The notes beneath the pieces are model-generated. The model was not told the origin of the DNA and did no database searches. It worked only from the letters and a program-made list of their open reading frames with translations. From NCBI GenBank assembly GCA_032718475.1, contig JAUCBJ010000640.1, positions 31,767 through 95,766 of the forward strand: a DNA stretch of 64,000 nucleotides, given 5' to 3'. Positions 1 through 64,000 of the stretch are shown piece after piece (positions within the stretch are counted from its first letter, which is position 1; each line of letters begins with the position of its first letter). The position numbers and the translations under genes were made by a program. Source of the DNA: Nemertoderma westbladi. Lineage: Eukaryota > Animalia > Xenacoelomorpha.

Positions 1-3000
1 TAAAGATGGAGTAGTTCAGGTTAATATACCTCCGAGGTGAGTAAATAAAGAGGGAGTTTAGGTTAATATACCTCCGAGGTGAGTAAATAAAGAGAGAGTT
101 TAGGTTAATATACCTCCGAGGTGAGTAAATAAAGAGGGAGTTTAGGTTAATATACCTCCGAGGTGAGTAAATAAAGATGGAGTAGTTCAGGTTAATATAC
201 CTCCGAGGTGAGTAAATAAAGAGGGAGTTTAGGTTAATATACCTCCGAGGTGAGTAAATAAAGAGAGAGTTTAGGTTAATATACCCCCGAGGTGAGTAAA
301 TAAAGAGAGAGTTCAGGTTAATATACCCCCGAGGTGAGTAAATAAAGACAGAGTAGTTTAGGTTAATATACCCCCGAGGTGAGTAAATAAAGAGGGAGTA
401 GTTCAGGTTAATATACCCCCGAGGTGAGTAAATAAAGAGAGAGTTTAGGTTAATATACCTCCGAGGTGAGTAAATAAAGAGAGAGTTTAGGTTAATATAC
501 CCCCGAGGTGAGTAAATAAAGAGAGAGTTCAGGTTAATATACCTCCGAGGTGAGTAAATAAAGAGGGAGTTTAGGTTAATATACCTCCGAGGTGAGTAAA
601 TAAAGAGAGAGTTTAGGTTAATATACCTCCGAGGTGAGTAAATAAAGAGGGAGTTTAGGTTAATATACCTCCGAGGTGAGTAAATAAAGAGGGAGTTTAG
701 GTTAATATACCTCCGAGGTGAGTAAATAAAGAGAGAGTTTAGGTTAATATACCTCCGAGGTGAGTAAATAAAGAGGGAGTTTAGGTTAATATACCTCCGA
801 GGTGAGTAAATAAAGATGGAGTAGTTCAGGTTAATATACCTCCGAGGTGAGTAAATAAAGAGGGAGTTTAGGTTAATATACCTCCGAGGTGAGTAAATAA
901 AGAGAGAGTTTAGGTTAATATACCCCCGAGGTGAGTAAATAAAGAGAGAGTTCAGGTTAATATACCCCCGAGGTGAGTAAATAAAGACAGAGTAGTTTAG
1001 GTTAATATACCCCCGAGGTGAGTAAATAAAGAGGGAGTAGTTCAGGTTAATATACCCCCGAGGTGAGTAAATAAAGAGAGAGTTTAGGTTAATATACCTC
1101 CGAGGTGAGTAAATAAAGAGAGAGTTTAGGTTAATATACCCCCGAGGTGAGTAAATAAAGAGAGAGTTCAGGTTAATATACCTCCGAGGTGAGTAAATAA
1201 AGAGAGAGTTTAGGTTAATATACCTCCGAGGTGAGTAAATAAAGAGAGAGTTTAGGTTAATATACCCCCGAGGTGAGTAAATAAAGAGAGAGTTCAGGTT
1301 AATATACCCCGAGGTGAGTAAATAAAGAGAGAGTTCAGGTTAATATACCTCCGAGGTGAGTAAATAAAGAGAGAGTTTAGGTTAATATACCCCCGAGGTG
1401 AGTAAATAAAGAGGGAGTAGTTCAGGTTAATATACCCCCGAGGTGAGTAAATAAAGAGAGAGTTTAGGTTAATATACCTCCGAGGTGAGTAAATAAAGAG
1501 AGAGTTTAGGTTAATATACCCCCGAGGTGAGTAAATAAAGAGAGAGTTCAGGTTAATATACCTCCGAGGTGAGTAAATAAAGAGGGAGTAGTTCAGGTTA
1601 ATATACCCCCGAGGTGAGTAAATAAAGAGAGAGTTTAGGTTAATATACCCCCGAGGTGAGTAAATAAAGAGAGAGTTCAGGTTAATATACCCCCGAGGTG
1701 AGTAAATAAAGAGGGAGTTTAGGTTAATATACCCCCGAGGTGAGTAAATAAAGAGAGAGTTTAGGTTAATATACCCCCGAGGTGAGTAAATAAAGAGAGA
1801 GTTCAGGTTAATATACCTCCGAGGTGAGTAAATAAAGAGAGAGTTCAGGTTAATATACCCCCGAGGTGAGTAAATAAAGAGGGAGTAGTTCAGGTTAATA
1901 TACCCCCGAGGTGAGTAAATAAAGAGAGAGTTTAGGTTAATATACCTCCGAGGTGAGTAAATAAAGAGAGAGTTTAGGTTAATATACCTCCGAGGTGAGT
2001 AAATAAAGAGGGAGTAGTTCAGGTTAATATACCTCCGAGGTGAGTAAATAAAGAGAGAGTTCAGGTTAATATACCTCCGAGGTGAGTAAATAAAGAGGGA
2101 GTTTAGGTTAATATACCCCCGAGGTGAGTAAATAAAGAGAGAGTTTAGGTTAATATACCTCCGAGGTGAGTAAATAAAGAGAGAGTAGTTCAGGTTAATA
2201 TACCTCCGAGGTGAGTAAATAAAGAGAGAGTAGTTCAGGTTAATATACCCCCGAGGTGAGTAAATAAAGAGGGAGTTTAGGTTAATATACCCCCGAGGTG
2301 AGTAAATAAAGAGGGAGTAGTTCAGGTTAATATACCTCCGAGGTGAGTAAATAAAGAGAGAGTTCAGGTTAATATACCCCCGAGGTGAGTAAATAAAGAG
2401 GGAGTAGTTCAGGTTAATATACCCCCGAGGTGAGTAAATAAAGAGAGAGTTTAGGTTAATATACCTCCGAGGTGAGTAAATAAAGAGAGAGTTTAGGTTA
2501 ATATACCCCCGAGGTGAGTAAATAAAGAGAGAGTTCAGGTTAATATACCTCCGAGGTGAGTAAATAAAGAGGGAGTAGTTCAGGTTAATATACCCCCGAG
2601 GTGAGTAAATAAAGAGAGAGTTTAGGTTAATATACCCCCGAGGTGAGTAAATAAAGAGAGAGTTCAGGTTAATATACCCCCGAGGTGAGTAAATAAAGAG
2701 GGAGTTTAGGTTAATATACCCCCGAGGTGAGTAAATAAAGAGAGAGTTCAGGTTAATATACCTCCGAGGTGAGTAAATAAAGAGGGAGTTTAGGTTAATA
2801 TACCCCCGAGGTGAGTAAATAAAGAGAGAGTTTAGGTTAATATACCTCCGAGGTGAGTAAATAAAGAGAGAGTAGTTCAGGTTAATATACCTCCGAGGTG
2901 AGTAAATAAAGAGAGAGTAGTTCAGGTTAATATACCCCCGAGGTGAGTAAATAAAGAGGGAGTTTAGGTTAATATACCCCCGAGGTGAGTAAATAAAGAG

Positions 3001-6000
3001 GGAGTAGTTCAGGTTAATATACCTCCGAGGTGAGTAAATAAAGAGAGAGTTCAGGTTAATATACCCCCGAGGTGAGTAAATAAAGAGGGAGTAGTTCAGG
3101 TTAATATACCCCCGAGGTGAGTAAATAAAGAGAGAGTTTAGGTTAATATACCTCCGAGGTGAGTAAATAAAGAGAGAGTTTAGGTTAATATACCCCCGAG
3201 GTGAGTAAATAAAGAGAGAGTTCAGGTTAATATACCTCCGAGGTGAGTAAATAAAGAGGGAGTAGTTCAGGTTAATATACCCCCGAGGTGAGTAAATAAA
3301 GAGAGAGTTTAGGTTAATATACCCCCGAGGTGAGTAAATAAAGAGAGAGTTCAGGTTAATATACCCCCGAGGTGAGTAAATAAAGAGGGAGTTTAGGTTA
3401 ATATACCCCCGAGGTGAGTAAATAAAGAGAGAGTTTAGGTTAATATACCCCCGAGGTGAGTAAATAAAGAGAGAGTTCAGGTTAATATACCTCCGAGGTG
3501 AGTAAATAAAGAGAGAGTTTAGGTTAATATACCTCCGAGGTGAGTAAATAAAGAGAGAGTTTAGGTTAATATACCTCCGAGGTGAGTAAATAAAGAGGGA
3601 GTAGTTCAGGTTAATATACCCCCGAGGTGAGTAAATAAAGAGAGAGTTTAGGTTAATATACCTCCGAGGTGAGTAAATAAAGAGGGAGTTTAGGTTAATA
3701 TACCCCCGAGGTGAGTAAATAAAGAGAGAGTTTAGGTTAATATACCTCCGAGGTGAGTAAATAAAGAGGGAGTTTAGGTTAATATACCTCCGAGGTGAGT
3801 AAATAAAGAGGGAGTTTAGGTTAATATACCCCCGAGGTGAGTAAATAAAGAGAGAGTTTAGGTTAATATACCTCCGAGGTGAGTAAATAAAGAGGGAGTA
3901 GTTCAGGTTAATATACCCCCGAGGTGAGTAAATAAAGAGAGAGTTTAGGTTAATATACCTCCGAGGTGAGTAAATAAAGAGGGAGTTTAGGTTAATATAC
4001 CTCCGAGGTGAGTAAATAAAGAGAGAGTTTAGGTTAATATACCTCCGAGGTGAGTAAATAAAGAGAGAGTTTAGGTTAATATACCTCCGAGGTGAGTAAA
4101 TAAAGAGAGAGTTTAGGTTAATATACCCCCGAGGTGAGTAAATAAAGAGGGAGTAGTTCAGGTTAATATACCTCCGAGGTGAGTAAATAAAGAGGGAGTT
4201 TAGGTTAATATACCTCCGAGGTGAGTAAATAAAGAGAGAGTTTAGGTTAATATACCTCCGAGGTGAGTAAATAAAGAGAGAGTTTAGGTTAATATACCTC
4301 CGAGGTGAGTAAATAAAGAGAGAGTTTAGGTTAATATACCCCCGAGGTGAGTAAATAAAGAGGGAGTAGTTCAGGTTAATATACCCCCGAGGTGAGTAAA
4401 TAAAGAGGGAGTTCAGGTTAATATACCTCCGAGGTGAGTAAATAAAGAGGGAGTAGTTCAGGTTAATATACCCCCGAGGTGAGTAAATAAAGAGAGAGTT
4501 TAGGTTAATATACCTCCGAGGTGAGTAAATAAAGAGGGAGTAGTTCAGGTTAATATACCTCCGAGGTGAGTAAATAAAGAGAGAGTTTAGGTTAATATAC
4601 CCCCGAGGTGAGTAAATAAAGAGAGAGTTTAGGTTAATATACCCCCGAGGTGAGTAAATAAAGAGAGAGTAGTTCAGGTTAATATACCTCCGAGGTGAGT
4701 AAATAAAGAGAGAGTTTAGGTTAATATACCTCCGAGGTGAGTAAATAAAGAGAGAGTTTAGGTTAATATACCCCCGAGGTGAGTAAATAAAGAGAGAGTA
4801 GTTCAGGTTAATATACCTCCGAGGTGAGTAAATAAAGAGGGAGTAGTTCAGGTTAATATACCTCCGAGGTGAGTAAATAAAGAGAGAGTTTAGGTTAATA
4901 TACCCCCGAGGTGAGTAAATAAAGAGGGAGTAGTTCAGGTTAATATACCTCCGAGGTGAGTAAATAAAGAGGGAGTTTAGGTTAATATACCTCCGAGGTG
5001 AGTAAATAAAGAGGGAGTTTAGGTTAATATACCTCCGAGGTGAGTAAATAAAGAGGGAGTAGTTCAGGTTAATATACCTCCGAGGTGAGTAAATAAAGAG
5101 GGAGTAGTTCAGGTTAATATACCTCCGAGGTGAGTAAATAAAGAGGGAGTAGTTCAGGTTAATATACCTCCGAGGTGAGTAAATAAAGAGGGAGTAGTTC
5201 AGGTTAATATACCTCCGAGGTGAGTAAATAAAGAGGGAGTAGTTCAGGTTAATATACCTCCGAGGTGAGTAAATAAAGAGGGAGTAGTTCAGGTTAATAT
5301 ACCTCCGAGGTGAGTAAATAAAGAGAGAGTTTAGGTTAATATACCCCCGAGGTGAGTAAATAAAGAGGGAGTAGTTCAGGTTAATATACCTCCGAGGTGA
5401 GTAAATAAAGAGGGAGTTTAGGTTAATATACCTCCGAGGTGAGTAAATAAAGAGGGAGTTTAGGTTAATATACCTCCGAGGTGAGTAAATAAAGAGGGAG
5501 TAGTTCAGGTTAATATACCTCCGAGGTGAGTAAATAAAGAGAGAGTTTAGGTTAATATACCTCCGAGGTGAGTAAATAAAGAGAGAGTTTAGGTTAATAT
5601 ACCTCCGAGGTGAGTAAATAAAGAGAGAGTTCAGGTTAATATACCTCCGAGGTGAGTAAATAAAGAGAGAGTTTAGGTTAATATACCCCCGAGGTGAGTA
5701 AATAAAGAGAGAGTTTAGGTTAATATACCTCCGAGGTGAGTAAATAAAGAGGGAGTAGTTCAGGTTAATATACCTCCGAGGTGAGTAAATAAAGAGGGAG
5801 TAGTTCAGGTTAATATACCTCCGAGGTGAGTAAATAAAGAGGGAGTAGTTCAGGTTAATATACCTCCGAGGTGAGTAAATAAAGAGAGAGTTTAGGTTAA
5901 TATACCCCCGAGGTGAGTAAATAAAGAGGGAGTAGTTCAGGTTAATATACCTCCGAGGTGAGTAAATAAAGAGGGAGTTTAGGTTAATATACCTCCGAGG

Positions 6001-9000
6001 TGAGTAAATAAAGAGGGAGTTTAGGTTAATATACCTCCGAGGTGAGTAAATAAAGAGGGAGTAGTTCAGGTTAATATACCTCCGAGGTGAGTAAATAAAG
6101 AGAGAGTTTAGGTTAATATACCTCCGAGGTGAGTAAATAAAGAGAGAGTTTAGGTTAATATACCTCCGAGGTGAGTAAATAAAGAGAGAGTTCAGGTTAA
6201 TATACCTCCGAGGTGAGTAAATAAAGAGAGAGTTTAGGTTAATATACCCCCGAGGTGAGTAAATAAAGAGGGAGTAGTTCAGGTTAATATACCCCCGAGG
6301 TGAGTAAATAAAGAGAGAGTTTAGGTTAATATACCCCCGAGGTGAGTAAATAAAGAGGGAGTTCAGGTTAATATACCTCCGAGGTGAGTAAATAAAGAGA
6401 GAGTTTAGGTTAATATACCTCCGAGGTGAGTAAATAAAGAGAGAGTTTAGGTTAATATACCTCCGAGGTGAGTAAATAAAGAGAGAGTTTAGGTTAATAT
6501 ACCTCCGAGGTGAGTAAATAAAGAGAGAGTTTAGGTTAATATACCCCCGAGGTGAGTAAATAAAGAGGGAGTAGTTCAGGTTAATATACCTCCGAGGTGA
6601 GTAAATAAAGAGGGAGTTTAGGTTAATATACCTCCGAGGTGAGTAAATAAAGAGAGAGTTTAGGTTAATATACCTCCGAGGTGAGTAAATAAAGAGAGAG
6701 TTTAGGTTAATATACCTCCGAGGTGAGTAAATAAAGAGAGAGTTTAGGTTAATATACCCCCGAGGTGAGTAAATAAAGAGGGAGTAGTTCAGGTTAATAT
6801 ACCCCCGAGGTGAGTAAATAAAGAGGGAGTTCAGGTTAATATACCCCCGAGGTGAGTAAATAAAGAGAGAGTTTAGGTTAATATACCTCCGAGGTGAGTA
6901 AATAAAGAGAGAGTTTAGGTTAATATACCTCCGAGGTGAGTAAATAAAGAGGGAGTTTAGGTTAATATACCCCCGAGGTGAGTAAATAAAGAGAGAGTTT
7001 AGGTTAATATACCTCCGAGGTGAGTAAATAAAGAGAGAGTTTAGGTTAATATACCTCCGAGGTGAGTAAATAAAGAGGGAGTTTAGGTTAATATACCCCC
7101 GAGGTGAGTAAATAAAGAGGGAGTTTAGGTTAATATACCCCCGAGGTGAGTAAATAAAGAGGGAGTTTAGGTTAATATACCCCCGAGGTGAGTAAATAAA
7201 GAGGGAGTAGTTCAGGTTAATATACCTCCGAGGTGAGTAAATAAAGAGGGAGTTTAGGTTAATATACCTCCGAGGTGAGTAAATAAAGAGAGAGTTTAGG
7301 TTAATATACCTCCGAGGTGAGTAAATAAAGAGAGAGTTTAGGTTAATATACCTCCGAGGTGAGTAAATAAAGAGAGAGTTTAGGTTAATATACCCCCGAG
7401 GTGAGTAAATAAAGAGGGAGTAGTTCAGGTTAATATACCCCCGAGGTGAGTAAATAAAGAGGGAGTTCAGGTTAATATACCCCCGAGGTGAGTAAATAAA
7501 GAGAGAGTTTAGGTTAATATACCTCCGAGGTGAGTAAATAAAGAGAGAGTTTAGGTTAATATACCTCCGAGGTGAGTAAATAAAGAGGGAGTTTAGGTTA
7601 ATATACCCCCGAGGTGAGTAAATAAAGAGAGAGTTTAGGTTAATATACCTCCGAGGTGAGTAAATAAAGAGGGAGTTTAGGTTAATATACCTCCGAGGTG
7701 AGTAAATAAAGAGGGAGTTTAGGTTAATATACCTCCGAGGTGAGTAAATAAAGAGGGAGTTTAGGTTAATATACCCCCGAGGTGAGTAAATAAAGATGGA
7801 GTTTAGGTTAATATACCCCCGAGGTGAGTAAATAAAGAGAGAGTTTAGGTTAATATACCTCCGAGGTGAGTAAATAAAGAGGGAGTTTAGGTTAATATAC
7901 CCCCGAGGTGAGTAAATAAAGAGGGAGTAGTTCAGGTTAATATACCTCCGAGGTGAGTAAATAAAGAGGGAGTTTAGGTTAATATACCTCCGAGGTGAGT
8001 AAATAAAGAGAGAGTTTAGGTTAATATACCTCCGAGGTGAGTAAATAAAGAGAGAGTTTAGGTTAATATACCTCCGAGGTGAGTAAATAAAGAGAGAGTT
8101 TAGGTTAATATACCCCCGAGGTGAGTAAATAAAGAGGGAGTAGTTCAGGTTAATATACCCCCGAGGTGAGTAAATAAAGAGGGAGTTCAGGTTAATATAC
8201 CCCCGAGGTGAGTAAATAAAGAGAGAGTTTAGGTTAATATACCTCCGAGGTGAGTAAATAAAGAGAGAGTTTAGGTTAATATACCTCCGAGGTGAGTAAA
8301 TAAAGAGGGAGTTTAGGTTAATATACCCCCGAGGTGAGTAAATAAAGAGAGAGTTTAGGTTAATATACCTCCGAGGTGAGTAAATAAAGAGAGAGTTTAG
8401 GTTAATATACCTCCGAGGTGAGTAAATAAAGAGGGAGTTTAGGTTAATATACCCCCGAGGTGAGTAAATAAAGAGGGAGTTTAGGTTAATATACCCCCGA
8501 GGTGAGTAAATAAAGAGAGAGTTCAGGTTAATATACCTCCGAGGTGAGTAAATAAAGAGGGAGTTTAGGTTAATATACCCCCGAGGTGAGTAAATAAAGA
8601 GGGAGTAGTTCAGGTTAATATACCCCCGAGGTGAGTAAATAAAGAGAGAGTACAGGTTAATATACCCCCGAGGTGAGTAAATAAAGAGGGAGTTTAGGTT
8701 AATATACCCCCGAGGTGAGTAAATAAAGAGGGAGTAGTTCAGGTTAATATACCCCCGAGGTGAGTAAATAAAGAGAGAGTTTAGGTTAATATACCTCCGA
8801 GGTGAGTAAATAAAGAGAGAGTTTAGGTTAATATACCTCCGAGGTGAGTAAATAAAGAGGGAGTTTAGGTTAATATACCCCCGAGGTGAGTAAATAAAGA
8901 GAGAGTTTAGGTTAATATACCTCCGAGGTGAGTAAATAAAGAGAGAGTTTAGGTTAATATACCCCCGAGGTGAGTAAATAAAGAGAGAGTTTAGGTTAAT

Positions 9001-12000
9001 ATACCTCCGAGGTGAGTAAATAAAGAGAGAGTTCAGGTTAATATACCTCCGAGGTGAGTAAATAAAGAGGGAGTTTAGGTTAATATACCCCCGAGGTGAG
9101 TAAATAAAGAGGGAGTAGTTCAGGTTAATATACCCCCGAGGTGAGTAAATAAAGAGGGAGTAGTTCTGGTTAATATACCTCCGAGGTGAGTAAATAAAGA
9201 GAGAGTTTAGGTTAATATACCTCCGAGGTGAGTAAATAAAGAGGGAGTTTAGGTTAATATACCCCCGAGGTGAGTAAATAAAGAGAGAGTTTAGGTTAAT
9301 ATACCTCCGAGGTGAGTAAATAAAGAGAGAGTTTAGGTTAATATACCTCCGAGGTGAGTAAATAAAGAGGGAGTTTAGGTTAATATACCCCCGAGGTGAG
9401 TAAATAAAGAGGGAGTAGTTCAGGTTAATATACCCCCGAGGTGAGTAAATAAAGAGGGAGTTCAGGTTAATATACCCCCGAGGTGAGTAAATAAAGAGAG
9501 AGTTTAGGTTAATATACCTCCGAGGTGAGTAAATAAAGAGGGAGTTTAGGTTAACATACCCCCGAGGTGAGTAAATAAAGAGGGAGTAGTTCAGGTTAAT
9601 ATACCCCCGAGGTGAGTAAATAAAGAGAGAGTTTAGGTTAATATACCTCCGAGGTGAGTAAATAAAGAGAGAGTTTAGGTTAATATACCCCCGAGGTGAG
9701 TAAATAAAGAGGGAGTTCAGGTTAATATACCCCCGAGGTGAGTAAATAAAGAGAGAGTTTAGGTTAATATACCTCCGAGGTGAGTAAATAAAGAGGGAGT
9801 TTAGGTTAATATACCCCCGAGGTGAGTAAATAAAGAGAGAGTTTAGGTTAATATACCTCCGAGGTGAGTAAATAAAGAGAGAGTTTAGGTTAATATACCT
9901 CCGAGGTGAGTAAATAAAGAGAGAGTTTAGGTTAATATACCTCCGAGGTGAGTAAATAAAGAGGGAGTTCAGGTTAATATACCCCCGAGGTGAGTAAATA
10001 AAGAGAGAGTTTAGGTTAATATACCTCCGAGGTGAGTAAATAAAGAGGGAGTTTAGGTTAATATACCCCCGAGGTGAGTAAATAAAGAGAGAGTTTAGGT
10101 TAATATACCTCCGAGGTGAGTAAATAAAGAGAGAGTTTAGGTTAATATACCTCCGAGGTGAGTAAATAAAGAGAGAGTTTAGGTTAATATACCTCCGAGG
10201 TGAGTAAATAAAGAGAGAGTTTAGGTTAATATACCTCCGAGGTGAGTAAATAAAGAGGGAGTTTAGGTTAATATACCCCCGAGGTGAGTAAATAAAGAGA
10301 GAGTTTAGGTTAATATACCTCCGAGGTGAGTAAATAAAGAGAGAGTTTAGGTTAATATACCTCCGAGGTGAGTAAATAAAGAGGGAGTTCAGGTTAATAT
10401 ACCCCCGAGGTGAGTAAATAAAGAGAGAGTTTAGGTTAATATACCTCCGAGGTGAGTAAATAAAGAGGGAGTTCAGGTTAATATACCCCCGAGGTGAGTA
10501 AATAAAGAGAGAGTTTAGGTTAATATACCTCCGAGGTGAGTAAATAAAGAGGGAGTTTAGGTTAATATACCCCCGAGGTGAGTAAATAAAGAGGGAGTAG
10601 TTCAGGTTAATATACCCCCGAGGTGAGTAAATAAAGAGAGAGTTTAGGTTAATATACCTCCGAGGTGAGTAAATAAAGAGAGAGTTTAGGTTAATATACC
10701 CCCGAGGTGAGTAAATAAAGAGGGAGTTCAGGTTAATATACCCCCGAGGTGAGTAAATAAAGAGGGAGTTTAGGTTAATATACCTCCGAGGTGAGTAAAT
10801 AAAGAGGGAGTAGTTCAGGTTAATATACCCCCGAGGTGAGTAAATAAAGAGAGAGTTTAGGTTAATATACCTCCGAGGTGAGTAAATAAAGAGAGAGTTT
10901 AGGTTAATATACCCCCGAGGTGAGTAAATAAAGAGGGAGTTCAGGTTAATATACCCCCGAGGTGAGTAAATAAAGAGAGAGTTTAGGTTAATATACCTCC
11001 GAGGTGAGTAAATAAAGAGGGAGTTTAGGTTAATATACCCCCGAGGTGAGTAAATAAAGAGGGAGTAGTTCAGGTTAATATACCCCCGAGGTGAGTAAAT
11101 AAAGAGAGAGTTTAGGTTAATATACCTCCGAGGTGAGTAAATAAAGAGAGAGTTTAGGTTAATATACCCCCGAGGTGAGTAAATAAAGAGGGAGTTCAGG
11201 TTAATATACCCCCGAGGTGAGTAAATAAAGAGAGAGTTTAGGTTAATATACCTCCGAGGTGAGTAAATAAAGAGGGAGTTTAGGTTAATATACCCCCGAG
11301 GTGAGTAAATAAAGAGGGAGTAGTTCAGGTTAATATACCCCCGAGGTGAGTAAATAAAGAGGGAGTTCAGGTTAATATACCCCCGAGGTGAGTAAATAAA
11401 GAGAGAGTTTAGGTTAATATACCTCCGAGGTGAGTAAATAAAGAGAGAGTTTAGGTTAATATACCTCCGAGGTGAGTAAATAAAGAGAGAGTTTAGGTTA
11501 ATATACCTCCGAGGTGAGTAAATAAAGAGAGAGTTTAGGTTAATATACCTCCGAGGTGAGTAAATAAAGAGAGAGTTTAGGTTAATATACCTCCGAGGTG
11601 AGTAAATAAAGAGAGAGTTTAGGTTAATATACCTCCGAGGTGAGTAAATAAAGAGAGAGTTTAGGTTAATATACCTCCGAGGTGAGTAAATAAAGAGAGA
11701 GTTTAGGTTAATATACCTCCGAGGTGAGTAAATAAAGAGAGAGTTTAGGTTAATATACCTCCGAGGTGAGTAAATAAAGAGAGAGTTTAGGTTAATATAC
11801 CTCCGAGGTGAGTAAATAAAGAGAGAGTTCAGGTTAATATACCTCCGAGGTGAGTAAATAAAGAGAGAGTTTAGGTTAATATACCTCCGAGGTGAGTAAA
11901 TAAAGAGAGAGTTTAGGTTAATATACCTCCGAGGTGAGTAAATAAAGAGAGAGTTTAGGTTAATATACCTCCGAGGTGAGTAAATAAAGAGAGAGTTTAG

Positions 12001-15000
12001 GTTAATATACCTCCGAGGTGAGTAAATAAAGAGAGAGTTTAGGTTAATATACCCCCGAGGTGAGTAAATAAAGAGGGAGTAGTTCAGGTTAATATACCCC
12101 CGAGGTGAGTAAATAAAGAGAGAGTTTAGGTTAATATACCCCCGAGGTGAGTAAATAAAGAGGGAGTTTAGGTTAATATACCTCCGAGGTGAGTAAATAA
12201 AGAGAGAGTTTAGGTTAATATACCTCCGAGGTGAGTAAATAAAGAGGGAGTTTAGGTTAATATACCTCCGAGGTGAGTAAATAAAGAGAGAGTTCAGGTT
12301 AATATACCCCCGAGGTGAGTAAATAAAGAGGGAGTAGTTCAGGTTAATATACCCCCGAGGTGAGTAAATAAAGAGAGAGTTTAGGTTAATATACCCCCGA
12401 GGTGAGTAAATAAAGAGAGAGTTTAGGTTAATATACCTCCGAGGTGAGTAAATAAAGAGAGAGTTTAGGTTAATATACCTCCGAGGTGAGTAAATAAAGA
12501 GGGAGTAGTTCAGGTTAATATACCCCCGAGGTGAGTAAATAAAGAGAGAGTAGTTCAGGTTAATATACCCCCGAGGTGAGTAAATAAAGAGGGAGTTTAG
12601 GTTAATATACCCCCGAGGTGAGTAAATAAAGAGGGAGTTTAGGTTAATATACCTCCGAGGTGAGTAAATAAAGAGGGAGTTTAGGTTAATATACCCCCGA
12701 GGTGAGTAAATAAAGAGGGAGTTTAGGTTAATATACCTCCGAGGTGAGTAAATAAAGAGAGAGTTTAGGTTAATATACCCCCGAGGTGAGTAAATAAAGA
12801 GAGAGTAGTTCAGGTTAATATACCCCCGAGGTGAGTAAATAAAGAGGGAGTTTAGGTTAATATACCCCCGAGGTGAGTAAATAAAGAGGGAGTTTAGGTT
12901 AATATACCTCCGAGGTGAGTAAATAAAGAGAGAGTTTAGGTTAATATACCTCCGAGGTGAGTAAATAAAGAGAGAGTTTAGGTTAATATACCCCCGAGGT
13001 GAGTAAATAAAGAGAGAGTAGTTCAGGTTAATATACCCCCGAGGTGAGTAAATAAAGAGGGAGTTTAGGTTAATATACCCCCGAGGTGAGTAAATAAAGA
13101 GGGAGTTTAGGTTAATATACCTCCGAGGTGAGTAAATAAAGAGAGAGTTTAGGTTAATATACCTCCGAGGTGAGTAAATAAAGAGGGAGTTTAGGTTAAT
13201 ATACCTCCGAGGTGAGTAAATAAAGAGAGAGTTCAGGTTAATATACCCCCGAGGTGAGTAAATAAAGAGGGAGTAGTTCAGGTTAATATACCCCCGAGGT
13301 GAGTAAATAAAGAGAGAGTTTAGGTTAATATACCCCCGAGGTGAGTAAATAAAGAGAGAGTTTAGGTTAATATACCCCCGAGGTGAGTAAATAAAGAGAG
13401 AGTTTAGGTTAATATACCCCCGAGGTGAGTAAATAAAGAGAGAGTTCAGGTTAATATACCTCCGAGGTGAGTAAATAAAGAGGGAGTAGTTCAGGTTAAT
13501 ATACCTCCGAGGTGAGTAAATAAAGAGAGAGTTCAGGTTAATATACCCCCGAGGTGAGTAAATAAAGAGAGAGTTTAGGTTAATATACCTCCGAGGTGAG
13601 TAAATAAAGAGAGAGTTTAGGTTAATATACCCCCGAGGTGAGTAAATAAAGAGGGAGTAGTTCAGGTTAATATACCTCCGAGGTGAGTAAATAAAGAGAG
13701 AGTTTAGGTTAATATACCTCCGAGGTGAGTAAATAAAGAGGGAGTTTAGGTTAATATACCTCCGAGGTGAGTAAATAAAGAGGGAGTTTAGGTTAATATA
13801 CCCCCGAGGTGAGTAAATAAAGAGAGAGTTTAGGTTAATATACCTCCGAGGTGAGTAAATAAAGAGAGAGTTTAGGTTAATATACCCCCGAGGTGAGTAA
13901 ATAAAGAGAGAGTTTAGGTTAATATACCCCCGAGGTGAGTAAATAAAGAGGGAGTAGTTCAGGTTAATATACCCCCGAGGTGAGTAAATAAAGAGAGAGT
14001 TTAGGTTAATATACCCCCGAGGTGAGTAAATAAAGAGGGAGTTTAGGTTAATATACCTCCGAGGTGAGTAAATAAAGAGAGAGTTTAGGTTAATATACCC
14101 CCGAGGTGAGTAAATAAAGAGAGAGTTTAGGTTAATATACCCCCGAGGTGAGTAAATAAAGAGGGAGTTTAGGTTAATATACCCCCGAGGTGAGTAAATA
14201 AAGAGAGAGTTTAGGTTAATATACCTCCGAGGTGAGTAAATAAAGAGAGAGTTTAGGTTAATATACCCCCGAGGTGAGTAAATAAAGAGAGAGTTTAGGT
14301 TAATATACCCCCGAGGTGAGTAAATAAAGAGGGAGTAGTTCAGGTTAATATACCCCCGAGGTGAGTAAATAAAGAGAGAGTTTAGGTTAATATACCCCCG
14401 AGGTGAGTAAATAAAGAGGGAGTTTAGGTTAATATACCTCCGAGGTGAGTAAATAAAGAGAGAGTTTAGGTTAATATACCTCCGAGGTGAGTAAATAAAG
14501 AGGGAGTTTAGGTTAATATACCTCCGAGGTGAGTAAATAAAGAGAGAGTAGTTCAGGTTAATATACCTCCGAGGTGAGTAAATAAAGAGAGAGTTTAGGT
14601 TAATATACCTCCGAGGTGAGTAAATAAAGAGGGAGTTTAGGTTAATATACCTCCGAGGTGAGTAAATAAAGAGAGAGTTTAGGTTAATATACCTCCGAGG
14701 TGAGTAAATAAAGAGAGAGTTTAGGTTAATATACCTCCGAGGTGAGTAAATAAAGAGGGAGTTTAGGTTAATATACCTCCGAGGTGAGTAAATAAAGAGA
14801 GAGTTTAGGTTAATATACCTCCGAGGTGATTAAATAAAGAGAGAGTAGTTCAGGTTAATATACCCCCGAGGTGAGTAAATAAAGAGAGAGTTTAGGTTAA
14901 TATACCTCCGAGGTGAGTAAATAAAGAGGGAGTTTAGGTTAATATACCCCCGAGGTGAGTAAATAAAGAGGGAGTTTAGGTTAATATACCCCCGAGGTGA

Positions 15001-18000
15001 GTAAATAAAGAGGGAATTTAGGTTAATATACCCCCGAGGTGAGTAAATAAAGAGAGAGTTTAGGTTAATATACCCCCGAGGTGAGTAAATAAAGAGGGAG
15101 TTTAGGTTAATATACCCCCGAGGTGAGTAAATAAAGAGAGAGTTTAGGTTAATATACCTCCGAGGTGAGTAAATAAAGAGAGAGTTCAGGTTAATATACC
15201 TCCGAGGTGAGTAAATAAAGAGGGAGTAGTTCAGGTTAATATACCTCCGAGGTGAGTAAATAAAGAGAGAGTAGTTCAGGTTAATATACCCCCGAGGTGA
15301 GTAAATAAAGAGGGAGTAGTTCAGGTTAATATACCTCCGAGGTGAGTAAATAAAGAGAGAGTTCAGGTTAATATACCTCCGAGGTGAGTAAATAAAGAGA
15401 GAGTTTAGGTTAATATACCCCCGAGGTGAGTAAATAAAGAGGGAGTAGTTCAGGTTAATATACCTCCGAGGTGAGTAAATAAAGAGAGAGTTTAGGTTAA
15501 TATACCTCCGAGGTGAGTAAATAAAGAGGGAGTAGTTCAGGTTAATATACCCCCGAGGTGAGTAAATAAAGAGGGAGTAGTTCAGGTTAATATACCCCCG
15601 AGGTGAGTAAATAAAGAGAGAGTTTAGGTTAATATACCTCCGAGGTGAGTAAATAAAGAGAGAGTTTAGGTTAATATACCTCCGAGGTGAGTAAATAAAG
15701 AGAGAGTTCAGGTTAATATACCCCCGAGGTGAGTAAATAAAGAGAGAGTTTAGGTTAATATACCTCCGAGGTGAGTAAATAAAGAGGGAGTTTAGGTTAA
15801 TATACCCCCGAGGTGAGTAAATAAAGAGAGAGTTTAGGTTAATATACCTCCGAGGCGAGTAAATAAAGAGGGAGTTTAGGTTAATATACCTCCGAGGTGA
15901 GTAAATAAAGAGGGAGTTTAGGTTAATATACCTCCGAGGTGAGTAAATAAAGAGGGAGTTTAGGTTAATATACCCCCGAGGTGAGTAAATAAAGAGGGAG
16001 TTTAGGTTAATATACCTCCGAGGTGAGTAAATAAAGAGGGAGTTTAGGTTAATATACCCCCGAGGTGAGTAAATAAAGAGGGAGTTTAGGTTAATATACC
16101 TCCGAGGTGAGTAAATAAAGAGGGAGTTTAGGTTAATATACCTCCGAGGTGAGTAAATAAAGAGGGAGTTTAGGTTAATATACCCCCGAGGTGAGTAAAT
16201 AAAGAGAGAGTTTAGGTTAATATACCTCCGAGGTGAGTAAATAAAGAGGGAGTTTAGGTTAATATACCTCCGAGGTGAGTAAATAAAGAGGGAGTTTAGG
16301 TTAATATACCTCCGAGGTGAGTAAATAAAGAGGGAGTTTAGGTTAATATACCCCCGAGGTGAGTAAATAAAGAGAGAGTTTAGGTTAATATACCCCCGAG
16401 GTGAGTAAATAAAGAGAGAGTTTAGGTTAATATACCTCCGAGGTGAGTAAATAAAGAGGGAGTTTAGGTTAATATACCTCCGAGGTGAGTAAATAAAGAG
16501 GGAGTTTAGGTTAATATACCCCCGAGGTGAGTAAATAAAGAGAGAGTTTAGGTTAATATACCTCCGAGGTGAGTAAATAAAGAGGGAGTAGTTCAGGTTA
16601 ATATACCTCCGAGGTGAGTAAATAAAGAGAGAGTTTAGGTTAATATACCTCCGAGGTGAGTAAATAAAGATATAGTTTAGGTTAATATACCTCCGAGGTG
16701 AGTAAATAAAGAGAGAGTTTAGGTTAATATACCTCCGAGGTGAGTAAATAAAGAGGGAGTTTAGGTTAATATACCTCCGAGGTGAGTAAATAAAGAGGGA
16801 GTTTAGGTTAATATACCTCCGAGGTGAGTAAATAAAGAGGGAGTAGTTCAGGTTAATATACCTCCGAGGTGAGTAAATAAAGAGAGAGTTTAGGTTAATA
16901 TACCTCCGAGGTGAGTAAATAAAGATATAGTTTAGGTTAATATACCCCCGAGGTGAGTAAATAAAGAGGGAGTTTAGGTTAATATACCCCCGAGGTGAGT
17001 AAATAAAGAGGGAGTTCAGGTTAATATACCTCCGAGGTGAGTAAATAAAGAGGGAGTTTAGGTTAATATACCCCCGAGGTGAGTAAATAAAGAGGGAGTT
17101 CAGGTTAATATACCTCCGAGGTGAGTAAATAAAGAGGGAGTTTAGGTTAATATACCTCCGAGGTGAGTAAATAAAGAGAGAGTAGTTCAGGTTAATATAC
17201 CTCCGAGGTGAGTAAATAAAGAGGGAGTTTAGGTTAATATACCCCCGAGGTGAGTAAATAAAGAGGGAGTTTAGGTTAATATACCCCCGAGGTGAGTAAA
17301 TAAAGAGGGAGTTCAGGTTAATATACCTCCGAGGTGAGTAAATAAAGAGGGAGTTTAGGTTAATATACCTCCGAGGTGAGTAAATAAAGAGAGAGTAGTT
17401 CAGGTTAATATACCCCCGAGGTGAGTAAATAAAGAGGGAGTTCAGGTTAATATACCTCCGAGGTGAGTAAATAAAGAGGGAGTTTAGGTTAATATACCTC
17501 CGAGGTGAGTAAATAAAGAGAGAGTAGTTCAGGTTAATATACCTCCGAGGTGAGTAAATAAAGAGGGAGTTTAGGTTAATATACCTCCGAGGTGAGTAAA
17601 TAAAGAGGGAGTAGTTCAGGTTAATATACCTCCGAGGTGAGTAAATAAAGAGAGAGTTTAGGTTAATATACCTCCGAGGTGAGTAAATAAAGAGAGAGTT
17701 TAGGTTAATATACCTCCGAGGTGAGTAAATAAAGAGGGAGTTTAGGTTAATATACCCCCGAGGTGAGTAAATAAAGAGGGAGTTCAGGTTAATATACCTC
17801 CGAGGTGAGTAAATAAAGAGGGAGTTTAGGTTAATATACCCCCGAGGTGAGTAAATAAAGAGAGAGTAGTTCAGGTTAATATACCTCCGAGGTGAGTAAA
17901 TAAAGAGGGAGTTTAGGTTAATATACCTCCGAGGTGAGTAAATAAAGAGGGAGTAGTTCAGGTTAATATACCTCCGAGGTGAGTAAATAAAGAGGGAGTT

Positions 18001-21000
18001 TAGGTTAATATACCTCCGAGGTGAGTAAATAAAGAGGGAGTAGTTCAGGTTAATATACCTCCGAGGTGAGTAAATAAAGAGAGAGTTTAGGTTAATATAC
18101 CTCCGAGGTGAGTAAATAAAGAGAGAGTTTAGGTTAATATACCTCCGAGGTGAGTAAATAAAGAGAGAGTTTAGGTTAATATACCTCCGAGGTGAGTAAA
18201 TAAAGAGGGAGTTTAGGTTAATATACCTCCGAGGTGAGTAAATAAAGAGAGAGTTTAGGTTAATATACCTCCGAGGTGAGTAAATAAAGAGAGAGTTTAG
18301 GTTAATATACCTCCGAGGTGAGTAAATAAAGAGAGAGTTTAGGTTAATATACCTCCGAGGTGAGTAAATAAAGAGAGAGTTTAGGTTAATATACCTCCGA
18401 GGTGAGTAAATAAAGAGAGAGTTTAGGTTAATATACCTCCGAGGTGAGTAAATAAAGAGAGAGTTTAGGTTAATATACCTCCGAGGTGAGTAAATAAAGA
18501 GAGAGTTTAGGTTAATATACCTCCGAGGTGAGTAAATAAAGAGAGAGTTTAGGTTAATATACCTCCGAGGTGAGTAAATAAAGAGAGAGTTTAGGTTAAT
18601 ATACCTCCGAGGTGAGTAAATAAAGAGAGAGTTTAGGTTAATATACCTCCGAGGTGAGTAAATAAAGAGGGAGTAGTTCAGGTTAATATACCTCCGAGGT
18701 GAGTAAATAAAGAGGGAGTAGTTCAGGTTAATATACCTCCGAGGTGAGTAAATAAAGAGGGAGTTCAGGTTAATATACCCCCGAGGTGAGTAAATAAAGA
18801 TATAGTTCAGGTTAATATACCTCCGAGGTGAGTAAATAAAGAGGGAGTTCAGGTTAATATACCCCCGAGGTGAGTAAATAAAGATATAGTTCAGGTTAAT
18901 ATACCTCCGAGGTGAGTAAATAAAGAGGGAGTTTAGGTTAATATACCTCCGAGGTGAGTAAATAAAGAGGGAGTAGTTTAGGTTAATATACCTCCGAGGT
19001 GAGTAAATAAAGAGGGAGTTCAGGTTAATATACCCCCGAGGTGAGTAAATAAAGATATAGTTCAGGTTAATATACCTCCGAGGTGAGTAAATAAAGAGGG
19101 AGTTCAGGTTAATATACCCCCGAGGTGAGTAAATAAAGATATAGTTCAGGTTAATATACCTCCGAGGTGAGTAAATAAAGAGAGAGTTTAGGTTAATATA
19201 CCTCCGAGGTGAGTAAATAAAGAGGGAGTAGTTCAGGTTAATATACCTCCGAGGTGAGTAAATAAAGAGGGAGTTCAGGTTAATATACCCCCGAGGTGAG
19301 TAAATAAAGATATAGTTCAGGTTAATATACCTCCGAGGTGAGTAAATAAAGAGGGAGTTCAGGTTAATATACCCCCGAGGTGAGTAAATAAAGAGAGAGT
19401 AGTTCAGGTTAATATACCTCCGAGGTGAGTAAATAAAGAGGGAGTTCAGGTTAATATACCCCCGAGGTGAGTAAATAAAGATATAGTTCAGGTTAATATA
19501 CCTCCGAGGTGAGTAAATAAAGAGGGAGTTCAGGTTAATATACCCCCGAGGTGAGTAAATAAAGAGAGAGTAGTTCAGGTTAATATACCTCCGAGGTGAG
19601 TAAATAAAGAGGGAGTTCAGGTTAATATACCCCCGAGGTGAGTAAATAAAGATATAGTTCAGGTTAATATACCTCCGAGGTGAGTAAATAAAGAGGGAGT
19701 TCAGGTTAATATACCCCCGAGGTGAGTAAATAAAGAGAGAGTTTAGGTTAATATACCTCCGAGGTGAGTAAATAAAGAGAGAGTTTAGGTTAATATACCT
19801 CCGAGGTGAGTAAATAAAGAGGGAGTTCAGGTTAATATACCCCCGAGGTGAGTAAATAAAGAGGGAGTAGTTCAGGTTAATATACCCCCGAGGTGAGTAA
19901 ATAAAGAGAGAGTTTAGGTTAATATACCTCCGAGGTGAGTAAATAAAGAGGGAGTTTAGGTTAATATACCTCCGAGGTGAGTAAATAAAGAGGGAGTTCA
20001 GGTTAATATACCCCGAGGTGAGTAAATAAAGAGGGAGTTTAGGTTAATATACCTCCGAGGTGAGTAAATAAAGAGAGAGTTTAGGTTAATATACCTCCGA
20101 GGTGAGTAAATAAAGAGAGAGTTTAGGTTAATATACCTCCGAGGTGAGTAAATAAAGAGGGAGTAGTTCAGGTTAATATACCTCCGAGGTGAGTAAATAA
20201 AGAGAGAGTTTAGGTTAATATACCTCCGAGGTGAGTAAATAAAGAGGGAGTAGTTCAGGTTAATATACCTCCGAGGTGAGTAAATAAAGAGGGAGTTTAG
20301 GTTAATATACCTCCGAGGTGAGTAAATAAAGAGAGAGTTCAGGTTAATATACCCCGAGGTGAGTAAATAAAGAGGGAGTTCAGGTTAATATACCCCCGAG
20401 GTGAGTAAATAAAGAGGGAGTTCAGGTTAATATACCCCGAGGTGAGTAAATAAAGAGGGAGTTCAGGTTAATATACCCCCGAGGTGAGTAAATAAAGAGG
20501 GAGTAGTTCAGGTTAATATACCTCCGAGGTGAGTAAATAAAGAGGGAGTTTAGGTTAATATACCTCCGAGGTGAGTAAATAAAGAGAGAGTTCAGGTTAA
20601 TATACCCCGAGGTGAGTAAATAAAGAGGGAGTTCAGGTTAATATACCCCGAGGTGAGTAAATAAAGAGGGAGTTCAGGTTAATATACCCCCGAGGTGAGT
20701 AAATAAAGAGGGAGTAGTTCAGGTTAATATACCCCCGAGGTGAGTAAATAAAGAGAGAGTTTAGGTTAATATACCTCCGAGGTGAGTAAATAAAGAGGGA
20801 GTTTAGGTTAATATACCTCCGAGGTGAGTAAATAAAGAGGGAGTTCAGGTTAATATACCCCGAGGTGAGTAAATAAAGAGGGAGTTTAGGTTAATATACC
20901 TCCGAGGTGAGTAAATAAAGAGAGAGTTTAGGTTAATATACCTCCGAGGTGAGTAAATAAAGAGAGAGTTTAGGTTAATATACCTCCGAGGTGAGTAAAT

Positions 21001-24000
21001 AAAGAGGGAGTAGTTCAGGTTAATATACCTCCGAGGTGAGTAAATAAAGAGGGAGTAGTTCAGGTTAATATACCCCGAGGTGAGTAAATAAAGAGGGAGT
21101 TCAGGTTAATATACCCCGAGGTGAGTAAATAAAGAGGGAGTTTAGGTTAATATACCTCCGAGGTGAGTAAATAAAGAGGGAGTTTAGGTTAATATACCTC
21201 CGAGGTGAGTAAATAAAGAGAGAGTTTAGGTTAATATACCTCCGAGGTGAGTAAATAAAGAGAGAGTTTAGGTTAATATACCTCCGAGGTGAGTAAATAA
21301 AGAGAGAGTTTAGGTTAATATACCTCCGAGGTGAGTAAATAAAGAGGGAGTAGTTCAGGTTAATATACCTCCGAGGTGAGTAAATAAAGAGAGAGTTTAG
21401 GTTAATATACCTCCGAGGTGAGTAAATAAAGAGAGAGTTTAGGTTAATATACCTCCGAGGTGAGTAAATAAAGAGAGAGTTTAGGTTAATATACCCCCGA
21501 GGTGAGTAAATAAAGAGGGAGTTTAGGTTAATATACCTCCGAGGTGAGTAAATAAAGAGAGAGTTTAGGTTAATATACCTCCGAGGTGAGTAAATAAAGA
21601 GAGAGTTTAGGTTAATATACCTCCGAGGTGAGTAAATAAAGAGGGAGTAGTTCAGGTTAATATACCTCCGAGGTGAGTAAATAAAGAGAGAGTTTAGGTT
21701 AATATACCTCCGAGGTGAGTAAATAAAGAGGGAGTAGTTCAGGTTAATATACCTCCGAGGTGAGTAAATAAAGAGAGAGTTTAGGTTAATATACCTCCGA
21801 GGTGAGTAAATAAAGAGGGAGTAGTTCAGGTTAATATACCTCCGAGGTGAGTAAATAAAGAGGGAGTTTAGGTTAATATACCTCCGAGGTGAGTAAATAA
21901 AGAGAGAGTTCAGGTTAATATACCTCCGAGGTGAGTAAATAAAGAGGGAGTAGTTCAGGTTAATATACCTCCGAGGTGAGTAAATAAAGAGAGAGTTTAG
22001 GTTAATATACCTCCGAGGTGAGTAAATAAAGAGGGAGTAGTTCAGGTTAATATACCTCCGAGGTGAGTAAATAAAGAGGGAGTTCAGGTTAATATACCCC
22101 GAGGTGAGTAAATAAAGAGAGAGTTTAGGTTAATATACCTCCGAGGTGAGTAAATAAAGAGGGAGTAGTTCAGGTTAATATACCTCCGAGGTGAGTAAAT
22201 AAAGAGGGAGTTCAGGTTAATATACCCCGAGGTGAGTAAATAAAGAGGGAGTTTAGGTTAATATACCTCCGAGGTGAGTAAATAAAGAGGGAGTAGTTCA
22301 GGTTAATATACCTCCGAGGTGAGTAAATAAAGAGGGAGTAGTTCAGGTTAATATACCTCCGAGGTGAGTAAATAAAGAGGGAGTAGTTCAGGTTAATATA
22401 CCTCCGAGGTGAGTAAATAAAGAGGGAGTAGTTCAGGTTAATATACCTCCGAGGTGAGTAAATAAAGAGAGAGTTTAGGTTAATATACCTCCGAGGTGAG
22501 TAAATAAAGAGGGAGTTTAGGTTAATATACCTCCGAGGTGAGTAAATAAAGAGGGAGTTCAGGTTAATATACCCCGAGGTGAGTAAATAAAGAGAGAGTT
22601 CAGGTTAATATACCTCCGAGGTGAGTAAATAAAGAGAGAGTTCAGGTTAATATACCCCCGAGGTGAGTAAATAAAGAGAGAGTTTAGGTTAATATACCTC
22701 CGAGGTGAGTAAATAAAGAGAGAGTTTAGGTTAATATACCTCCGAGGTGAGTAAATAAAGAGAGAGTTTAGGTTAATATACCTCCGAGGTGAGTAAATAA
22801 AGAGAGAGTTCAGGTTAATATACCCCCGAGGTGAGTAAATAAAGATATAGTTTAGGTTAATATACCCCCGAGGTGAGTAAATAAAGATATAGTTTAGGTT
22901 AATATACCCCCGAGGTGAGTAAATAAAGAGGGAGTTTAGGTTAATATACCTCCGAGGTGAGTAAATAAAGAGAGAGTTTAGGTTAATATACCTCCGAGGT
23001 GAGTAAATAAAGAGGGAGTTTAGGTTAATATACCTCCGAGGTGAGTAAATAAAGAGAGAGTAGTTCAGGTTAATATACCTCCGAGGTGAGTAAATAAAGA
23101 GGGAGTAGTTCAGGTTAATATACCCCCGAGGTGAGTAAATAAAGAGAGAGTTTAGGTTAATATACCTCCGAGGTGAGTAAATAAAGAGGGAGTTTAGGTT
23201 AATATACCCCCGAGGTGAGTAAATAAAGAGAGAGTTTAGGTTAATATACCCCCGAGGTGAGTAAATAAAGAGAGAGTTCAGGTTAATATACCCCCGAGGT
23301 GAGTAAATAAAGAGAGAGTTTAGGTTAATATACCTCCGAGGTGAGTAAATAAAGAGGGAGTAGTTCAGGTTAATATACCTCCGAGGTGAGTAAATAAAGA
23401 GAGAGTTTAGGTTAATATACCTCCGAGGTGAGTAAATAAAGAGGGAGTAGTTCAGGTTAATATACCTCCGAGGTGAGTAAATAAAGAGAGAGTTTAGGTT
23501 AATATACCCCCGAGGTGAGTAAATAAAGAGAGAGTTCAGGTTAATATACCTCCGAGGTGAGTAAATAAAGAGAGAGTTCAGGTTAATATACCTCCGAGGT
23601 GAGTAAATAAAGAGGGAGTTTAGGTTAATATACCCCCGAGGTGAGTAAATAAAGAGGGAGTAGTTCAGGTTAATATACCTCCGAGGTGAGTAAATAAAGA
23701 GGGAGTTTAGGTTAATATACCTCCGAGGTGAGTAAATAAAGAAGGAGTAGTTCAGGTTAATATACCTCCGAGGTGAGTAAATAAAGAGAGAGTTTAGGTT
23801 AATATACCTCCGAGGTGAGTAAATAAAGAGAGAGTTTAGGTTAATATACCTCCGAGGTGAGTAAATAAAGAGAGAGTTTAGGTTAATATACCTCCGAGGT
23901 GAGTAAATAAAGAGGGAGTAGTTCAGGTTAATATACCTCCGAGGTGAGTAAATAAAGAGAGAGTTTAGGTTAATATACCCCCGAGGTGAGTAAATAAAGA

Positions 24001-27000
24001 GAGAGTTCAGGTTAATATACCTCCGAGGTGAGTAAATAAAGAGGGAGTAGTTCAGGTTAATATACCTCCGAGGTGAGTAAATAAAGAGGGAGTTTAGGTT
24101 AATATACTTCCGAGGTGAGTAAATAAAGAGGGAGTTTAGGTTAATATACCTCCGAGGTGAGTAAATAAAGAGGGAGTAGTTCAGGTTAATATACCTCCGA
24201 GGTGAGTAAATAAAGAGAGAGTTTAGGTTAATATACCTCCGAGGTGAGTAAATAAAGAGGGAGTAGTTCAGGTTAATATACCCCGAGGTGAGTAAATAAA
24301 GAGGGAGTAGTTCAGGTTAATATACCTCCGAGGTGAGTAAATAAAGAGAGAGTTTAGGTTAATATACCTCCGAGGTGAGTAAATAAAGAGAGAGTTTAGG
24401 TTAATATACCCCCGAGGTGAGTAAATAAAGAGAGAGTAGTTCAGGTTAATATACCCCCGAGGTGAGTAAATAAAGAGAGAGTTTAGGTTAATATACCTCC
24501 GAGGTGAGTAAATAAAGAGGGAGTAGTTCAGGTTAATATACCCCCGAGGTGAGTAAATAAAGAGGGAGTAGTTCAGGTTAATATACCTCCGAGGTGAGTA
24601 AATAAAGAGAGAGTTTAGGTTAATATACCTCCGAGGTGAGTAAATAAAGAGGGAGTAGTTCAGGTTAATATACCTCCGAGGTGAGTAAATAAAGAGAGAG
24701 TTTAGGTTAATATACCTCCGAGGTGAGTAAATAAAGAGGGAGTAGTTCAGGTTAATATACCCCCGAGGTGAGTAAATAAAGAGAGAGTTTAGGTTAATAT
24801 ACCTCCGAGGTGAGTAAATAAAGAGGGAGTTTAGGTTAATATACCTCCGAGGTGAGTAAATAAAGAGGGAGTTTAGGTTAATATACCTCCGAGGTGAGTA
24901 AATAAAGAGGGAGTAGTTCAGGTTAATATACCTCCGAGGTGAGTAAATAAAGAGGGAGTAGTTCAGGTTAATATACCTCCGAGGTGAGTAAATAAAGAGA
25001 GAGTTTAGGTTAATATACCTCCGAGGTGAGTAAATAAAGAGGGAGTTCAGGTTAATATACCTCCGAGGTGAGTAAATAAAGAGGGAGTTCAGGTTAATAT
25101 ACCTCCGAGGTGAGTAAATAAAGAGAGAGTTTAGGTTAATATACCCCCGAGGTGAGTAAATAAAGAGGGAGTAGTTCAGGTTAATATACCTCCGAGGTGA
25201 GTAAATAAAGAGAGAGTTTAGGTTAATATACCTCCGAGGTGAGTAAATAAAGAGAGAGTTTAGGTTAATATACCTCCGAGGTGAGTAAATAAAGAGGGAG
25301 TTTAGGTTAATATACCTCCGAGGTGAGTAAATAAAGAGGGAGTAGTTCAGGTTAATATACCTCCGAGGTGAGTAAATAAAGAGAGAGTTTAGGTTAATAT
25401 ACCTCCGAGGTGAGTAAATAAAGAGGGAGTTTAGGTTAATATACCTCCGAGGTGAGTAAATAAAGAGAGAGTTTAGGTTAATATACCTCCGAGGTGAGTA
25501 AATAAAGAGGGAGTTTAGGTTAATATACCTCCGAGGTGAGTAAATAAAGAGAGAGTTTAGGTTAATATACCTCCGAGGTGAGTAAATAAAGAGGGAGTTT
25601 AGGTTAATATACCTCCGAGGTGAGTAAATAAAGAGAGAGTTTAGGTTAATATACCTCCGAGGTGAGTAAATAAAGAGGGAGTTTAGGTTAATATACCTCC
25701 GAGGTGAGTAAATAAAGAGGGAGTAGTTCAGGTTAATATACCTCCGAGGTGAGTAAATAAAGAGGGAGTAGTTCAGGTTAATATACCTCCGAGGTGAGTA
25801 AATAAAGAGGGAGTAGTTCAGGTTAATATACCTCCGAGGTGAGTAAATAAAGAGGGAGTAGTTCAGGTTAATATACCTCCGAGGTGAGTAAATAAAGAGG
25901 GAGTAGTTCAGGTTAATATACCTCCGAGGTGAGTAAATAAAGAGGGAGTTCAGGTTAATATACCTCCGAGGTGAGTAAATAAAGAGGGAGTTCAGGTTAA
26001 TATACCTCCGAGGTGAGTAAATAAAGAGAGAGTTTAGGTTAATATACCTCCGAGGTGAGTAAATAAAGAGGGAGTAGTTCAGGTTAATATACCTCCGAGG
26101 TGAGTAAATAAAGAGGGAGTAGTTCAGGTTAATATACCTCCGAGGTGAGTAAATAAAGAGGGAGTTTAGGTTAATATACCTCCGAGGTGAGTAAATAAAG
26201 AGGGAGTTTAGGTTAATATACCCCCGAGGTGAGTAAATAAAGAGGGAGTTTAGGTTAATATACCCCCGAGGTGAGTAAATAAAGAGAGAGTTTAGGTTAA
26301 TATACCTCCGAGGTGAGTAAATAAAGAGGGAGTAGTTCAGGTTAATATACCTCCGAGGTGAGTAAATAAAGAGGGAGTAGTTCAGGTTAATATACCTCCG
26401 AGGTGAGTAAATAAAGAGGGAGTTTAGGTTAATATACCTCCGAGGTGAGTAAATAAAGAGGGAGTTTAGGTTAATATACCCCCGAGGTGAGTAAATAAAG
26501 AGGGAGTTTAGGTTAATATACCTCCGAGGTGAGTAAATAAAGAGAGAGTTTAGGTTAATATACCTCCGAGGTGAGTAAATAAAGAGAGAGTTTAGGTTAA
26601 TATACCTCCGAGGTGAGTAAATAAAGAGGGAGTTTAGGTTAATATACCTCCGAGGTGAGTAAATAAAGAGAGAGTTTAGGTTAATATACCTCCGAGGTGA
26701 GTAAATAAAGAGAGAGTTTAGGTTAATATACCTCCGAGGTGAGTAAATAAAGAGGGAGTTTAGGTTAATATACCTCCGAGGTGAGTAAATAAAGAGGGAG
26801 TAGTTCAGGTTAATATACCTCCGAGGTGAGTAAATAAAGAGAGAGTTCAGGTTAATATACCCCCGAGGTCAGTAAATAAAGAGAGAGTTTAGGTTAATAT
26901 ACCTCCGAGGTGAGTAAATAAAGAGGGAGTAGTTCAGGTTAATATACCTCCGAGGTGAGTAAATAAAGAGGGAGTAGTTCAGGTTAATATACCTCCGAGG

Positions 27001-30000
27001 TGAGTAAATAAAGAGGGAGTAGTTCAGGTTAATATACCTCCGAGGTGAGTAAATAAAGAGGGAGTTCAGGTTAATATACCTCCGAGGTGAGTAAATAAAG
27101 AGGGAGTTCAGGTTAATATACCTCCGAGGTGAGTAAATAAAGAGGGAGTAGTTCAGGTTAATATACCTCCGAGGTGAGTAAATAAAGAGAGAGTTCAGGT
27201 TAATATACCCCCGAGGTCAGTAAATAAAGAGAGAGTTTAGGTTAATATACCTCCGAGGTGAGTAAATAAAGAGGGAGTAGTTCAGGTTAATATACCTCCG
27301 AGGTGAGTAAATAAAGAGGGAGTAGTTCAGGTTAATATACCTCCGAGGTGAGTAAATAAAGAGGGAGTAGTTCAGGTTAATATACCTCCGAGGTGAGTAA
27401 ATAAAGAGGGAGTTCAGGTTAATATACCTCCGAGGTGAGTAAATAAAGAGGGAGTTCAGGTTAATATACCTCCGAGGTGAGTAAATAAAGAGGGAGTAGT
27501 TCAGGTTAATATACCTCCGAGGTGAGTAAATAAAGAGGGAGTAGTTCAGGTTAATATACCTCCGAGGTGAGTAAATAAAGAGGGAGTAGTTCAGGTTAAT
27601 ATACCTCCGAGGTGAGTAAATAAAGAGGGAGTAGTTCAGGTTAATATACCTCCGAGGTGAGTAAATAAAGAGGGAGTTTAGGTTAATATACCTCCGAGGT
27701 GAGTAAATAAAGAGGGAGTTTAGGTTAATATACCTCCGAGGTGAGTAAATAAAGAGAGAGTTTAGGTTAATATACCTCCGTTGTGAGTAAATAAAGAGGG
27801 AGTTTAGGTTAATATACCTCCGAGGTGAGTAAATAAAGAGAGAGTTTAGGTTAATATACCTCCGAGGTGAGTAAATAAAGAGGGAGTAGTTCAGGTTAAT
27901 ATACCTCCGAGGTGAGTAAATAAAGAGGGAGTAGTTCAGGTTAATATACCTCCGAGGTGAGTAAATAAAGAGGGAGTAGTTCAGGTTAATATACCTCCGA
28001 GGTGAGTAAATAAAGAGGGAGTAGTTCAGGTTAATATACCTCCGAGGTGAGTAAATAAAGAGGGAGTTCAGGTTAATATACCTCCGAGGTGAGTAAATAA
28101 AGAGGGAGTTCAGGTTAATATACCTCCGAGGTGAGTAAATAAAGAGAGAGTTTAGGTTAATATACCTCCGAGGTGAGTAAATAAAGAGGGAGTAGTTCAG
28201 GTTAATATACCCCCGAGGTGAGTAAATAAAGAGGGAGTAGTTCAGGTTAATATACCTCCGAGGTGAGTAAATAAAGAGAGAGTTTAGGTTAATATACCCC
28301 CGAGGTGAGTAAATAAAGAGGGAGTAGTTCAGGTTAATATACCCCCGAGGTGAGTAAATAAAGTGGGAGTAGTTCAGGTTAATATACCTCCGAGGTGAGT
28401 AAATAAAGAGGGAGTTTAGGTTAATATACCTCCGAGGTGAGTAAATAAAGAGGGAGTTTAGGTTAATATACCCCCGAGGTGAGTAAATAAAGAGGGAGTT
28501 TAGGTTAATATACCCCCGAGGTGAGTAAATAAAGAGAGAGTTTAGGTTAATATACCTCCGAGGTGAGTAAATAAAGAGGGAGTAGTTCAGGTTAATATGC
28601 CTCCGAGGTGAGTAAATAAAGAGGGAGTAGTTCAGGTTAATATACCTTCGAGGTGAGTAAATAAAGAGGGAGTTTAGGTTAATATACCTCCGAGGTGAGT
28701 AAATAAAGAGGGAGTTTAGGTTAATATACCCCCGAGGTGAGTAAATAAAGAGGGAGTTTAGGTTAATATACCTCCGAGGTGAGTAAATAAAGAGAGAGTT
28801 TAGGTTAATATACCTCCGAGGTGAGTAAATAAAGAGGGAGTTTAGGTTAATATACCCCCGAGGTGAGTAAATAAAGAGAGAGTTTAGGTTAATATACCTC
28901 CGAGGTGAGTAAATAAAGAGAGAGTTTAGGTTAATATACCTCCGAGGTGAGTAAATAAAGAGGGAGTTTAGGTTAATATACCCCCGAGGTGAGTAAATAA
29001 AGAGAGAGTTTAGGTTAATATACCTCCGAGGTGAGTAAATAAAGAGAGAGTTCAGGTTAATATACCTCCGAGGTGAGTAAATAAAGAGGGAGTAGTTCAG
29101 GTTAATATACCTCCGAGGTGAGTAAATAAAGAGGGAGTTCAGGTTAATATACCCCCGAGGTGAGTAAATAAAGAGAGAGTTTAGGTTAATATACCTCCGA
29201 GGTGAGTAAATAAAGAGAGAGTTTAGGTTAATATACCTCCGAGGTGAGTAAATAAAGAGAGAGTTTAGGTTAATATACCTCCGAGGTGAGTAAATAAAGA
29301 GAGAGTTCAGGTTAATATACCTCCGAGGTGAGTAAATAAAGAGAGAGTTTAGGTTAATATACCTCCGAGGTGAGTAAATAAAGAGAGAGTTTAGGTTAAT
29401 ATACCTCCGAGGTGAGTAAATAAAGAGGGAGTAGTTCAGGTTAATATACCTCCGAGGTGAGTAAATAAAGAGAGAGTAGTTCAGGTTAATATACCCCCGA
29501 GGTGAGTAAATAAAGAGAGAGTTTAGGTTAATATACCTCCGAGGTGAGTAAATAAAGAGAGAGTTTAGGTTAATATACCTCCGAGGTGAGTAAATAAAGA
29601 GAGAGTTTAGGTTAATATACCTCCGAGGTGAGTAAATAAAGAGAGAGTTTAGGTTAATATACCTCCGAGGTGAGTAAATAAAGAGAGAGTTTAGGTTAAT
29701 ATACCCCCGAGGTGAGTAAATAAAGAGAGAGTTTAGGTTAATATACCTCCGAGGTGAGTAAATAAAGAGAGAGTTTAGGTTAATATACCTCCGAGGTGAG
29801 TAAATAAAGAGAGAGTTTAGGTTAATATACCTCCGAGGTGAGTAAATAAAGAGAGAGTTTAGGTTAATATACCTCCGAGGTGAGTAAATAAAGAGAGAGT
29901 TTAGGTTAATATACCCCCGAGGTGAGTAAATAAAGAGAGAGTTCAGGTTAATATACCTCCGAGGTGAGTAAATAAAGAGAGAGTTTAGGTTAATATACCC

Positions 30001-33000
30001 CCGAGGTGAGTAAATAAAGAGAGAGTTTAGGTTAATATACCTCCGAGGTGAGTAAATAAAGAGAGAGTTTAGGTTAATATACCTCCGAGGTGAGTAAATA
30101 AAGAGAGAGTTTAGGTTAATATACCTCCGAGGTGAGTAAATAAAGAGAGAGTTTAGGTTAATATACCTCCGAGGTGAGTAAATAAAGAGAGAGTTTAGGT
30201 TAATATACCTCCGAGGTGAGTAAATAAAGAGAGAGTTTAGGTTAATATACCCCCGAGGTGAGTAAATAAAGAGAGAGTTTAGGTTAATATACCCCCGAGG
30301 TGAGTAAATAAAGAGAGAGTTTAGGTTAATATACCTCCGAGGTGAGTAAATAAAGAGAGAGTTTAGGTTAATATACCTCCGAGGTGAGTAAATAAAGAGA
30401 GAGTTTAGGTTAATATACCTCCGAGGTGAGTAAATAAAGAGAGAGTTTAGGTTAATATACCTCCGAGGTGAGTAAATAAAGAGAGAGTTTAGGTTAATAT
30501 ACCTCCGAGGTGAGTAAATAAAGAGAGAGTTTAGGTTAATATACCCCCGAGGTGAGTAAATAAAGAGAGAGTTTAGGTTAATATACCCCCGAGGTGAGTA
30601 AATAAAGAGAGAGTTTAGGTTAATATACCTCCGAGGTGAGTAAATAAAGAGAGAGTTTAGGTTAATATACCCCCGAGGTGAGTAAATAAAGAGAGAGTTT
30701 AGGTTAATATACCCCCGAGGTGAGTAAATAAAGAGAGAGTTTAGGTTAATATACCTCCGAGGTGAGTAAATAAAGAGAGAGTTTAGGTTAATATACCCCC
30801 GAGGTGAGTAAATAAAGAGAGAGTTCAGGTTAACATACCCCCGAGGTGAGTAAATAAAGAGAGAGTTTAGGTTAATATACCTCCGAGGTGAGTAAATAAA
30901 GAGAGAGTTTAGGTTAATATACCCCCGAGGTGAGTAAATAAAGAGAGAGTTTAGGTTAATATACCTCCGAGGTGAGTAAATAAAGAGAGAGTTTAGGTTA
31001 ATATACCCCCGAGGTGAGTAAATAAAGAGAGAGTTCAGGTTAATATACCTCCGAGGTGAGTAAATAAAGAGAGAGTTTAGGTTAATATACCCCCGAGGTG
31101 AGTAAATAAAGAGAGAGTTTAGGTTAATATACCTCCGAGGTGAGTAAATAAAGAGGGAGTAGTTCAGGTTAATATACCTCCGAGGTGAGTAAATAAAGAG
31201 GGAGTTCAGGTTAATATACCCCCGAGGTGAGTAAATAAAGAGAGAGTTTAGGTTAATATACCTCCGAGGTGAGTAAATAAAGAGAGAGTTTAGGTTAATA
31301 TACCCCCGAGGTGAGTAAATAAAGAGAGAGTTTAGGTTAATATACCCCCGAGGTGAGTAAATAAAGAGAGAGTTCAGGTTAATATACCCCCGAGGTGAGT
31401 AAATAAAGATATAGTTCAGGTTAATATACCTCCGAGGTGAGTAAATAAAGAGGGAGTTCAGGTTAATATACCCCCGAGGTGAGTAAATAAAGATATAGTT
31501 CAGGTTAATATACCTCCGAGGTGAGTAAATAAAGAGAGAGTAGTTCAGGTTAATATACCTCCGAGGTGAGTAAATAAAGAGGGAGTTCAGGTTAATATAC
31601 CCCCGAGGTGAGTAAATAAAGATATAGTTCAGGTTAATATACCTCCGAGGTGAGTAAATAAAGAGGGAGTTCAGGTTAATATACCCCCGAGGTGAGTAAA
31701 TAAAGAGAGAGTAGTTCAGGTTAATATACCTCCGAGGTGAGTAAATAAAGAGGGAGTTTAGGTTAATATACCTCCGAGGTGAGTAAATAAAGAGGGAGTA
31801 GTTCAGGTTAATATACCTCCGAGGTGAGTAAATAAAGAGGGAGTAGTTCAGGTTAATATACCTCCGAGGTGAGTAAATAAAGAGGGAGTTTAGGTTAATA
31901 TACCCCCGAGGTGAGTAAATAAAGAGAGAGTAGTTCAGGTTAATATACCTCCGAGGTGAGTAAATAAAGAGGGAGTTTAGGTTAATATACCTCCGAGGTG
32001 AGTAAATAAAGAGGGAGTAGTTCAGGTTAATATACCTCCGAGGTGAGTAAATAAAGAGGGAGTAGTTCAGGTTAATATACCTCCGAGGTGAGTAAATAAA
32101 GAGGGAGTTTAGGTTAATATACCTCCGAGGTGAGTAAATAAAGAGGGAGTAGTTTAGGTTAATATACCTCCGAGGTGAGTAAATAAAGAGGGAGTTCAGG
32201 TTAATATACCCCCGAGGTGAGTAAATAAAGATATAGTTCAGGTTAATATACCTCCGAGGTGAGTAAATAAAGAGGGAGTTCAGGTTAATATACCCCCGAG
32301 GTGAGTAAATAAAGATATAGTTCAGGTTAATATACCTCCGAGGTGAGTAAATAAAGAGAGAGTTTAGGTTAATATACCTCCGAGGTGAGTAAATAAAGAG
32401 GGAGTAGTTCAGGTTAATATACCTCCGAGGTGAGTAAATAAAGAGAGAGTTTAGGTTAATATACCTCCGAGGTGAGTAAATAAAGAGAGAGTTTAGGTTA
32501 ATATACCCCCGAGGTGAGTAAATAAAGAGAGAGTTTAGGTTAATATACCTCCGAGGTGAGTAAATAAAGAGGGAGTTCAGGTTAATATACCCCCGAGGTG
32601 AGTAAATAAAGATATAGTTCAGGTTAATATACCTCCGAGGTGAGTAAATAAAGAGGGAGTTTAGGTTAATATACCCCCGAGGTGAGTAAATAAAGAGAGA
32701 GTTTAGGTTAATATACCTCCGAGGTGAGTAAATAAAGAGGGAGTAGTTCAGGTTAATATACCTCCGAGGTGAGTAAATAAAGAGAGAGTTTAGGTTAATA
32801 TACCTCCGAGGTGAGTAAATAAAGAGGGAGTAGTTCAGGTTAATATACCCCCGAGGTGAGTAAATAAAGATATAGTTCAGGTTAATATACCTCCGAGGTG
32901 AGTAAATAAAGAGGGAGTTTAGGTTAATATACCCCCGAGGTGAGTAAATAAAGAGAGAGTTTAGGTTAATATACCTCCGAGGTGAGTAAATAAAGAGGGA

Positions 33001-36000
33001 GTAGTTCAGGTTAATATACCTCCGAGGTGAGTAAATAAAGAGGGAGTAGTTCAGGTTAATATACCTCCGAGGTGAGTAAATAAAGAGAGAGTTTAGGTTA
33101 ATATACCTCCGAGGTGAGTAAATAAAGATATAGTTCAGGTTAATATACCTCCGAGGTGAGTAAATAAAGAGGGAGTTCAGGTTAATATACCCCCGAGGTG
33201 AGTAAATAAAGAGAGAGTAGTTCAGGTTAATATACCTCCGAGGTGAGTAAATAAAGAGGGAGTTCAGGTTAATATACCCCCGAGGTGAGTAAATAAAGAT
33301 ATAGTTCAGGTTAATATACCTCCGAGGTGAGTAAATAAAGAGGGAGTTCAGGTTAATATACCCCCGAGGTGAGTAAATAAAGAGAGAGTAGTTCAGGTTA
33401 ATATACCTCCGAGGTGAGTAAATAAAGATATAGTTCAGGTTAATATACCTCCGAGGTGAGTAAATAAAGAGGGAGTTCAGGTTAATATACCCCCGAGGTG
33501 AGTAAATAAAGAGAGAGTTTAGGTTAATATACCTCCGAGGTGAGTAAATAAAGAGAGAGTTTAGGTTAATATACCTCCGAGGTGAGTAAATAAAGAGGGA
33601 GTTCAGGTTAATATACCCCCGAGGTGAGTAAATAAAGAGAGAGTTTAGGTTAATATACCTCCGAGGTGAGTAAATAAAGAGAGAGTTTAGGTTAATATAC
33701 CTCCGAGGTGAGTAAATAAAGAGGGAGTTCAGGTTAATATACCCCCGAGGTGAGTAAATAAAGAGGGAGTAGTTCAGGTTAATATACCCCCGAGGTGAGT
33801 AAATAAAGAGAGAGTAGTTCAGGTTAATATACCTCCGAGGTGAGTAAATAAAGATATAGTTCAGGTTAATATACCTCCGAGGTGAGTAAATAAAGAGGGA
33901 GTTCAGGTTAATATACCCCCGAGGTGAGTAAATAAAGAGAGAGTTTAGGTTAATATACCTCCGAGGTGAGTAAATAAAGAGAGAGTTTAGGTTAATATAC
34001 CTCCGAGGTGAGTAAATAAAGAGGGAGTTCAGGTTAATATACCCCCGAGGTGAGTAAATAAAGAGGGAGTAGTTCAGGTTAATATACCCCCGAGGTGAGT
34101 AAATAAAGAGAGAGTTTAGGTTAATATACCTCCGAGGTGAGTAAATAAAGAGGGAGTTTAGGTTAATATACCTCCGAGGTGAGTAAATAAAGAGGGAGTT
34201 CAGGTTAATATACCCCGAGGTGAGTAAATAAAGAGGGAGTTTAGGTTAATATACCTCCGAGGTGAGTAAATAAAGAGAGAGTTTAGGTTAATATACCTCC
34301 GAGGTGAGTAAATAAAGAGAGAGTTTAGGTTAATATACCTCCGAGGTGAGTAAATAAAGAGGGAGTAGTTCAGGTTAATATACCTCCGAGGTGAGTAAAT
34401 AAAGAGAGAGTTTAGGTTAATATACCTCCGAGGTGAGTAAATAAAGAGGGAGTAGTTCAGGTTAATATACCTCCAAGGTGAGTAAATAAAGAGGGAGTTT
34501 AGGTTAATATACCTCCGAGGTGAGTAAATAAAGAGAGAGTTCAGGTTAATATACCCCGAGGTGAGTAAATAAAGAGGGAGTTCAGGTTAATATACCCCCG
34601 AGGTGAGTAAATAAAGAGGGAGTTCAGGTTAATATACCCCGAGGTGAGTAAATAAAGAGGGAGTTCAGGTTAATATACCCCCGAGGTGAGTAAATAAAGA
34701 GGGAGTAGTTCAGGTTAATATACCTCCGAGGTGAGTAAATAAAGAGGGAGTTTAGGTTAATATACCTCCGAGGTGAGTAAATAAAGAGAGAGTTCAGGTT
34801 AATATACCCCGAGGTGAGTAAATAAAGAGGGAGTTCAGGTTAATATACCCCGAGGTGAGTAAATAAAGAGGGAGTTCAGGTTAATATACCCCCGAGGTGA
34901 GTAAATAAAGAGGGAGTAGTTCAGGTTAATATACCCCCGAGGTGAGTAAATAAAGAGAGAGTTTAGGTTAATATACCTCCGAGGTGAGTAAATAAAGAGG
35001 GAGTTTAGGTTAATATACCTCCGAGGTGAGTAAATAAAGAGGGAGTTCAGGTTAATATACCCCGAGGTGAGTAAATAAAGAGGGAGTTTAGGTTAATATA
35101 CCTCCGAGGTGAGTAAATAAAGAGAGAGTTTAGGTTAATATACCTCCGAGGTGAGTAAATAAAGAGAGAGTTTAGGTTAATATACCTCCGAGGTGAGTAA
35201 ATAAAGAGGGAGTAGTTCAGGTTAATATACCTCCGAGGTGAGTAAATAAAGAGGGAGTAGTTCAGGTTAATATACCCCCGAGGTGAGTAAATAAAGAGGG
35301 AGTAGTTCAGGTTAATATACCTCCGAGGTGAGTAAATAAAGAGAGAGTTTAGGTTAATATACCTCCGAGGTGAGTAAATAAAGAGGGAGTAGTTCAGGTT
35401 AATATACCCCGAGGTGAGTAAATAAAGAGGGAGTTCAGGTTAATATACCCCGAGGTGAGTAAATAAAGAGGGAGTTTAGGTTAATATACCTCCGAGGTGA
35501 GTAAATAAAGAGGGAGTTTAGGTTAATATACCTCCGAGGTGAGTAAATAAAGAGAGAGTTTAGGTTAATATACCTCCGAGGTGAGTAAATAAAGAGGGAG
35601 TAGTTCAGGTTAATATACCTCCGAGGTGAGTAAATAAAGAGAGAGTTTAGGTTAATATACCTCCGAGGTGAGTAAATAAAGAGGGAGTAGTTCAGGTTAA
35701 TATACCTCCGAGGTGAGTAAATAAAGAGAGAGTTTAGGTTAATATACCTCCGAGGTGAGTAAATAAAGAGAGAGTTTAGGTTAATATACCTCCGAGGTGA
35801 GTAAATAAAGAGAGAGTTTAGGTTAATATACCCCCGAGGTGAGTAAATAAAGAGGGAGTTTAGGTTAATATACCTCCGAGGTGAGTAAATAAAGAGAGAG
35901 TTTAGGTTAATATACCTCCGAGGTGAGTAAATAAAGAGAGAGTTTAGGTTAATATACCTCCGAGGTGAGTAAATAAAGAGGGAGTAGTTCAGGTTAATAT

Positions 36001-39000
36001 ACCTCCGAGGTGAGTAAATAAAGAGAGAGTTTAGGTTAATATACCTCCGAGGTGAGTAAATAAAGAGGGAGTAGTTCAGGTTAATATACCTCCGAGGTGA
36101 GTAAATAAAGAGAGAGTTTAGGTTAATATACCTCCGAGGTGAGTAAATAAAGAGGGAGTAGTTCAGGTTAATATACCTCCGAGGTGAGTAAATAAAGAGG
36201 GAGTTTAGGTTAATATACCTCCGAGGTGAGTAAATAAAGAGAGAGTTCAGGTTAATATACCTCCGAGGTGAGTAAATAAAGAGGGAGTAGTTCAGGTTAA
36301 TATACCTCCGAGGTGAGTAAATAAAGAGAGAGTTTAGGTTAATATACCTCCGAGGTGAGTAAATAAAGAGGGAGTAGTTCAGGTTAATATACCTCCGAGG
36401 TGAGTAAATAAAGAGGGAGTTCAGGTTAATATACCCCGAGGTGAGTAAATAAAGAGAGAGTTTAGGTTAATATACCTCCGAGGTGAGTAAATAAAGAGGG
36501 AGTAGTTCAGGTTAATATACCTCCGAGGTGAGTAAATAAAGAGGGAGTTCAGGTTAATATACCCCGAGGTGAGTAAATAAAGAGGGAGTTTAGGTTAATA
36601 TACCTCCGAGGTGAGTAAATAAAGAGGGAGTAGTTCAGGTTAATATACCTCCGAGGTGAGTAAATAAAGAGAGAGTTTAGGTTAATATACCTCCGAGGTG
36701 AGTAAATAAAGAGGGAGTTTAGGTTAATATACCTCCGAGGTGAGTAAATAAAGAGGGAGTTCAGGTTAATATACCCCGAGGTGAGTAAATAAAGAGAGAG
36801 TTCAGGTTAATATACCTCCGAGGTGAGTAAATAAAGAGAGAGTTCAGGTTAATATACCCCCGAGGTGAGTAAATAAAGAGAGAGTTTAGGTTAATATACC
36901 TCCGAGGTGAGTAAATAAAGAGAGAGTTTAGGTTAATATACCTCCGAGGTGAGTAAATAAAGAGAGAGTTTAGGTTAATATACCTCCGAGGTGAGTAAAT
37001 AAAGAGAGAGTTCAGGTTAATATACCTCCGAGGTGAGTAAATAAAGAGAGAGTAGTTCAGGTTAATATACCTCCGAGGTGAGTAAATAAAGAGGGAGTAG
37101 TTCAGGTTAATATACCCCCGAGGTGAGTAAATAAAGAGAGAGTTTAGGTTAATATACCTCCGAGGTGAGTAAATAAAGAGGGAGTTTAGGTTAATATACC
37201 CCCGAGGTGAGTAAATAAAGAGAGAGTTTAGGTTAATATACCCCCGAGGTGAGTAAATAAAGAGAGAGTTCAGGTTAATATACCCCCGAGGTGAGTAAAT
37301 AAAGAGAGAGTTTAGGTTAATATACCTCCGAGGTGAGTAAATAAAGAGGGAGTAGTTCAGGTTAATATACCTCCGAGGTGAGTAAATAAAGAGAGAGTTT
37401 AGGTTAATATACCTCCGAGGTGAGTAAATAAAGAGGGAGTTTAGGTTAATATACCCCGAGGTGAGTAAATAAAGAGGGAGTAGTTCAGGTTAATATACCT
37501 CCGAGGTGAGTAAATAAAGAGGGAGTAGTTCAGGTTAATATACCTCCGAGGTGAGTAAATAAAGAGAGAGTTTAGGTTAATATACCTCCGAGGTGAGTAA
37601 ATAAAGAGGGAGTAGTTCAGGTTAATATACCTCCGAGGTGAGTAAATAAAGAGGGAGTAGTTCAGGTTAATATACCTCCGAGGTGAGTAAATAAAGAGAG
37701 AGTTTAGGTTAATATACCTCCGAGGTGAGTAAATAAAGAGGGAGTTCAGGTTAATATACCCCCGAGGTGAGTAAATAAAGAGGGAGTAGTTCAGGTTAAT
37801 ATACCCCCGAGGTGAGTAAATAAAGAGAGAGTTTAGGTTAATATACCTCCGAGGTGAGTAAATAAAGAGGGAGTTTAGGTTAATATACCTCCGAGGTGAG
37901 TAAATAAAGAGGGAGTTCAGGTTAATATACCCCGAGGTGAGTAAATAAAGAGGGAGTTTAGGTTAATATACCTCCGAGGTGAGTAAATAAAGAGAGAGTT
38001 TAGGTTAATATACCTCCGAGGTGAGTAAATAAAGAGAGAGTTTAGGTTAATATACCTCCGAGGTGAGTAAATAAAGAGGGAGTAGTTCAGGTTAATATAC
38101 CTCCGAGGTGAGTAAATAAAGAGAGAGTTTAGGTTAATATACCTCCGAGGTGAGTAAATAAAGAGGGAGTAGTTCAGGTTAATATACCTCCGAGGTGAGT
38201 AAATAAAGAGGGAGTTTAGGTTAATATACCTCCGAGGTGAGTAAATAAAGAGAGAGTTCAGGTTAATATACCCCGAGGTGAGTAAATAAAGAGGGAGTTC
38301 AGGTTAATATACCCCCGAGGTGAGTAAATAAAGAGGGAGTTCAGGTTAATATACCCCGAGGTGAGTAAATAAAGAGGGAGTTCAGGTTAATATACCCCCG
38401 AGGTGAGTAAATAAAGAGGGAGTAGTTCAGGTTAATATACCTCCGAGGTGAGTAAATAAAGAGGGAGTTTAGGTTAATATACCTCCGAGGTGAGTAAATA
38501 AAGAGAGAGTTCAGGTTAATATACCCCGAGGTGAGTAAATAAAGAGGGAGTTCAGGTTAATATACCCCGAGGTGAGTAAATAAAGAGGGAGTTCAGGTTA
38601 ATATACCCCCGAGGTGAGTAAATAAAGAGGGAGTAGTTCAGGTTAATATACCCCCGAGGTGAGTAAATAAAGAGAGAGTTTAGGTTAATATACCTCCGAG
38701 GTGAGTAAATAAAGAGGGAGTTTAGGTTAATATACCTCCGAGGTGAGTAAATAAAGAGGGAGTTCAGGTTAATATACCCCGAGGTGAGTAAATAAAGAGG
38801 GAGTTTAGGTTAATATACCTCCGAGGTGAGTAAATAAAGAGAGAGTTTAGGTTAATATACCTCCGAGGTGAGTAAATAAAGAGAGAGTTTAGGTTAATAT
38901 ACCTCCGAGGTGAGTAAATAAAGAGGGAGTAGTTCAGGTTAATATACCTCCGAGGTGAGTAAATAAAGAGGGAGTAGTTCAGGTTAATATACCCCCGAGG

Positions 39001-42000
39001 TGAGTAAATAAAGAGGGAGTAGTTCAGGTTAATATACCTCCGAGGTGAGTAAATAAAGAGAGAGTTTAGGTTAATATACCTCCGAGGTGAGTAAATAAAG
39101 AGGGAGTAGTTCAGGTTAATATACCCCGAGGTGAGTAAATAAAGAGGGAGTTCAGGTTAATATACCCCGAGGTGAGTAAATAAAGAGGGAGTTTAGGTTA
39201 ATATACCTCCGAGGTGAGTAAATAAAGAGGGAGTTTAGGTTAATATACCTCCGAGGTGAGTAAATAAAGAGAGAGTTTAGGTTAATATACCTCCGAGGTG
39301 AGTAAATAAAGAGGGAGTAGTTCAGGTTAATATACCTCCGAGGTGAGTAAATAAAGAGAGAGTTTAGGTTAATATACCTCCGAGGTGAGTAAATAAAGAG
39401 GGAGTAGTTCAGGTTAATATACCTCCGAGGTGAGTAAATAAAGAGAGAGTTTAGGTTAATATACCTCCGAGGTGAGTAAATAAAGAGAGAGTTTAGGTTA
39501 ATATACCTCCGAGGTGAGTAAATAAAGAGAGAGTTTAGGTTAATATACCCCCGAGGTGAGTAAATAAAGAGGGAGTTTAGGTTAATATACCTCCGAGGTG
39601 AGTAAATAAAGAGAGAGTTTAGGTTAATATACCTCCGAGGTGAGTAAATAAAGAGAGAGTTTAGGTTAATATACCTCCGAGGTGAGTAAATAAAGAGGGA
39701 GTAGTTCAGGTTAATATACCTCCGAGGTGAGTAAATAAAGAGAGAGTTTAGGTTAATATACCTCCGAGGTGAGTAAATAAAGAGGGAGTAGTTCAGGTTA
39801 ATATACCTCCGAGGTGAGTAAATAAAGAGAGAGTTTAGGTTAATATACCTCCGAGGTGAGTAAATAAAGAGGGAGTAGTTCAGGTTAATATACCTCCGAG
39901 GTGAGTAAATAAAGAGGGAGTTTAGGTTAATATACCTCCGAGGTGAGTAAATAAAGAGAGAGTTCAGGTTAATATACCTCCGAGGTGAGTAAATAAAGAG
40001 GGAGTAGTTCAGGTTAATATACCTCCGAGGTGAGTAAATAAAGAGAGAGTTTAGGTTAATATACCTCCGAGGTGAGTAAATAAAGAGGGAGTAGTTCAGG
40101 TTAATATACCTCCGAGGTGAGTAAATAAAGAGGGAGTTCAGGTTAATATACCCCGAGGTGAGTAAATAAAGAGAGAGTTTAGGTTAATATACCTCCGAGG
40201 TGAGTAAATAAAGAGGGAGTAGTTCAGGTTAATATACCTCCGAGGTGAGTAAATAAAGAGGGAGTTCAGGTTAATATACCCCGAGGTGAGTAAATAAAGA
40301 GGGAGTTTAGGTTAATATACCTCCGAGGTGAGTAAATAAAGAGGGAGTAGTTCAGGTTAATATACCTCCTAGGTGAGTAAATAAAGAGAGAGTTTAGGTT
40401 AATATACCTCCGAGGTGAGTAAATAAAGAGGGAGTTTAGGTTAATATACCTCCGAGGTGAGTAAATAAAGAGGGAGTTCAGGTTAATATACCCCGAGGTG
40501 AGTAAATAAAGAGAGAGTTCAGGTTAATATACCTCCGAGGTGAGTAAATAAAGAGAGAGTTCAGGTTAATATACCCCCGAGGTGAGTAAATAAAGAGAGA
40601 GTTTAGGTTAATATACCTCCGAGGTGAGTAAATAAAGAGAGAGTTTAGGTTAATATACCTCCGAGGTGAGTAAATAAAGAGAGAGTTTAGGTTAATATAC
40701 CTCCGAGGTGAGTAAATAAAGAGAGAGTTCAGGTTAATATACCTCCGAGGTGAGTAAATAAAGAGAGAGTAGTTCAGGTTAATATACCTCCGAGGTGAGT
40801 AAATAAAGAGGGAGTAGTTCAGGTTAATATACCCCCGAGGTGAGTAAATAAAGAGAGAGTTTAGGTTAATATACCTCCGAGGTGAGTAAATAAAGAGGGA
40901 GTTTAGGTTAATATACCCCCGAGGTGAGTAAATAAAGAGAGAGTTTAGGTTAATATACCCCCGAGGTGAGTAAATAAAGAGAGAGTTCAGGTTAATATAC
41001 CCCCGAGGTGAGTAAATAAAGAGAGAGTTTAGGTTAATATACCTCCGAGGTGAGTAAATAAAGAGGGAGTAGTTCAGGTTAATATACCTCCGAGGTGAGT
41101 AAATAAAGAGAGAGTTTAGGTTAATATACCTCCGAGGTGAGTAAATAAAGAGGGAGTTTAGGTTAATATACCCCGAGGTGAGTAAATAAAGAGGGAGTAG
41201 TTCAGGTTAATATACCTCCGAGGTGAGTAAATAAAGAGGGAGTAGTTCAGGTTAATATACCTCCGAGGTGAGTAAATAAAGAGAGAGTTTAGGTTAATAT
41301 ACCTCCGAGGTGAGTAAATAAAGAGGGAGTAGTTCAGGTTAATATACCTCCGAGGTGAGTAAATAAAGAGGGAGTAGTTCAGGTTAATATACCTCCGAGG
41401 TGAGTAAATAAAGAGAGAGTTTAGGTTAATATACCTCCGAGGTGAGTAAATAAAGAGGGAGTTTAGGTTAATATACCCCGAGGTGAGTAAATAAAGAGGG
41501 AGTAGTTCAGGTTAATATACCTCCGAGGTGAGTAAATAAAGAGGGAGTAGTTCAGGTTAATATACCTCCGAGGTGAGTAAATAAAGAGAGAGTTTAGGTT
41601 AATATACCTCCGAGGTGAGTAAATAAAGAGGGAGTAGTTCAGGTTAATATACCTCCGAGGTGAGTAAATAAAGAGAGAGTTTAGGTTAATATACCTCCGA
41701 GGTGAGTAAATAAAGAGGGAGTTTAGGTTAATATACCTCCGAGGTGAGTAAATAAAGAGGGAGTAGTTCAGGTTAATATACCTCCGAGGTGAGTAAATAA
41801 AGAGGGAGTAGTTCAGGTTAATATACCTCCGAGGTGAGTAAATAAAGAGAGAGTTTAGGTTAATATACCTCCGAGGTGAGTAAATAAAGAGGGAGTAGTT
41901 CAGGTTAATATACCCCCGAGGTGAGTAAATAAAGAGAGAGTTTAGGTTAATATACCTCCGAGGTGAGTAAATAAAGAGGGAGTAGTTCAGGTTAATATAC

Positions 42001-45000
42001 CTCCGAGGTGAGTAAATAAAGAGAGAGTTTAGGTTAATATACCCCCGAGGTGAGTAAATAAAGAGAGAGTTCAGGTTAATATACCTCCGAGGTGAGTAAA
42101 TAAAGAGGGAGTAGTTCAGGTTAATATACCCCCGAGGTGAGTAAATAAAGAGAGAGTTTAGGTTAATATACCTCCGAGGTGAGTAAATAAAGAGGGAGTA
42201 GTTCAGGTTAATATACCTCCGAGGTGAGTAAATAAAGAGAGAGTTTAGGTTAATATACCCCCGAGGTGAGTAAATAAAGAGAGAGTTCAGGTTAATATAC
42301 CTCCGAGGTGAGTAAATAAAGAGAGAGTTCAGGTTAATATACCTCCGAGGTGAGTAAATAAAGAGGGAGTTTAGGTTAATATACCCCCGAGGTGAGTAAA
42401 TAAAGAGGGAGTTTAGGTTAATATACCTCCGAGGTGAGTAAATAAAGAGGGAGTAGTTCAGGTTAATATACCTCCGAGGTGAGTAAATAAAGAGAGAGTT
42501 TAGGTTAATATACCCCCGAGGTGAGTAAATAAAGAGGGAGTTTAGGTTAATATACCCCCGAGGTGAGTAAATAAAGAGGGAGTTTAGGTTAATATACCCC
42601 CGAGGTGAGTAAATAAAGAGGGAGTTTAGGTTAATATACCTCCGAGGTGAGTAAATAAAGAGGGAGTTTAGGTTAATATACCTCCGAGGTGAGTAAATAA
42701 AGAGGGAGTAGTTCAGGTTAATATACCTCCGAGGTGAGTAAATAAAGAGGGAGTAGTTCAGGTTAATATACCTCCGAGGTGAGTAAATAAAGAGGGAGTT
42801 TAGGTTAATATACCTCCGAGGTGAGTAAATAAAGAGGGAGTTTAGGTTAATATACCTCCGAGGTGAGTAAATAAAGAGGGAGTAGTTCAGGTTAATATAC
42901 CTCCGAGGTGAGTAAATAAAGAGGGAGTAGTTCAGGTTAATATACCTCCGAGGTGAGTAAATAAAGAGGGAGTTTAGGTTAATATACCTCCGAGGTGAGT
43001 AAATAAAGAGGGAGTTTAGGTTAATATACCTCCGAGGTGAGTAAATAAAGAGGGAGTAGTTCAGGTTAATATACCTCCGAGGTGAGTAAATAAAGAGAGA
43101 GTTTAGGTTAATATACCCCCGAGGTGAGTAAATAAAGAGAGAGTAGTTCAGGTTAATATACCCCCGAGGTGAGTAAATAAAGAGAGAGTTTAGGTTAATA
43201 TACCTCCGAGGTGAGTAAATAAAGAGGGAGTAGTTCAGGTTAATATACCTCCGAGGTGAGTAAATAAAGAGAGAGTTTAGGTTAATATACCCCCGAGGTG
43301 AGTAAATAAAGAGAGAGTTTAGGTTAATATACCTCCGAGGTGAGTAAATAAAGAGGGAGTAGTTCAGGTTAATATACCTCCGAGGTGAGTAAATAAAGAG
43401 AGAGTTTAGGTTAATATACCTCCGAGGTGAGTAAATAAAGAGGGAGTTTAGGTTAATATACCTCCGAGGTGAGTAAATAAAGAGGGAGTAGTTCAGGTTA
43501 ATATACCTCCGAGGTGAGTAAATAAAGAGAGAGTTTAGGTTAATATACCTCCGAGGTGAGTAAATAAAGAGGGAGTTTAGGTTAATATACCTCCGAGGTG
43601 AGTAAATAAAGAGGGAGTTTAGGTTAATATACCTCCGAGGTGAGTAAATAAAGAGGGAGTAGTTCAGGTTAATATACCTCCGAGGTGAGTAAATAAAGAG
43701 GGAGTAGTTCAGGTTAATATACCCCCGAGGTGAGTAAATAAAGAGGGAGTTTAGGTTAATATACCTCCGAGGTGAGTAAATAAAGAGAGAGTTTAGGTTA
43801 ATATACCTCCGAGGTGAGTAAATAAAGAGGGAGTAGTTCAGGTTAATATACCTCCGAGGTGAGTAAATAAAGAGAGAGTTTAGGTTAATATACCTCCGAG
43901 GTGAGTAAATAAAGAGAGAGTTTAGGTTAATATACCTCCGAGGTGAGTAAATAAAGAGAGAGTTTAGGTTAATATACCTCCGAGGTGAGTAAATAAAGAG
44001 AGAGTTTAGGTTAATATACCTCCGAGGTGAGTAAATAAAGAGGGAGTAGTTCAGGTTAATATACCTCCGAGGTGAGTAAATAAAGAGGGAGTAGTTCAGG
44101 TTAATATACCTCCGAGGTGAGTAAATAAAGAGGGAGTAGTTCAGGTTAATATACCTCCGAGGTGAGTAAATAAAGAGAGAGTTTAGGTTAATATACCTCC
44201 GAGGTGAGTAAATAAAGAGGGAGTTTAGGTTAATATACCTCCGAGGTGAGTAAATAAAGAGAGAGTTTAGGTTAATATACCTCCGAGGTGAGTAAATAAA
44301 GAGAGAGTTTAGGTTAATATACCTCCGAGGTGAGTAAATAAAGAGAGAGTTTAGGTTAATATACCTCCGAGGTGAGTAAATAAAGAGAGAGTTTAGGTTA
44401 ATATACCTCCGAGGTGAGTAAATAAAGAGGGAGTAGTTCAGGTTAATATACCTCCGAGGTGAGTAAATAAAGAGAGAGTAGTTCAGGTTAATATACCTCC
44501 GAGGTGAGTAAATAAAGAGGGAGTAGTTCAGGTTAATATACCTCCGAGGTGAGTAAATAAAGAGAGAGTTTAGGTTAATATACCTCCGAGGTGAGTAAAT
44601 AAAGAGGGAGTAGTTCAGGTTAATATACCTCCGAGGTGAGTAAATAAAGAGGGAGTTCAGGTTAATATACCTCCGAGGTGAGTAAATAAAGAGGGAGTTT
44701 AGGTTAATATACCTCCGAGGTGAGTAAATAAAGAGAGAGTTTAGGTTAATATACCTCCGAGGTGAGTAAATAAAGAGAGAGTTTAGGTTAATATACCTCC
44801 GAGGTGAGTAAATAAAGAGAGAGTTCAGGTTAATATACCTCCGAGGTGAGTAAATAAAGAGGGAGTTTAGGTTAATATACCTCCGAGGTGAGTAAATAAA
44901 GAGGGAGTAGTTCAGGTTAATATACCTCCGAGGTGAGTAAATAAAGAGGGAGTTTAGGTTAATATACCTCCGAGGTGAGTAAATAAAGAGGGAGTTTCAG

Positions 45001-48000
45001 GTTAATATACCTCCGAGGTGAGTAAATAAAGAGGGAGTTTAGGTTAATATACCTCCGAGGTGAGTAAATAAAGAGGGAGTAGTTCAGGTTAATATACCTC
45101 CGAGGTGAGTAAATAAAGAGAGAGTTTAGGTTAATATACCTCCGAGGTGAGTAAATAAAGAGGGAGTAGTTCAGGTTAATATACCTCCGAGGTGAGTAAA
45201 TAAAGAGAGAGTTTAGGTTAATATACCTCCGAGGTGAGTAAATAAAGAGAGAGTTTAGGTTAATATACCTCCGAGGTGAGTAAATAAAGAGAGAGTTTAG
45301 GTTAATATACCTCCGAGGTGAGTAAATAAAGAGAGAGTTTAGGTTAATATACCTCCGAGGTGAGTAAATAAAGAGGGAGTTTAGGTTAATATACCTCCGA
45401 GGTGAGTAAATAAAGAGGGAGTAGTTCAGGTTAATATACCTCCGAGGTGAGTAAATAAAGAGAGAGTTTAGGTTAATATACCTCCGAGGTGAGTAAATAA
45501 AGAGGGAGTTTAGGTTAATATACCTCCGAGGTGAGTAAATAAAGAGGGAGTAGTTCAGGTTAATATACCCCCGAGGTGAGTAAATAAAGAGAGAGTTCAG
45601 GTTAATATACCCCCGAGGTGAGTAAATAAAGAGAGTAGTTTAGGTTAATATACCCCCGAGGTGAGTAAATAAAGAGAGAGTTTAGGTTAATATACCTCCG
45701 AGGTGAGTAAATAAAGAGGGAGTAGTTCAGGTTAATATACCCCCGAGGTGAGTAAATAAAGAGGGAGTAGTTCAGGTTAATATACCCCCGAGGTGAGTAA
45801 ATAAAGAGAGAGTTCAGGTTAATATACCTCCGAGGTGAGTAAATAAAGAGAGAGTTCAGGTTAATATACCTCCGAGGTGAGTAAATAAAGAGGGAGTAGT
45901 TCAGGTTAATATACCTCCGAGGTGAGTAAATAAAGAGGGAGTTTAGGTTAATATACCTCCGAGGTGAGTAAATAAAGAGAGAGTTTAGGTTAATATACCT
46001 CCGAGGTGAGTAAATAAAGAGGGAGTAGTTCAGGTTAATATACCTCCGAGGTGAGTAAATAAAGAGGGAGTTTAGGTTAATATACCTCCGAGGTGAGTAA
46101 ATAAAGAGAGAGTTCAGGTTAATATACCTCCGAGGTGAGTAAATAAAGAGGGAGTAGTTCAGGTTAATATACCTCCGAGGTGAGTAAATAAAGAGAGAGT
46201 TTAGGTTAATATACCTCCGAGGTGAGTAAATAAAGAGGGAGTTTAGGTTAATATACCTCCGAGGTGAGTAAATAAAGAGGGAGTAGTTCAGGTTAATATA
46301 CCTCCGAGGTGAGTAAATAAAGAGGGAGTTTAGGTTAATATACCCCCGAGGTGAGTAAATAAAGAGAGAGTTTAGGTTAATATACCTCCGAGGTGAGTAA
46401 ATAAAGAGGGAGTAGTTCAGGTTAATATACCTCCGAGGTGAGTAAATAAAGAGAGAGTTTAGGTTAATATACCTCCGAGGTGAGTAAATAAAGAGGGAGT
46501 AGTTCAGGTTAATATACCTCCGAGGTGAGTAAATAAAGAGAGAGTTTAGGTTAATATACCTCCGAGGTGAGTAAATAAAGAGGGAGTAGTTCAGGTTAAT
46601 ATACCTCCGAGGTGAGTAAATAAAGAGAGAGTTTAGGTTAATATACCTCCGAGGTGAGTAAATAAAGAGGGAGTTTCAGGTTAATATACCTCCGAGGTGA
46701 GTAAATAAAGAGAGAGTTTAGGTTAATATACCTCCGAGGTGAGTAAATAAAGAGGGAGTAGTTCAGGTTAATATACCTCCGAGGTGAGTAAATAAAGAGA
46801 GAGTTTAGGTTAATATACCTCCGAGGTGAGTAAATAAAGATATAGTTTAGGTTAATATACCTCCGAGGTGAGTAAATAAAGATATAGTTCAGGTTAATAT
46901 TCCTCCGAGGTGAGTAAATAAAGAGGGAGTAGTTCAGGTTAATATACCTCCGAGGTGAGTAAATAAAGAGAGAGTTTAGGTTAATATACCTCCGAGGTGA
47001 GTAAATAAAGAGGGAGTAGTTCAGGTTAATATACCTCCGAGGTGAGTAAATAAAGAGAGAGTTTAGGTTAATATACCCCGAGGTGAGTAAATAAAGAGAG
47101 AGTTTAGGTTAATATACCCCCGAGGTGAGTAAATAAAGAGAGAGTTTAGGTTAATATACCCCGAGGTGAGTAAATAAAGAGAGAGTTTAGGTTAATATAC
47201 CTCCGAGGTGAGTAAATAAAGAGAGAGTTTAGGTTAATATACCTCCGAGGTGAGTAAATAAAGAGAGAGTTCAGGTTAATATACCCCGAGGTGAGTAAAT
47301 AAAGAGAGAGTTTAGGTTAATATACCTCCGAGGTGAGTAAATAAAGAGGGAGTTTAGGTTAATATACCTCCGAGGTGAGTAAATAAAGAGAGAGTTCAGG
47401 TTAATATACCCCGAGGTGAGTAAATAAAGAGAGAGTTTAGGTTAATATACCTCCGAGGTGAGTAAATAAAGAGAGAGTTTAGGTTAATATACCTCCGAGG
47501 TGAGTAAATAAAGAGAGAGTTTAGGTTAATATACCTCCGAGGTGAGTAAATAAAGAGGGAGTTTAGGTTAATATACCTCCGAGGTGAGTAAATAAAGAGA
47601 GAGTTTAGGTTAATATACCTCCGAGGTGAGTAAATAAAGAGAGAGTTTAGGTTAATATACCCCGAGGTGAGTAAATAAAGAGAGAGTTTAGGTTAATATA
47701 CCTCCGAGGTGAGTAAATAAAGAGAGAGTTTAGGTTAATATACCTCCGAGGTGAGTAAATAAAGAGAGAGTTTAGGTTAATATACCTCCGAGGTGAGTAA
47801 ATAAAGAGAGAGTTCAGGTTAATATACCCCGAGGTGAGTAAATAAAGAGAGAGTTTAGGTTAATATACCTCCGAGGTGAGTAAATAAAGAGAGAGTTTAG
47901 TTTAATATACCTCCGAGGTGAGTAAATAAAGAGGGAGTTTAGGTTAATATACCTCCGAGGTGAGTAAATAAAGAGAGAGTTCAGGTTAATATACCCCGAG

Positions 48001-49663
48001 GTGAGTAAATAAAGAGAGAGTTTAGGTTAATATACCTCCGAGGTGAGTAAATAAAGAGAGAGTTTAGGTTAATATACCTCCGAGGTGAGTAAATAAAGAG
48101 AGAGTTTAGGTTAATATACCTCCGAGGTGAGTAAATAAAGAGAGAGTTTAGGTTAATATACCTCCGAGGTGAGTAAATAAAGAGAGAGTTTAGGTTAATA
48201 TACCTCCGAGGTGAGTAAATAAAGAGAGAGTTTAGGTTAATATACCTCCGAGGTGAGTAAATAAAGAGAGAGTTTAGGTTAATATACCTCCGAGGTGAGT
48301 AAATAAAGAGAGAGTTTAGGTTAATATACCTCCGAGGTGAGTAAATAAAGAGGGAGTTTAGGTTAATATACCTCCGAGGTGAGTAAATAAAGAGAGAGTT
48401 TAGGTTAATATACCTCCGAGGTGAGTAAATAAAGAGGGAGTTTAGGTTAATATACCTCCGAGGTGAGTAAATAAAGAGAGAGTTTAGGTTAATATACCTC
48501 CGAGGTGAGTAAATAAAGAGAGAGTTTAGGTTAATATACCTCCGAGGTGAGTAAATAAAGAGAGAGTTTAGGTTAATATACCCCCGAGGTGAGTAAATAA
48601 AGAGGGAGTTTAGGTTAATATACCCCCGAGGTGAGTAAATAAAGAGAGAGTTTAGGTTAATATACCTCCGAGGTGAGTAAATAAAGAGAGAGTTTAGGTT
48701 AATATACCCCCGAGGTGAGTAAATAAAGAGAGAGTTTAGGTTAATATACCCCCGAGGTGAGTAAATAAAGAGGGAGTTTAGGTTAATATACCTCCGAGGT
48801 GAGTAAATAAAGAGAGAGTTTAGGTTAATATACCTCCGAGGTGAGTAAATAAAGAGAGAGTTTAGGTTAATATACCTCCGAGGTGAGTAAATAAAGAGGG
48901 AGTTTAGGTTAATATACCCCCGAGGTGAGTAAATAAAGAGGGAGTTTAGGTTAATATACCTCCGAGGTGAGTAAATAAAGAGAGAGTTTAGGTTAATATA
49001 CCCCCGAGGTGAGTAAATAAAGAGGGAGTTTAGGTTAATATACCTCCGAGGTGAGTAAATAAAGAGAGAGTTTAGGTTAATATACCTCCGAGGTGAGTAA
49101 ATAAAGAGAGAGTTTAGGTTAATATACCCCCGAGGTGAGTAAATAAAGAGGGAGTTTAGGTTAATATACCTCCGAGGTGAGTAAATAAAGAGAGAGTTTA
49201 GGTTAATATACCTCCGAGGTGAGTAAATAAAGAGAGAGTTTAGGTTAATATACCTCCGAGGTGAGTAAATAAAGAGAGAGTTTAGGTTAATATACCCCCG
49301 AGGTGAGTAAATAAAGAGGGAGTTTAGGTTAATATACCTCCGAGGTGAGTAAATAAAGAGAGAGTTTAGGTTAATATACCTCCGAGGTGAGTAAATAAAG
49401 AGAGAGTTTAGGTTAATATACCTCCGAGGTGAGTAAATAAAGAGAGAGTTTAGGTTAATATACCCCCGAGGTGAGTAAATAAAGAGGGAGTTTAGGTTAA
49501 TATACCTCCGAGGTGAGTAAATAAAGAGAGAGTTTAGGTTAATATACCCCCGAGGTGAGTAAATAAAGAGGGAGTTTAGGTTAATATACCTCCGAGGTGA
49601 GTAAATAAAGAGAGAGTTTAGGTTAATATACCCCCGAGGTGAGTAAATAAAGAGGGAGTTTAG
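1..49663 (+). repeat. Giant tandem minisatellite/satellite array, 42-bp unit (45-bp and 41-bp variants), open at the left window edge
   Basis: Consensus GAGGTGAGTAAATAAAGAG(A/G)GAG[TAG]TT(T/C)AGGTTAATATACC(T/C)CC repeated head-to-tail with no unique spacer. Period 42 read directly (TAAAG at 601 and 643). Ends at ...AAAGAGGGAGTTTAG (49,663). About 1,150-1,180 copies is an estimate from length/unit size. Confidence 0.99.
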
Positions 49664-49834
49664 TTCTTTTGGGAGTTTAGTAGGACCAGATTATATGGGT
49701 TACTGCCCCTGCCTCTACGTTTTGTGCCTTATTTCACGGCGTGTTTTTCGCCTGCTTGATAACACATAAAGTGATAATAAATCTTCAGATGTGTCGCGTC
49801 GCTGATTTTCATAATTTATAATTTTATAATTTAG

Positions 49835-49989
49835 ATTTGAGGAACTAAGTAATTTAATTCAGGAACGCGAGGATAATACTTCGCAAATAAATCGGAGATT
49901 GGAGTTTATCGAGGACCAGGCCGAGAGGACTAACATTGTATTACAACACATCGTGGAAAAATTGAACGAAAGAACCCAAAAAACAACGA
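49835..49989 (+). CDS. TRPM2: TRPM2-like exon: C-terminal coiled coil (FEELSNLIQEREDNTSQINRRLEFIEDQAERTNIVLQHIVEKLNERTQKTT)
   Basis: TTTAG acceptor, GTAAGT donor, 155 nt open frame with heptad pattern resembling TRPM2 RLASLEEQVAQT..ALHWIV. Confidence 0.8.
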
Positions 49990-52900
49990 GTAAGTTACAA
50001 TTATGATTACGTAATTATTGAGCAATACGTTATGAATACAATTGTTCCATCATTTGTTCTCCTAAAAATAAAATAATATGTTTCCTTGCAGTACCAACAG
50101 CTTCTAATGTGAACCGAAAAGAAACAATACCAAAGATTGAAGTTACACCAGAAAAAAAGCAAAATACACCCAGAAAAAAGTCAAGTAAGTTTTATATTAA
50201 ACCGAGAATGTACTAATGTAGAGATGCATCTACAGAGATGCGTGTTTGTCATTGCGACTGCTTGTCTGTACAACAAAGACCAGGTTCTACAACATTGTCT
50301 ACTTTCAGCTAGAGTGCGCACTGAATTTAAAAGTGTTGCTACCAAACTTTCAGATTTTTTAATGTTTTGCCCTCGGTAATAGGAAGGAAATTCTGTTAAT
50401 TTAATTATATTACTTAACATGTAATAAAGGTTATTATAAATTCTCAAAATTGCGCTTAATTAATTACACCATGTGCTGGAATGAAGTATCGTAATTCAGT
50501 AACATGGATCCCCCCTTCTAAATGTTTCTACAACTCTTAATGAGATTCCATGAAATTTGAAACAGTTATCTATAGTTTCACCTCCCCCCTCCTTATTGGG
50601 TGAGCCAGTATTTTTATTTTTGCTTTTATTATTAGAAAAAAGTGTCCCCAGCGATATTATTACTTATAATGATTTATTTATATTATTTTTTATTATATTA
50701 TGATTTAATTTTTTATAGAACTTTATTTTTTACTTTTGTTGTACTATTATTTTATATTGAAATTATTATATTGAATTGTTGGTAGCAATGGAAAGCTGGC
50801 CATTAAAGGATCCCGAATAAGTAATAACTATTTACATACTTGTGTGTAAAGTAGCACTTTACCGTGTGATGATCCGAGTGGCTTTGTTACACGAACGAAC
50901 GTTAGTGAGTGAGTGAAAATAAAGCCACGAGGATCAGAACACTGTAACTGTACTTTGCAACAAGTATGTATGTAGTTTTATTCCAAAATTTTAACATTAC
51001 GAAATGATTGTATATATTATTATAAGTGATAGAAACTGCACAAATTATATTAGGAGTCTCCGACGAATAAGTGGCAACAGTTACACCGTACTTACTCTTA
51101 ACCCTTGTAGTGATTTGTTGGTACCAATAGAAAGCTGGCCGTGCTAGGATTCCAAATATGTAGCACAATCTGAATTTCGTCCTAAAATAGCTGAGACATA
51201 ATTTGAATTTAATAAATAAACCATATTCTGGAACATTTTGTTAATAATTGAATAGCTACGTAAGGTATATCTTACTACACCATGTCCCGTAATATAGTGT
51301 CATTTTCTGATGGCACGGACCTCCCCCCCCCCCCAGATTTTTCTACAAATCTTTATCATATTGCTTGAAATTTGAAACACCACTAGTTCCACTCACCGTC
51401 GATGACCCCATGAAGCCGGAATTTTCGATTTCGCCATTAAATTTTTTTTAATAAGCGTTTTAAAAAAAGTGTCTTTTGCGAAATCGCACCCTCCGTATCG
51501 TGGACATTCTTCACATTAGTCGTAATTTTTTCATATCACTTGAAAGCTTGCGTTGCAAGGATTCGAAATATGTAACAATATCTGAATTTCGTTGAGAAAC
51601 AACTGAGATATAGGCGTTCAAAGATTCAAGAATTATTGTTCGCTAGAACGCATTACGACTAATGTGAAGAATGGCCACGATACGGATGGTGGGATTTCGC
51701 AAAAGACACTTTTTTAAACGCTTATTAAAATTTTTTTAAGACGAAATGGAAAATTCCGGCTTCATGGTAACAACCACGGTGAGTTGAACTAGTTGTGTTT
51801 CAAATTTCAAGCAATATGATAAAGATTTGTAGAAAAATTTGGGGGGGGGGGGGGGATCGGAAAATGACACTACTGTATATTACGGGTCATGGTGTATATT
51901 GATTGATTATTGACGAATCGCTACTTTTACTATTTATTTTAATGAAATATTGTATAATTTTTACTATGATGTAATTATAATATTATAATATAGGTATTCG
52001 GGGAGCTGATAGCCTCTGTGGTTGGTCCTTCCAGCGTTGAGCGGGAAGTGACTCTTTCCAGGGGGTACTTGGATCGGGAGGGCCGGGAGGTGGGGGGCGT
52101 ACGGGCAGACCTGGTTGCTCGGGGGGTCTGGGCCAATCAACGGGTGGCGTCGTTCGACATTGCGTTAATCAACGCTGACGCCACCTCGTATGTCCAGACC
52201 AACCGTTCAACTGAGTCTCTCCTGGAGGAGAGGTGTCGGCTGAAGAAGCGACACTACCAGACCGTCTGCAACGACCGGAGGATGGCCTTCACCCCCCTGG
52301 TTGGCACCACCGATGGTGTCTGGTGCACCGAGGCTCAAATACTAATTCGCCATCTAGCGGAGTCACTTGTGGCTCGGCGGGATGGTATGCGTGAGAGGGG
52401 CCTCGCGTGCGTGCTGGGGGGTGTTCGCCGGCGGCTGCAGTTCGCGCTCCTCCGGTCTAGCTCCCTCTGCCTCCGTGGAGGTCGGCGTCCGTGGCGGGGC
52501 TTGGGATTTGGAGACGGTGCGGGTTTGCGTGGCGCTGATTTGGGTAACTACTGATTACAGTAATTATTGTATTAAGTAAATTTATCAGCATTTATTAATA
52601 ATTTATTCTACAGTAAATATATTATTTTATTTAACTGAAATTATAATATATATATATTATTATTATAATAATACACTTTAATTATATGATTAATTATAAT
52701 AATGTTAAATATACGAGCTGCTTCAGCTCAACTAACTAACTACTAGATGGATGGAGCTATTTTACTACGTAATAGTATGATTATAGAGTTATTGCATTGT
52801 TACACAGCTACGCATGGGAATAAACAAAATGTTCTAGAATATGGAGTATTTATTAAATAGAAAAGCAGGGGGGGGGGACTGGACGCAAGGGGGGGGGGGG

Positions 52901-55900
52901 GACTGGACGCTAGGGGGGGGGGACTGGACGCTAGGGGGGGGGGGGGGGGGGGGGGGGGGAATCTCGGCGAATTAATATCCTGCCCCAATGTTAAATTCTC
53001 AATTTAGAGAAAGGAGCAGGTTACGGTGGCACGTTATTTTAACCCAAACAATAGACTTACACAGTAGAACAAACAGGTTACAGTTTTATTTTTGAGAGTA
53101 ATCAACTTATATTTGCCTCCAATTTCTCCTGGAGAGGGTTGCATTTTTATTGCTTCCAGTTAATGGAAGCAATAACCCCCCCCCCCCCCCCCCCCTATCT
53201 GATTCCAGGATATTGTGTAGTCGGGAATTTGAAAGAATTATCATTGGATACATATTATTATTATTATTGCCGTGTTGTTGTTGTGCTGTGAGATTTCCAT
53301 CTCGTATGGTTGATCTGTGTTATTTTGCTTGTTATTTACGATGTAGACCTACTGTTTAATAATTATTATCAATAAAATTACTACTACTAGAAGAAATCAC
53401 TCAAGTGTGTGTGGCCTATCTTACGAATCTTCTTTATATAGTTGATGGTACACTATTGGGCATTGTTTCCTCTTCGACACCCGGCATATCCTCGGAGTCA
53501 TCTATACTGCCAGGTAGCACAACTCCCTACCAAAGTCCCATAGAGGTCACTGAATCTACGGAGCCAGTAGACTCAATGGACCCTATAGATACCCAGGATT
53601 ATAGTGAATCTAACAACTCAACTATCTACTACCCAGGAAGCAATGTTATTAGATTCCCTGTCCCAAAACGGTCCAGGAAGTGGTCTGTGAGTGGATAATA
53701 TTTAATTAGCCAATAACGTTCGAAAAGGCTCGGTTGTTTGTTAGTGGATAGTTAGTTAGGCAGATTGTTATACTGACAAGTTTATACCAACAAGTTAATC
53801 TTATTTACGTGAGTAAACAACTACCAGTTAGTTAGGCAGATCGGTATTCTGTGAGTTATTTATTGAGTTAGTCAAGTTAGTACTTATGTATTAATGTATT
53901 AATTTAGTTAGTATTTACGTGAGTAAACAATTTGTGTTCTAGACTGAATTCAGTAACTACAGCCCGCCATTCTACACGGCACCTGATGTGATGCGCGGAG
54001 CGGATTCATCTGACCCCAATATTGATACGCCATCTTGCGGGCGTATATATCAACTGCATTTTAATGACATAGATACCCATTATCGTGTAAACAGAGAAAG
54101 CCACACCGGAAAGTATAAAATAGATTCCGGATTGCCACTGTAAGTTAATACATATATCAAATGTTGCAGTGTCCGAGTGGATACGGCGCCTGAACTGCTT
54201 ACACAATAGTGTTTGGTGGTACAGGTTCGAATCCGACTAAAGGCTGTAGAAATTTCGCACTGTTGTGTCCCTGGGCAAGACAATTTAGACATTAGTGCCT
54301 ATGCCAACCCAGCGGTATAATGGGAACCTGGCTTTGCTGGGGTAATGATAATAAAAGCGCTTTGAGTATGCTGAGCGTAGAAAAGCGCTATATAAATAAC
54401 CAATATTATTATTATTATTAAATGAATTCTAGAACACGGCATTTATTCTACTAATAAATGAATAAATATAATAAACCGTTCTAGAAGTCCTTGATATGTC
54501 GCTGGTTATTTTTTTACTCCATTGAAGTTTCTAGAATGCTGTTTTTCAGAATTATTTTGGGTTAATTATTCTTAGTAGACGAAAGCACTAAATAAGTGAA
54601 AAGTTTATGGAAATAAACATTTATTTTATTTTGTTAACTAACAAAAAATGCAAATTATAACTGTTCGAAAATAAATTTTCAGTAATCCAAAAGGTCGCAC
54701 TGGGATTGCCGGTCGAGGCGTGTTCAACCGATTTGGTCCCAATCACGTGGCGCATTGTGTGGCCTCCAGGTGGAATAAGGGAACGGATAAACCAACCACC
54801 GAACGGGAATTAGAGTTTATCGCTGTAAAATCTGCGAGTGATAATGTGTGGCGTCTCCCGGAGGTAAGTTTAGCCGAAGGAACCTCTCTCTTGGCTGTTT
54901 CCTGTTATGAGGTAGGGCGCCACACTAACTCCCAATGTCAAGTACTCACACTATCCATCCCTTTCCTTTGCTCCCCCAGCATATATGCCATGTAATCAAT
55001 ACAGATATGTGGCTTCAACATATTTCCTTAGAGTTAACATCATAACGAAAACTCCGCAGTCCCTTTTCTGTGGATCGAACTCACGACCACCCAGTGAACC
55101 TTTTTAAAAACATGACCCTTTTCCATCGTAACCAGAGATCTAAGACCTGACTGATCTGAGACTCTTCACGGAGTTTTCATTACATACAGGCTCCTATTAC
55201 ATATACCGAGGATGGTGTTGGCATACAGGCCTCCAGACGGGCCTTGGCTACTCAGGCACTGGGAATGTCTCCAGTTACTGAGGATGATAGACTGATACTC
55301 CAGCGAGACATGGCCTCTCTGCTCAGTTCCGGATCAGAGATCTACAAGGGTTACCTTGGAGATGAACGTAACACTGACAACAGTTGGGTAGAGACGAGAG
55401 TCTACAACTTCCATGATAGTGGAGGGATTTTATTTAACACCATCTCCTTAAAGGTTAATATTATAATTGTGTATTGTAAAGTTTGTTTATATTATTATTA
55501 TATTTAATTACTTAAATATACTTAAATACTTGTAAAGGATATTCCTAAACACAACGTCAAAGTCATTGCTGGTGACCTTAATGCTGAAATTGGCCCAGAA
55601 GACATCAAGGGTTACACCTATAACACCAGTTCCAACAGAAATGGGTACTTACTTTTAGACCTAATGGAAGAATGTGAATTGATACCAACAAACAACACAT
55701 TTGAAAAGAGTAAGGGGAAGCTATGGACCTTTCAATACCTTTGGATTCAAAGCACAGCTGGATTCCATCATTATAAACAAAAAGTGGAGAAACAGCATGA
55801 TCAACATAAAGCATACAGCTCGTTCAACCTAATTGGTTCGGACCACAGAATTGTGATTACAGAGATCAGACTCAGTTTGAGAGCCAGCAAACCCAGGACA

Positions 55901-58093
55901 AGCAAGCGAATCAAATATGACTGGGAGAAACTCAGAACTGACAATGCAGGAAATGATGCTTACACAGTAGAAGTTCAAAACTGCTTTGAAGTAGTTCAGT
56001 CAATGGATGAAGACCAGTCTACCGATTCAATATACCAGAATATAATAACAGCCCACAAGGAATCAGCCAAGAGGCATATTCCCCAGGAACCCAAGCTATA
56101 ATATTATGTGCCAAGGCAAGAACTTGAGGTTACTTGTAAGAGAGAAGATCTTAAGATAGCCTACAAAGTTAAAACCGAACAACCAACAACAGAAAACATT
56201 TACAAGGTTGAGAAAGCTAAGGACGATCTTAAATTGGCCTACAACATCAGCCAAGAAAAGTACATACAGGATAAAACTGAAGCAATTACAACTGCTCAAA
56301 TACAGCAACAATCAAGACTTACCTGGCAAACTGTAAATGAGGTATCTGGTCGGAAAAGTTGTGCTAAGGGGCGCCTCAATGCTGATAGTCCTGAAGAACG
56401 TGTTGGGACATGGAAAGATCACTTCAGCAAATTGCTTGGGCAGCCACCAAACATTGAGATCAGCCCTACAAGGAAAATATATGACAAGACGCTACCTATA
56501 GAAACAGAGGACTTCACACCTGCCGAACTCCAAAGAAGCATTAAAAGCATGCCCATTCATAAAGCGAGTGGATTAGATGAAATCCCTGCAGAGGTATGGA
56601 AAACAGGAGTGGTAAACATACCATGGAGGTTTGCAACCGGATGCTGAATGGGGAAAATCCACCACCAATTTGGACTAAAGGTCAACTGAAGCCTCTCCCT
56701 AAGAAAGGAGACCTCGGTGTACCAACAAACTATCGTGGGATCTGTCTGCCTATGGTAGCTGCCAAAATATACAACAAAATGATTCTATATAGGATTAGGC
56801 CTCACATAGAGATACTGCTGCGTAGGAGCCAAAATGGATTTCGACCAAGTAGATCAACAATAGCTCAGATACTTGGACTACGGAGACTGATTGAGGGAAT
56901 TAAGCCAAAGAATCTCCCCGCTGTCCTGACTTTTGTGGACTTAAATAAAGCATCTGAGTTAGACTGTAGACTCAATCCATAGAGGTAAAATGCTGGAAAT
57001 CCTAAGACTTTATGGAATACCAGAGGTAATTGTTATTTTAGTAGGTATGGTAGTTGTTGTTTTCTCATTTAATAACCAGGGCAGAAATAACTCCAAAAAG
57101 ATAGTCTATATTTTCCTATTCAGAGGTAATTGTGGCTGGCATTGGATTATTATATTGTGACACAGAAGCTCAGGTACTCAAAGGGTGAAGATCTGGGATT
57201 CACACTACAAGAACGTAGAAGTAGTAGATATCCGGCAACTACAGTCACAGACACCGACTTTGCGGATGGCATCGCCCTTCTCTCTAATATGCTAGCAGAT
57301 GCACAGCTTCTACTAAATAAAGTGGAGAGGGCTGCTAAGGAGGTTGGATTGCATATAAATGCTACAAAGACCGAATTCATGACCTTTAATGTTGATGGAA
57401 ACTTGACAACCATTGATAATAATCAACTAAGGCAGGTCGATGACTTCCAGTACCTTGGATCATGGATAGAGAGTAGCAAAAAGGACATAGAAGTTAGGAA
57501 AGCAAAGGCTTGGGTAGCTCTATCAAAAATGGATACCATCTGGAAATCAGATCTCTCCAGGCACCTGAAGACTAAGTTCTTTCGAGCCACAGTGGAAAGT
57601 GTATTTTTATACGGGGGTGAGACCTGGACACTGACGAAATCACTTGAACAACGAATTGATGGTTGCTACACAAGACTACTAAGGGCAGCCCTAAACATCA
57701 GCTGGAGACAACACATGACAAACGCCGAGCTTTATGGTACAATACCACCTGTATCAACCACCCTCCGTGGACGACCGGCTATAACATATATAGATCAACT
57801 TGAAAGGGATACTGAACTTAGGAGAAACGAAATTGCGACAACTATGGAGAATCGGGAAGCCTGGAAGGATCTCATTTCCACTGTCCGAGTTCGCTCGACC
57901 TAGTAGTAGTAGTATTAGGTACATATACATAATGAGTATTATTTACCGTATGTTTTTTTGTACTGTAATTTCCTATTCATTTTTTTAGCCTGGTGTGGGG
58001 ATATCCAGCGTTCGTTGGATGAAATCGCACAAACTATTATCACCTCATCACCAGATGATAATGAAGAGAGTAAATAAATCTAGGAAATCCTAG
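49835..58093 (+). CDS. TRPM2: TRPM2-like cation channel, 3' part (coiled coil, S/T/P-rich linker, NUDT9-H domain); 7 exons: 49835-49989, 50092-50184, 53442-53686, 53943-54139, 54683-54863, 55190-55453, 57989-58093
   Basis: All introns are GT-AG with consistent phases (2 in; 1,1,0,2,0,0) and the joined frame is open to TAG at 58,091-58,093. Motifs RRLEFIEDQAERTNIVLQHIVEKL (TRPM coiled coil), YPGSNVIRFPVP, TEFSNYSPPFYTA, GLPLNPKGRTGIAGRG..FGPNH and IYKGYLGDERNTDNSWVET match NUDT9/TRPM2 NUDT9-H from memory. Transmembrane exons are not in the window, so orthology is inferred. Confidence 0.85.
50092..50184 (+). CDS. TRPM2: TRPM2-like exon: basic linker (IPTASNVNRKETIPKIEVTPEKKQNTPRKKS)
   Basis: TTTCCTTGCAG acceptor, GTAAGT donor, 93 nt, phase 1-1 compatible with neighbours. 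Confidence 0.7.
50467..51210. mobile_element. Older degraded relative of the adjacent MITE family
   Basis: Starts TA|CACCATGT like the MITE terminus and shares TTTCTACAA..TGAAATTTGAAACA. 51,130-51,200 (GAAAGCT..GGATTCCAAATATGTA..TCTGAATTTCGT..CTGAGA) resembles the MITE centre at 51,542-51,611. Boundaries approximate. Confidence 0.45.
51278..51894. mobile_element. Non-autonomous DNA transposon (MITE) with ~250-bp inverted arms and TA target-site duplication (Tc1/mariner-like)
   Basis: TA|CACCATGTCCCGTAATATA... and ...TATATTACGGGTCATGGTG|TA. Arms 51,278-51,526 and 51,652-51,894 are reverse complements (e.g. TTTTCTACAAATCTTTATCATATTGCTTGAAATTTGAAACAC / GTGTTTCAAATTTCAAGCAATATGATAAAGATTTGTAGAAAA). 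No ORF. Confidence 0.88.
51994..52554 (+). mobile_element. 5'-truncated non-LTR retrotransposon fragment, restriction-like endonuclease (RLE) C-terminus, probably CRE clade
   Basis: GC-rich island in AT-rich intron. ORF 52018..52554 has RADLVARGVW..FDI....DA.SY..E..KKRHY..FTPLV.TTDG..EA..L..LA..R.RLQFALLRS..LCLRG.R, the pattern of CRE-like RLE domains. Confidence 0.8.
52868..52959 (+). repeat. G-tract repeat (Gn-ACTGGACGCWA)x3 plus long G run; G-quadruplex-capable
   Basis: Four G runs of 10 or more nt separated by the same 11-nt linker. Confidence 0.85.
53442..53686 (+). CDS. TRPM2: TRPM2-like exon: S/T/P-rich linker and start of NUDT9-H (..YYPGSNVIRFPVPKRSRKWS)
   Basis: Within ORF 53405..53698; TCTTTATATAG acceptor, GTGAGT donor; YPGS..RFPVP..W motif. 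Confidence 0.85.
53943..54139 (+). CDS. TRPM2: TRPM2-like exon: NUDT9-H cap (TEFSNYSPPFYTAPDV...VNRESHTGKYKIDSGLP)
   Basis: TTCTAG acceptor, GTAAGT donor, 197 nt open frame translated by hand; not in the ORF track. Confidence 0.88.
54163..54420 (+). mobile_element. tRNA-derived SINE with CORE/Meta-like central domain and L2-like (ATT)n tail
   Basis: A box TGTCCGAGTGG (54,170-54,180), B box GGTTCGAATCC (54,224-54,234), GTTGTGTCCCTGGGCAAGACA core, tail AAAGCGCTTTGAG..GAAAAGCGCTATATAAAT..(ATT)n. Confidence 0.8.
54683..54863 (+). CDS. TRPM2: TRPM2-like exon: NUDT9-H (NPKGRTGIAGRGVFNRFGPNH...LEFIAVK...WRLPE)
   Basis: TTTTCAG acceptor, GTAAGT donor; NPxGRTGxxGRG..GPNH signature; overlaps ORF 54720..54995. 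Confidence 0.9.
54870..55140 (-). mobile_element. Probable tRNA-derived SINE, antisense in intron
   Basis: Minus strand shows A-box-like TGGTTACGATGG and B-box-like GAGTTCGATCC (~55,072-55,082); 3' boundary uncertain. Confidence 0.4.
55190..55453 (+). CDS. TRPM2: TRPM2-like exon: degenerate Nudix box and RNTDNSWVET motif
   Basis: TACAG acceptor, AAG|GTTAAT donor, 88 codons; overlaps ORF 55244..55507. Confidence 0.88.
55532..57914 (+). mobile_element. Decayed RTE-clade LINE (APE endonuclease + reverse transcriptase), 5'-truncated and frameshifted, (TAG)n tail
   Basis: IAGDLNAEIG..NRNG..SDH (APE); KASGLDEIPAEVWK, PLPKKGDL..NYRGI, QNGFRPSRST, FVD..KA, DFADGIALL (FADD mutated), FQYLGS, VESVFLYGGETWTL across ORFs 55664, 56108, 56596 and 57130; tail TAGTAGTAGTAGTA at 57,901-57,914. 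Lies in the last TRPM2-like intron. Confidence 0.93.
57021..57133. mobile_element. 87-bp insertion with 13-bp target-site duplication inside the RTE
   Basis: CAGAGGTAATTGT at 57,021-57,033 and 57,121-57,133. Removing 100 nt restores YGIPEVIVAGIGLLY. Confidence 0.75.
57989..58093 (+). CDS. TRPM2: TRPM2-like terminal exon (PGVGISSVRWMKSHKLLSPHHQMIMKRVNKSRKS*)
   Basis: TTTTTTTAG acceptor, phase 0; VRW....L...H..I...V resembles the NUDT9 C-terminus. Confidence 0.75.
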   Translation, partial: PGVGISSVRWMKSHKLLSPHHQMIMKRVNKSRKS

Positions 58094-59216
58094 TCTCCTC
58101 GATAAAATTCCACCAATCAGAAAACAGATGTACAAACATTATTTTAGAATATCTCTTTGCACTTGCTATCATAGGCTGCCGTTCTTATATTACTGTGTTG
58201 AGATGCAGGACTGTAGCAATTGGTATACTGTATGAAAATTGTATTACAATTCAATGAAAGTGTTTTAATATAATATCAAATATTTGTTGTTTGACGCTCT
58301 CTACTTTATTACAGCTGCTTTTGCCGCTGACTACTGCTTTACTTAATACCATAAATAGAGGGCTTACTTATATACACATTGTTTGTTTATAGTCTGATAA
58401 AGTTTTGTGTCAGTTCTCTGAAAACCAGAGGCATAATAGCAGACACTTTGATGTCAATTTGTAGTCATTCGAATTAAGAAGACCCTTGTATTACTGAATG
58501 AAAAGTGTTTGGGAGAGGGTACAACTAACATATAATCCTGTAGTGTACCCTATATTGCTGCTTTTCAAAGTACTAAAATTGATTAAATTAATTATTTTGA
58601 TTTACATTAAACTTTTTGTCGAGATGAATTTTATTATAATTTATATAATCTTATAAGTTATAATATTGTCGACCCTCCCATTCGTGTTACTAAACTCACT
58701 ATTTGAGAAAACTTACCTGTTCTTTTAATATAAACGTTGTTTCAATATTACAGTACATTTACTAATATAAGTAATCTAAAATTATTAATTAATTATGTAT
58801 ATAGAATACTTTATATGAATTTTAATTATTTATCCATTTTATATAAATATTTTGTGCGATAATCTAAATACAACATCGCGATATTTATTGTATAACCCAG
58901 TGTGCACAGACTAAATACAGTTGAATTTCGGCCAATTTAAAATAGTGGCAAATGTTTTGTTCTTATACTTTTCTTTATCGAATAACATTATTTATCTTTA
59001 GACCAAATTCCTGGATTACATTATTAGTTCGGGAATCTTTTGTCTGGTTTACATTTTTCTGGGTACCTTTTGTACTTTTTCCTGTTTCTTTGTCCCGCCC
59101 AGAAACTTTTTATTTATGTAACAAAGTTTCTTACTCCCAATATATAAATCCATGAGTAGCACAATAATTGTGAGTATTGCATGTGATATTGGTGGTTATT
59201 TCGTTGCAAGTTGAAC

Positions 59217-62200
59217 TTAGTCCTCTTCTATAAAACTCATTCCTTGCGATATTCTATTGTCCATCATGTTGAAGAACACGTTACGACTCTCACTGTCTAC
59301 TCTGCAGAAAAAAAATTATATTAATGAATGGGAGATTCTTTTAGGCCCATTATACCAAGGAATGCCTGTTCACCACCATGGGTGATCTTCCACAGTAAAC
59401 CCCCCTACTCTATTTCTAAAGGAATGCCTGTTCACCACCATCGGTGATCTTCCACAGTAAACTCTTCCACTCTGTTTCGTATAGGAATGCCTGTTCACCA
59501 CCATGGGTGATCTTCCACAGTAAACCCTTCTACTATGTTTCCTAAAGGAATGCCTGTTCACCACCATGGGTGATCTTCCACAGTAAACCCTTCCACTCTG
59601 GTTCCTAACGGAATGCCTGTTCACCACCATGGGTGATCTTCCACAGTAAACCCTTCCACTATGTTTCCCAAGTTGCTTTGGTTCCAAAGCAACTATGATT
59701 ATATTATTATTAATATAATTATATTAATAATAATTATATAATTATAAGTTCAAATTTCTTACGATTATAAATATTACCTCTTGGCTCTAAACTAGTTTAT
59801 ATTAGTCCAGAAATCAGGATTAACAATATGTTTAGGAAAACTCATAAAACTCATTTATTTTAAAGTTTTTATAAATTATATAATAATAATAATACATATT
59901 TATATAGCGCCGATCACGGAATATTTCAAGGCGCTTAATTCAGCGCATATTTCTAGGCGCCGAAACAATATGGTAAATAAAATAAAACCGTGATGCGATA
60001 TTATATTTAGTTTATTAGGCCTACGTTTTCCAAAAACAGTTCCTCATTACAACTCATTCCTTTTTCAACTTCATTAACCATTTGATGCGGTCTCTCTTTA
60101 TCCAATCTAATAAAAGAGCTCTTAAACGGTTTCACATTATTATCAGTATTTGAGTTTAGCGTTGCTGACATTTTTCATGGAATTAATATAATTTAGGTAC
60201 TTCAAAACGGTAACGCGCCATTAGGTCCTACGTATGATAGATCCTACGTATCGTTAGGTTCTATGTAATACGGTAGTTTTAATTCTATTTACAGCTGATT
60301 ACCATAGCAATAATTAAACTGTAACTTTTGTTATTGACTGTCGTTTATTATTTTGGTTAGAATTCACATGACACCGTAACCTGCTCCTTTCTCTTAACTG
60401 CACCTGGATATGACACACACAGCAGGACCTAATGTCGTTGAAGAGTAATTAAACTATTTATGAGGGATATAAAAACCTATTTATTTAAATTCACCTGCTT
60501 CCAGAAACGGGTATTGGTTTTCGGTACGTTATCATATTTTCTAATTGATTTATCATTGGTTGAAGACGCACACAATTTAAGTCGTATATAAATGCCACTA
60601 CTAATATAAAACCTAATTAATTACTTATGTGGCATATTCTCATCACATTCTATGAAACTAAATCAGTCTGGTAATGGCAATGTGCGGATGATGGTGATGC
60701 GAGAAGGAAGAATATGGCATCCCGGTCTCGTTGTTGTTCCTCCCAGCGCGCGCGCACATCAATTATAATGTCGGAGCATTCCAATGCCATTCCATTATTA
60801 GCTGACCTCGCTATGTCAAAGTTATCCCCTCCGGCTTACCTCTCCAAGGCCGTTTCCCTCTGTACGATCTTCGTCACGGAATAATAAGAATTCTTACTTA
60901 TAATTGGAGTTTTAAATCCGGTTGAGATTTTTTTATGGCACTATAAATTACCTGTCATTTGCTTTGGGGGGGCTGGGCGGAGTCCTGGGAATATTGGGAT
61001 GTTCCGGAAACTGAACTGGATTGGTTGCCATAGCGACACTTCGAATTCGGGTGTCGTCGAAAGGCGGGTTGTTGACGGAGAGTTCTGTAGAAGAGGTTGT
61101 GACGTCAGCACTTCCCCTTCTCGTAATTGGAACAACTTCATTTTTTCCAACAATAACTATAAATCCTGAACAATAAACGCAAGCATTATTTACAGTTTAC
61201 ATAAACAAATGTTTCATGGTTGCTAAATAAATAAAATAATATTTTAACAATTTTCCACAAACATAATATTTTTTGGAGGAGATGTCCCATCAACCCCCTC
61301 AATCAATACATACAATATTATAGAATCAACCAGAACTGAGTACAAACTCTAAGGTCTACTACACGTTTAACCTTCTAACCAGAAAATACCCTTTCCTTTG
61401 AAACCGGAAATTTGTCAGCTTTCACTCTACACCTTTCTCACTTACCGCATTTCTCTTCAGCATAGGTCTACTACTGCTACTGTAATCGGCCTGCTGCATT
61501 GAAACTTGACATTGAGATGCTATGCCGGCTTAACAAAAACATTTTGTCACCGCCATGCAATCCATAATTGGCAAGCCCAATGCAGCATGCATTAAGAATG
61601 CTATGCCGGCTTATCATCAAGGTTGCACTGTCACAACTCCCTATCCCCCATGATTTTCGCGAGATTATCCGCATCTTCAGAGGCCATAGTGTCCTTTAGG
61701 AGGCGTCTCACGAAAGTCATGGGATGTCCACCATGCTTATTTTCTCCATGGGGCTGCTAAAGCACAAGATTGTCGCTGTACACCCTCTTTAAACCCCACT
61801 ATAACTCCACCCCCCCCCCCCCCCCCCCCCTCCCCCCACCACCACACCCCACACAACTAAACCAGTGCCCAATCCCAATATCACACCTCCAACACACCCC
61901 GCTCACTTCACCATAACCCAACCCCTCTTCCCAGACCATACCCCAAACCCCCCACCTCACCCCAGCATACGCCTCCCCACCAAACCCGAACCCACCCTAC
62001 CCAACTAACAATAATGCCACTATATCTCGCCTATAAAAATAATCTGTCTGATTTTAAGTTGGATACTAACCGCTAGACCGTCTTCTGTTTACAGAGTTGC
62101 GTTTTTTCCACGCCATCATGTTTATTGGTTCTAAAACTAAAACAAAACATAAAAACATTTATATCTGGTATAGAAAAGTGGGTAAAATGGTGGTGTAAAG

Positions 62201-62727
62201 GATACCTGCACCCACACCTACACAACTACCCCCTGAGGCCTAGTAAGACCTTCTGGCGGCTGGCTGGCGCCCAGGGGGAATGAATATGAGATAGCACCCC
62301 CCCCCCCCCCTCGCTAAGCCTCTGACTACCCCTTCGGCAGGTTACAGCGAGACGGGTTTAATTTAGCACAACAATAAACAAGACTTAGGAATACGTTCAC
62401 ACAGCATAAAAGGGGGCGTACTCAAATCAATTAATAGAGACTTTATATTCCAGGAAATGGCGTATTCCGGTTCTATTGTTACTGTAGTTGTAAGATTTAG
62501 GTCTATAATATCATCCCTCAGAAAGTCTGAGAGTATATGTAGTGAACTCAAATTGTACTGACACTACTGTAATTATTAAGTACAGCAACGATTTAATTAC
62601 AAAAGTTATGATTTTATTCAGAACGCATACTTTCGGATTTTGTGCTGCCCCTTCGGGTGTTACGGGTAACAACAACTTTTGTCTCCTCAACGTCTTCCTT
62701 TGGATTGTCGCTAACATTGCAACCCAT
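59217..62727 (-). CDS. C1orf21: C1orf21-like (DUF4612) small lipid-anchored protein, ~170 aa; exons 62727-62631, 61165-60952, 60896-60840, 60540-60495, 59791-59778, 59301-59217
   Basis: Six GT-AG exons with matching phases give MGCNVSDNPKEDVEETKVVVTRNTRRGSTKSERFIVIVGKNEVVPITRRGSADV...ALERKYDNVPKTNTRFWKQFRAKRVDSESRNVFFNMMDNRISQGMSFIEED*. The C-terminus matches the recalled C1orf21 motif SESQQEFFRMLDEKIEKG, and both proteins begin MGC. Confidence 0.72.
59357..59670. repeat. 63-bp minisatellite, 5 copies, in the last intron of the C1orf21-like gene
   Basis: AATGCCTGTTCACCACCATGGGTGATCTTCCACAGTAAAC recurs at 59,361, 59,423, 59,486, 59,549 and 59,612 (periods 62, 63, 63, 63). Confidence 0.95.
59879..59936 (-). 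mobile_element. Isolated L2/SINE-like 3' tail fragment
   Basis: Minus strand AAGCGCCTTGA..GGCGCTATATAAAT..(ATT)n has the same architecture as the SINE tail at 54,355-54,420. Confidence 0.5.
61469..61780 (-). mobile_element. Old RTE-like LINE 3' end fragment
   Basis: Minus strand reads approximately LVL*QPHGENKHGGHPMTFVRRLLKDT..L...MGDR, resembling the RTE C-terminus (W.P.HG..RGRP..TY...L..DT..M.DR), followed by a degenerate (TAG)n tail. Confidence 0.45.
61806..62005 (-). repeat. C/A-rich low-complexity tract (G/T-rich on the transcribed minus strand)
   Basis: 20-nt C run followed by many CCC(C) runs with almost no G on the + strand. Confidence 0.75.
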
Positions 62728-64000
62728 TGTTTAATCACCACATAAATTATTGTATAAATCTACACTACATTGTATATTTAAATTATAAATATTTATTATT
62801 CGTTATTTATAAAAATACTTCTACAATACAATATGAACATTGAACAACCACTATAACCATATACAGTATGCCTGTGCACATTAAGCCTTTCATTTATTAT
62901 TTGAAAACATATTTACACCTGTTTTTACATGTTAACTTTTCGGAAATTGGTCATATGCGCTGCGCATACTACATTAAAACCATAAGGCGCCACTATCCTG
63001 TAGCTTCCAATAGCCAAAGATACGAGGCAAACTTCGTCCTCAAGAAAGCTATGCCTACGCCCAATCTTCGCCCAGTGTTTATTATTTTGACATGCAATTT
63101 CTTTATTGTTGATTACATGCCACTGTAACCTGTTCCGAATTCAATTATTTCAATGTATAACATATTGATAAAAATAAGTTAATTTGGGGAAGACCCTATT
63201 ACCCTTGCGACATGAATGTTCAGTAATTATCTTAAACATAAAGCACCGGGCTGATTACATCCACCGTCTGGGTCTCAGTTGCTTTTTAGTTACGGTAATT
63301 GCTGTGGGGCTATCGACAAGTAAGTGGGTTTGCATTGCATACGTGTAGTACCGGAACCGGTACCGCTGTGTTGCAACTTTTGTCTGTAGTTCTCTCTATC
63401 GGCATATATTTGAAGGCTAATAACTCAAGTCAATCTTTGACGAAATTAAACCAAACTTGGTACTTGGTAGTCTGTCAAAAGTTTGAAATAAAATATGCGT
63501 GGGGTGATTCAGCAGTTCACCAGTGTCCCGCTAGAGGTCCACTTGGCAACTTGGCAATGGTTGAAATAAGCTTGCTCGCTTACTTATTATTTCGTCCTGG
63601 CGAAGGCCCCACGAACGTAATGGCCTGCTAAAAGTAAATTATTTTAATAACTAAATATAAAGCCATATATTGTATAATCTTTAAATACTTATATTATAAA
63701 TTTTGAAAATAACACAGGATATACCGGTACCTTACTAAAATTTTAAATGGTATTACAAACATTAAAAAGTTATTGCCCAATAAGGTTATATATATATAAC
63801 CTTTGCCTGTTTTGATATGTTTTGGACAAAGAAATAGAAGCGTATCAATGGAATATATCAGTCCAGTAATGCATTATCAGCCAATGAGCTGGAGTCACCA
63901 ACGAAGCGGTATTGTTACTGGTTTGATGGAATCCAACACATTATTTTATTTGGCACAGAAAGAAATATATTTCAAACCACAATAGCGCGTTGTAATATGA

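Follow-up and report, generated by a model that had tools for sequence, protein, structure and literature searches.

The window, a stretch of 64,000 nt of Nemertoderma westbladi DNA that was analysed as a whole, opens inside an intron of a TRPM2-like gene, and this intron is filled with tandem copies of its own 5' splice site. The locus is a junction-spanning minisatellite, which is a known class, and the novelty lies in its scale. The explanation that we hold to be highly probable is that of a minisatellite at a single locus which has grown to the size of a satellite, which has a real donor in each unit, and which is likely tolerated by commitment of the splicing machinery to the first donor.

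When the window was examined with Tandem Repeats Finder it was found that 13-49,663 is one tandem array with a period of 42 and 1,163 copies, and as the left edge of the window cuts the array this copy count is a lower bound (at least 1,163). The initial annotation had claimed more than 1,100 tandem copies over about 50 kb and a consensus donor GAG/GTGAGT in nearly every unit (the slash marks the splice site), and both claims were confirmed, the donor GAG/GTGAGTAAATAAAG being exact over positions -3 to +14 in 1,156 of the 1,163 sites. The 1,162 intervals measure 42 bp in 838 cases, 45 bp in 276, 41 bp in 41, 44 bp in 4 and 43 bp in 3. Read from its true start the unit consists of 3 exon bases (GAG) and about 39 intron bases, and its layout is GAG/GTGAGT, AATAAA at +8 to +13, a purine-rich tract, YAG/GTTAAT and ACC(T/C)CC, with 17 nt from the YAG to the next GTGAGT donor. 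There are four main variable positions per unit, and exact duplicated blocks of 635-2,177 bp occur within the array. A polarity of the variants along the array had also been claimed, and this could not be upheld because the units of the GTAGTTCAG type (271 of 1,162) are distributed without a trend (Spearman rho 0.03, p 0.25). Stop codons were present in all three forward frames of the two unit pairs that were translated and hence the array is not coding. The donor positions carried 8 substitutions, in 7 units, compared to 11 in the 16 positions of the 3' part of the unit. Thus, the donor copies change at a rate close to that of the rest of the unit, and this comparison across units gives no sign of selection on, or protection of, the donor copies, which argues that the array is most likely neutral cargo. 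The 9 positions around AATAAA had zero changes across units, a count that was made post hoc and is given no weight. The sequence GGGAGTTTAG recurs once just right of the array edge, at 49,654-49,680, as a trace of local slippage. The features are listed in Table 1.

Table 1. Features of the array, its intron and the TRPM2-like gene in the window.
Feature	Position	Strand	Remark
Tandem array, at least 1,163 units	1..49663	+	cut by left window edge
Last partial unit, 28 nt, last donor at 49,639	49636..49663	+	right array edge common to three genomic runs
Unique 3' part of the intron, 171 nt, T-rich TTTAG acceptor at its end	49664..49834	+	
Exon A, TRPM C-terminal coiled-coil region, phase 2 in, phase 1 out	49835..49989	+	joined to first donor in transcript
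Exon B, 93 nt	50092..50184	+	fits 93-nt transcript gap; not its own listed piece
Exon C, linker and start of NUDT9-homology domain	53442..53686	+	
Exon D, NUDT9-homology domain	53943..54139	+	
Exon E, NUDT9-homology domain	54683..54863	+	
Exon F, NUDT9-homology domain, donor AAG/GTTAAT	55190..55453	+	best PDB match 6co7, TRPM2-like, E 1.3e-12
Exon G, to stop codon	57989..58093	+	predicted from frame and homology; beyond the stretch compared with the runs

The left flank of the array was taken from public sequencing runs, namely the genomic runs X1, X2 and X3, which represent two samples and two studies (X2 and X3 are one sample), and a fourth run, X4, which is from a different sample than the window; these are four of six listed runs under one species label, of which none is recorded as RNA. 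In X4 a contig of 6,553 nt with a depth of 49.5 covers only exons A, C, D, E and F; the exons abut in the coordinates of this contig except for a gap of the length of exon B, there is no cover on the unique intron bins, the depth on the array is 0, and the contig extends 3,665 nt upstream of exon A. Since the contig is exon-only it was read as a spliced transcript; the run carries the label 'DNA?' and that it is RNA we infer from the exon-only cover. In this one contig, from one study and another sample, the first array donor is joined in frame to the acceptor at 49,835, and unit sequence beyond GAG is not among the transcript letters before the junction. The 30 letters before 49,833 in the spliced contig are the same as those before GAG/GTGAGT (49,594) in X1-X3, and in all three genomic runs the exon end runs straight into the array, the flank left of the first unit being 130 nt in X1 and at least 255 nt in X2 and X3. 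As the letters of the exon end are identical in transcript and DNA and are then followed directly by GAG/GTGAGT, the real 5' splice site is where the array begins. The junction translates as ..FLEQ-R-FEEL (30 letters of the X4 contig plus AG/A), and near it homolog P0050 has SQRFTSL and homolog P0023 has DERVHNT, with weak local scores.

These data show which parts of the initial annotation were correct. It had the array starting within a TRPM exon end that carries a donor, and there is indeed a real phase-2 junction, but the exon letters that it predicted were wrong, for the exon ends in ..GAGCAGAG. The one transcript contig does not contain the predicted mRNA junction CCTCCGAG/ATTTGAG but has ..GAGCAGAG/ATTTGAG, and that part of the proposal is thereby refuted. 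The translation (D/E)GVVQVNIPP, which had been taken for the exon end, does occur in 237 of 1,162 units (235 with E and 2 with D) but it is not the exon end in the X4 contig or in X1-X3; in 678 units, the two commonest classes, a stop codon gives V-stop-VNIPP. The part that reads VNIPP lies downstream of the true donor and is intronic. In the same way, an exon end with its 5' splice site was said to have been amplified, and a real donor is copied, but of the exon the unit takes in no more than its last 3 bases. The exon at 49,835 does require a phase-2 donor, as had been argued, the frame being in agreement; because the exon end in the transcript differs from VQVNIPP, the phase argument was right for the wrong reason. 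An amplified exon end that codes for VQVNIPP and carries the donor, or a 17-nt microexon used in every unit, would have accounted for the in-frame phase-2 reading of the 237 units in the first case and for the YAG-17 nt-GTGAGT layout in the second; however, the transcript has 30 letters ahead of the junction that are unlike the unit and agree with the genomic sequence to the left of the array, and this rules out both forms for the main isoform and leaves them with a negligible probability overall.

The right array edge is found as a single-copy contig in all three genomic runs. The share of unit ends that run on into unlike sequence is 0 in X1-X3, and among the loose-end matches listed for these runs, from which contig filters could hide some, there was no long flank on a unit other than the TRPM2 exon, and this speaks for a single locus. 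Arrays of the same unit at unrelated loci had been named as an observation that would speak against the original reading, and none came to light, no long unrelated flank being seen among the same listed matches. A further explanation would be that the array, or its length, is an artefact of assembly. This would be in keeping with the use of assembled contigs rather than raw reads and with no listed piece spanning the array, and yet the summed depth of the units is very high, and both edges are present, in three genomic runs that look independent of one another, and the variant blocks are nested as real unequal crossing-over would give. We therefore consider an artefact very improbable, although the exact array length could still be off.

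Downstream of the array, splicing together the seven exons (49,835 to 58,093) yields one open frame of 412 amino acids and a stop. A coiled coil followed by a C-terminal NUDT9-homology domain is the order expected of a TRPM2-like protein and this order is present. The joined C-terminus matches 12 of 12 proteins chosen from 150 listed, with E values from 3e-54 to 7e-13 and mostly in the NUDT9-homology part, over which proteins with TRPM2 domains match the 412-aa frame at E 3e-54 to 1e-33. Exon F matches nine other NUDT9/TRPM2 sequences besides the PDB entry in Table 1, and a homolog search with this exon gave 2 NUDT9-type proteins among 232 candidates, with none from N. westbladi itself. TRPM SLOG and TRPM2-like domains were found in 6 of the 10 homologs scanned, and exon A alone had no TRPM match in Pfam or PDB. 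The NUDT9-homology matches (6co7 and the 12 chosen proteins) support the TRPM2-like identity that the gene had been given at the outset. The N-terminal SLOG/TRPM domains and the channel part would lie left of the window, and the 3,665 nt of upstream transcript would be of a fitting length. The Nudix box looks degenerate (54,850-54,863 and 55,226-55,262), as it reads RRALATQAL compared to KAEFGEEAM of 6co7 and two glutamates are missing. The two Nudix-box glutamates are catalytic. The NUDT9-homology enzyme domain may be inactive.

Between the last donor, with its G at 49,639, and the acceptor (49,834/5) there are 196 nt, which reproduces the figure given earlier. The join in the transcript would skip at least 1,163 identical donors. 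That the one spliced product uses the first copy, when the last one lies as close as 196 nt to the acceptor, favours position over sequence strength or proximity to the acceptor, position here meaning exon definition and first-come commitment. A probable explanation is that the first donor wins because it alone would be paired across the exon with the upstream acceptor and because it is transcribed first, by exon definition or by oriented scanning of the kind that was tested for human F7. The choice may be helped by tethering of the first donor to the polymerase (PMC8316553). Read-through past any donor gives AG-G-TGA, that is R and then an immediate stop, and rare use of a later donor would keep this sequence so that the product would be removed by nonsense-mediated decay. 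X4 is one contig, and contigs drop rare isoforms, so that a minor use of donors 2-3, as reported for 6-16 and CBS, would escape. Masking of the later donors by a hairpin with the ACCTC just upstream was considered and is not supported at short nascent lengths: the energy of the local hairpin is only -2.7 kcal/mol for the T type and -1.8 kcal/mol for the C type, and the donors are 0.79-0.92 unpaired at nascent +15 to +25, although pairing increases in longer contexts (0.29-0.42 vs about 0.6 at +80).

Mature mRNA would be the same product whether the intron is removed in one step or stepwise, and this brings up recursive splicing, by which AG/GT sites within the array would serve as acceptors and the donor would be regenerated each time. 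CCGAG/GTGAGT as a recursive acceptor would restore the original donor exactly. The array has 1,162 YAGGT sites, 1,159 of them as YAG/GTTAAT, and GTTAAT is the real donor of exon F in the same gene; five pyrimidines plus NAG/GT, with any base before AG, occur at 1,116 sites, and a strong donor follows 17 nt after each YAG/GT, which is RS-exon-like. However, the motif Y5+N0-4YAGGT, as it is given in passages of PMC10156609, is present at only 1 of the 1,162 YAGGT sites, at 40,365, in a mutated donor copy. The pyrimidine fraction at the YAG sites in the array is 0.15-0.30 compared to 0.50-0.80 at the 7 real acceptors, the 20 nt upstream of the in-array sites are purine-rich with about 4.5 AGs, and the real acceptors have YAG in all 7 cases and GAG in none. 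On this evidence we think that stepwise removal is improbable. In the copy at 40,365-40,374 it is a G>T change at donor -3 that gives CCTCCTAG/GT, the sole match to the minimal recursive-splice motif.

The transcript is from another sample, and X4 is without genomic cover by which its array could be sized, so that it might stem from a short-array allele, the 50-kb allele of the window being poorly expressed or null. The 1,163 sense-strand AATAAA hexamers would suit this, and so would X2, whose figures suggest that its array is much shorter than that of X1 or X3. Against this, the window has all seven downstream exons in an intact, in-frame state, and both array edges are common to three genomic runs whose flanks are about 3% divergent. 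X4 has 1 difference from the window in 1,044 exon bases and the X1 haplotype, with 11 differences in 370 nt, is still array-bearing; since X4 is near-identical to the window while more divergent haplotypes carry the array, the X4 allele is likely array-bearing. By contig depth X1 and X3 suggest tens of kb of array and X2 far less, with a calibration factor of 0.3-12, but X2 and X3 are the same sample and their figures are about 20-fold apart, and therefore the low X2 figure looks technical and contig depth does not give a copy number. The estimation of array copy number from contig depth was abandoned. We give a null allele in the window a small chance.

When all whole units are removed an intron of 196 nt is left, from which a short-intron origin can fairly be inferred, and the proposed expansion of an intron of about 200 nt to at least 50 kb holds good to that extent. 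Other introns of the gene had been said to be close to this length and those of 102, 256 and 326 nt do exist, but there are also introns of 543, 3,257 and about 2,535 nt. The array would have started when a stretch at the 5' side of an intron of about 200-240 nt was duplicated locally, and it would then have grown by slippage and by unequal crossing-over, to which the duplicated blocks of 0.6-2.2 kb would belong. The 14-nt part GTTAATATACCTCC has no counterpart elsewhere in the window even when 3 mismatches are allowed, so that the last unit has lost some of its sequence or else an insertion was part of the founding duplication. Growth of this kind would be a direct route by which an intron of about 200 nt can grow 250-fold from its own splice site.

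AATAAA occurs 1,163 times on the sense strand of the array compared to 15 times in about 7.2 kb from other introns of the gene. Suppression of nearby intronic poly(A) signals by U1 has been reported (PMC5499120), and U1 bound at each donor might likewise shield the adjacent AATAAA from premature cleavage. Such shielding is plausible, and the 1,163 poly(A) hexamers of the array offer a way to test U1 protection. The chicken LL2R repeat RNA is transcribed and donor-rich and is reported to concentrate spliceosomal snRNPs; its unit is non-coding and poor in poly(A) signals, and more than 5 donors are predicted in 2 kb of it (passages of bioRxiv 10.64898/2026.03.19.712899). The present array differs from it in having about 47 copies of a real donor per 2 kb, each with AATAAA, in the intron of a protein-coding gene. 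This difference in donor density motivates a bolder reading, which we find unlikely, that the array is coated with U1 snRNP and could expand only by U1 shielding, that it forms a local snRNP-rich body or is removed by a self-regenerating ratchet, and that its length tunes the output of TRPM2.

Junction-spanning minisatellites are known from human genes, and the passages of PMC1557585 that treat them give F7 intron 7 (37 bp, 5-9 copies), 6-16 intron 2 (25 pseudo-sites), CBS intron 13 (15-20), LAMIN B2 (100 bp, 10-15) and PDGF intron 4 (81 bp, 16-18). According to the same passages the most upstream of consecutive identical donors is chosen and the rest are functional yet unused, the silent donors of F7 having been proved functional by mutation. 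As in the F7 type described there, the first unit here reaches across the exon-intron boundary and takes in a few exon bases (3, compared to 4 in F7), identical donors repeat downstream, and the most upstream is used, in our case by one contig from another sample. Unlike those cases, there are at least 1,163 copies over 49.6 kb, which is about 45-fold above the largest case listed in those passages, and there are higher-order duplicated blocks, an AATAAA beside the donor, a YAG/GT in each unit, and a gene that is not human. The Y-linked giant introns of Drosophila are likewise enlarged by tandem repeats and still spliced (PMC11207136 and PMC6508621); they are far larger, and repeats of an intron's own splice site are not described in the passages of PMC11207136. 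Recursive splice sites and RS-exons, as presented in PMC10156609 and PMC8605326, share with the array an AG/GT in a long intron and a second donor, here 17 nt downstream, and by the motif in the former 1,161 of the 1,162 YAGGT sites differ from them in having no pyrimidine tract. No donor-repeating array of hundreds of copies was found in the open literature, subscription papers and supplements being outside the scope, and no such case appears in the passages of PMC10078293. The choice of the spliceosome among identical 5' splice sites has so far been studied with 5-26 natural copies, and this locus is likely an extreme natural test of it.

The sequence next to the array holds several other repeats. 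Within 50,400-53,300 and 54,150-54,450 there are several high-copy dispersed repeats, with an inverted pair near 51,270-51,450 and 51,700-51,900, and a stretch of about 260 bp at 54,159-54,419 is missing in X1 and X2 and is an insertion polymorphism. A GC-rich open frame of 186 codons at 51,994-52,551 has a high depth in the genomic runs and no Pfam match; we take it to resemble the 3' end of a retrotransposon with a restriction-like endonuclease. The last intron contains a broken LINE-type retrotransposon on the sense strand (55,526-57,910), with reverse transcriptase matches and a short TAG run at its end. The minus-strand open reading frames right of the TRPM2-like gene had no credible Pfam match. 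A 63-bp minisatellite with 5 copies is found at 59,357-59,668, adjoining possible exons of an unnamed gene; its minus strand has an AG and a GT per unit and one frame that is open over four units, and it could be a second repeat that bears splice sites. Finally, in the intron between exons C and D there is a small duplication at 53,795-53,930 with two donor-like copies of TTTAC-GTGAGTAAACAA.

Follow-up and report, generated by a model that had tools for sequence, protein, structure and literature searches.

A tandem array of more than 1,160 donor-bearing units at the start of an intron in a probable TRPM2-like gene

Why should one intron repeat its own splice donor more than a thousand times, each copy accompanied by an in-frame stop and a poly(A) hexamer? 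The question is raised by the window, the whole stretch of 64,000 nucleotides analyzed here, most of which is a single tandem array. In the initial annotation the three signals were read as packed for a purpose, namely a splice-decoy and premature-termination ladder or a U1 snRNP sink. The array was examined in the window and in contigs of four public sequencing runs, of which X1, X2, and X3 are DNA runs from two studies (X2 and X3 representing one sample); the fourth, X4, is not recorded as RNA, its RNA nature being taken from GT..AG joints absent in X1 to X3. The array starts upstream of window base 1, so that all unit and motif counts are lower bounds. Its parts, and the intron tail that follows, are (a slash in sequences below marks the splice point):

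1 to 49,663, + strand: at least 1,163 tandem units, 42 or 45 nt long, that make up the 5′ part of one intron (left junction from X1 to X3 contigs)
49,597 to 49,638, + strand: last complete unit, from donor +1 (read directly from the sequence)
49,639 to 49,663, + strand: last, partial unit (25 nt), merging into unique intron sequence (junction crossed by X1 to X3 contigs)
49,664 to 49,834, + strand: remaining 171 nt of the intron, unique in sequence and including the acceptor of the spliced contig (X4)

Tandem Repeats Finder delimited one array at 13 to 49,663 (period 42, 1,163.2 copies, 94% matches), and exact AGGTGAGTAAATAAA was found 1,158 times within positions 1 to 49,663 and not once in the remaining 14,337 bases of the window. 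The annotated arrangement of AG/GTGAGT with AAATAAA directly behind it was confirmed by count, at 1,158 exact copies; over the same positions AATAAA occurs 1,163 times, and the exact -3 to +6 site GAG/GTGAGT is present in at least 1,156 copies. The 1,162 complete units are 42 nt (838), 45 nt (276), 41 nt (41), 44 nt (4), or 43 nt (3) long, and the last of them is laid out as a strong donor (+1 to +6), AATAAA (+8 to +13), a purine-rich stretch, a second AG/GT (+24 to +27), and a 17-nt piece ending on GAG. The second AG/GT, which the initial annotation had missed, is new here: AG/GTTAATAT is present in 1,159 units and has the same letters as -2 to +8 of a donor used in the same gene, at 55,454. 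The units form a nonrandom mosaic of 31 types, diverged block copies included, in which the types recur blockwise (50 identical types in a row at an offset of 87 units, compared with 6 to 7 in five shuffles). No Rfam match was found in 48,500 to 64,000. In metagenome contigs a 16-nt unit motif occurred in at least 114 stretches; the 80 listed each held a single match, which is ascribed to chance and not to an array. On the minus strand, an open frame of up to 4,511 codons was considered and rejected, as 94% of shuffled 42-nt units are also open there.

The boundaries of the array were located in the run contigs. One unique exon tail, the same in X1, X2, and X3, joins the array at the GAG before the donor, and the first, genuine donor is letter-identical to the array donors from -3 on; thus, the array begins at the exon-intron boundary. 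The right junction is crossed by contigs of X1 to X3, and no other well-supported unique flank was detected in the runs, apart from one weak loose end confined to X3 (2 records at an agreement of 0.64). With one unique left flank in each of X1 to X3 and one right flank, the array behaves in these contigs as a single locus and not as a dispersed satellite family, and it is present on both haplotypes. Splicing across it was observed in a 6,553-nt contig of X4, in which the upstream exon tail is followed at once by 49,835. The first donor has thus been joined to the acceptor at 49,834, and no array letters are retained; this contig carries 3,665 nt upstream of the junction and then all seven downstream exons. 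In this one contig of one run, the normal mRNA uses the most upstream donor; contigs lose rare forms, and minor splice products are invisible in them. X4 showed no cover on the two array units compared, which is not counted as evidence because contigs show presence and not absence.

Downstream of the intron, the following features were assigned to the host gene:

49,835 to 49,989, + strand: first exon beyond the array, predicted to encode the C-terminal coiled coil of a TRPM channel (X4 spliced contig)
50,092 to 50,184, + strand: exon, linker (GT..AG joint from 49,989 to 50,092 in X4 only)
53,442 to 53,686, + strand: exon, Ser/Thr-rich linker (run contigs)
53,943 to 54,139, + strand: exon, start of the NUDT9-H domain (run contigs, protein match)
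54,683 to 54,863, + strand: exon, NUDT9-H domain (best hit sea-anemone TRPM2, E 2.6e-10)
55,190 to 55,453, + strand: exon, NUDT9-H domain with degenerate Nudix box (best hit sea-anemone TRPM2, E 1.3e-12)
55,452 to 55,461, + strand: used donor, letters -2 to +8 identical to the second AG/GT of every array unit (the gene's own donor at 55,454)
57,989 to 58,093, + strand: last coding exon with stop codon (run contigs)

The joined frame of the downstream exons is open for 412 codons and matches TRPM2-like channels, and the host of the array is likely to be a TRPM2-like gene. The C-terminal NUDT9-homology domain is present (P0023, which combines SLOG, TRPM2, and Ion_trans, matches at 38% over 272 aa), and the exon at 49,835 to 49,989 aligns to the coiled-coil region in four of five long TRPM hits, at low scores (41 to 46). 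The canonical Nudix box reported for invertebrate TRPM2 is absent, with RALATQ in place of REFGEE in NUDT9 and AEFGEE in sea-anemone TRPM2. The 3,665 nt upstream in the X4 contig leave room for about 1,200 codons, where the N-terminal TRPM regions and the six-helix channel would lie. With two exons as queries, word-based protein searches returned 2 and 0 hits, neither of the two being from this gene; a HMMER search returned 478 hits, none close; and no Pfam families were found in single exons. Two proposals made from the letters of the window were borne out, namely (i) that the array lies in an intron, on the transcribed strand of a channel gene (here TRPM2-like), and shortly precedes the exons for the predicted coiled coil and the NUDT9-H domain, by the X4 contig and protein matches; and (ii) that, among more than 1,100 identical donors, full-length mRNA needs the first, by the one spliced contig.

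With an upstream exon that closes on ...GAG in phase 2 and a downstream exon that opens at 49,835, any later donor reads R-stop, as had been annotated; every alternative splice form modelled ends in an early stop. This stop is automatic because a GTGA or GTAA donor sits in a phase-2 intron, and an ordinary phase-2 intron of the same gene at 54,140 likewise reads L-stop. AATAAA was found in 465 of 6,977 (6.7%) 42-nt windows of the gene's six other introns, and in shuffled units it appeared anywhere in 6.7% of trials and right behind the donor in 1.2%. The hexamer is thus a single coincidence of 1 to 7% that was amplified, the array being one event and not 1,163. Nor is the donor spared by mutation, since rare substitutions fall in its 9 nt no less often than expected (6 of 19 events after collapsing, against 4.1). 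None of the 19 falls in AATAAA (2.7 expected; P 0.053, or 0.12 with A/T sites only), and -3 to +13 holds no common variants, which is a weak hint of constraint or of sequence-driven homogenization in a test of low power, as any one of 1,100 units would be under weak selection even in a functional array. On these grounds the reading of the three signals as purposely packed found no support; published arrays of the same class also leave splicing intact (PMC1557585, PMC3087553).

Against this background, a regulated premature-termination or latent-donor ladder, with array length setting the dose, appears unlikely. U1 shortage or stress would lead to cleavage at an array AAUAAA and to a channel stopping just before the coiled coil, its stop in a terminal exon likely escaping decay, and splicing from later donors would feed nonsense-mediated decay (NMD). 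The geometry is as required; AAUAAA lies near a U1-pairing site, at +8 to +13 of each donor, as in a telescripting-controlled intronic poly(A) site; a telescripting deficit upon transcription surges (PMC6946686) and activation of latent donors by stress (PMC3510495) have been described; and the untouched AATAAA would fit as well. In addition, pairing computed with a U1 motif is stronger for the array donors (-12.4 kcal/mol) than for the six other donors of the gene (-4.1 to -10.7). Nonetheless, the only spliced transcript found is full length and unbroken across the junction, the stop and the hexamer need no selection, and one or few units would suffice where 1,100 are not needed. Moreover, an upstream in-frame stop is described for more than 98% of human latent donors in coding introns (PMC3510495). 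Such latent 5′ splice sites resemble the array copies as unused intronic donors behind an in-frame stop, whose use would feed NMD and which stress could wake; they differ in being scattered, dissimilar, and about nine per intron, whereas here they are copies of the genuine donor (PMC3510495). Overall, neither array-terminated nor later-donor RNA was seen, and no support was found for a decoy, termination-ladder, or U1-sink function, in contigs that could miss minor products. Concealment of the later donors by RNA structure was also considered and rejected (folding z -0.38 versus shuffles, with array donors predicted to be as open as real ones).

The explanation that we favor, and regard as probable, is that the first 42 to 45 nt of the intron of this TRPM2-like gene, donor included, were repeated more than 1,160 times in a likely tolerated, unselected expansion, the first donor being the one used in the spliced transcript found. 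A short duplication may have been seeded by the GAG common to the exon end and intron positions +40 to +42, and slippage and unequal exchange, copying blocks of up to 50 units, would have expanded an intron of about 0.2 kb to more than 49.8 kb. The first donor would be caught by U1 on emerging from the polymerase, be defined across the upstream exon, and stay tethered until the acceptor appears; an upstream donor has been described to remain tethered to the polymerase (PMC8316553). Later copies, lacking a usable upstream acceptor, would stay silent as in human F7 intron 7. The array AG sites are poor acceptors, with a pyrimidine fraction of 0.19 and 5 to 6 extra AG compared with 0.44 to 0.88 and 0 to 1 for the gene's seven real acceptors. 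Each AAUAAA adjoins a strong U1 site, and we propose that survival with so many poly(A) signals is possible because bound U1 would mask them. The cost would likely be slower, slightly leakier expression, with no built-in switch.

This array belongs to a known class overlooked by the initial annotation, the boundary-spanning minisatellites, which includes the 37-bp VNTR of human F7 intron 7 and the arrays of 6-16 intron 2, CBS intron 13, LMNB2, and PDGF intron 4 (PMC1557585, Borensztajn et al. 2006) as well as the amphioxus "mirages" of Adh3 and globin genes, where splicing is undisturbed (PMC3087553). The class traits of head-to-tail units within about 10 to 160 bp, a first unit over the boundary, and pseudo-sites identical to the genuine donor are all found here. 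As in F7, where only the most upstream of 5 to 9 identical donors is used, the first monomer lies across the exon-intron boundary, later units repeat the genuine donor, and the most upstream copy gives the normal mRNA (PMC1557585). The pseudo-sites number at least 1,162, versus 4 to 8 in F7, 25 in 6-16, 15 to 20 in CBS, 10 to 15 in LMNB2, and 16 to 18 in PDGF (PMC1557585), a copy number about 45 times the largest published among the compared arrays. Unlike the F7 class, the units also carry AATAAA and a second donor-like AG/GT, the array makes up more than 99% of the visible intron, and the host gene, its sequence suggests, is not mammalian. The mirages share tandem boundary copies with AG/GT signals, units of 10 to 160 bp, and concerted evolution of units, but BflGb6 has 3 to 6 units against more than 1,100 here, where only 3 exon letters enter each unit (PMC3087553). 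Counter to sole first-donor use, splicing in 6-16 and CBS also draws on the two pseudo-sites that come next (PMC1557585). In the literature on donor-bearing repeats, most subscription papers being outside its scope, we found no array of such size and none combining donor and AAUAAA in one unit. Drosophila Y genes have satellite-filled giant introns, which reach megabases and consist of simple satellites. As in those introns, the array inflates a transcribed, spliced intron, but its unit is the splice donor itself (PMC6508621, PMC11207136).

It is improbable that the window shows an allele of unusual length, perhaps harmful or in part mis-sized, and that the spliced transcript came from a shorter allele. 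Contig depth gives no copy number, the summed depth on the unit differing about 3- to 20-fold between X2 and X3 of one sample; a 4-C unit variant seen in X1 and not in X2 or X3 is a hint of fast turnover; and mirage clusters are length-unstable (PMC3087553). Counter to this, depth on a single unit-variant contig of X1 is 1,670 versus 20.9 for the flank, so that a second sample also has a large array, and a 31-type mosaic with diverged block copies is unlike a collapsed or looped assembly. Furthermore, the window's exon alleles are shared by X4, which matches its letters at four exon sites where X1 to X3 differ (49,904, 53,450, 53,557, and 53,673).

The second AG/GT raises the prospect of recursive splicing, in which the exon would be joined to an array TTYAG, the donor regenerated (GAG/GTTAATAT), and the intron removed stepwise, each unit resembling a ratchet point with a 17-nt cryptic exon behind it. 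The identity of this site in 1,159 units to the used donor at 55,454 speaks for it, as does the layout of acceptor-donor, short out-of-frame exon, and second donor shared with ratchet points with cryptic RS-exons in long introns (PMC8605326), and the end product would equal that of first-donor splicing, so that the X4 contig fits both. We nevertheless hold it to be quite improbable: the acceptor side is purine-rich with 5 to 6 upstream AG, unlike the pyrimidine-rich acceptor of ratchet points, and inclusion of one, two, or three of the 17-nt pieces gives a stop. The regenerated donor is far weaker than the donor 17 nt on (-4.2 versus -12.4 kcal/mol, computed with the same U1 motif), the reverse of the general ratchet-point pattern (PMC8605326). 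A more elaborate scheme, for which we see little probability, would make the array a length-variable, U1-dose-sensing rheostat of more than 1,000 self-masked poly(A) signals, with recursive steps via the second AG/GT helping the 50-kb intron out while U1 is plentiful; if true, a U1 shortfall, from stress or transcription surges, would switch the full TRPM2-like channel to a decay-resistant form without coiled coil and NUDT9-H.

The least probable proposal, and a very doubtful one, is that the nascent RNA takes up U1 snRNP on a scale that affects other genes or builds a local body. Each transcript does offer its at least 1,156 exact donor sites, predicted to be about as accessible as real donors. 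U1, however, is the most abundant snRNP in vertebrates (PMC6946686). Human cells contain about a million copies of U1 each, of which a few nascent transcripts would occupy between a fraction of a percent and a percent, and nothing shows stable intron RNA.

Even if neutral, the array is the most extreme natural test found of spliceosome choice among identical donors, a matter called open and debated in the F7 paper (PMC1557585). It is also a natural titration of telescripting: more than 1,100 AAUAAA motifs, all of them next to U1 sites, are passed in making one transcript, so that per-site leakage can be bounded very tightly from ordinary 3′-end data. If array-terminated RNA were regulated, tandem repeats would have a new means of tuning a channel. 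With regard to donor choice, the used first donor lies more than 49 kb from the acceptor and the last copy only 196 nt from it, which favors co-transcriptional first-come selection over proximity to the acceptor.

The array is already under way at the start of the window and ends at 49,663 (period 42, 1,163.2 copies, 94% matches). Counted from the donor there are 1,163 units, 1,162 of them complete: 838 of 42 nt, 276 of 45 nt, and 48 of 41, 43, or 44 nt. As described in the initial annotation, AG|GTGAGT is followed directly by AAATAAA; within the array the exact string was counted 1,158 times, against 0 in the remaining window, and the array counts confirm that observation as a whole. All three plus-strand frames are closed (longest open stretch 20 codons). 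On the minus strand of 1-49,663, one unit frame is free of stops and gives open frames of up to 4,511 codons, which were rejected as meaningful since they are expected by chance. On its transcribed plus strand the array has a strong G skew (GC skew about +0.43) and 64% purines, a composition that promotes R-loops and might destabilise the repeat. The order of unit types is repeated blockwise: shifted by 87 units it shows a run of 50 identical types, and shifted by 419 a run of 30, compared with 6 to 7 in five shuffles. Such blocks are characteristic of unequal exchange or block slippage and speak against the array being an assembly artefact. Outside the repeat, the intron measures just 171 nt, so its ancestral length was likely about 0.2 kb. 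The expansion may plausibly have been seeded by the GAG common to the exon end and the unit end.

Public sequencing runs were screened for the unique exon region of the host gene, and four of the eight listed were found to match (X1 to X4, from three studies; contigs only, none on record as RNA), with X2 and X3 representing one sample. The contigs were compared with 49,664-58,300 and with 49,580-50,240, which holds the final two units and adjoining flank. In X1, X2, and X3, exons and introns were covered alike and 19 of 715 flank letters (about 2.7%) were unlike those of the window; thus, these runs represent a haplotype other than that of the window. At the exon sites listed as differing in X1 to X3, X4 has the window's letter in four of four. 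Each of X1, X2, and X3 includes one contig in which the same unique sequence is joined to an array unit at the GAG that precedes the donor; repeat-derived ends aside, the one other loose end of the array was weak and found in X3 only. X4 provided a single 6,553-nt contig with exons joined at GT..AG boundaries, and as such joints are absent from X1 to X3, we infer that X4 was made from RNA. The unique sequence abuts 49,835 in this contig, with zero array letters between (record position 3,666); it is thus the upstream exon, the array begins at the exon-intron boundary, and the X4 transcript is spliced from the first donor, as had been proposed for the full-length mRNA (on the basis of one contig from a run taken as RNA, contigs being prone to lose rare forms). 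The genuine donor has the same letters as the array donors from -3 on. In X1, one unit-variant contig had a depth of 1,670 vs 20.9 for the flank; therefore this second sample also has a large array, though contig depths give no copy numbers for it.

Among the sources cited here, the nearest parallel is intron 7 of human F7: a 37-bp minisatellite lies across its boundary, five to nine identical donors are present, of which the furthest upstream is reported as the only one used, and a 5′-to-3′ oriented selection was proposed (PMC1557585). The same report places 6-16 (25 pseudo-sites), CBS, LMNB2, and PDGF in this class, with the next two sites also seeing some use in 6-16 and CBS (PMC1557585). 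Amphioxus mirages are described as an invertebrate-chordate counterpart with undisturbed splicing (PMC3087553). By every feature testable here the array is of the boundary-spanning minisatellite class; its copy number is about 45 times that of the largest published one among the cases compared, and along with the genuine donor it has amplified a poly(A) signal and a second donor. While an intron is synthesised in human cells, its upstream donor is reported to be tethered to the polymerase via U1 (PMC8316553); by analogy, the first donor of the array intron would be committed on emergence and tethered likewise. Later copies would be left without a partner acceptor, as array AG sites are pyrimidine-poor (fraction 0.19, with 5 to 6 extra AG) compared with real acceptors (0.44-0.88, with 0 to 1). 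RNA structure hiding the later copies was rejected (z = -0.38). Predicted pairing of the array donor with the U1 motif (-12.4 kcal/mol) is better than that of every other donor of the gene, and the hexamer begins at +8 of each array donor. Because U1 pairing is reported to silence nearby poly(A) signals (PMC6946686), the hexamers are likely self-masked by the adjacent U1 site, which would render the array survivable; such masking likely reflects tolerance, not purpose.

A second AG|GT, overlooked in the initial annotation, is present in 1,159 units, and its letters from -2 to +8 are those of the donor used at 55,454 of the same gene. This donor (55,452-55,461, plus strand, AAG|GTTAATAT), identical to the second AG|GT of the unit, is weak (-4.1 kcal/mol) and used before a 2.5-kb intron. 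In this respect the unit is similar to a ratchet point followed by a cryptic exon of 17 nt (PMC8605326). Recursive removal of the array intron through the second AG|GT, though unlikely, would yield the same mRNA as first-donor splicing. Use of this site is made less probable by its poor acceptor and by the weaker regenerated donor (predicted U1 pairing -4.2 vs -12.4 kcal/mol for the array donor), and inclusion of one, two, or three cryptic pieces introduces a stop in every case.

Use of the first donor, as seen in the X4 contig, is the supported part of the earlier proposal of a splice-decoy and premature-termination ladder or U1 snRNP sink, with the ladder and the sink themselves being less likely readings. 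A purposeful triple signal gains no support, as the stop is automatic in phase 2, the hexamer is uncommon but not remarkable, and no protection of the donor was seen. The array intron is of phase 2, in which a donor starting GTGA or GTAA is read as a stop codon; an in-frame stop likewise lies at the donor of the ordinary intron at 54,140, and the other five introns reach one within 4-44 codons. In human coding introns, >98% of latent donors are reported to have an in-frame stop upstream (PMC3510495). Among 42-nt windows from the gene's six other introns, 6.7% contain AATAAA; of shuffled units, 6.7% have it at some position and 1.2% immediately after the donor. For the mutation test, 27 units departed from the common types; three length variants were excluded, and the 24 with substitutions represented 19 events. 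The 9-nt donor received six of these (expected 4.1) and the hexamer none (expected 2.7; P = 0.053, or 0.12 when counting A/T sites only), while the common unit variants all lie outside -3 to +13. Protection of the hexamer is thus at most a hint, with test power being low in an array this large. The combination of donor, stop, and hexamer is one ancestral sequence, amplified, and the array is probably a tolerated expansion, of interest chiefly as a natural experiment on donor choice and telescripting.

Seven exons of the host gene (49,835-58,093) join into an open frame of 412 codons. When searched against solved structures, two of the three exons of the NUDT9-homology domain (NUDT9-H) best matched sea-anemone TRPM2 (E = 1.3e-12 and 2.6e-10), and the third had weak matches to NUDT9 and sea-anemone TRPM2. 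The joined exons matched, at 38% over 272 residues, P0023, a SLOG, TRPM2, and Ion_trans protein; among P0023 and four other long matches, SLOG and TRPM2 domains were found in all five and Ion_trans in four. The exon directly 3′ of the array aligned, with low scores, to the stretch before the linker in four of the five. These similarities provide good support for a predicted TRPM2-like gene, with its putative channel domain outside view. The Nudix box within the exon at 55,190-55,453 (plus strand) reads RALATQ vs REFGEE in NUDT9 and AEFGEE in sea-anemone TRPM2, and RE/KE-F-x-EE types predominate among the 73 of 152 fetched relatives that align over the box. Because invertebrate TRPM2 boxes are reported as canonical (PMC6461439), RALATQ suggests that ADP-ribose hydrolase activity was lost independently or that the gene is a divergent paralogue. 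Other features of the window were as follows.

51,994-52,551, plus strand: 186-codon GC-rich open frame within an intron, multi-copy in the DNA runs
About 54,159-54,419, intron: high-copy segment of ~260 bases
About 55,512-57,905, plus strand: non-LTR retrotransposon copy, frameshifted, sense orientation, filling the last intron (RVT_1 E = 3.1e-7; high copy from very high contig depth)
59,357-59,668: second minisatellite, 63 bp x 5

A Pfam search of the 186-codon frame returned no family; probably a mobile element has its 3′ end here. The 63-bp minisatellite appears to span no splice site; it lies about 60 bases upstream of what seems to be the final acceptor of a minus-strand gene whose candidate exons fall within 59,200-62,730. 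The segment at about 54,159-54,419 is likely an insertion polymorphism, as it is present in the window and skipped by the X1 to X3 contigs.
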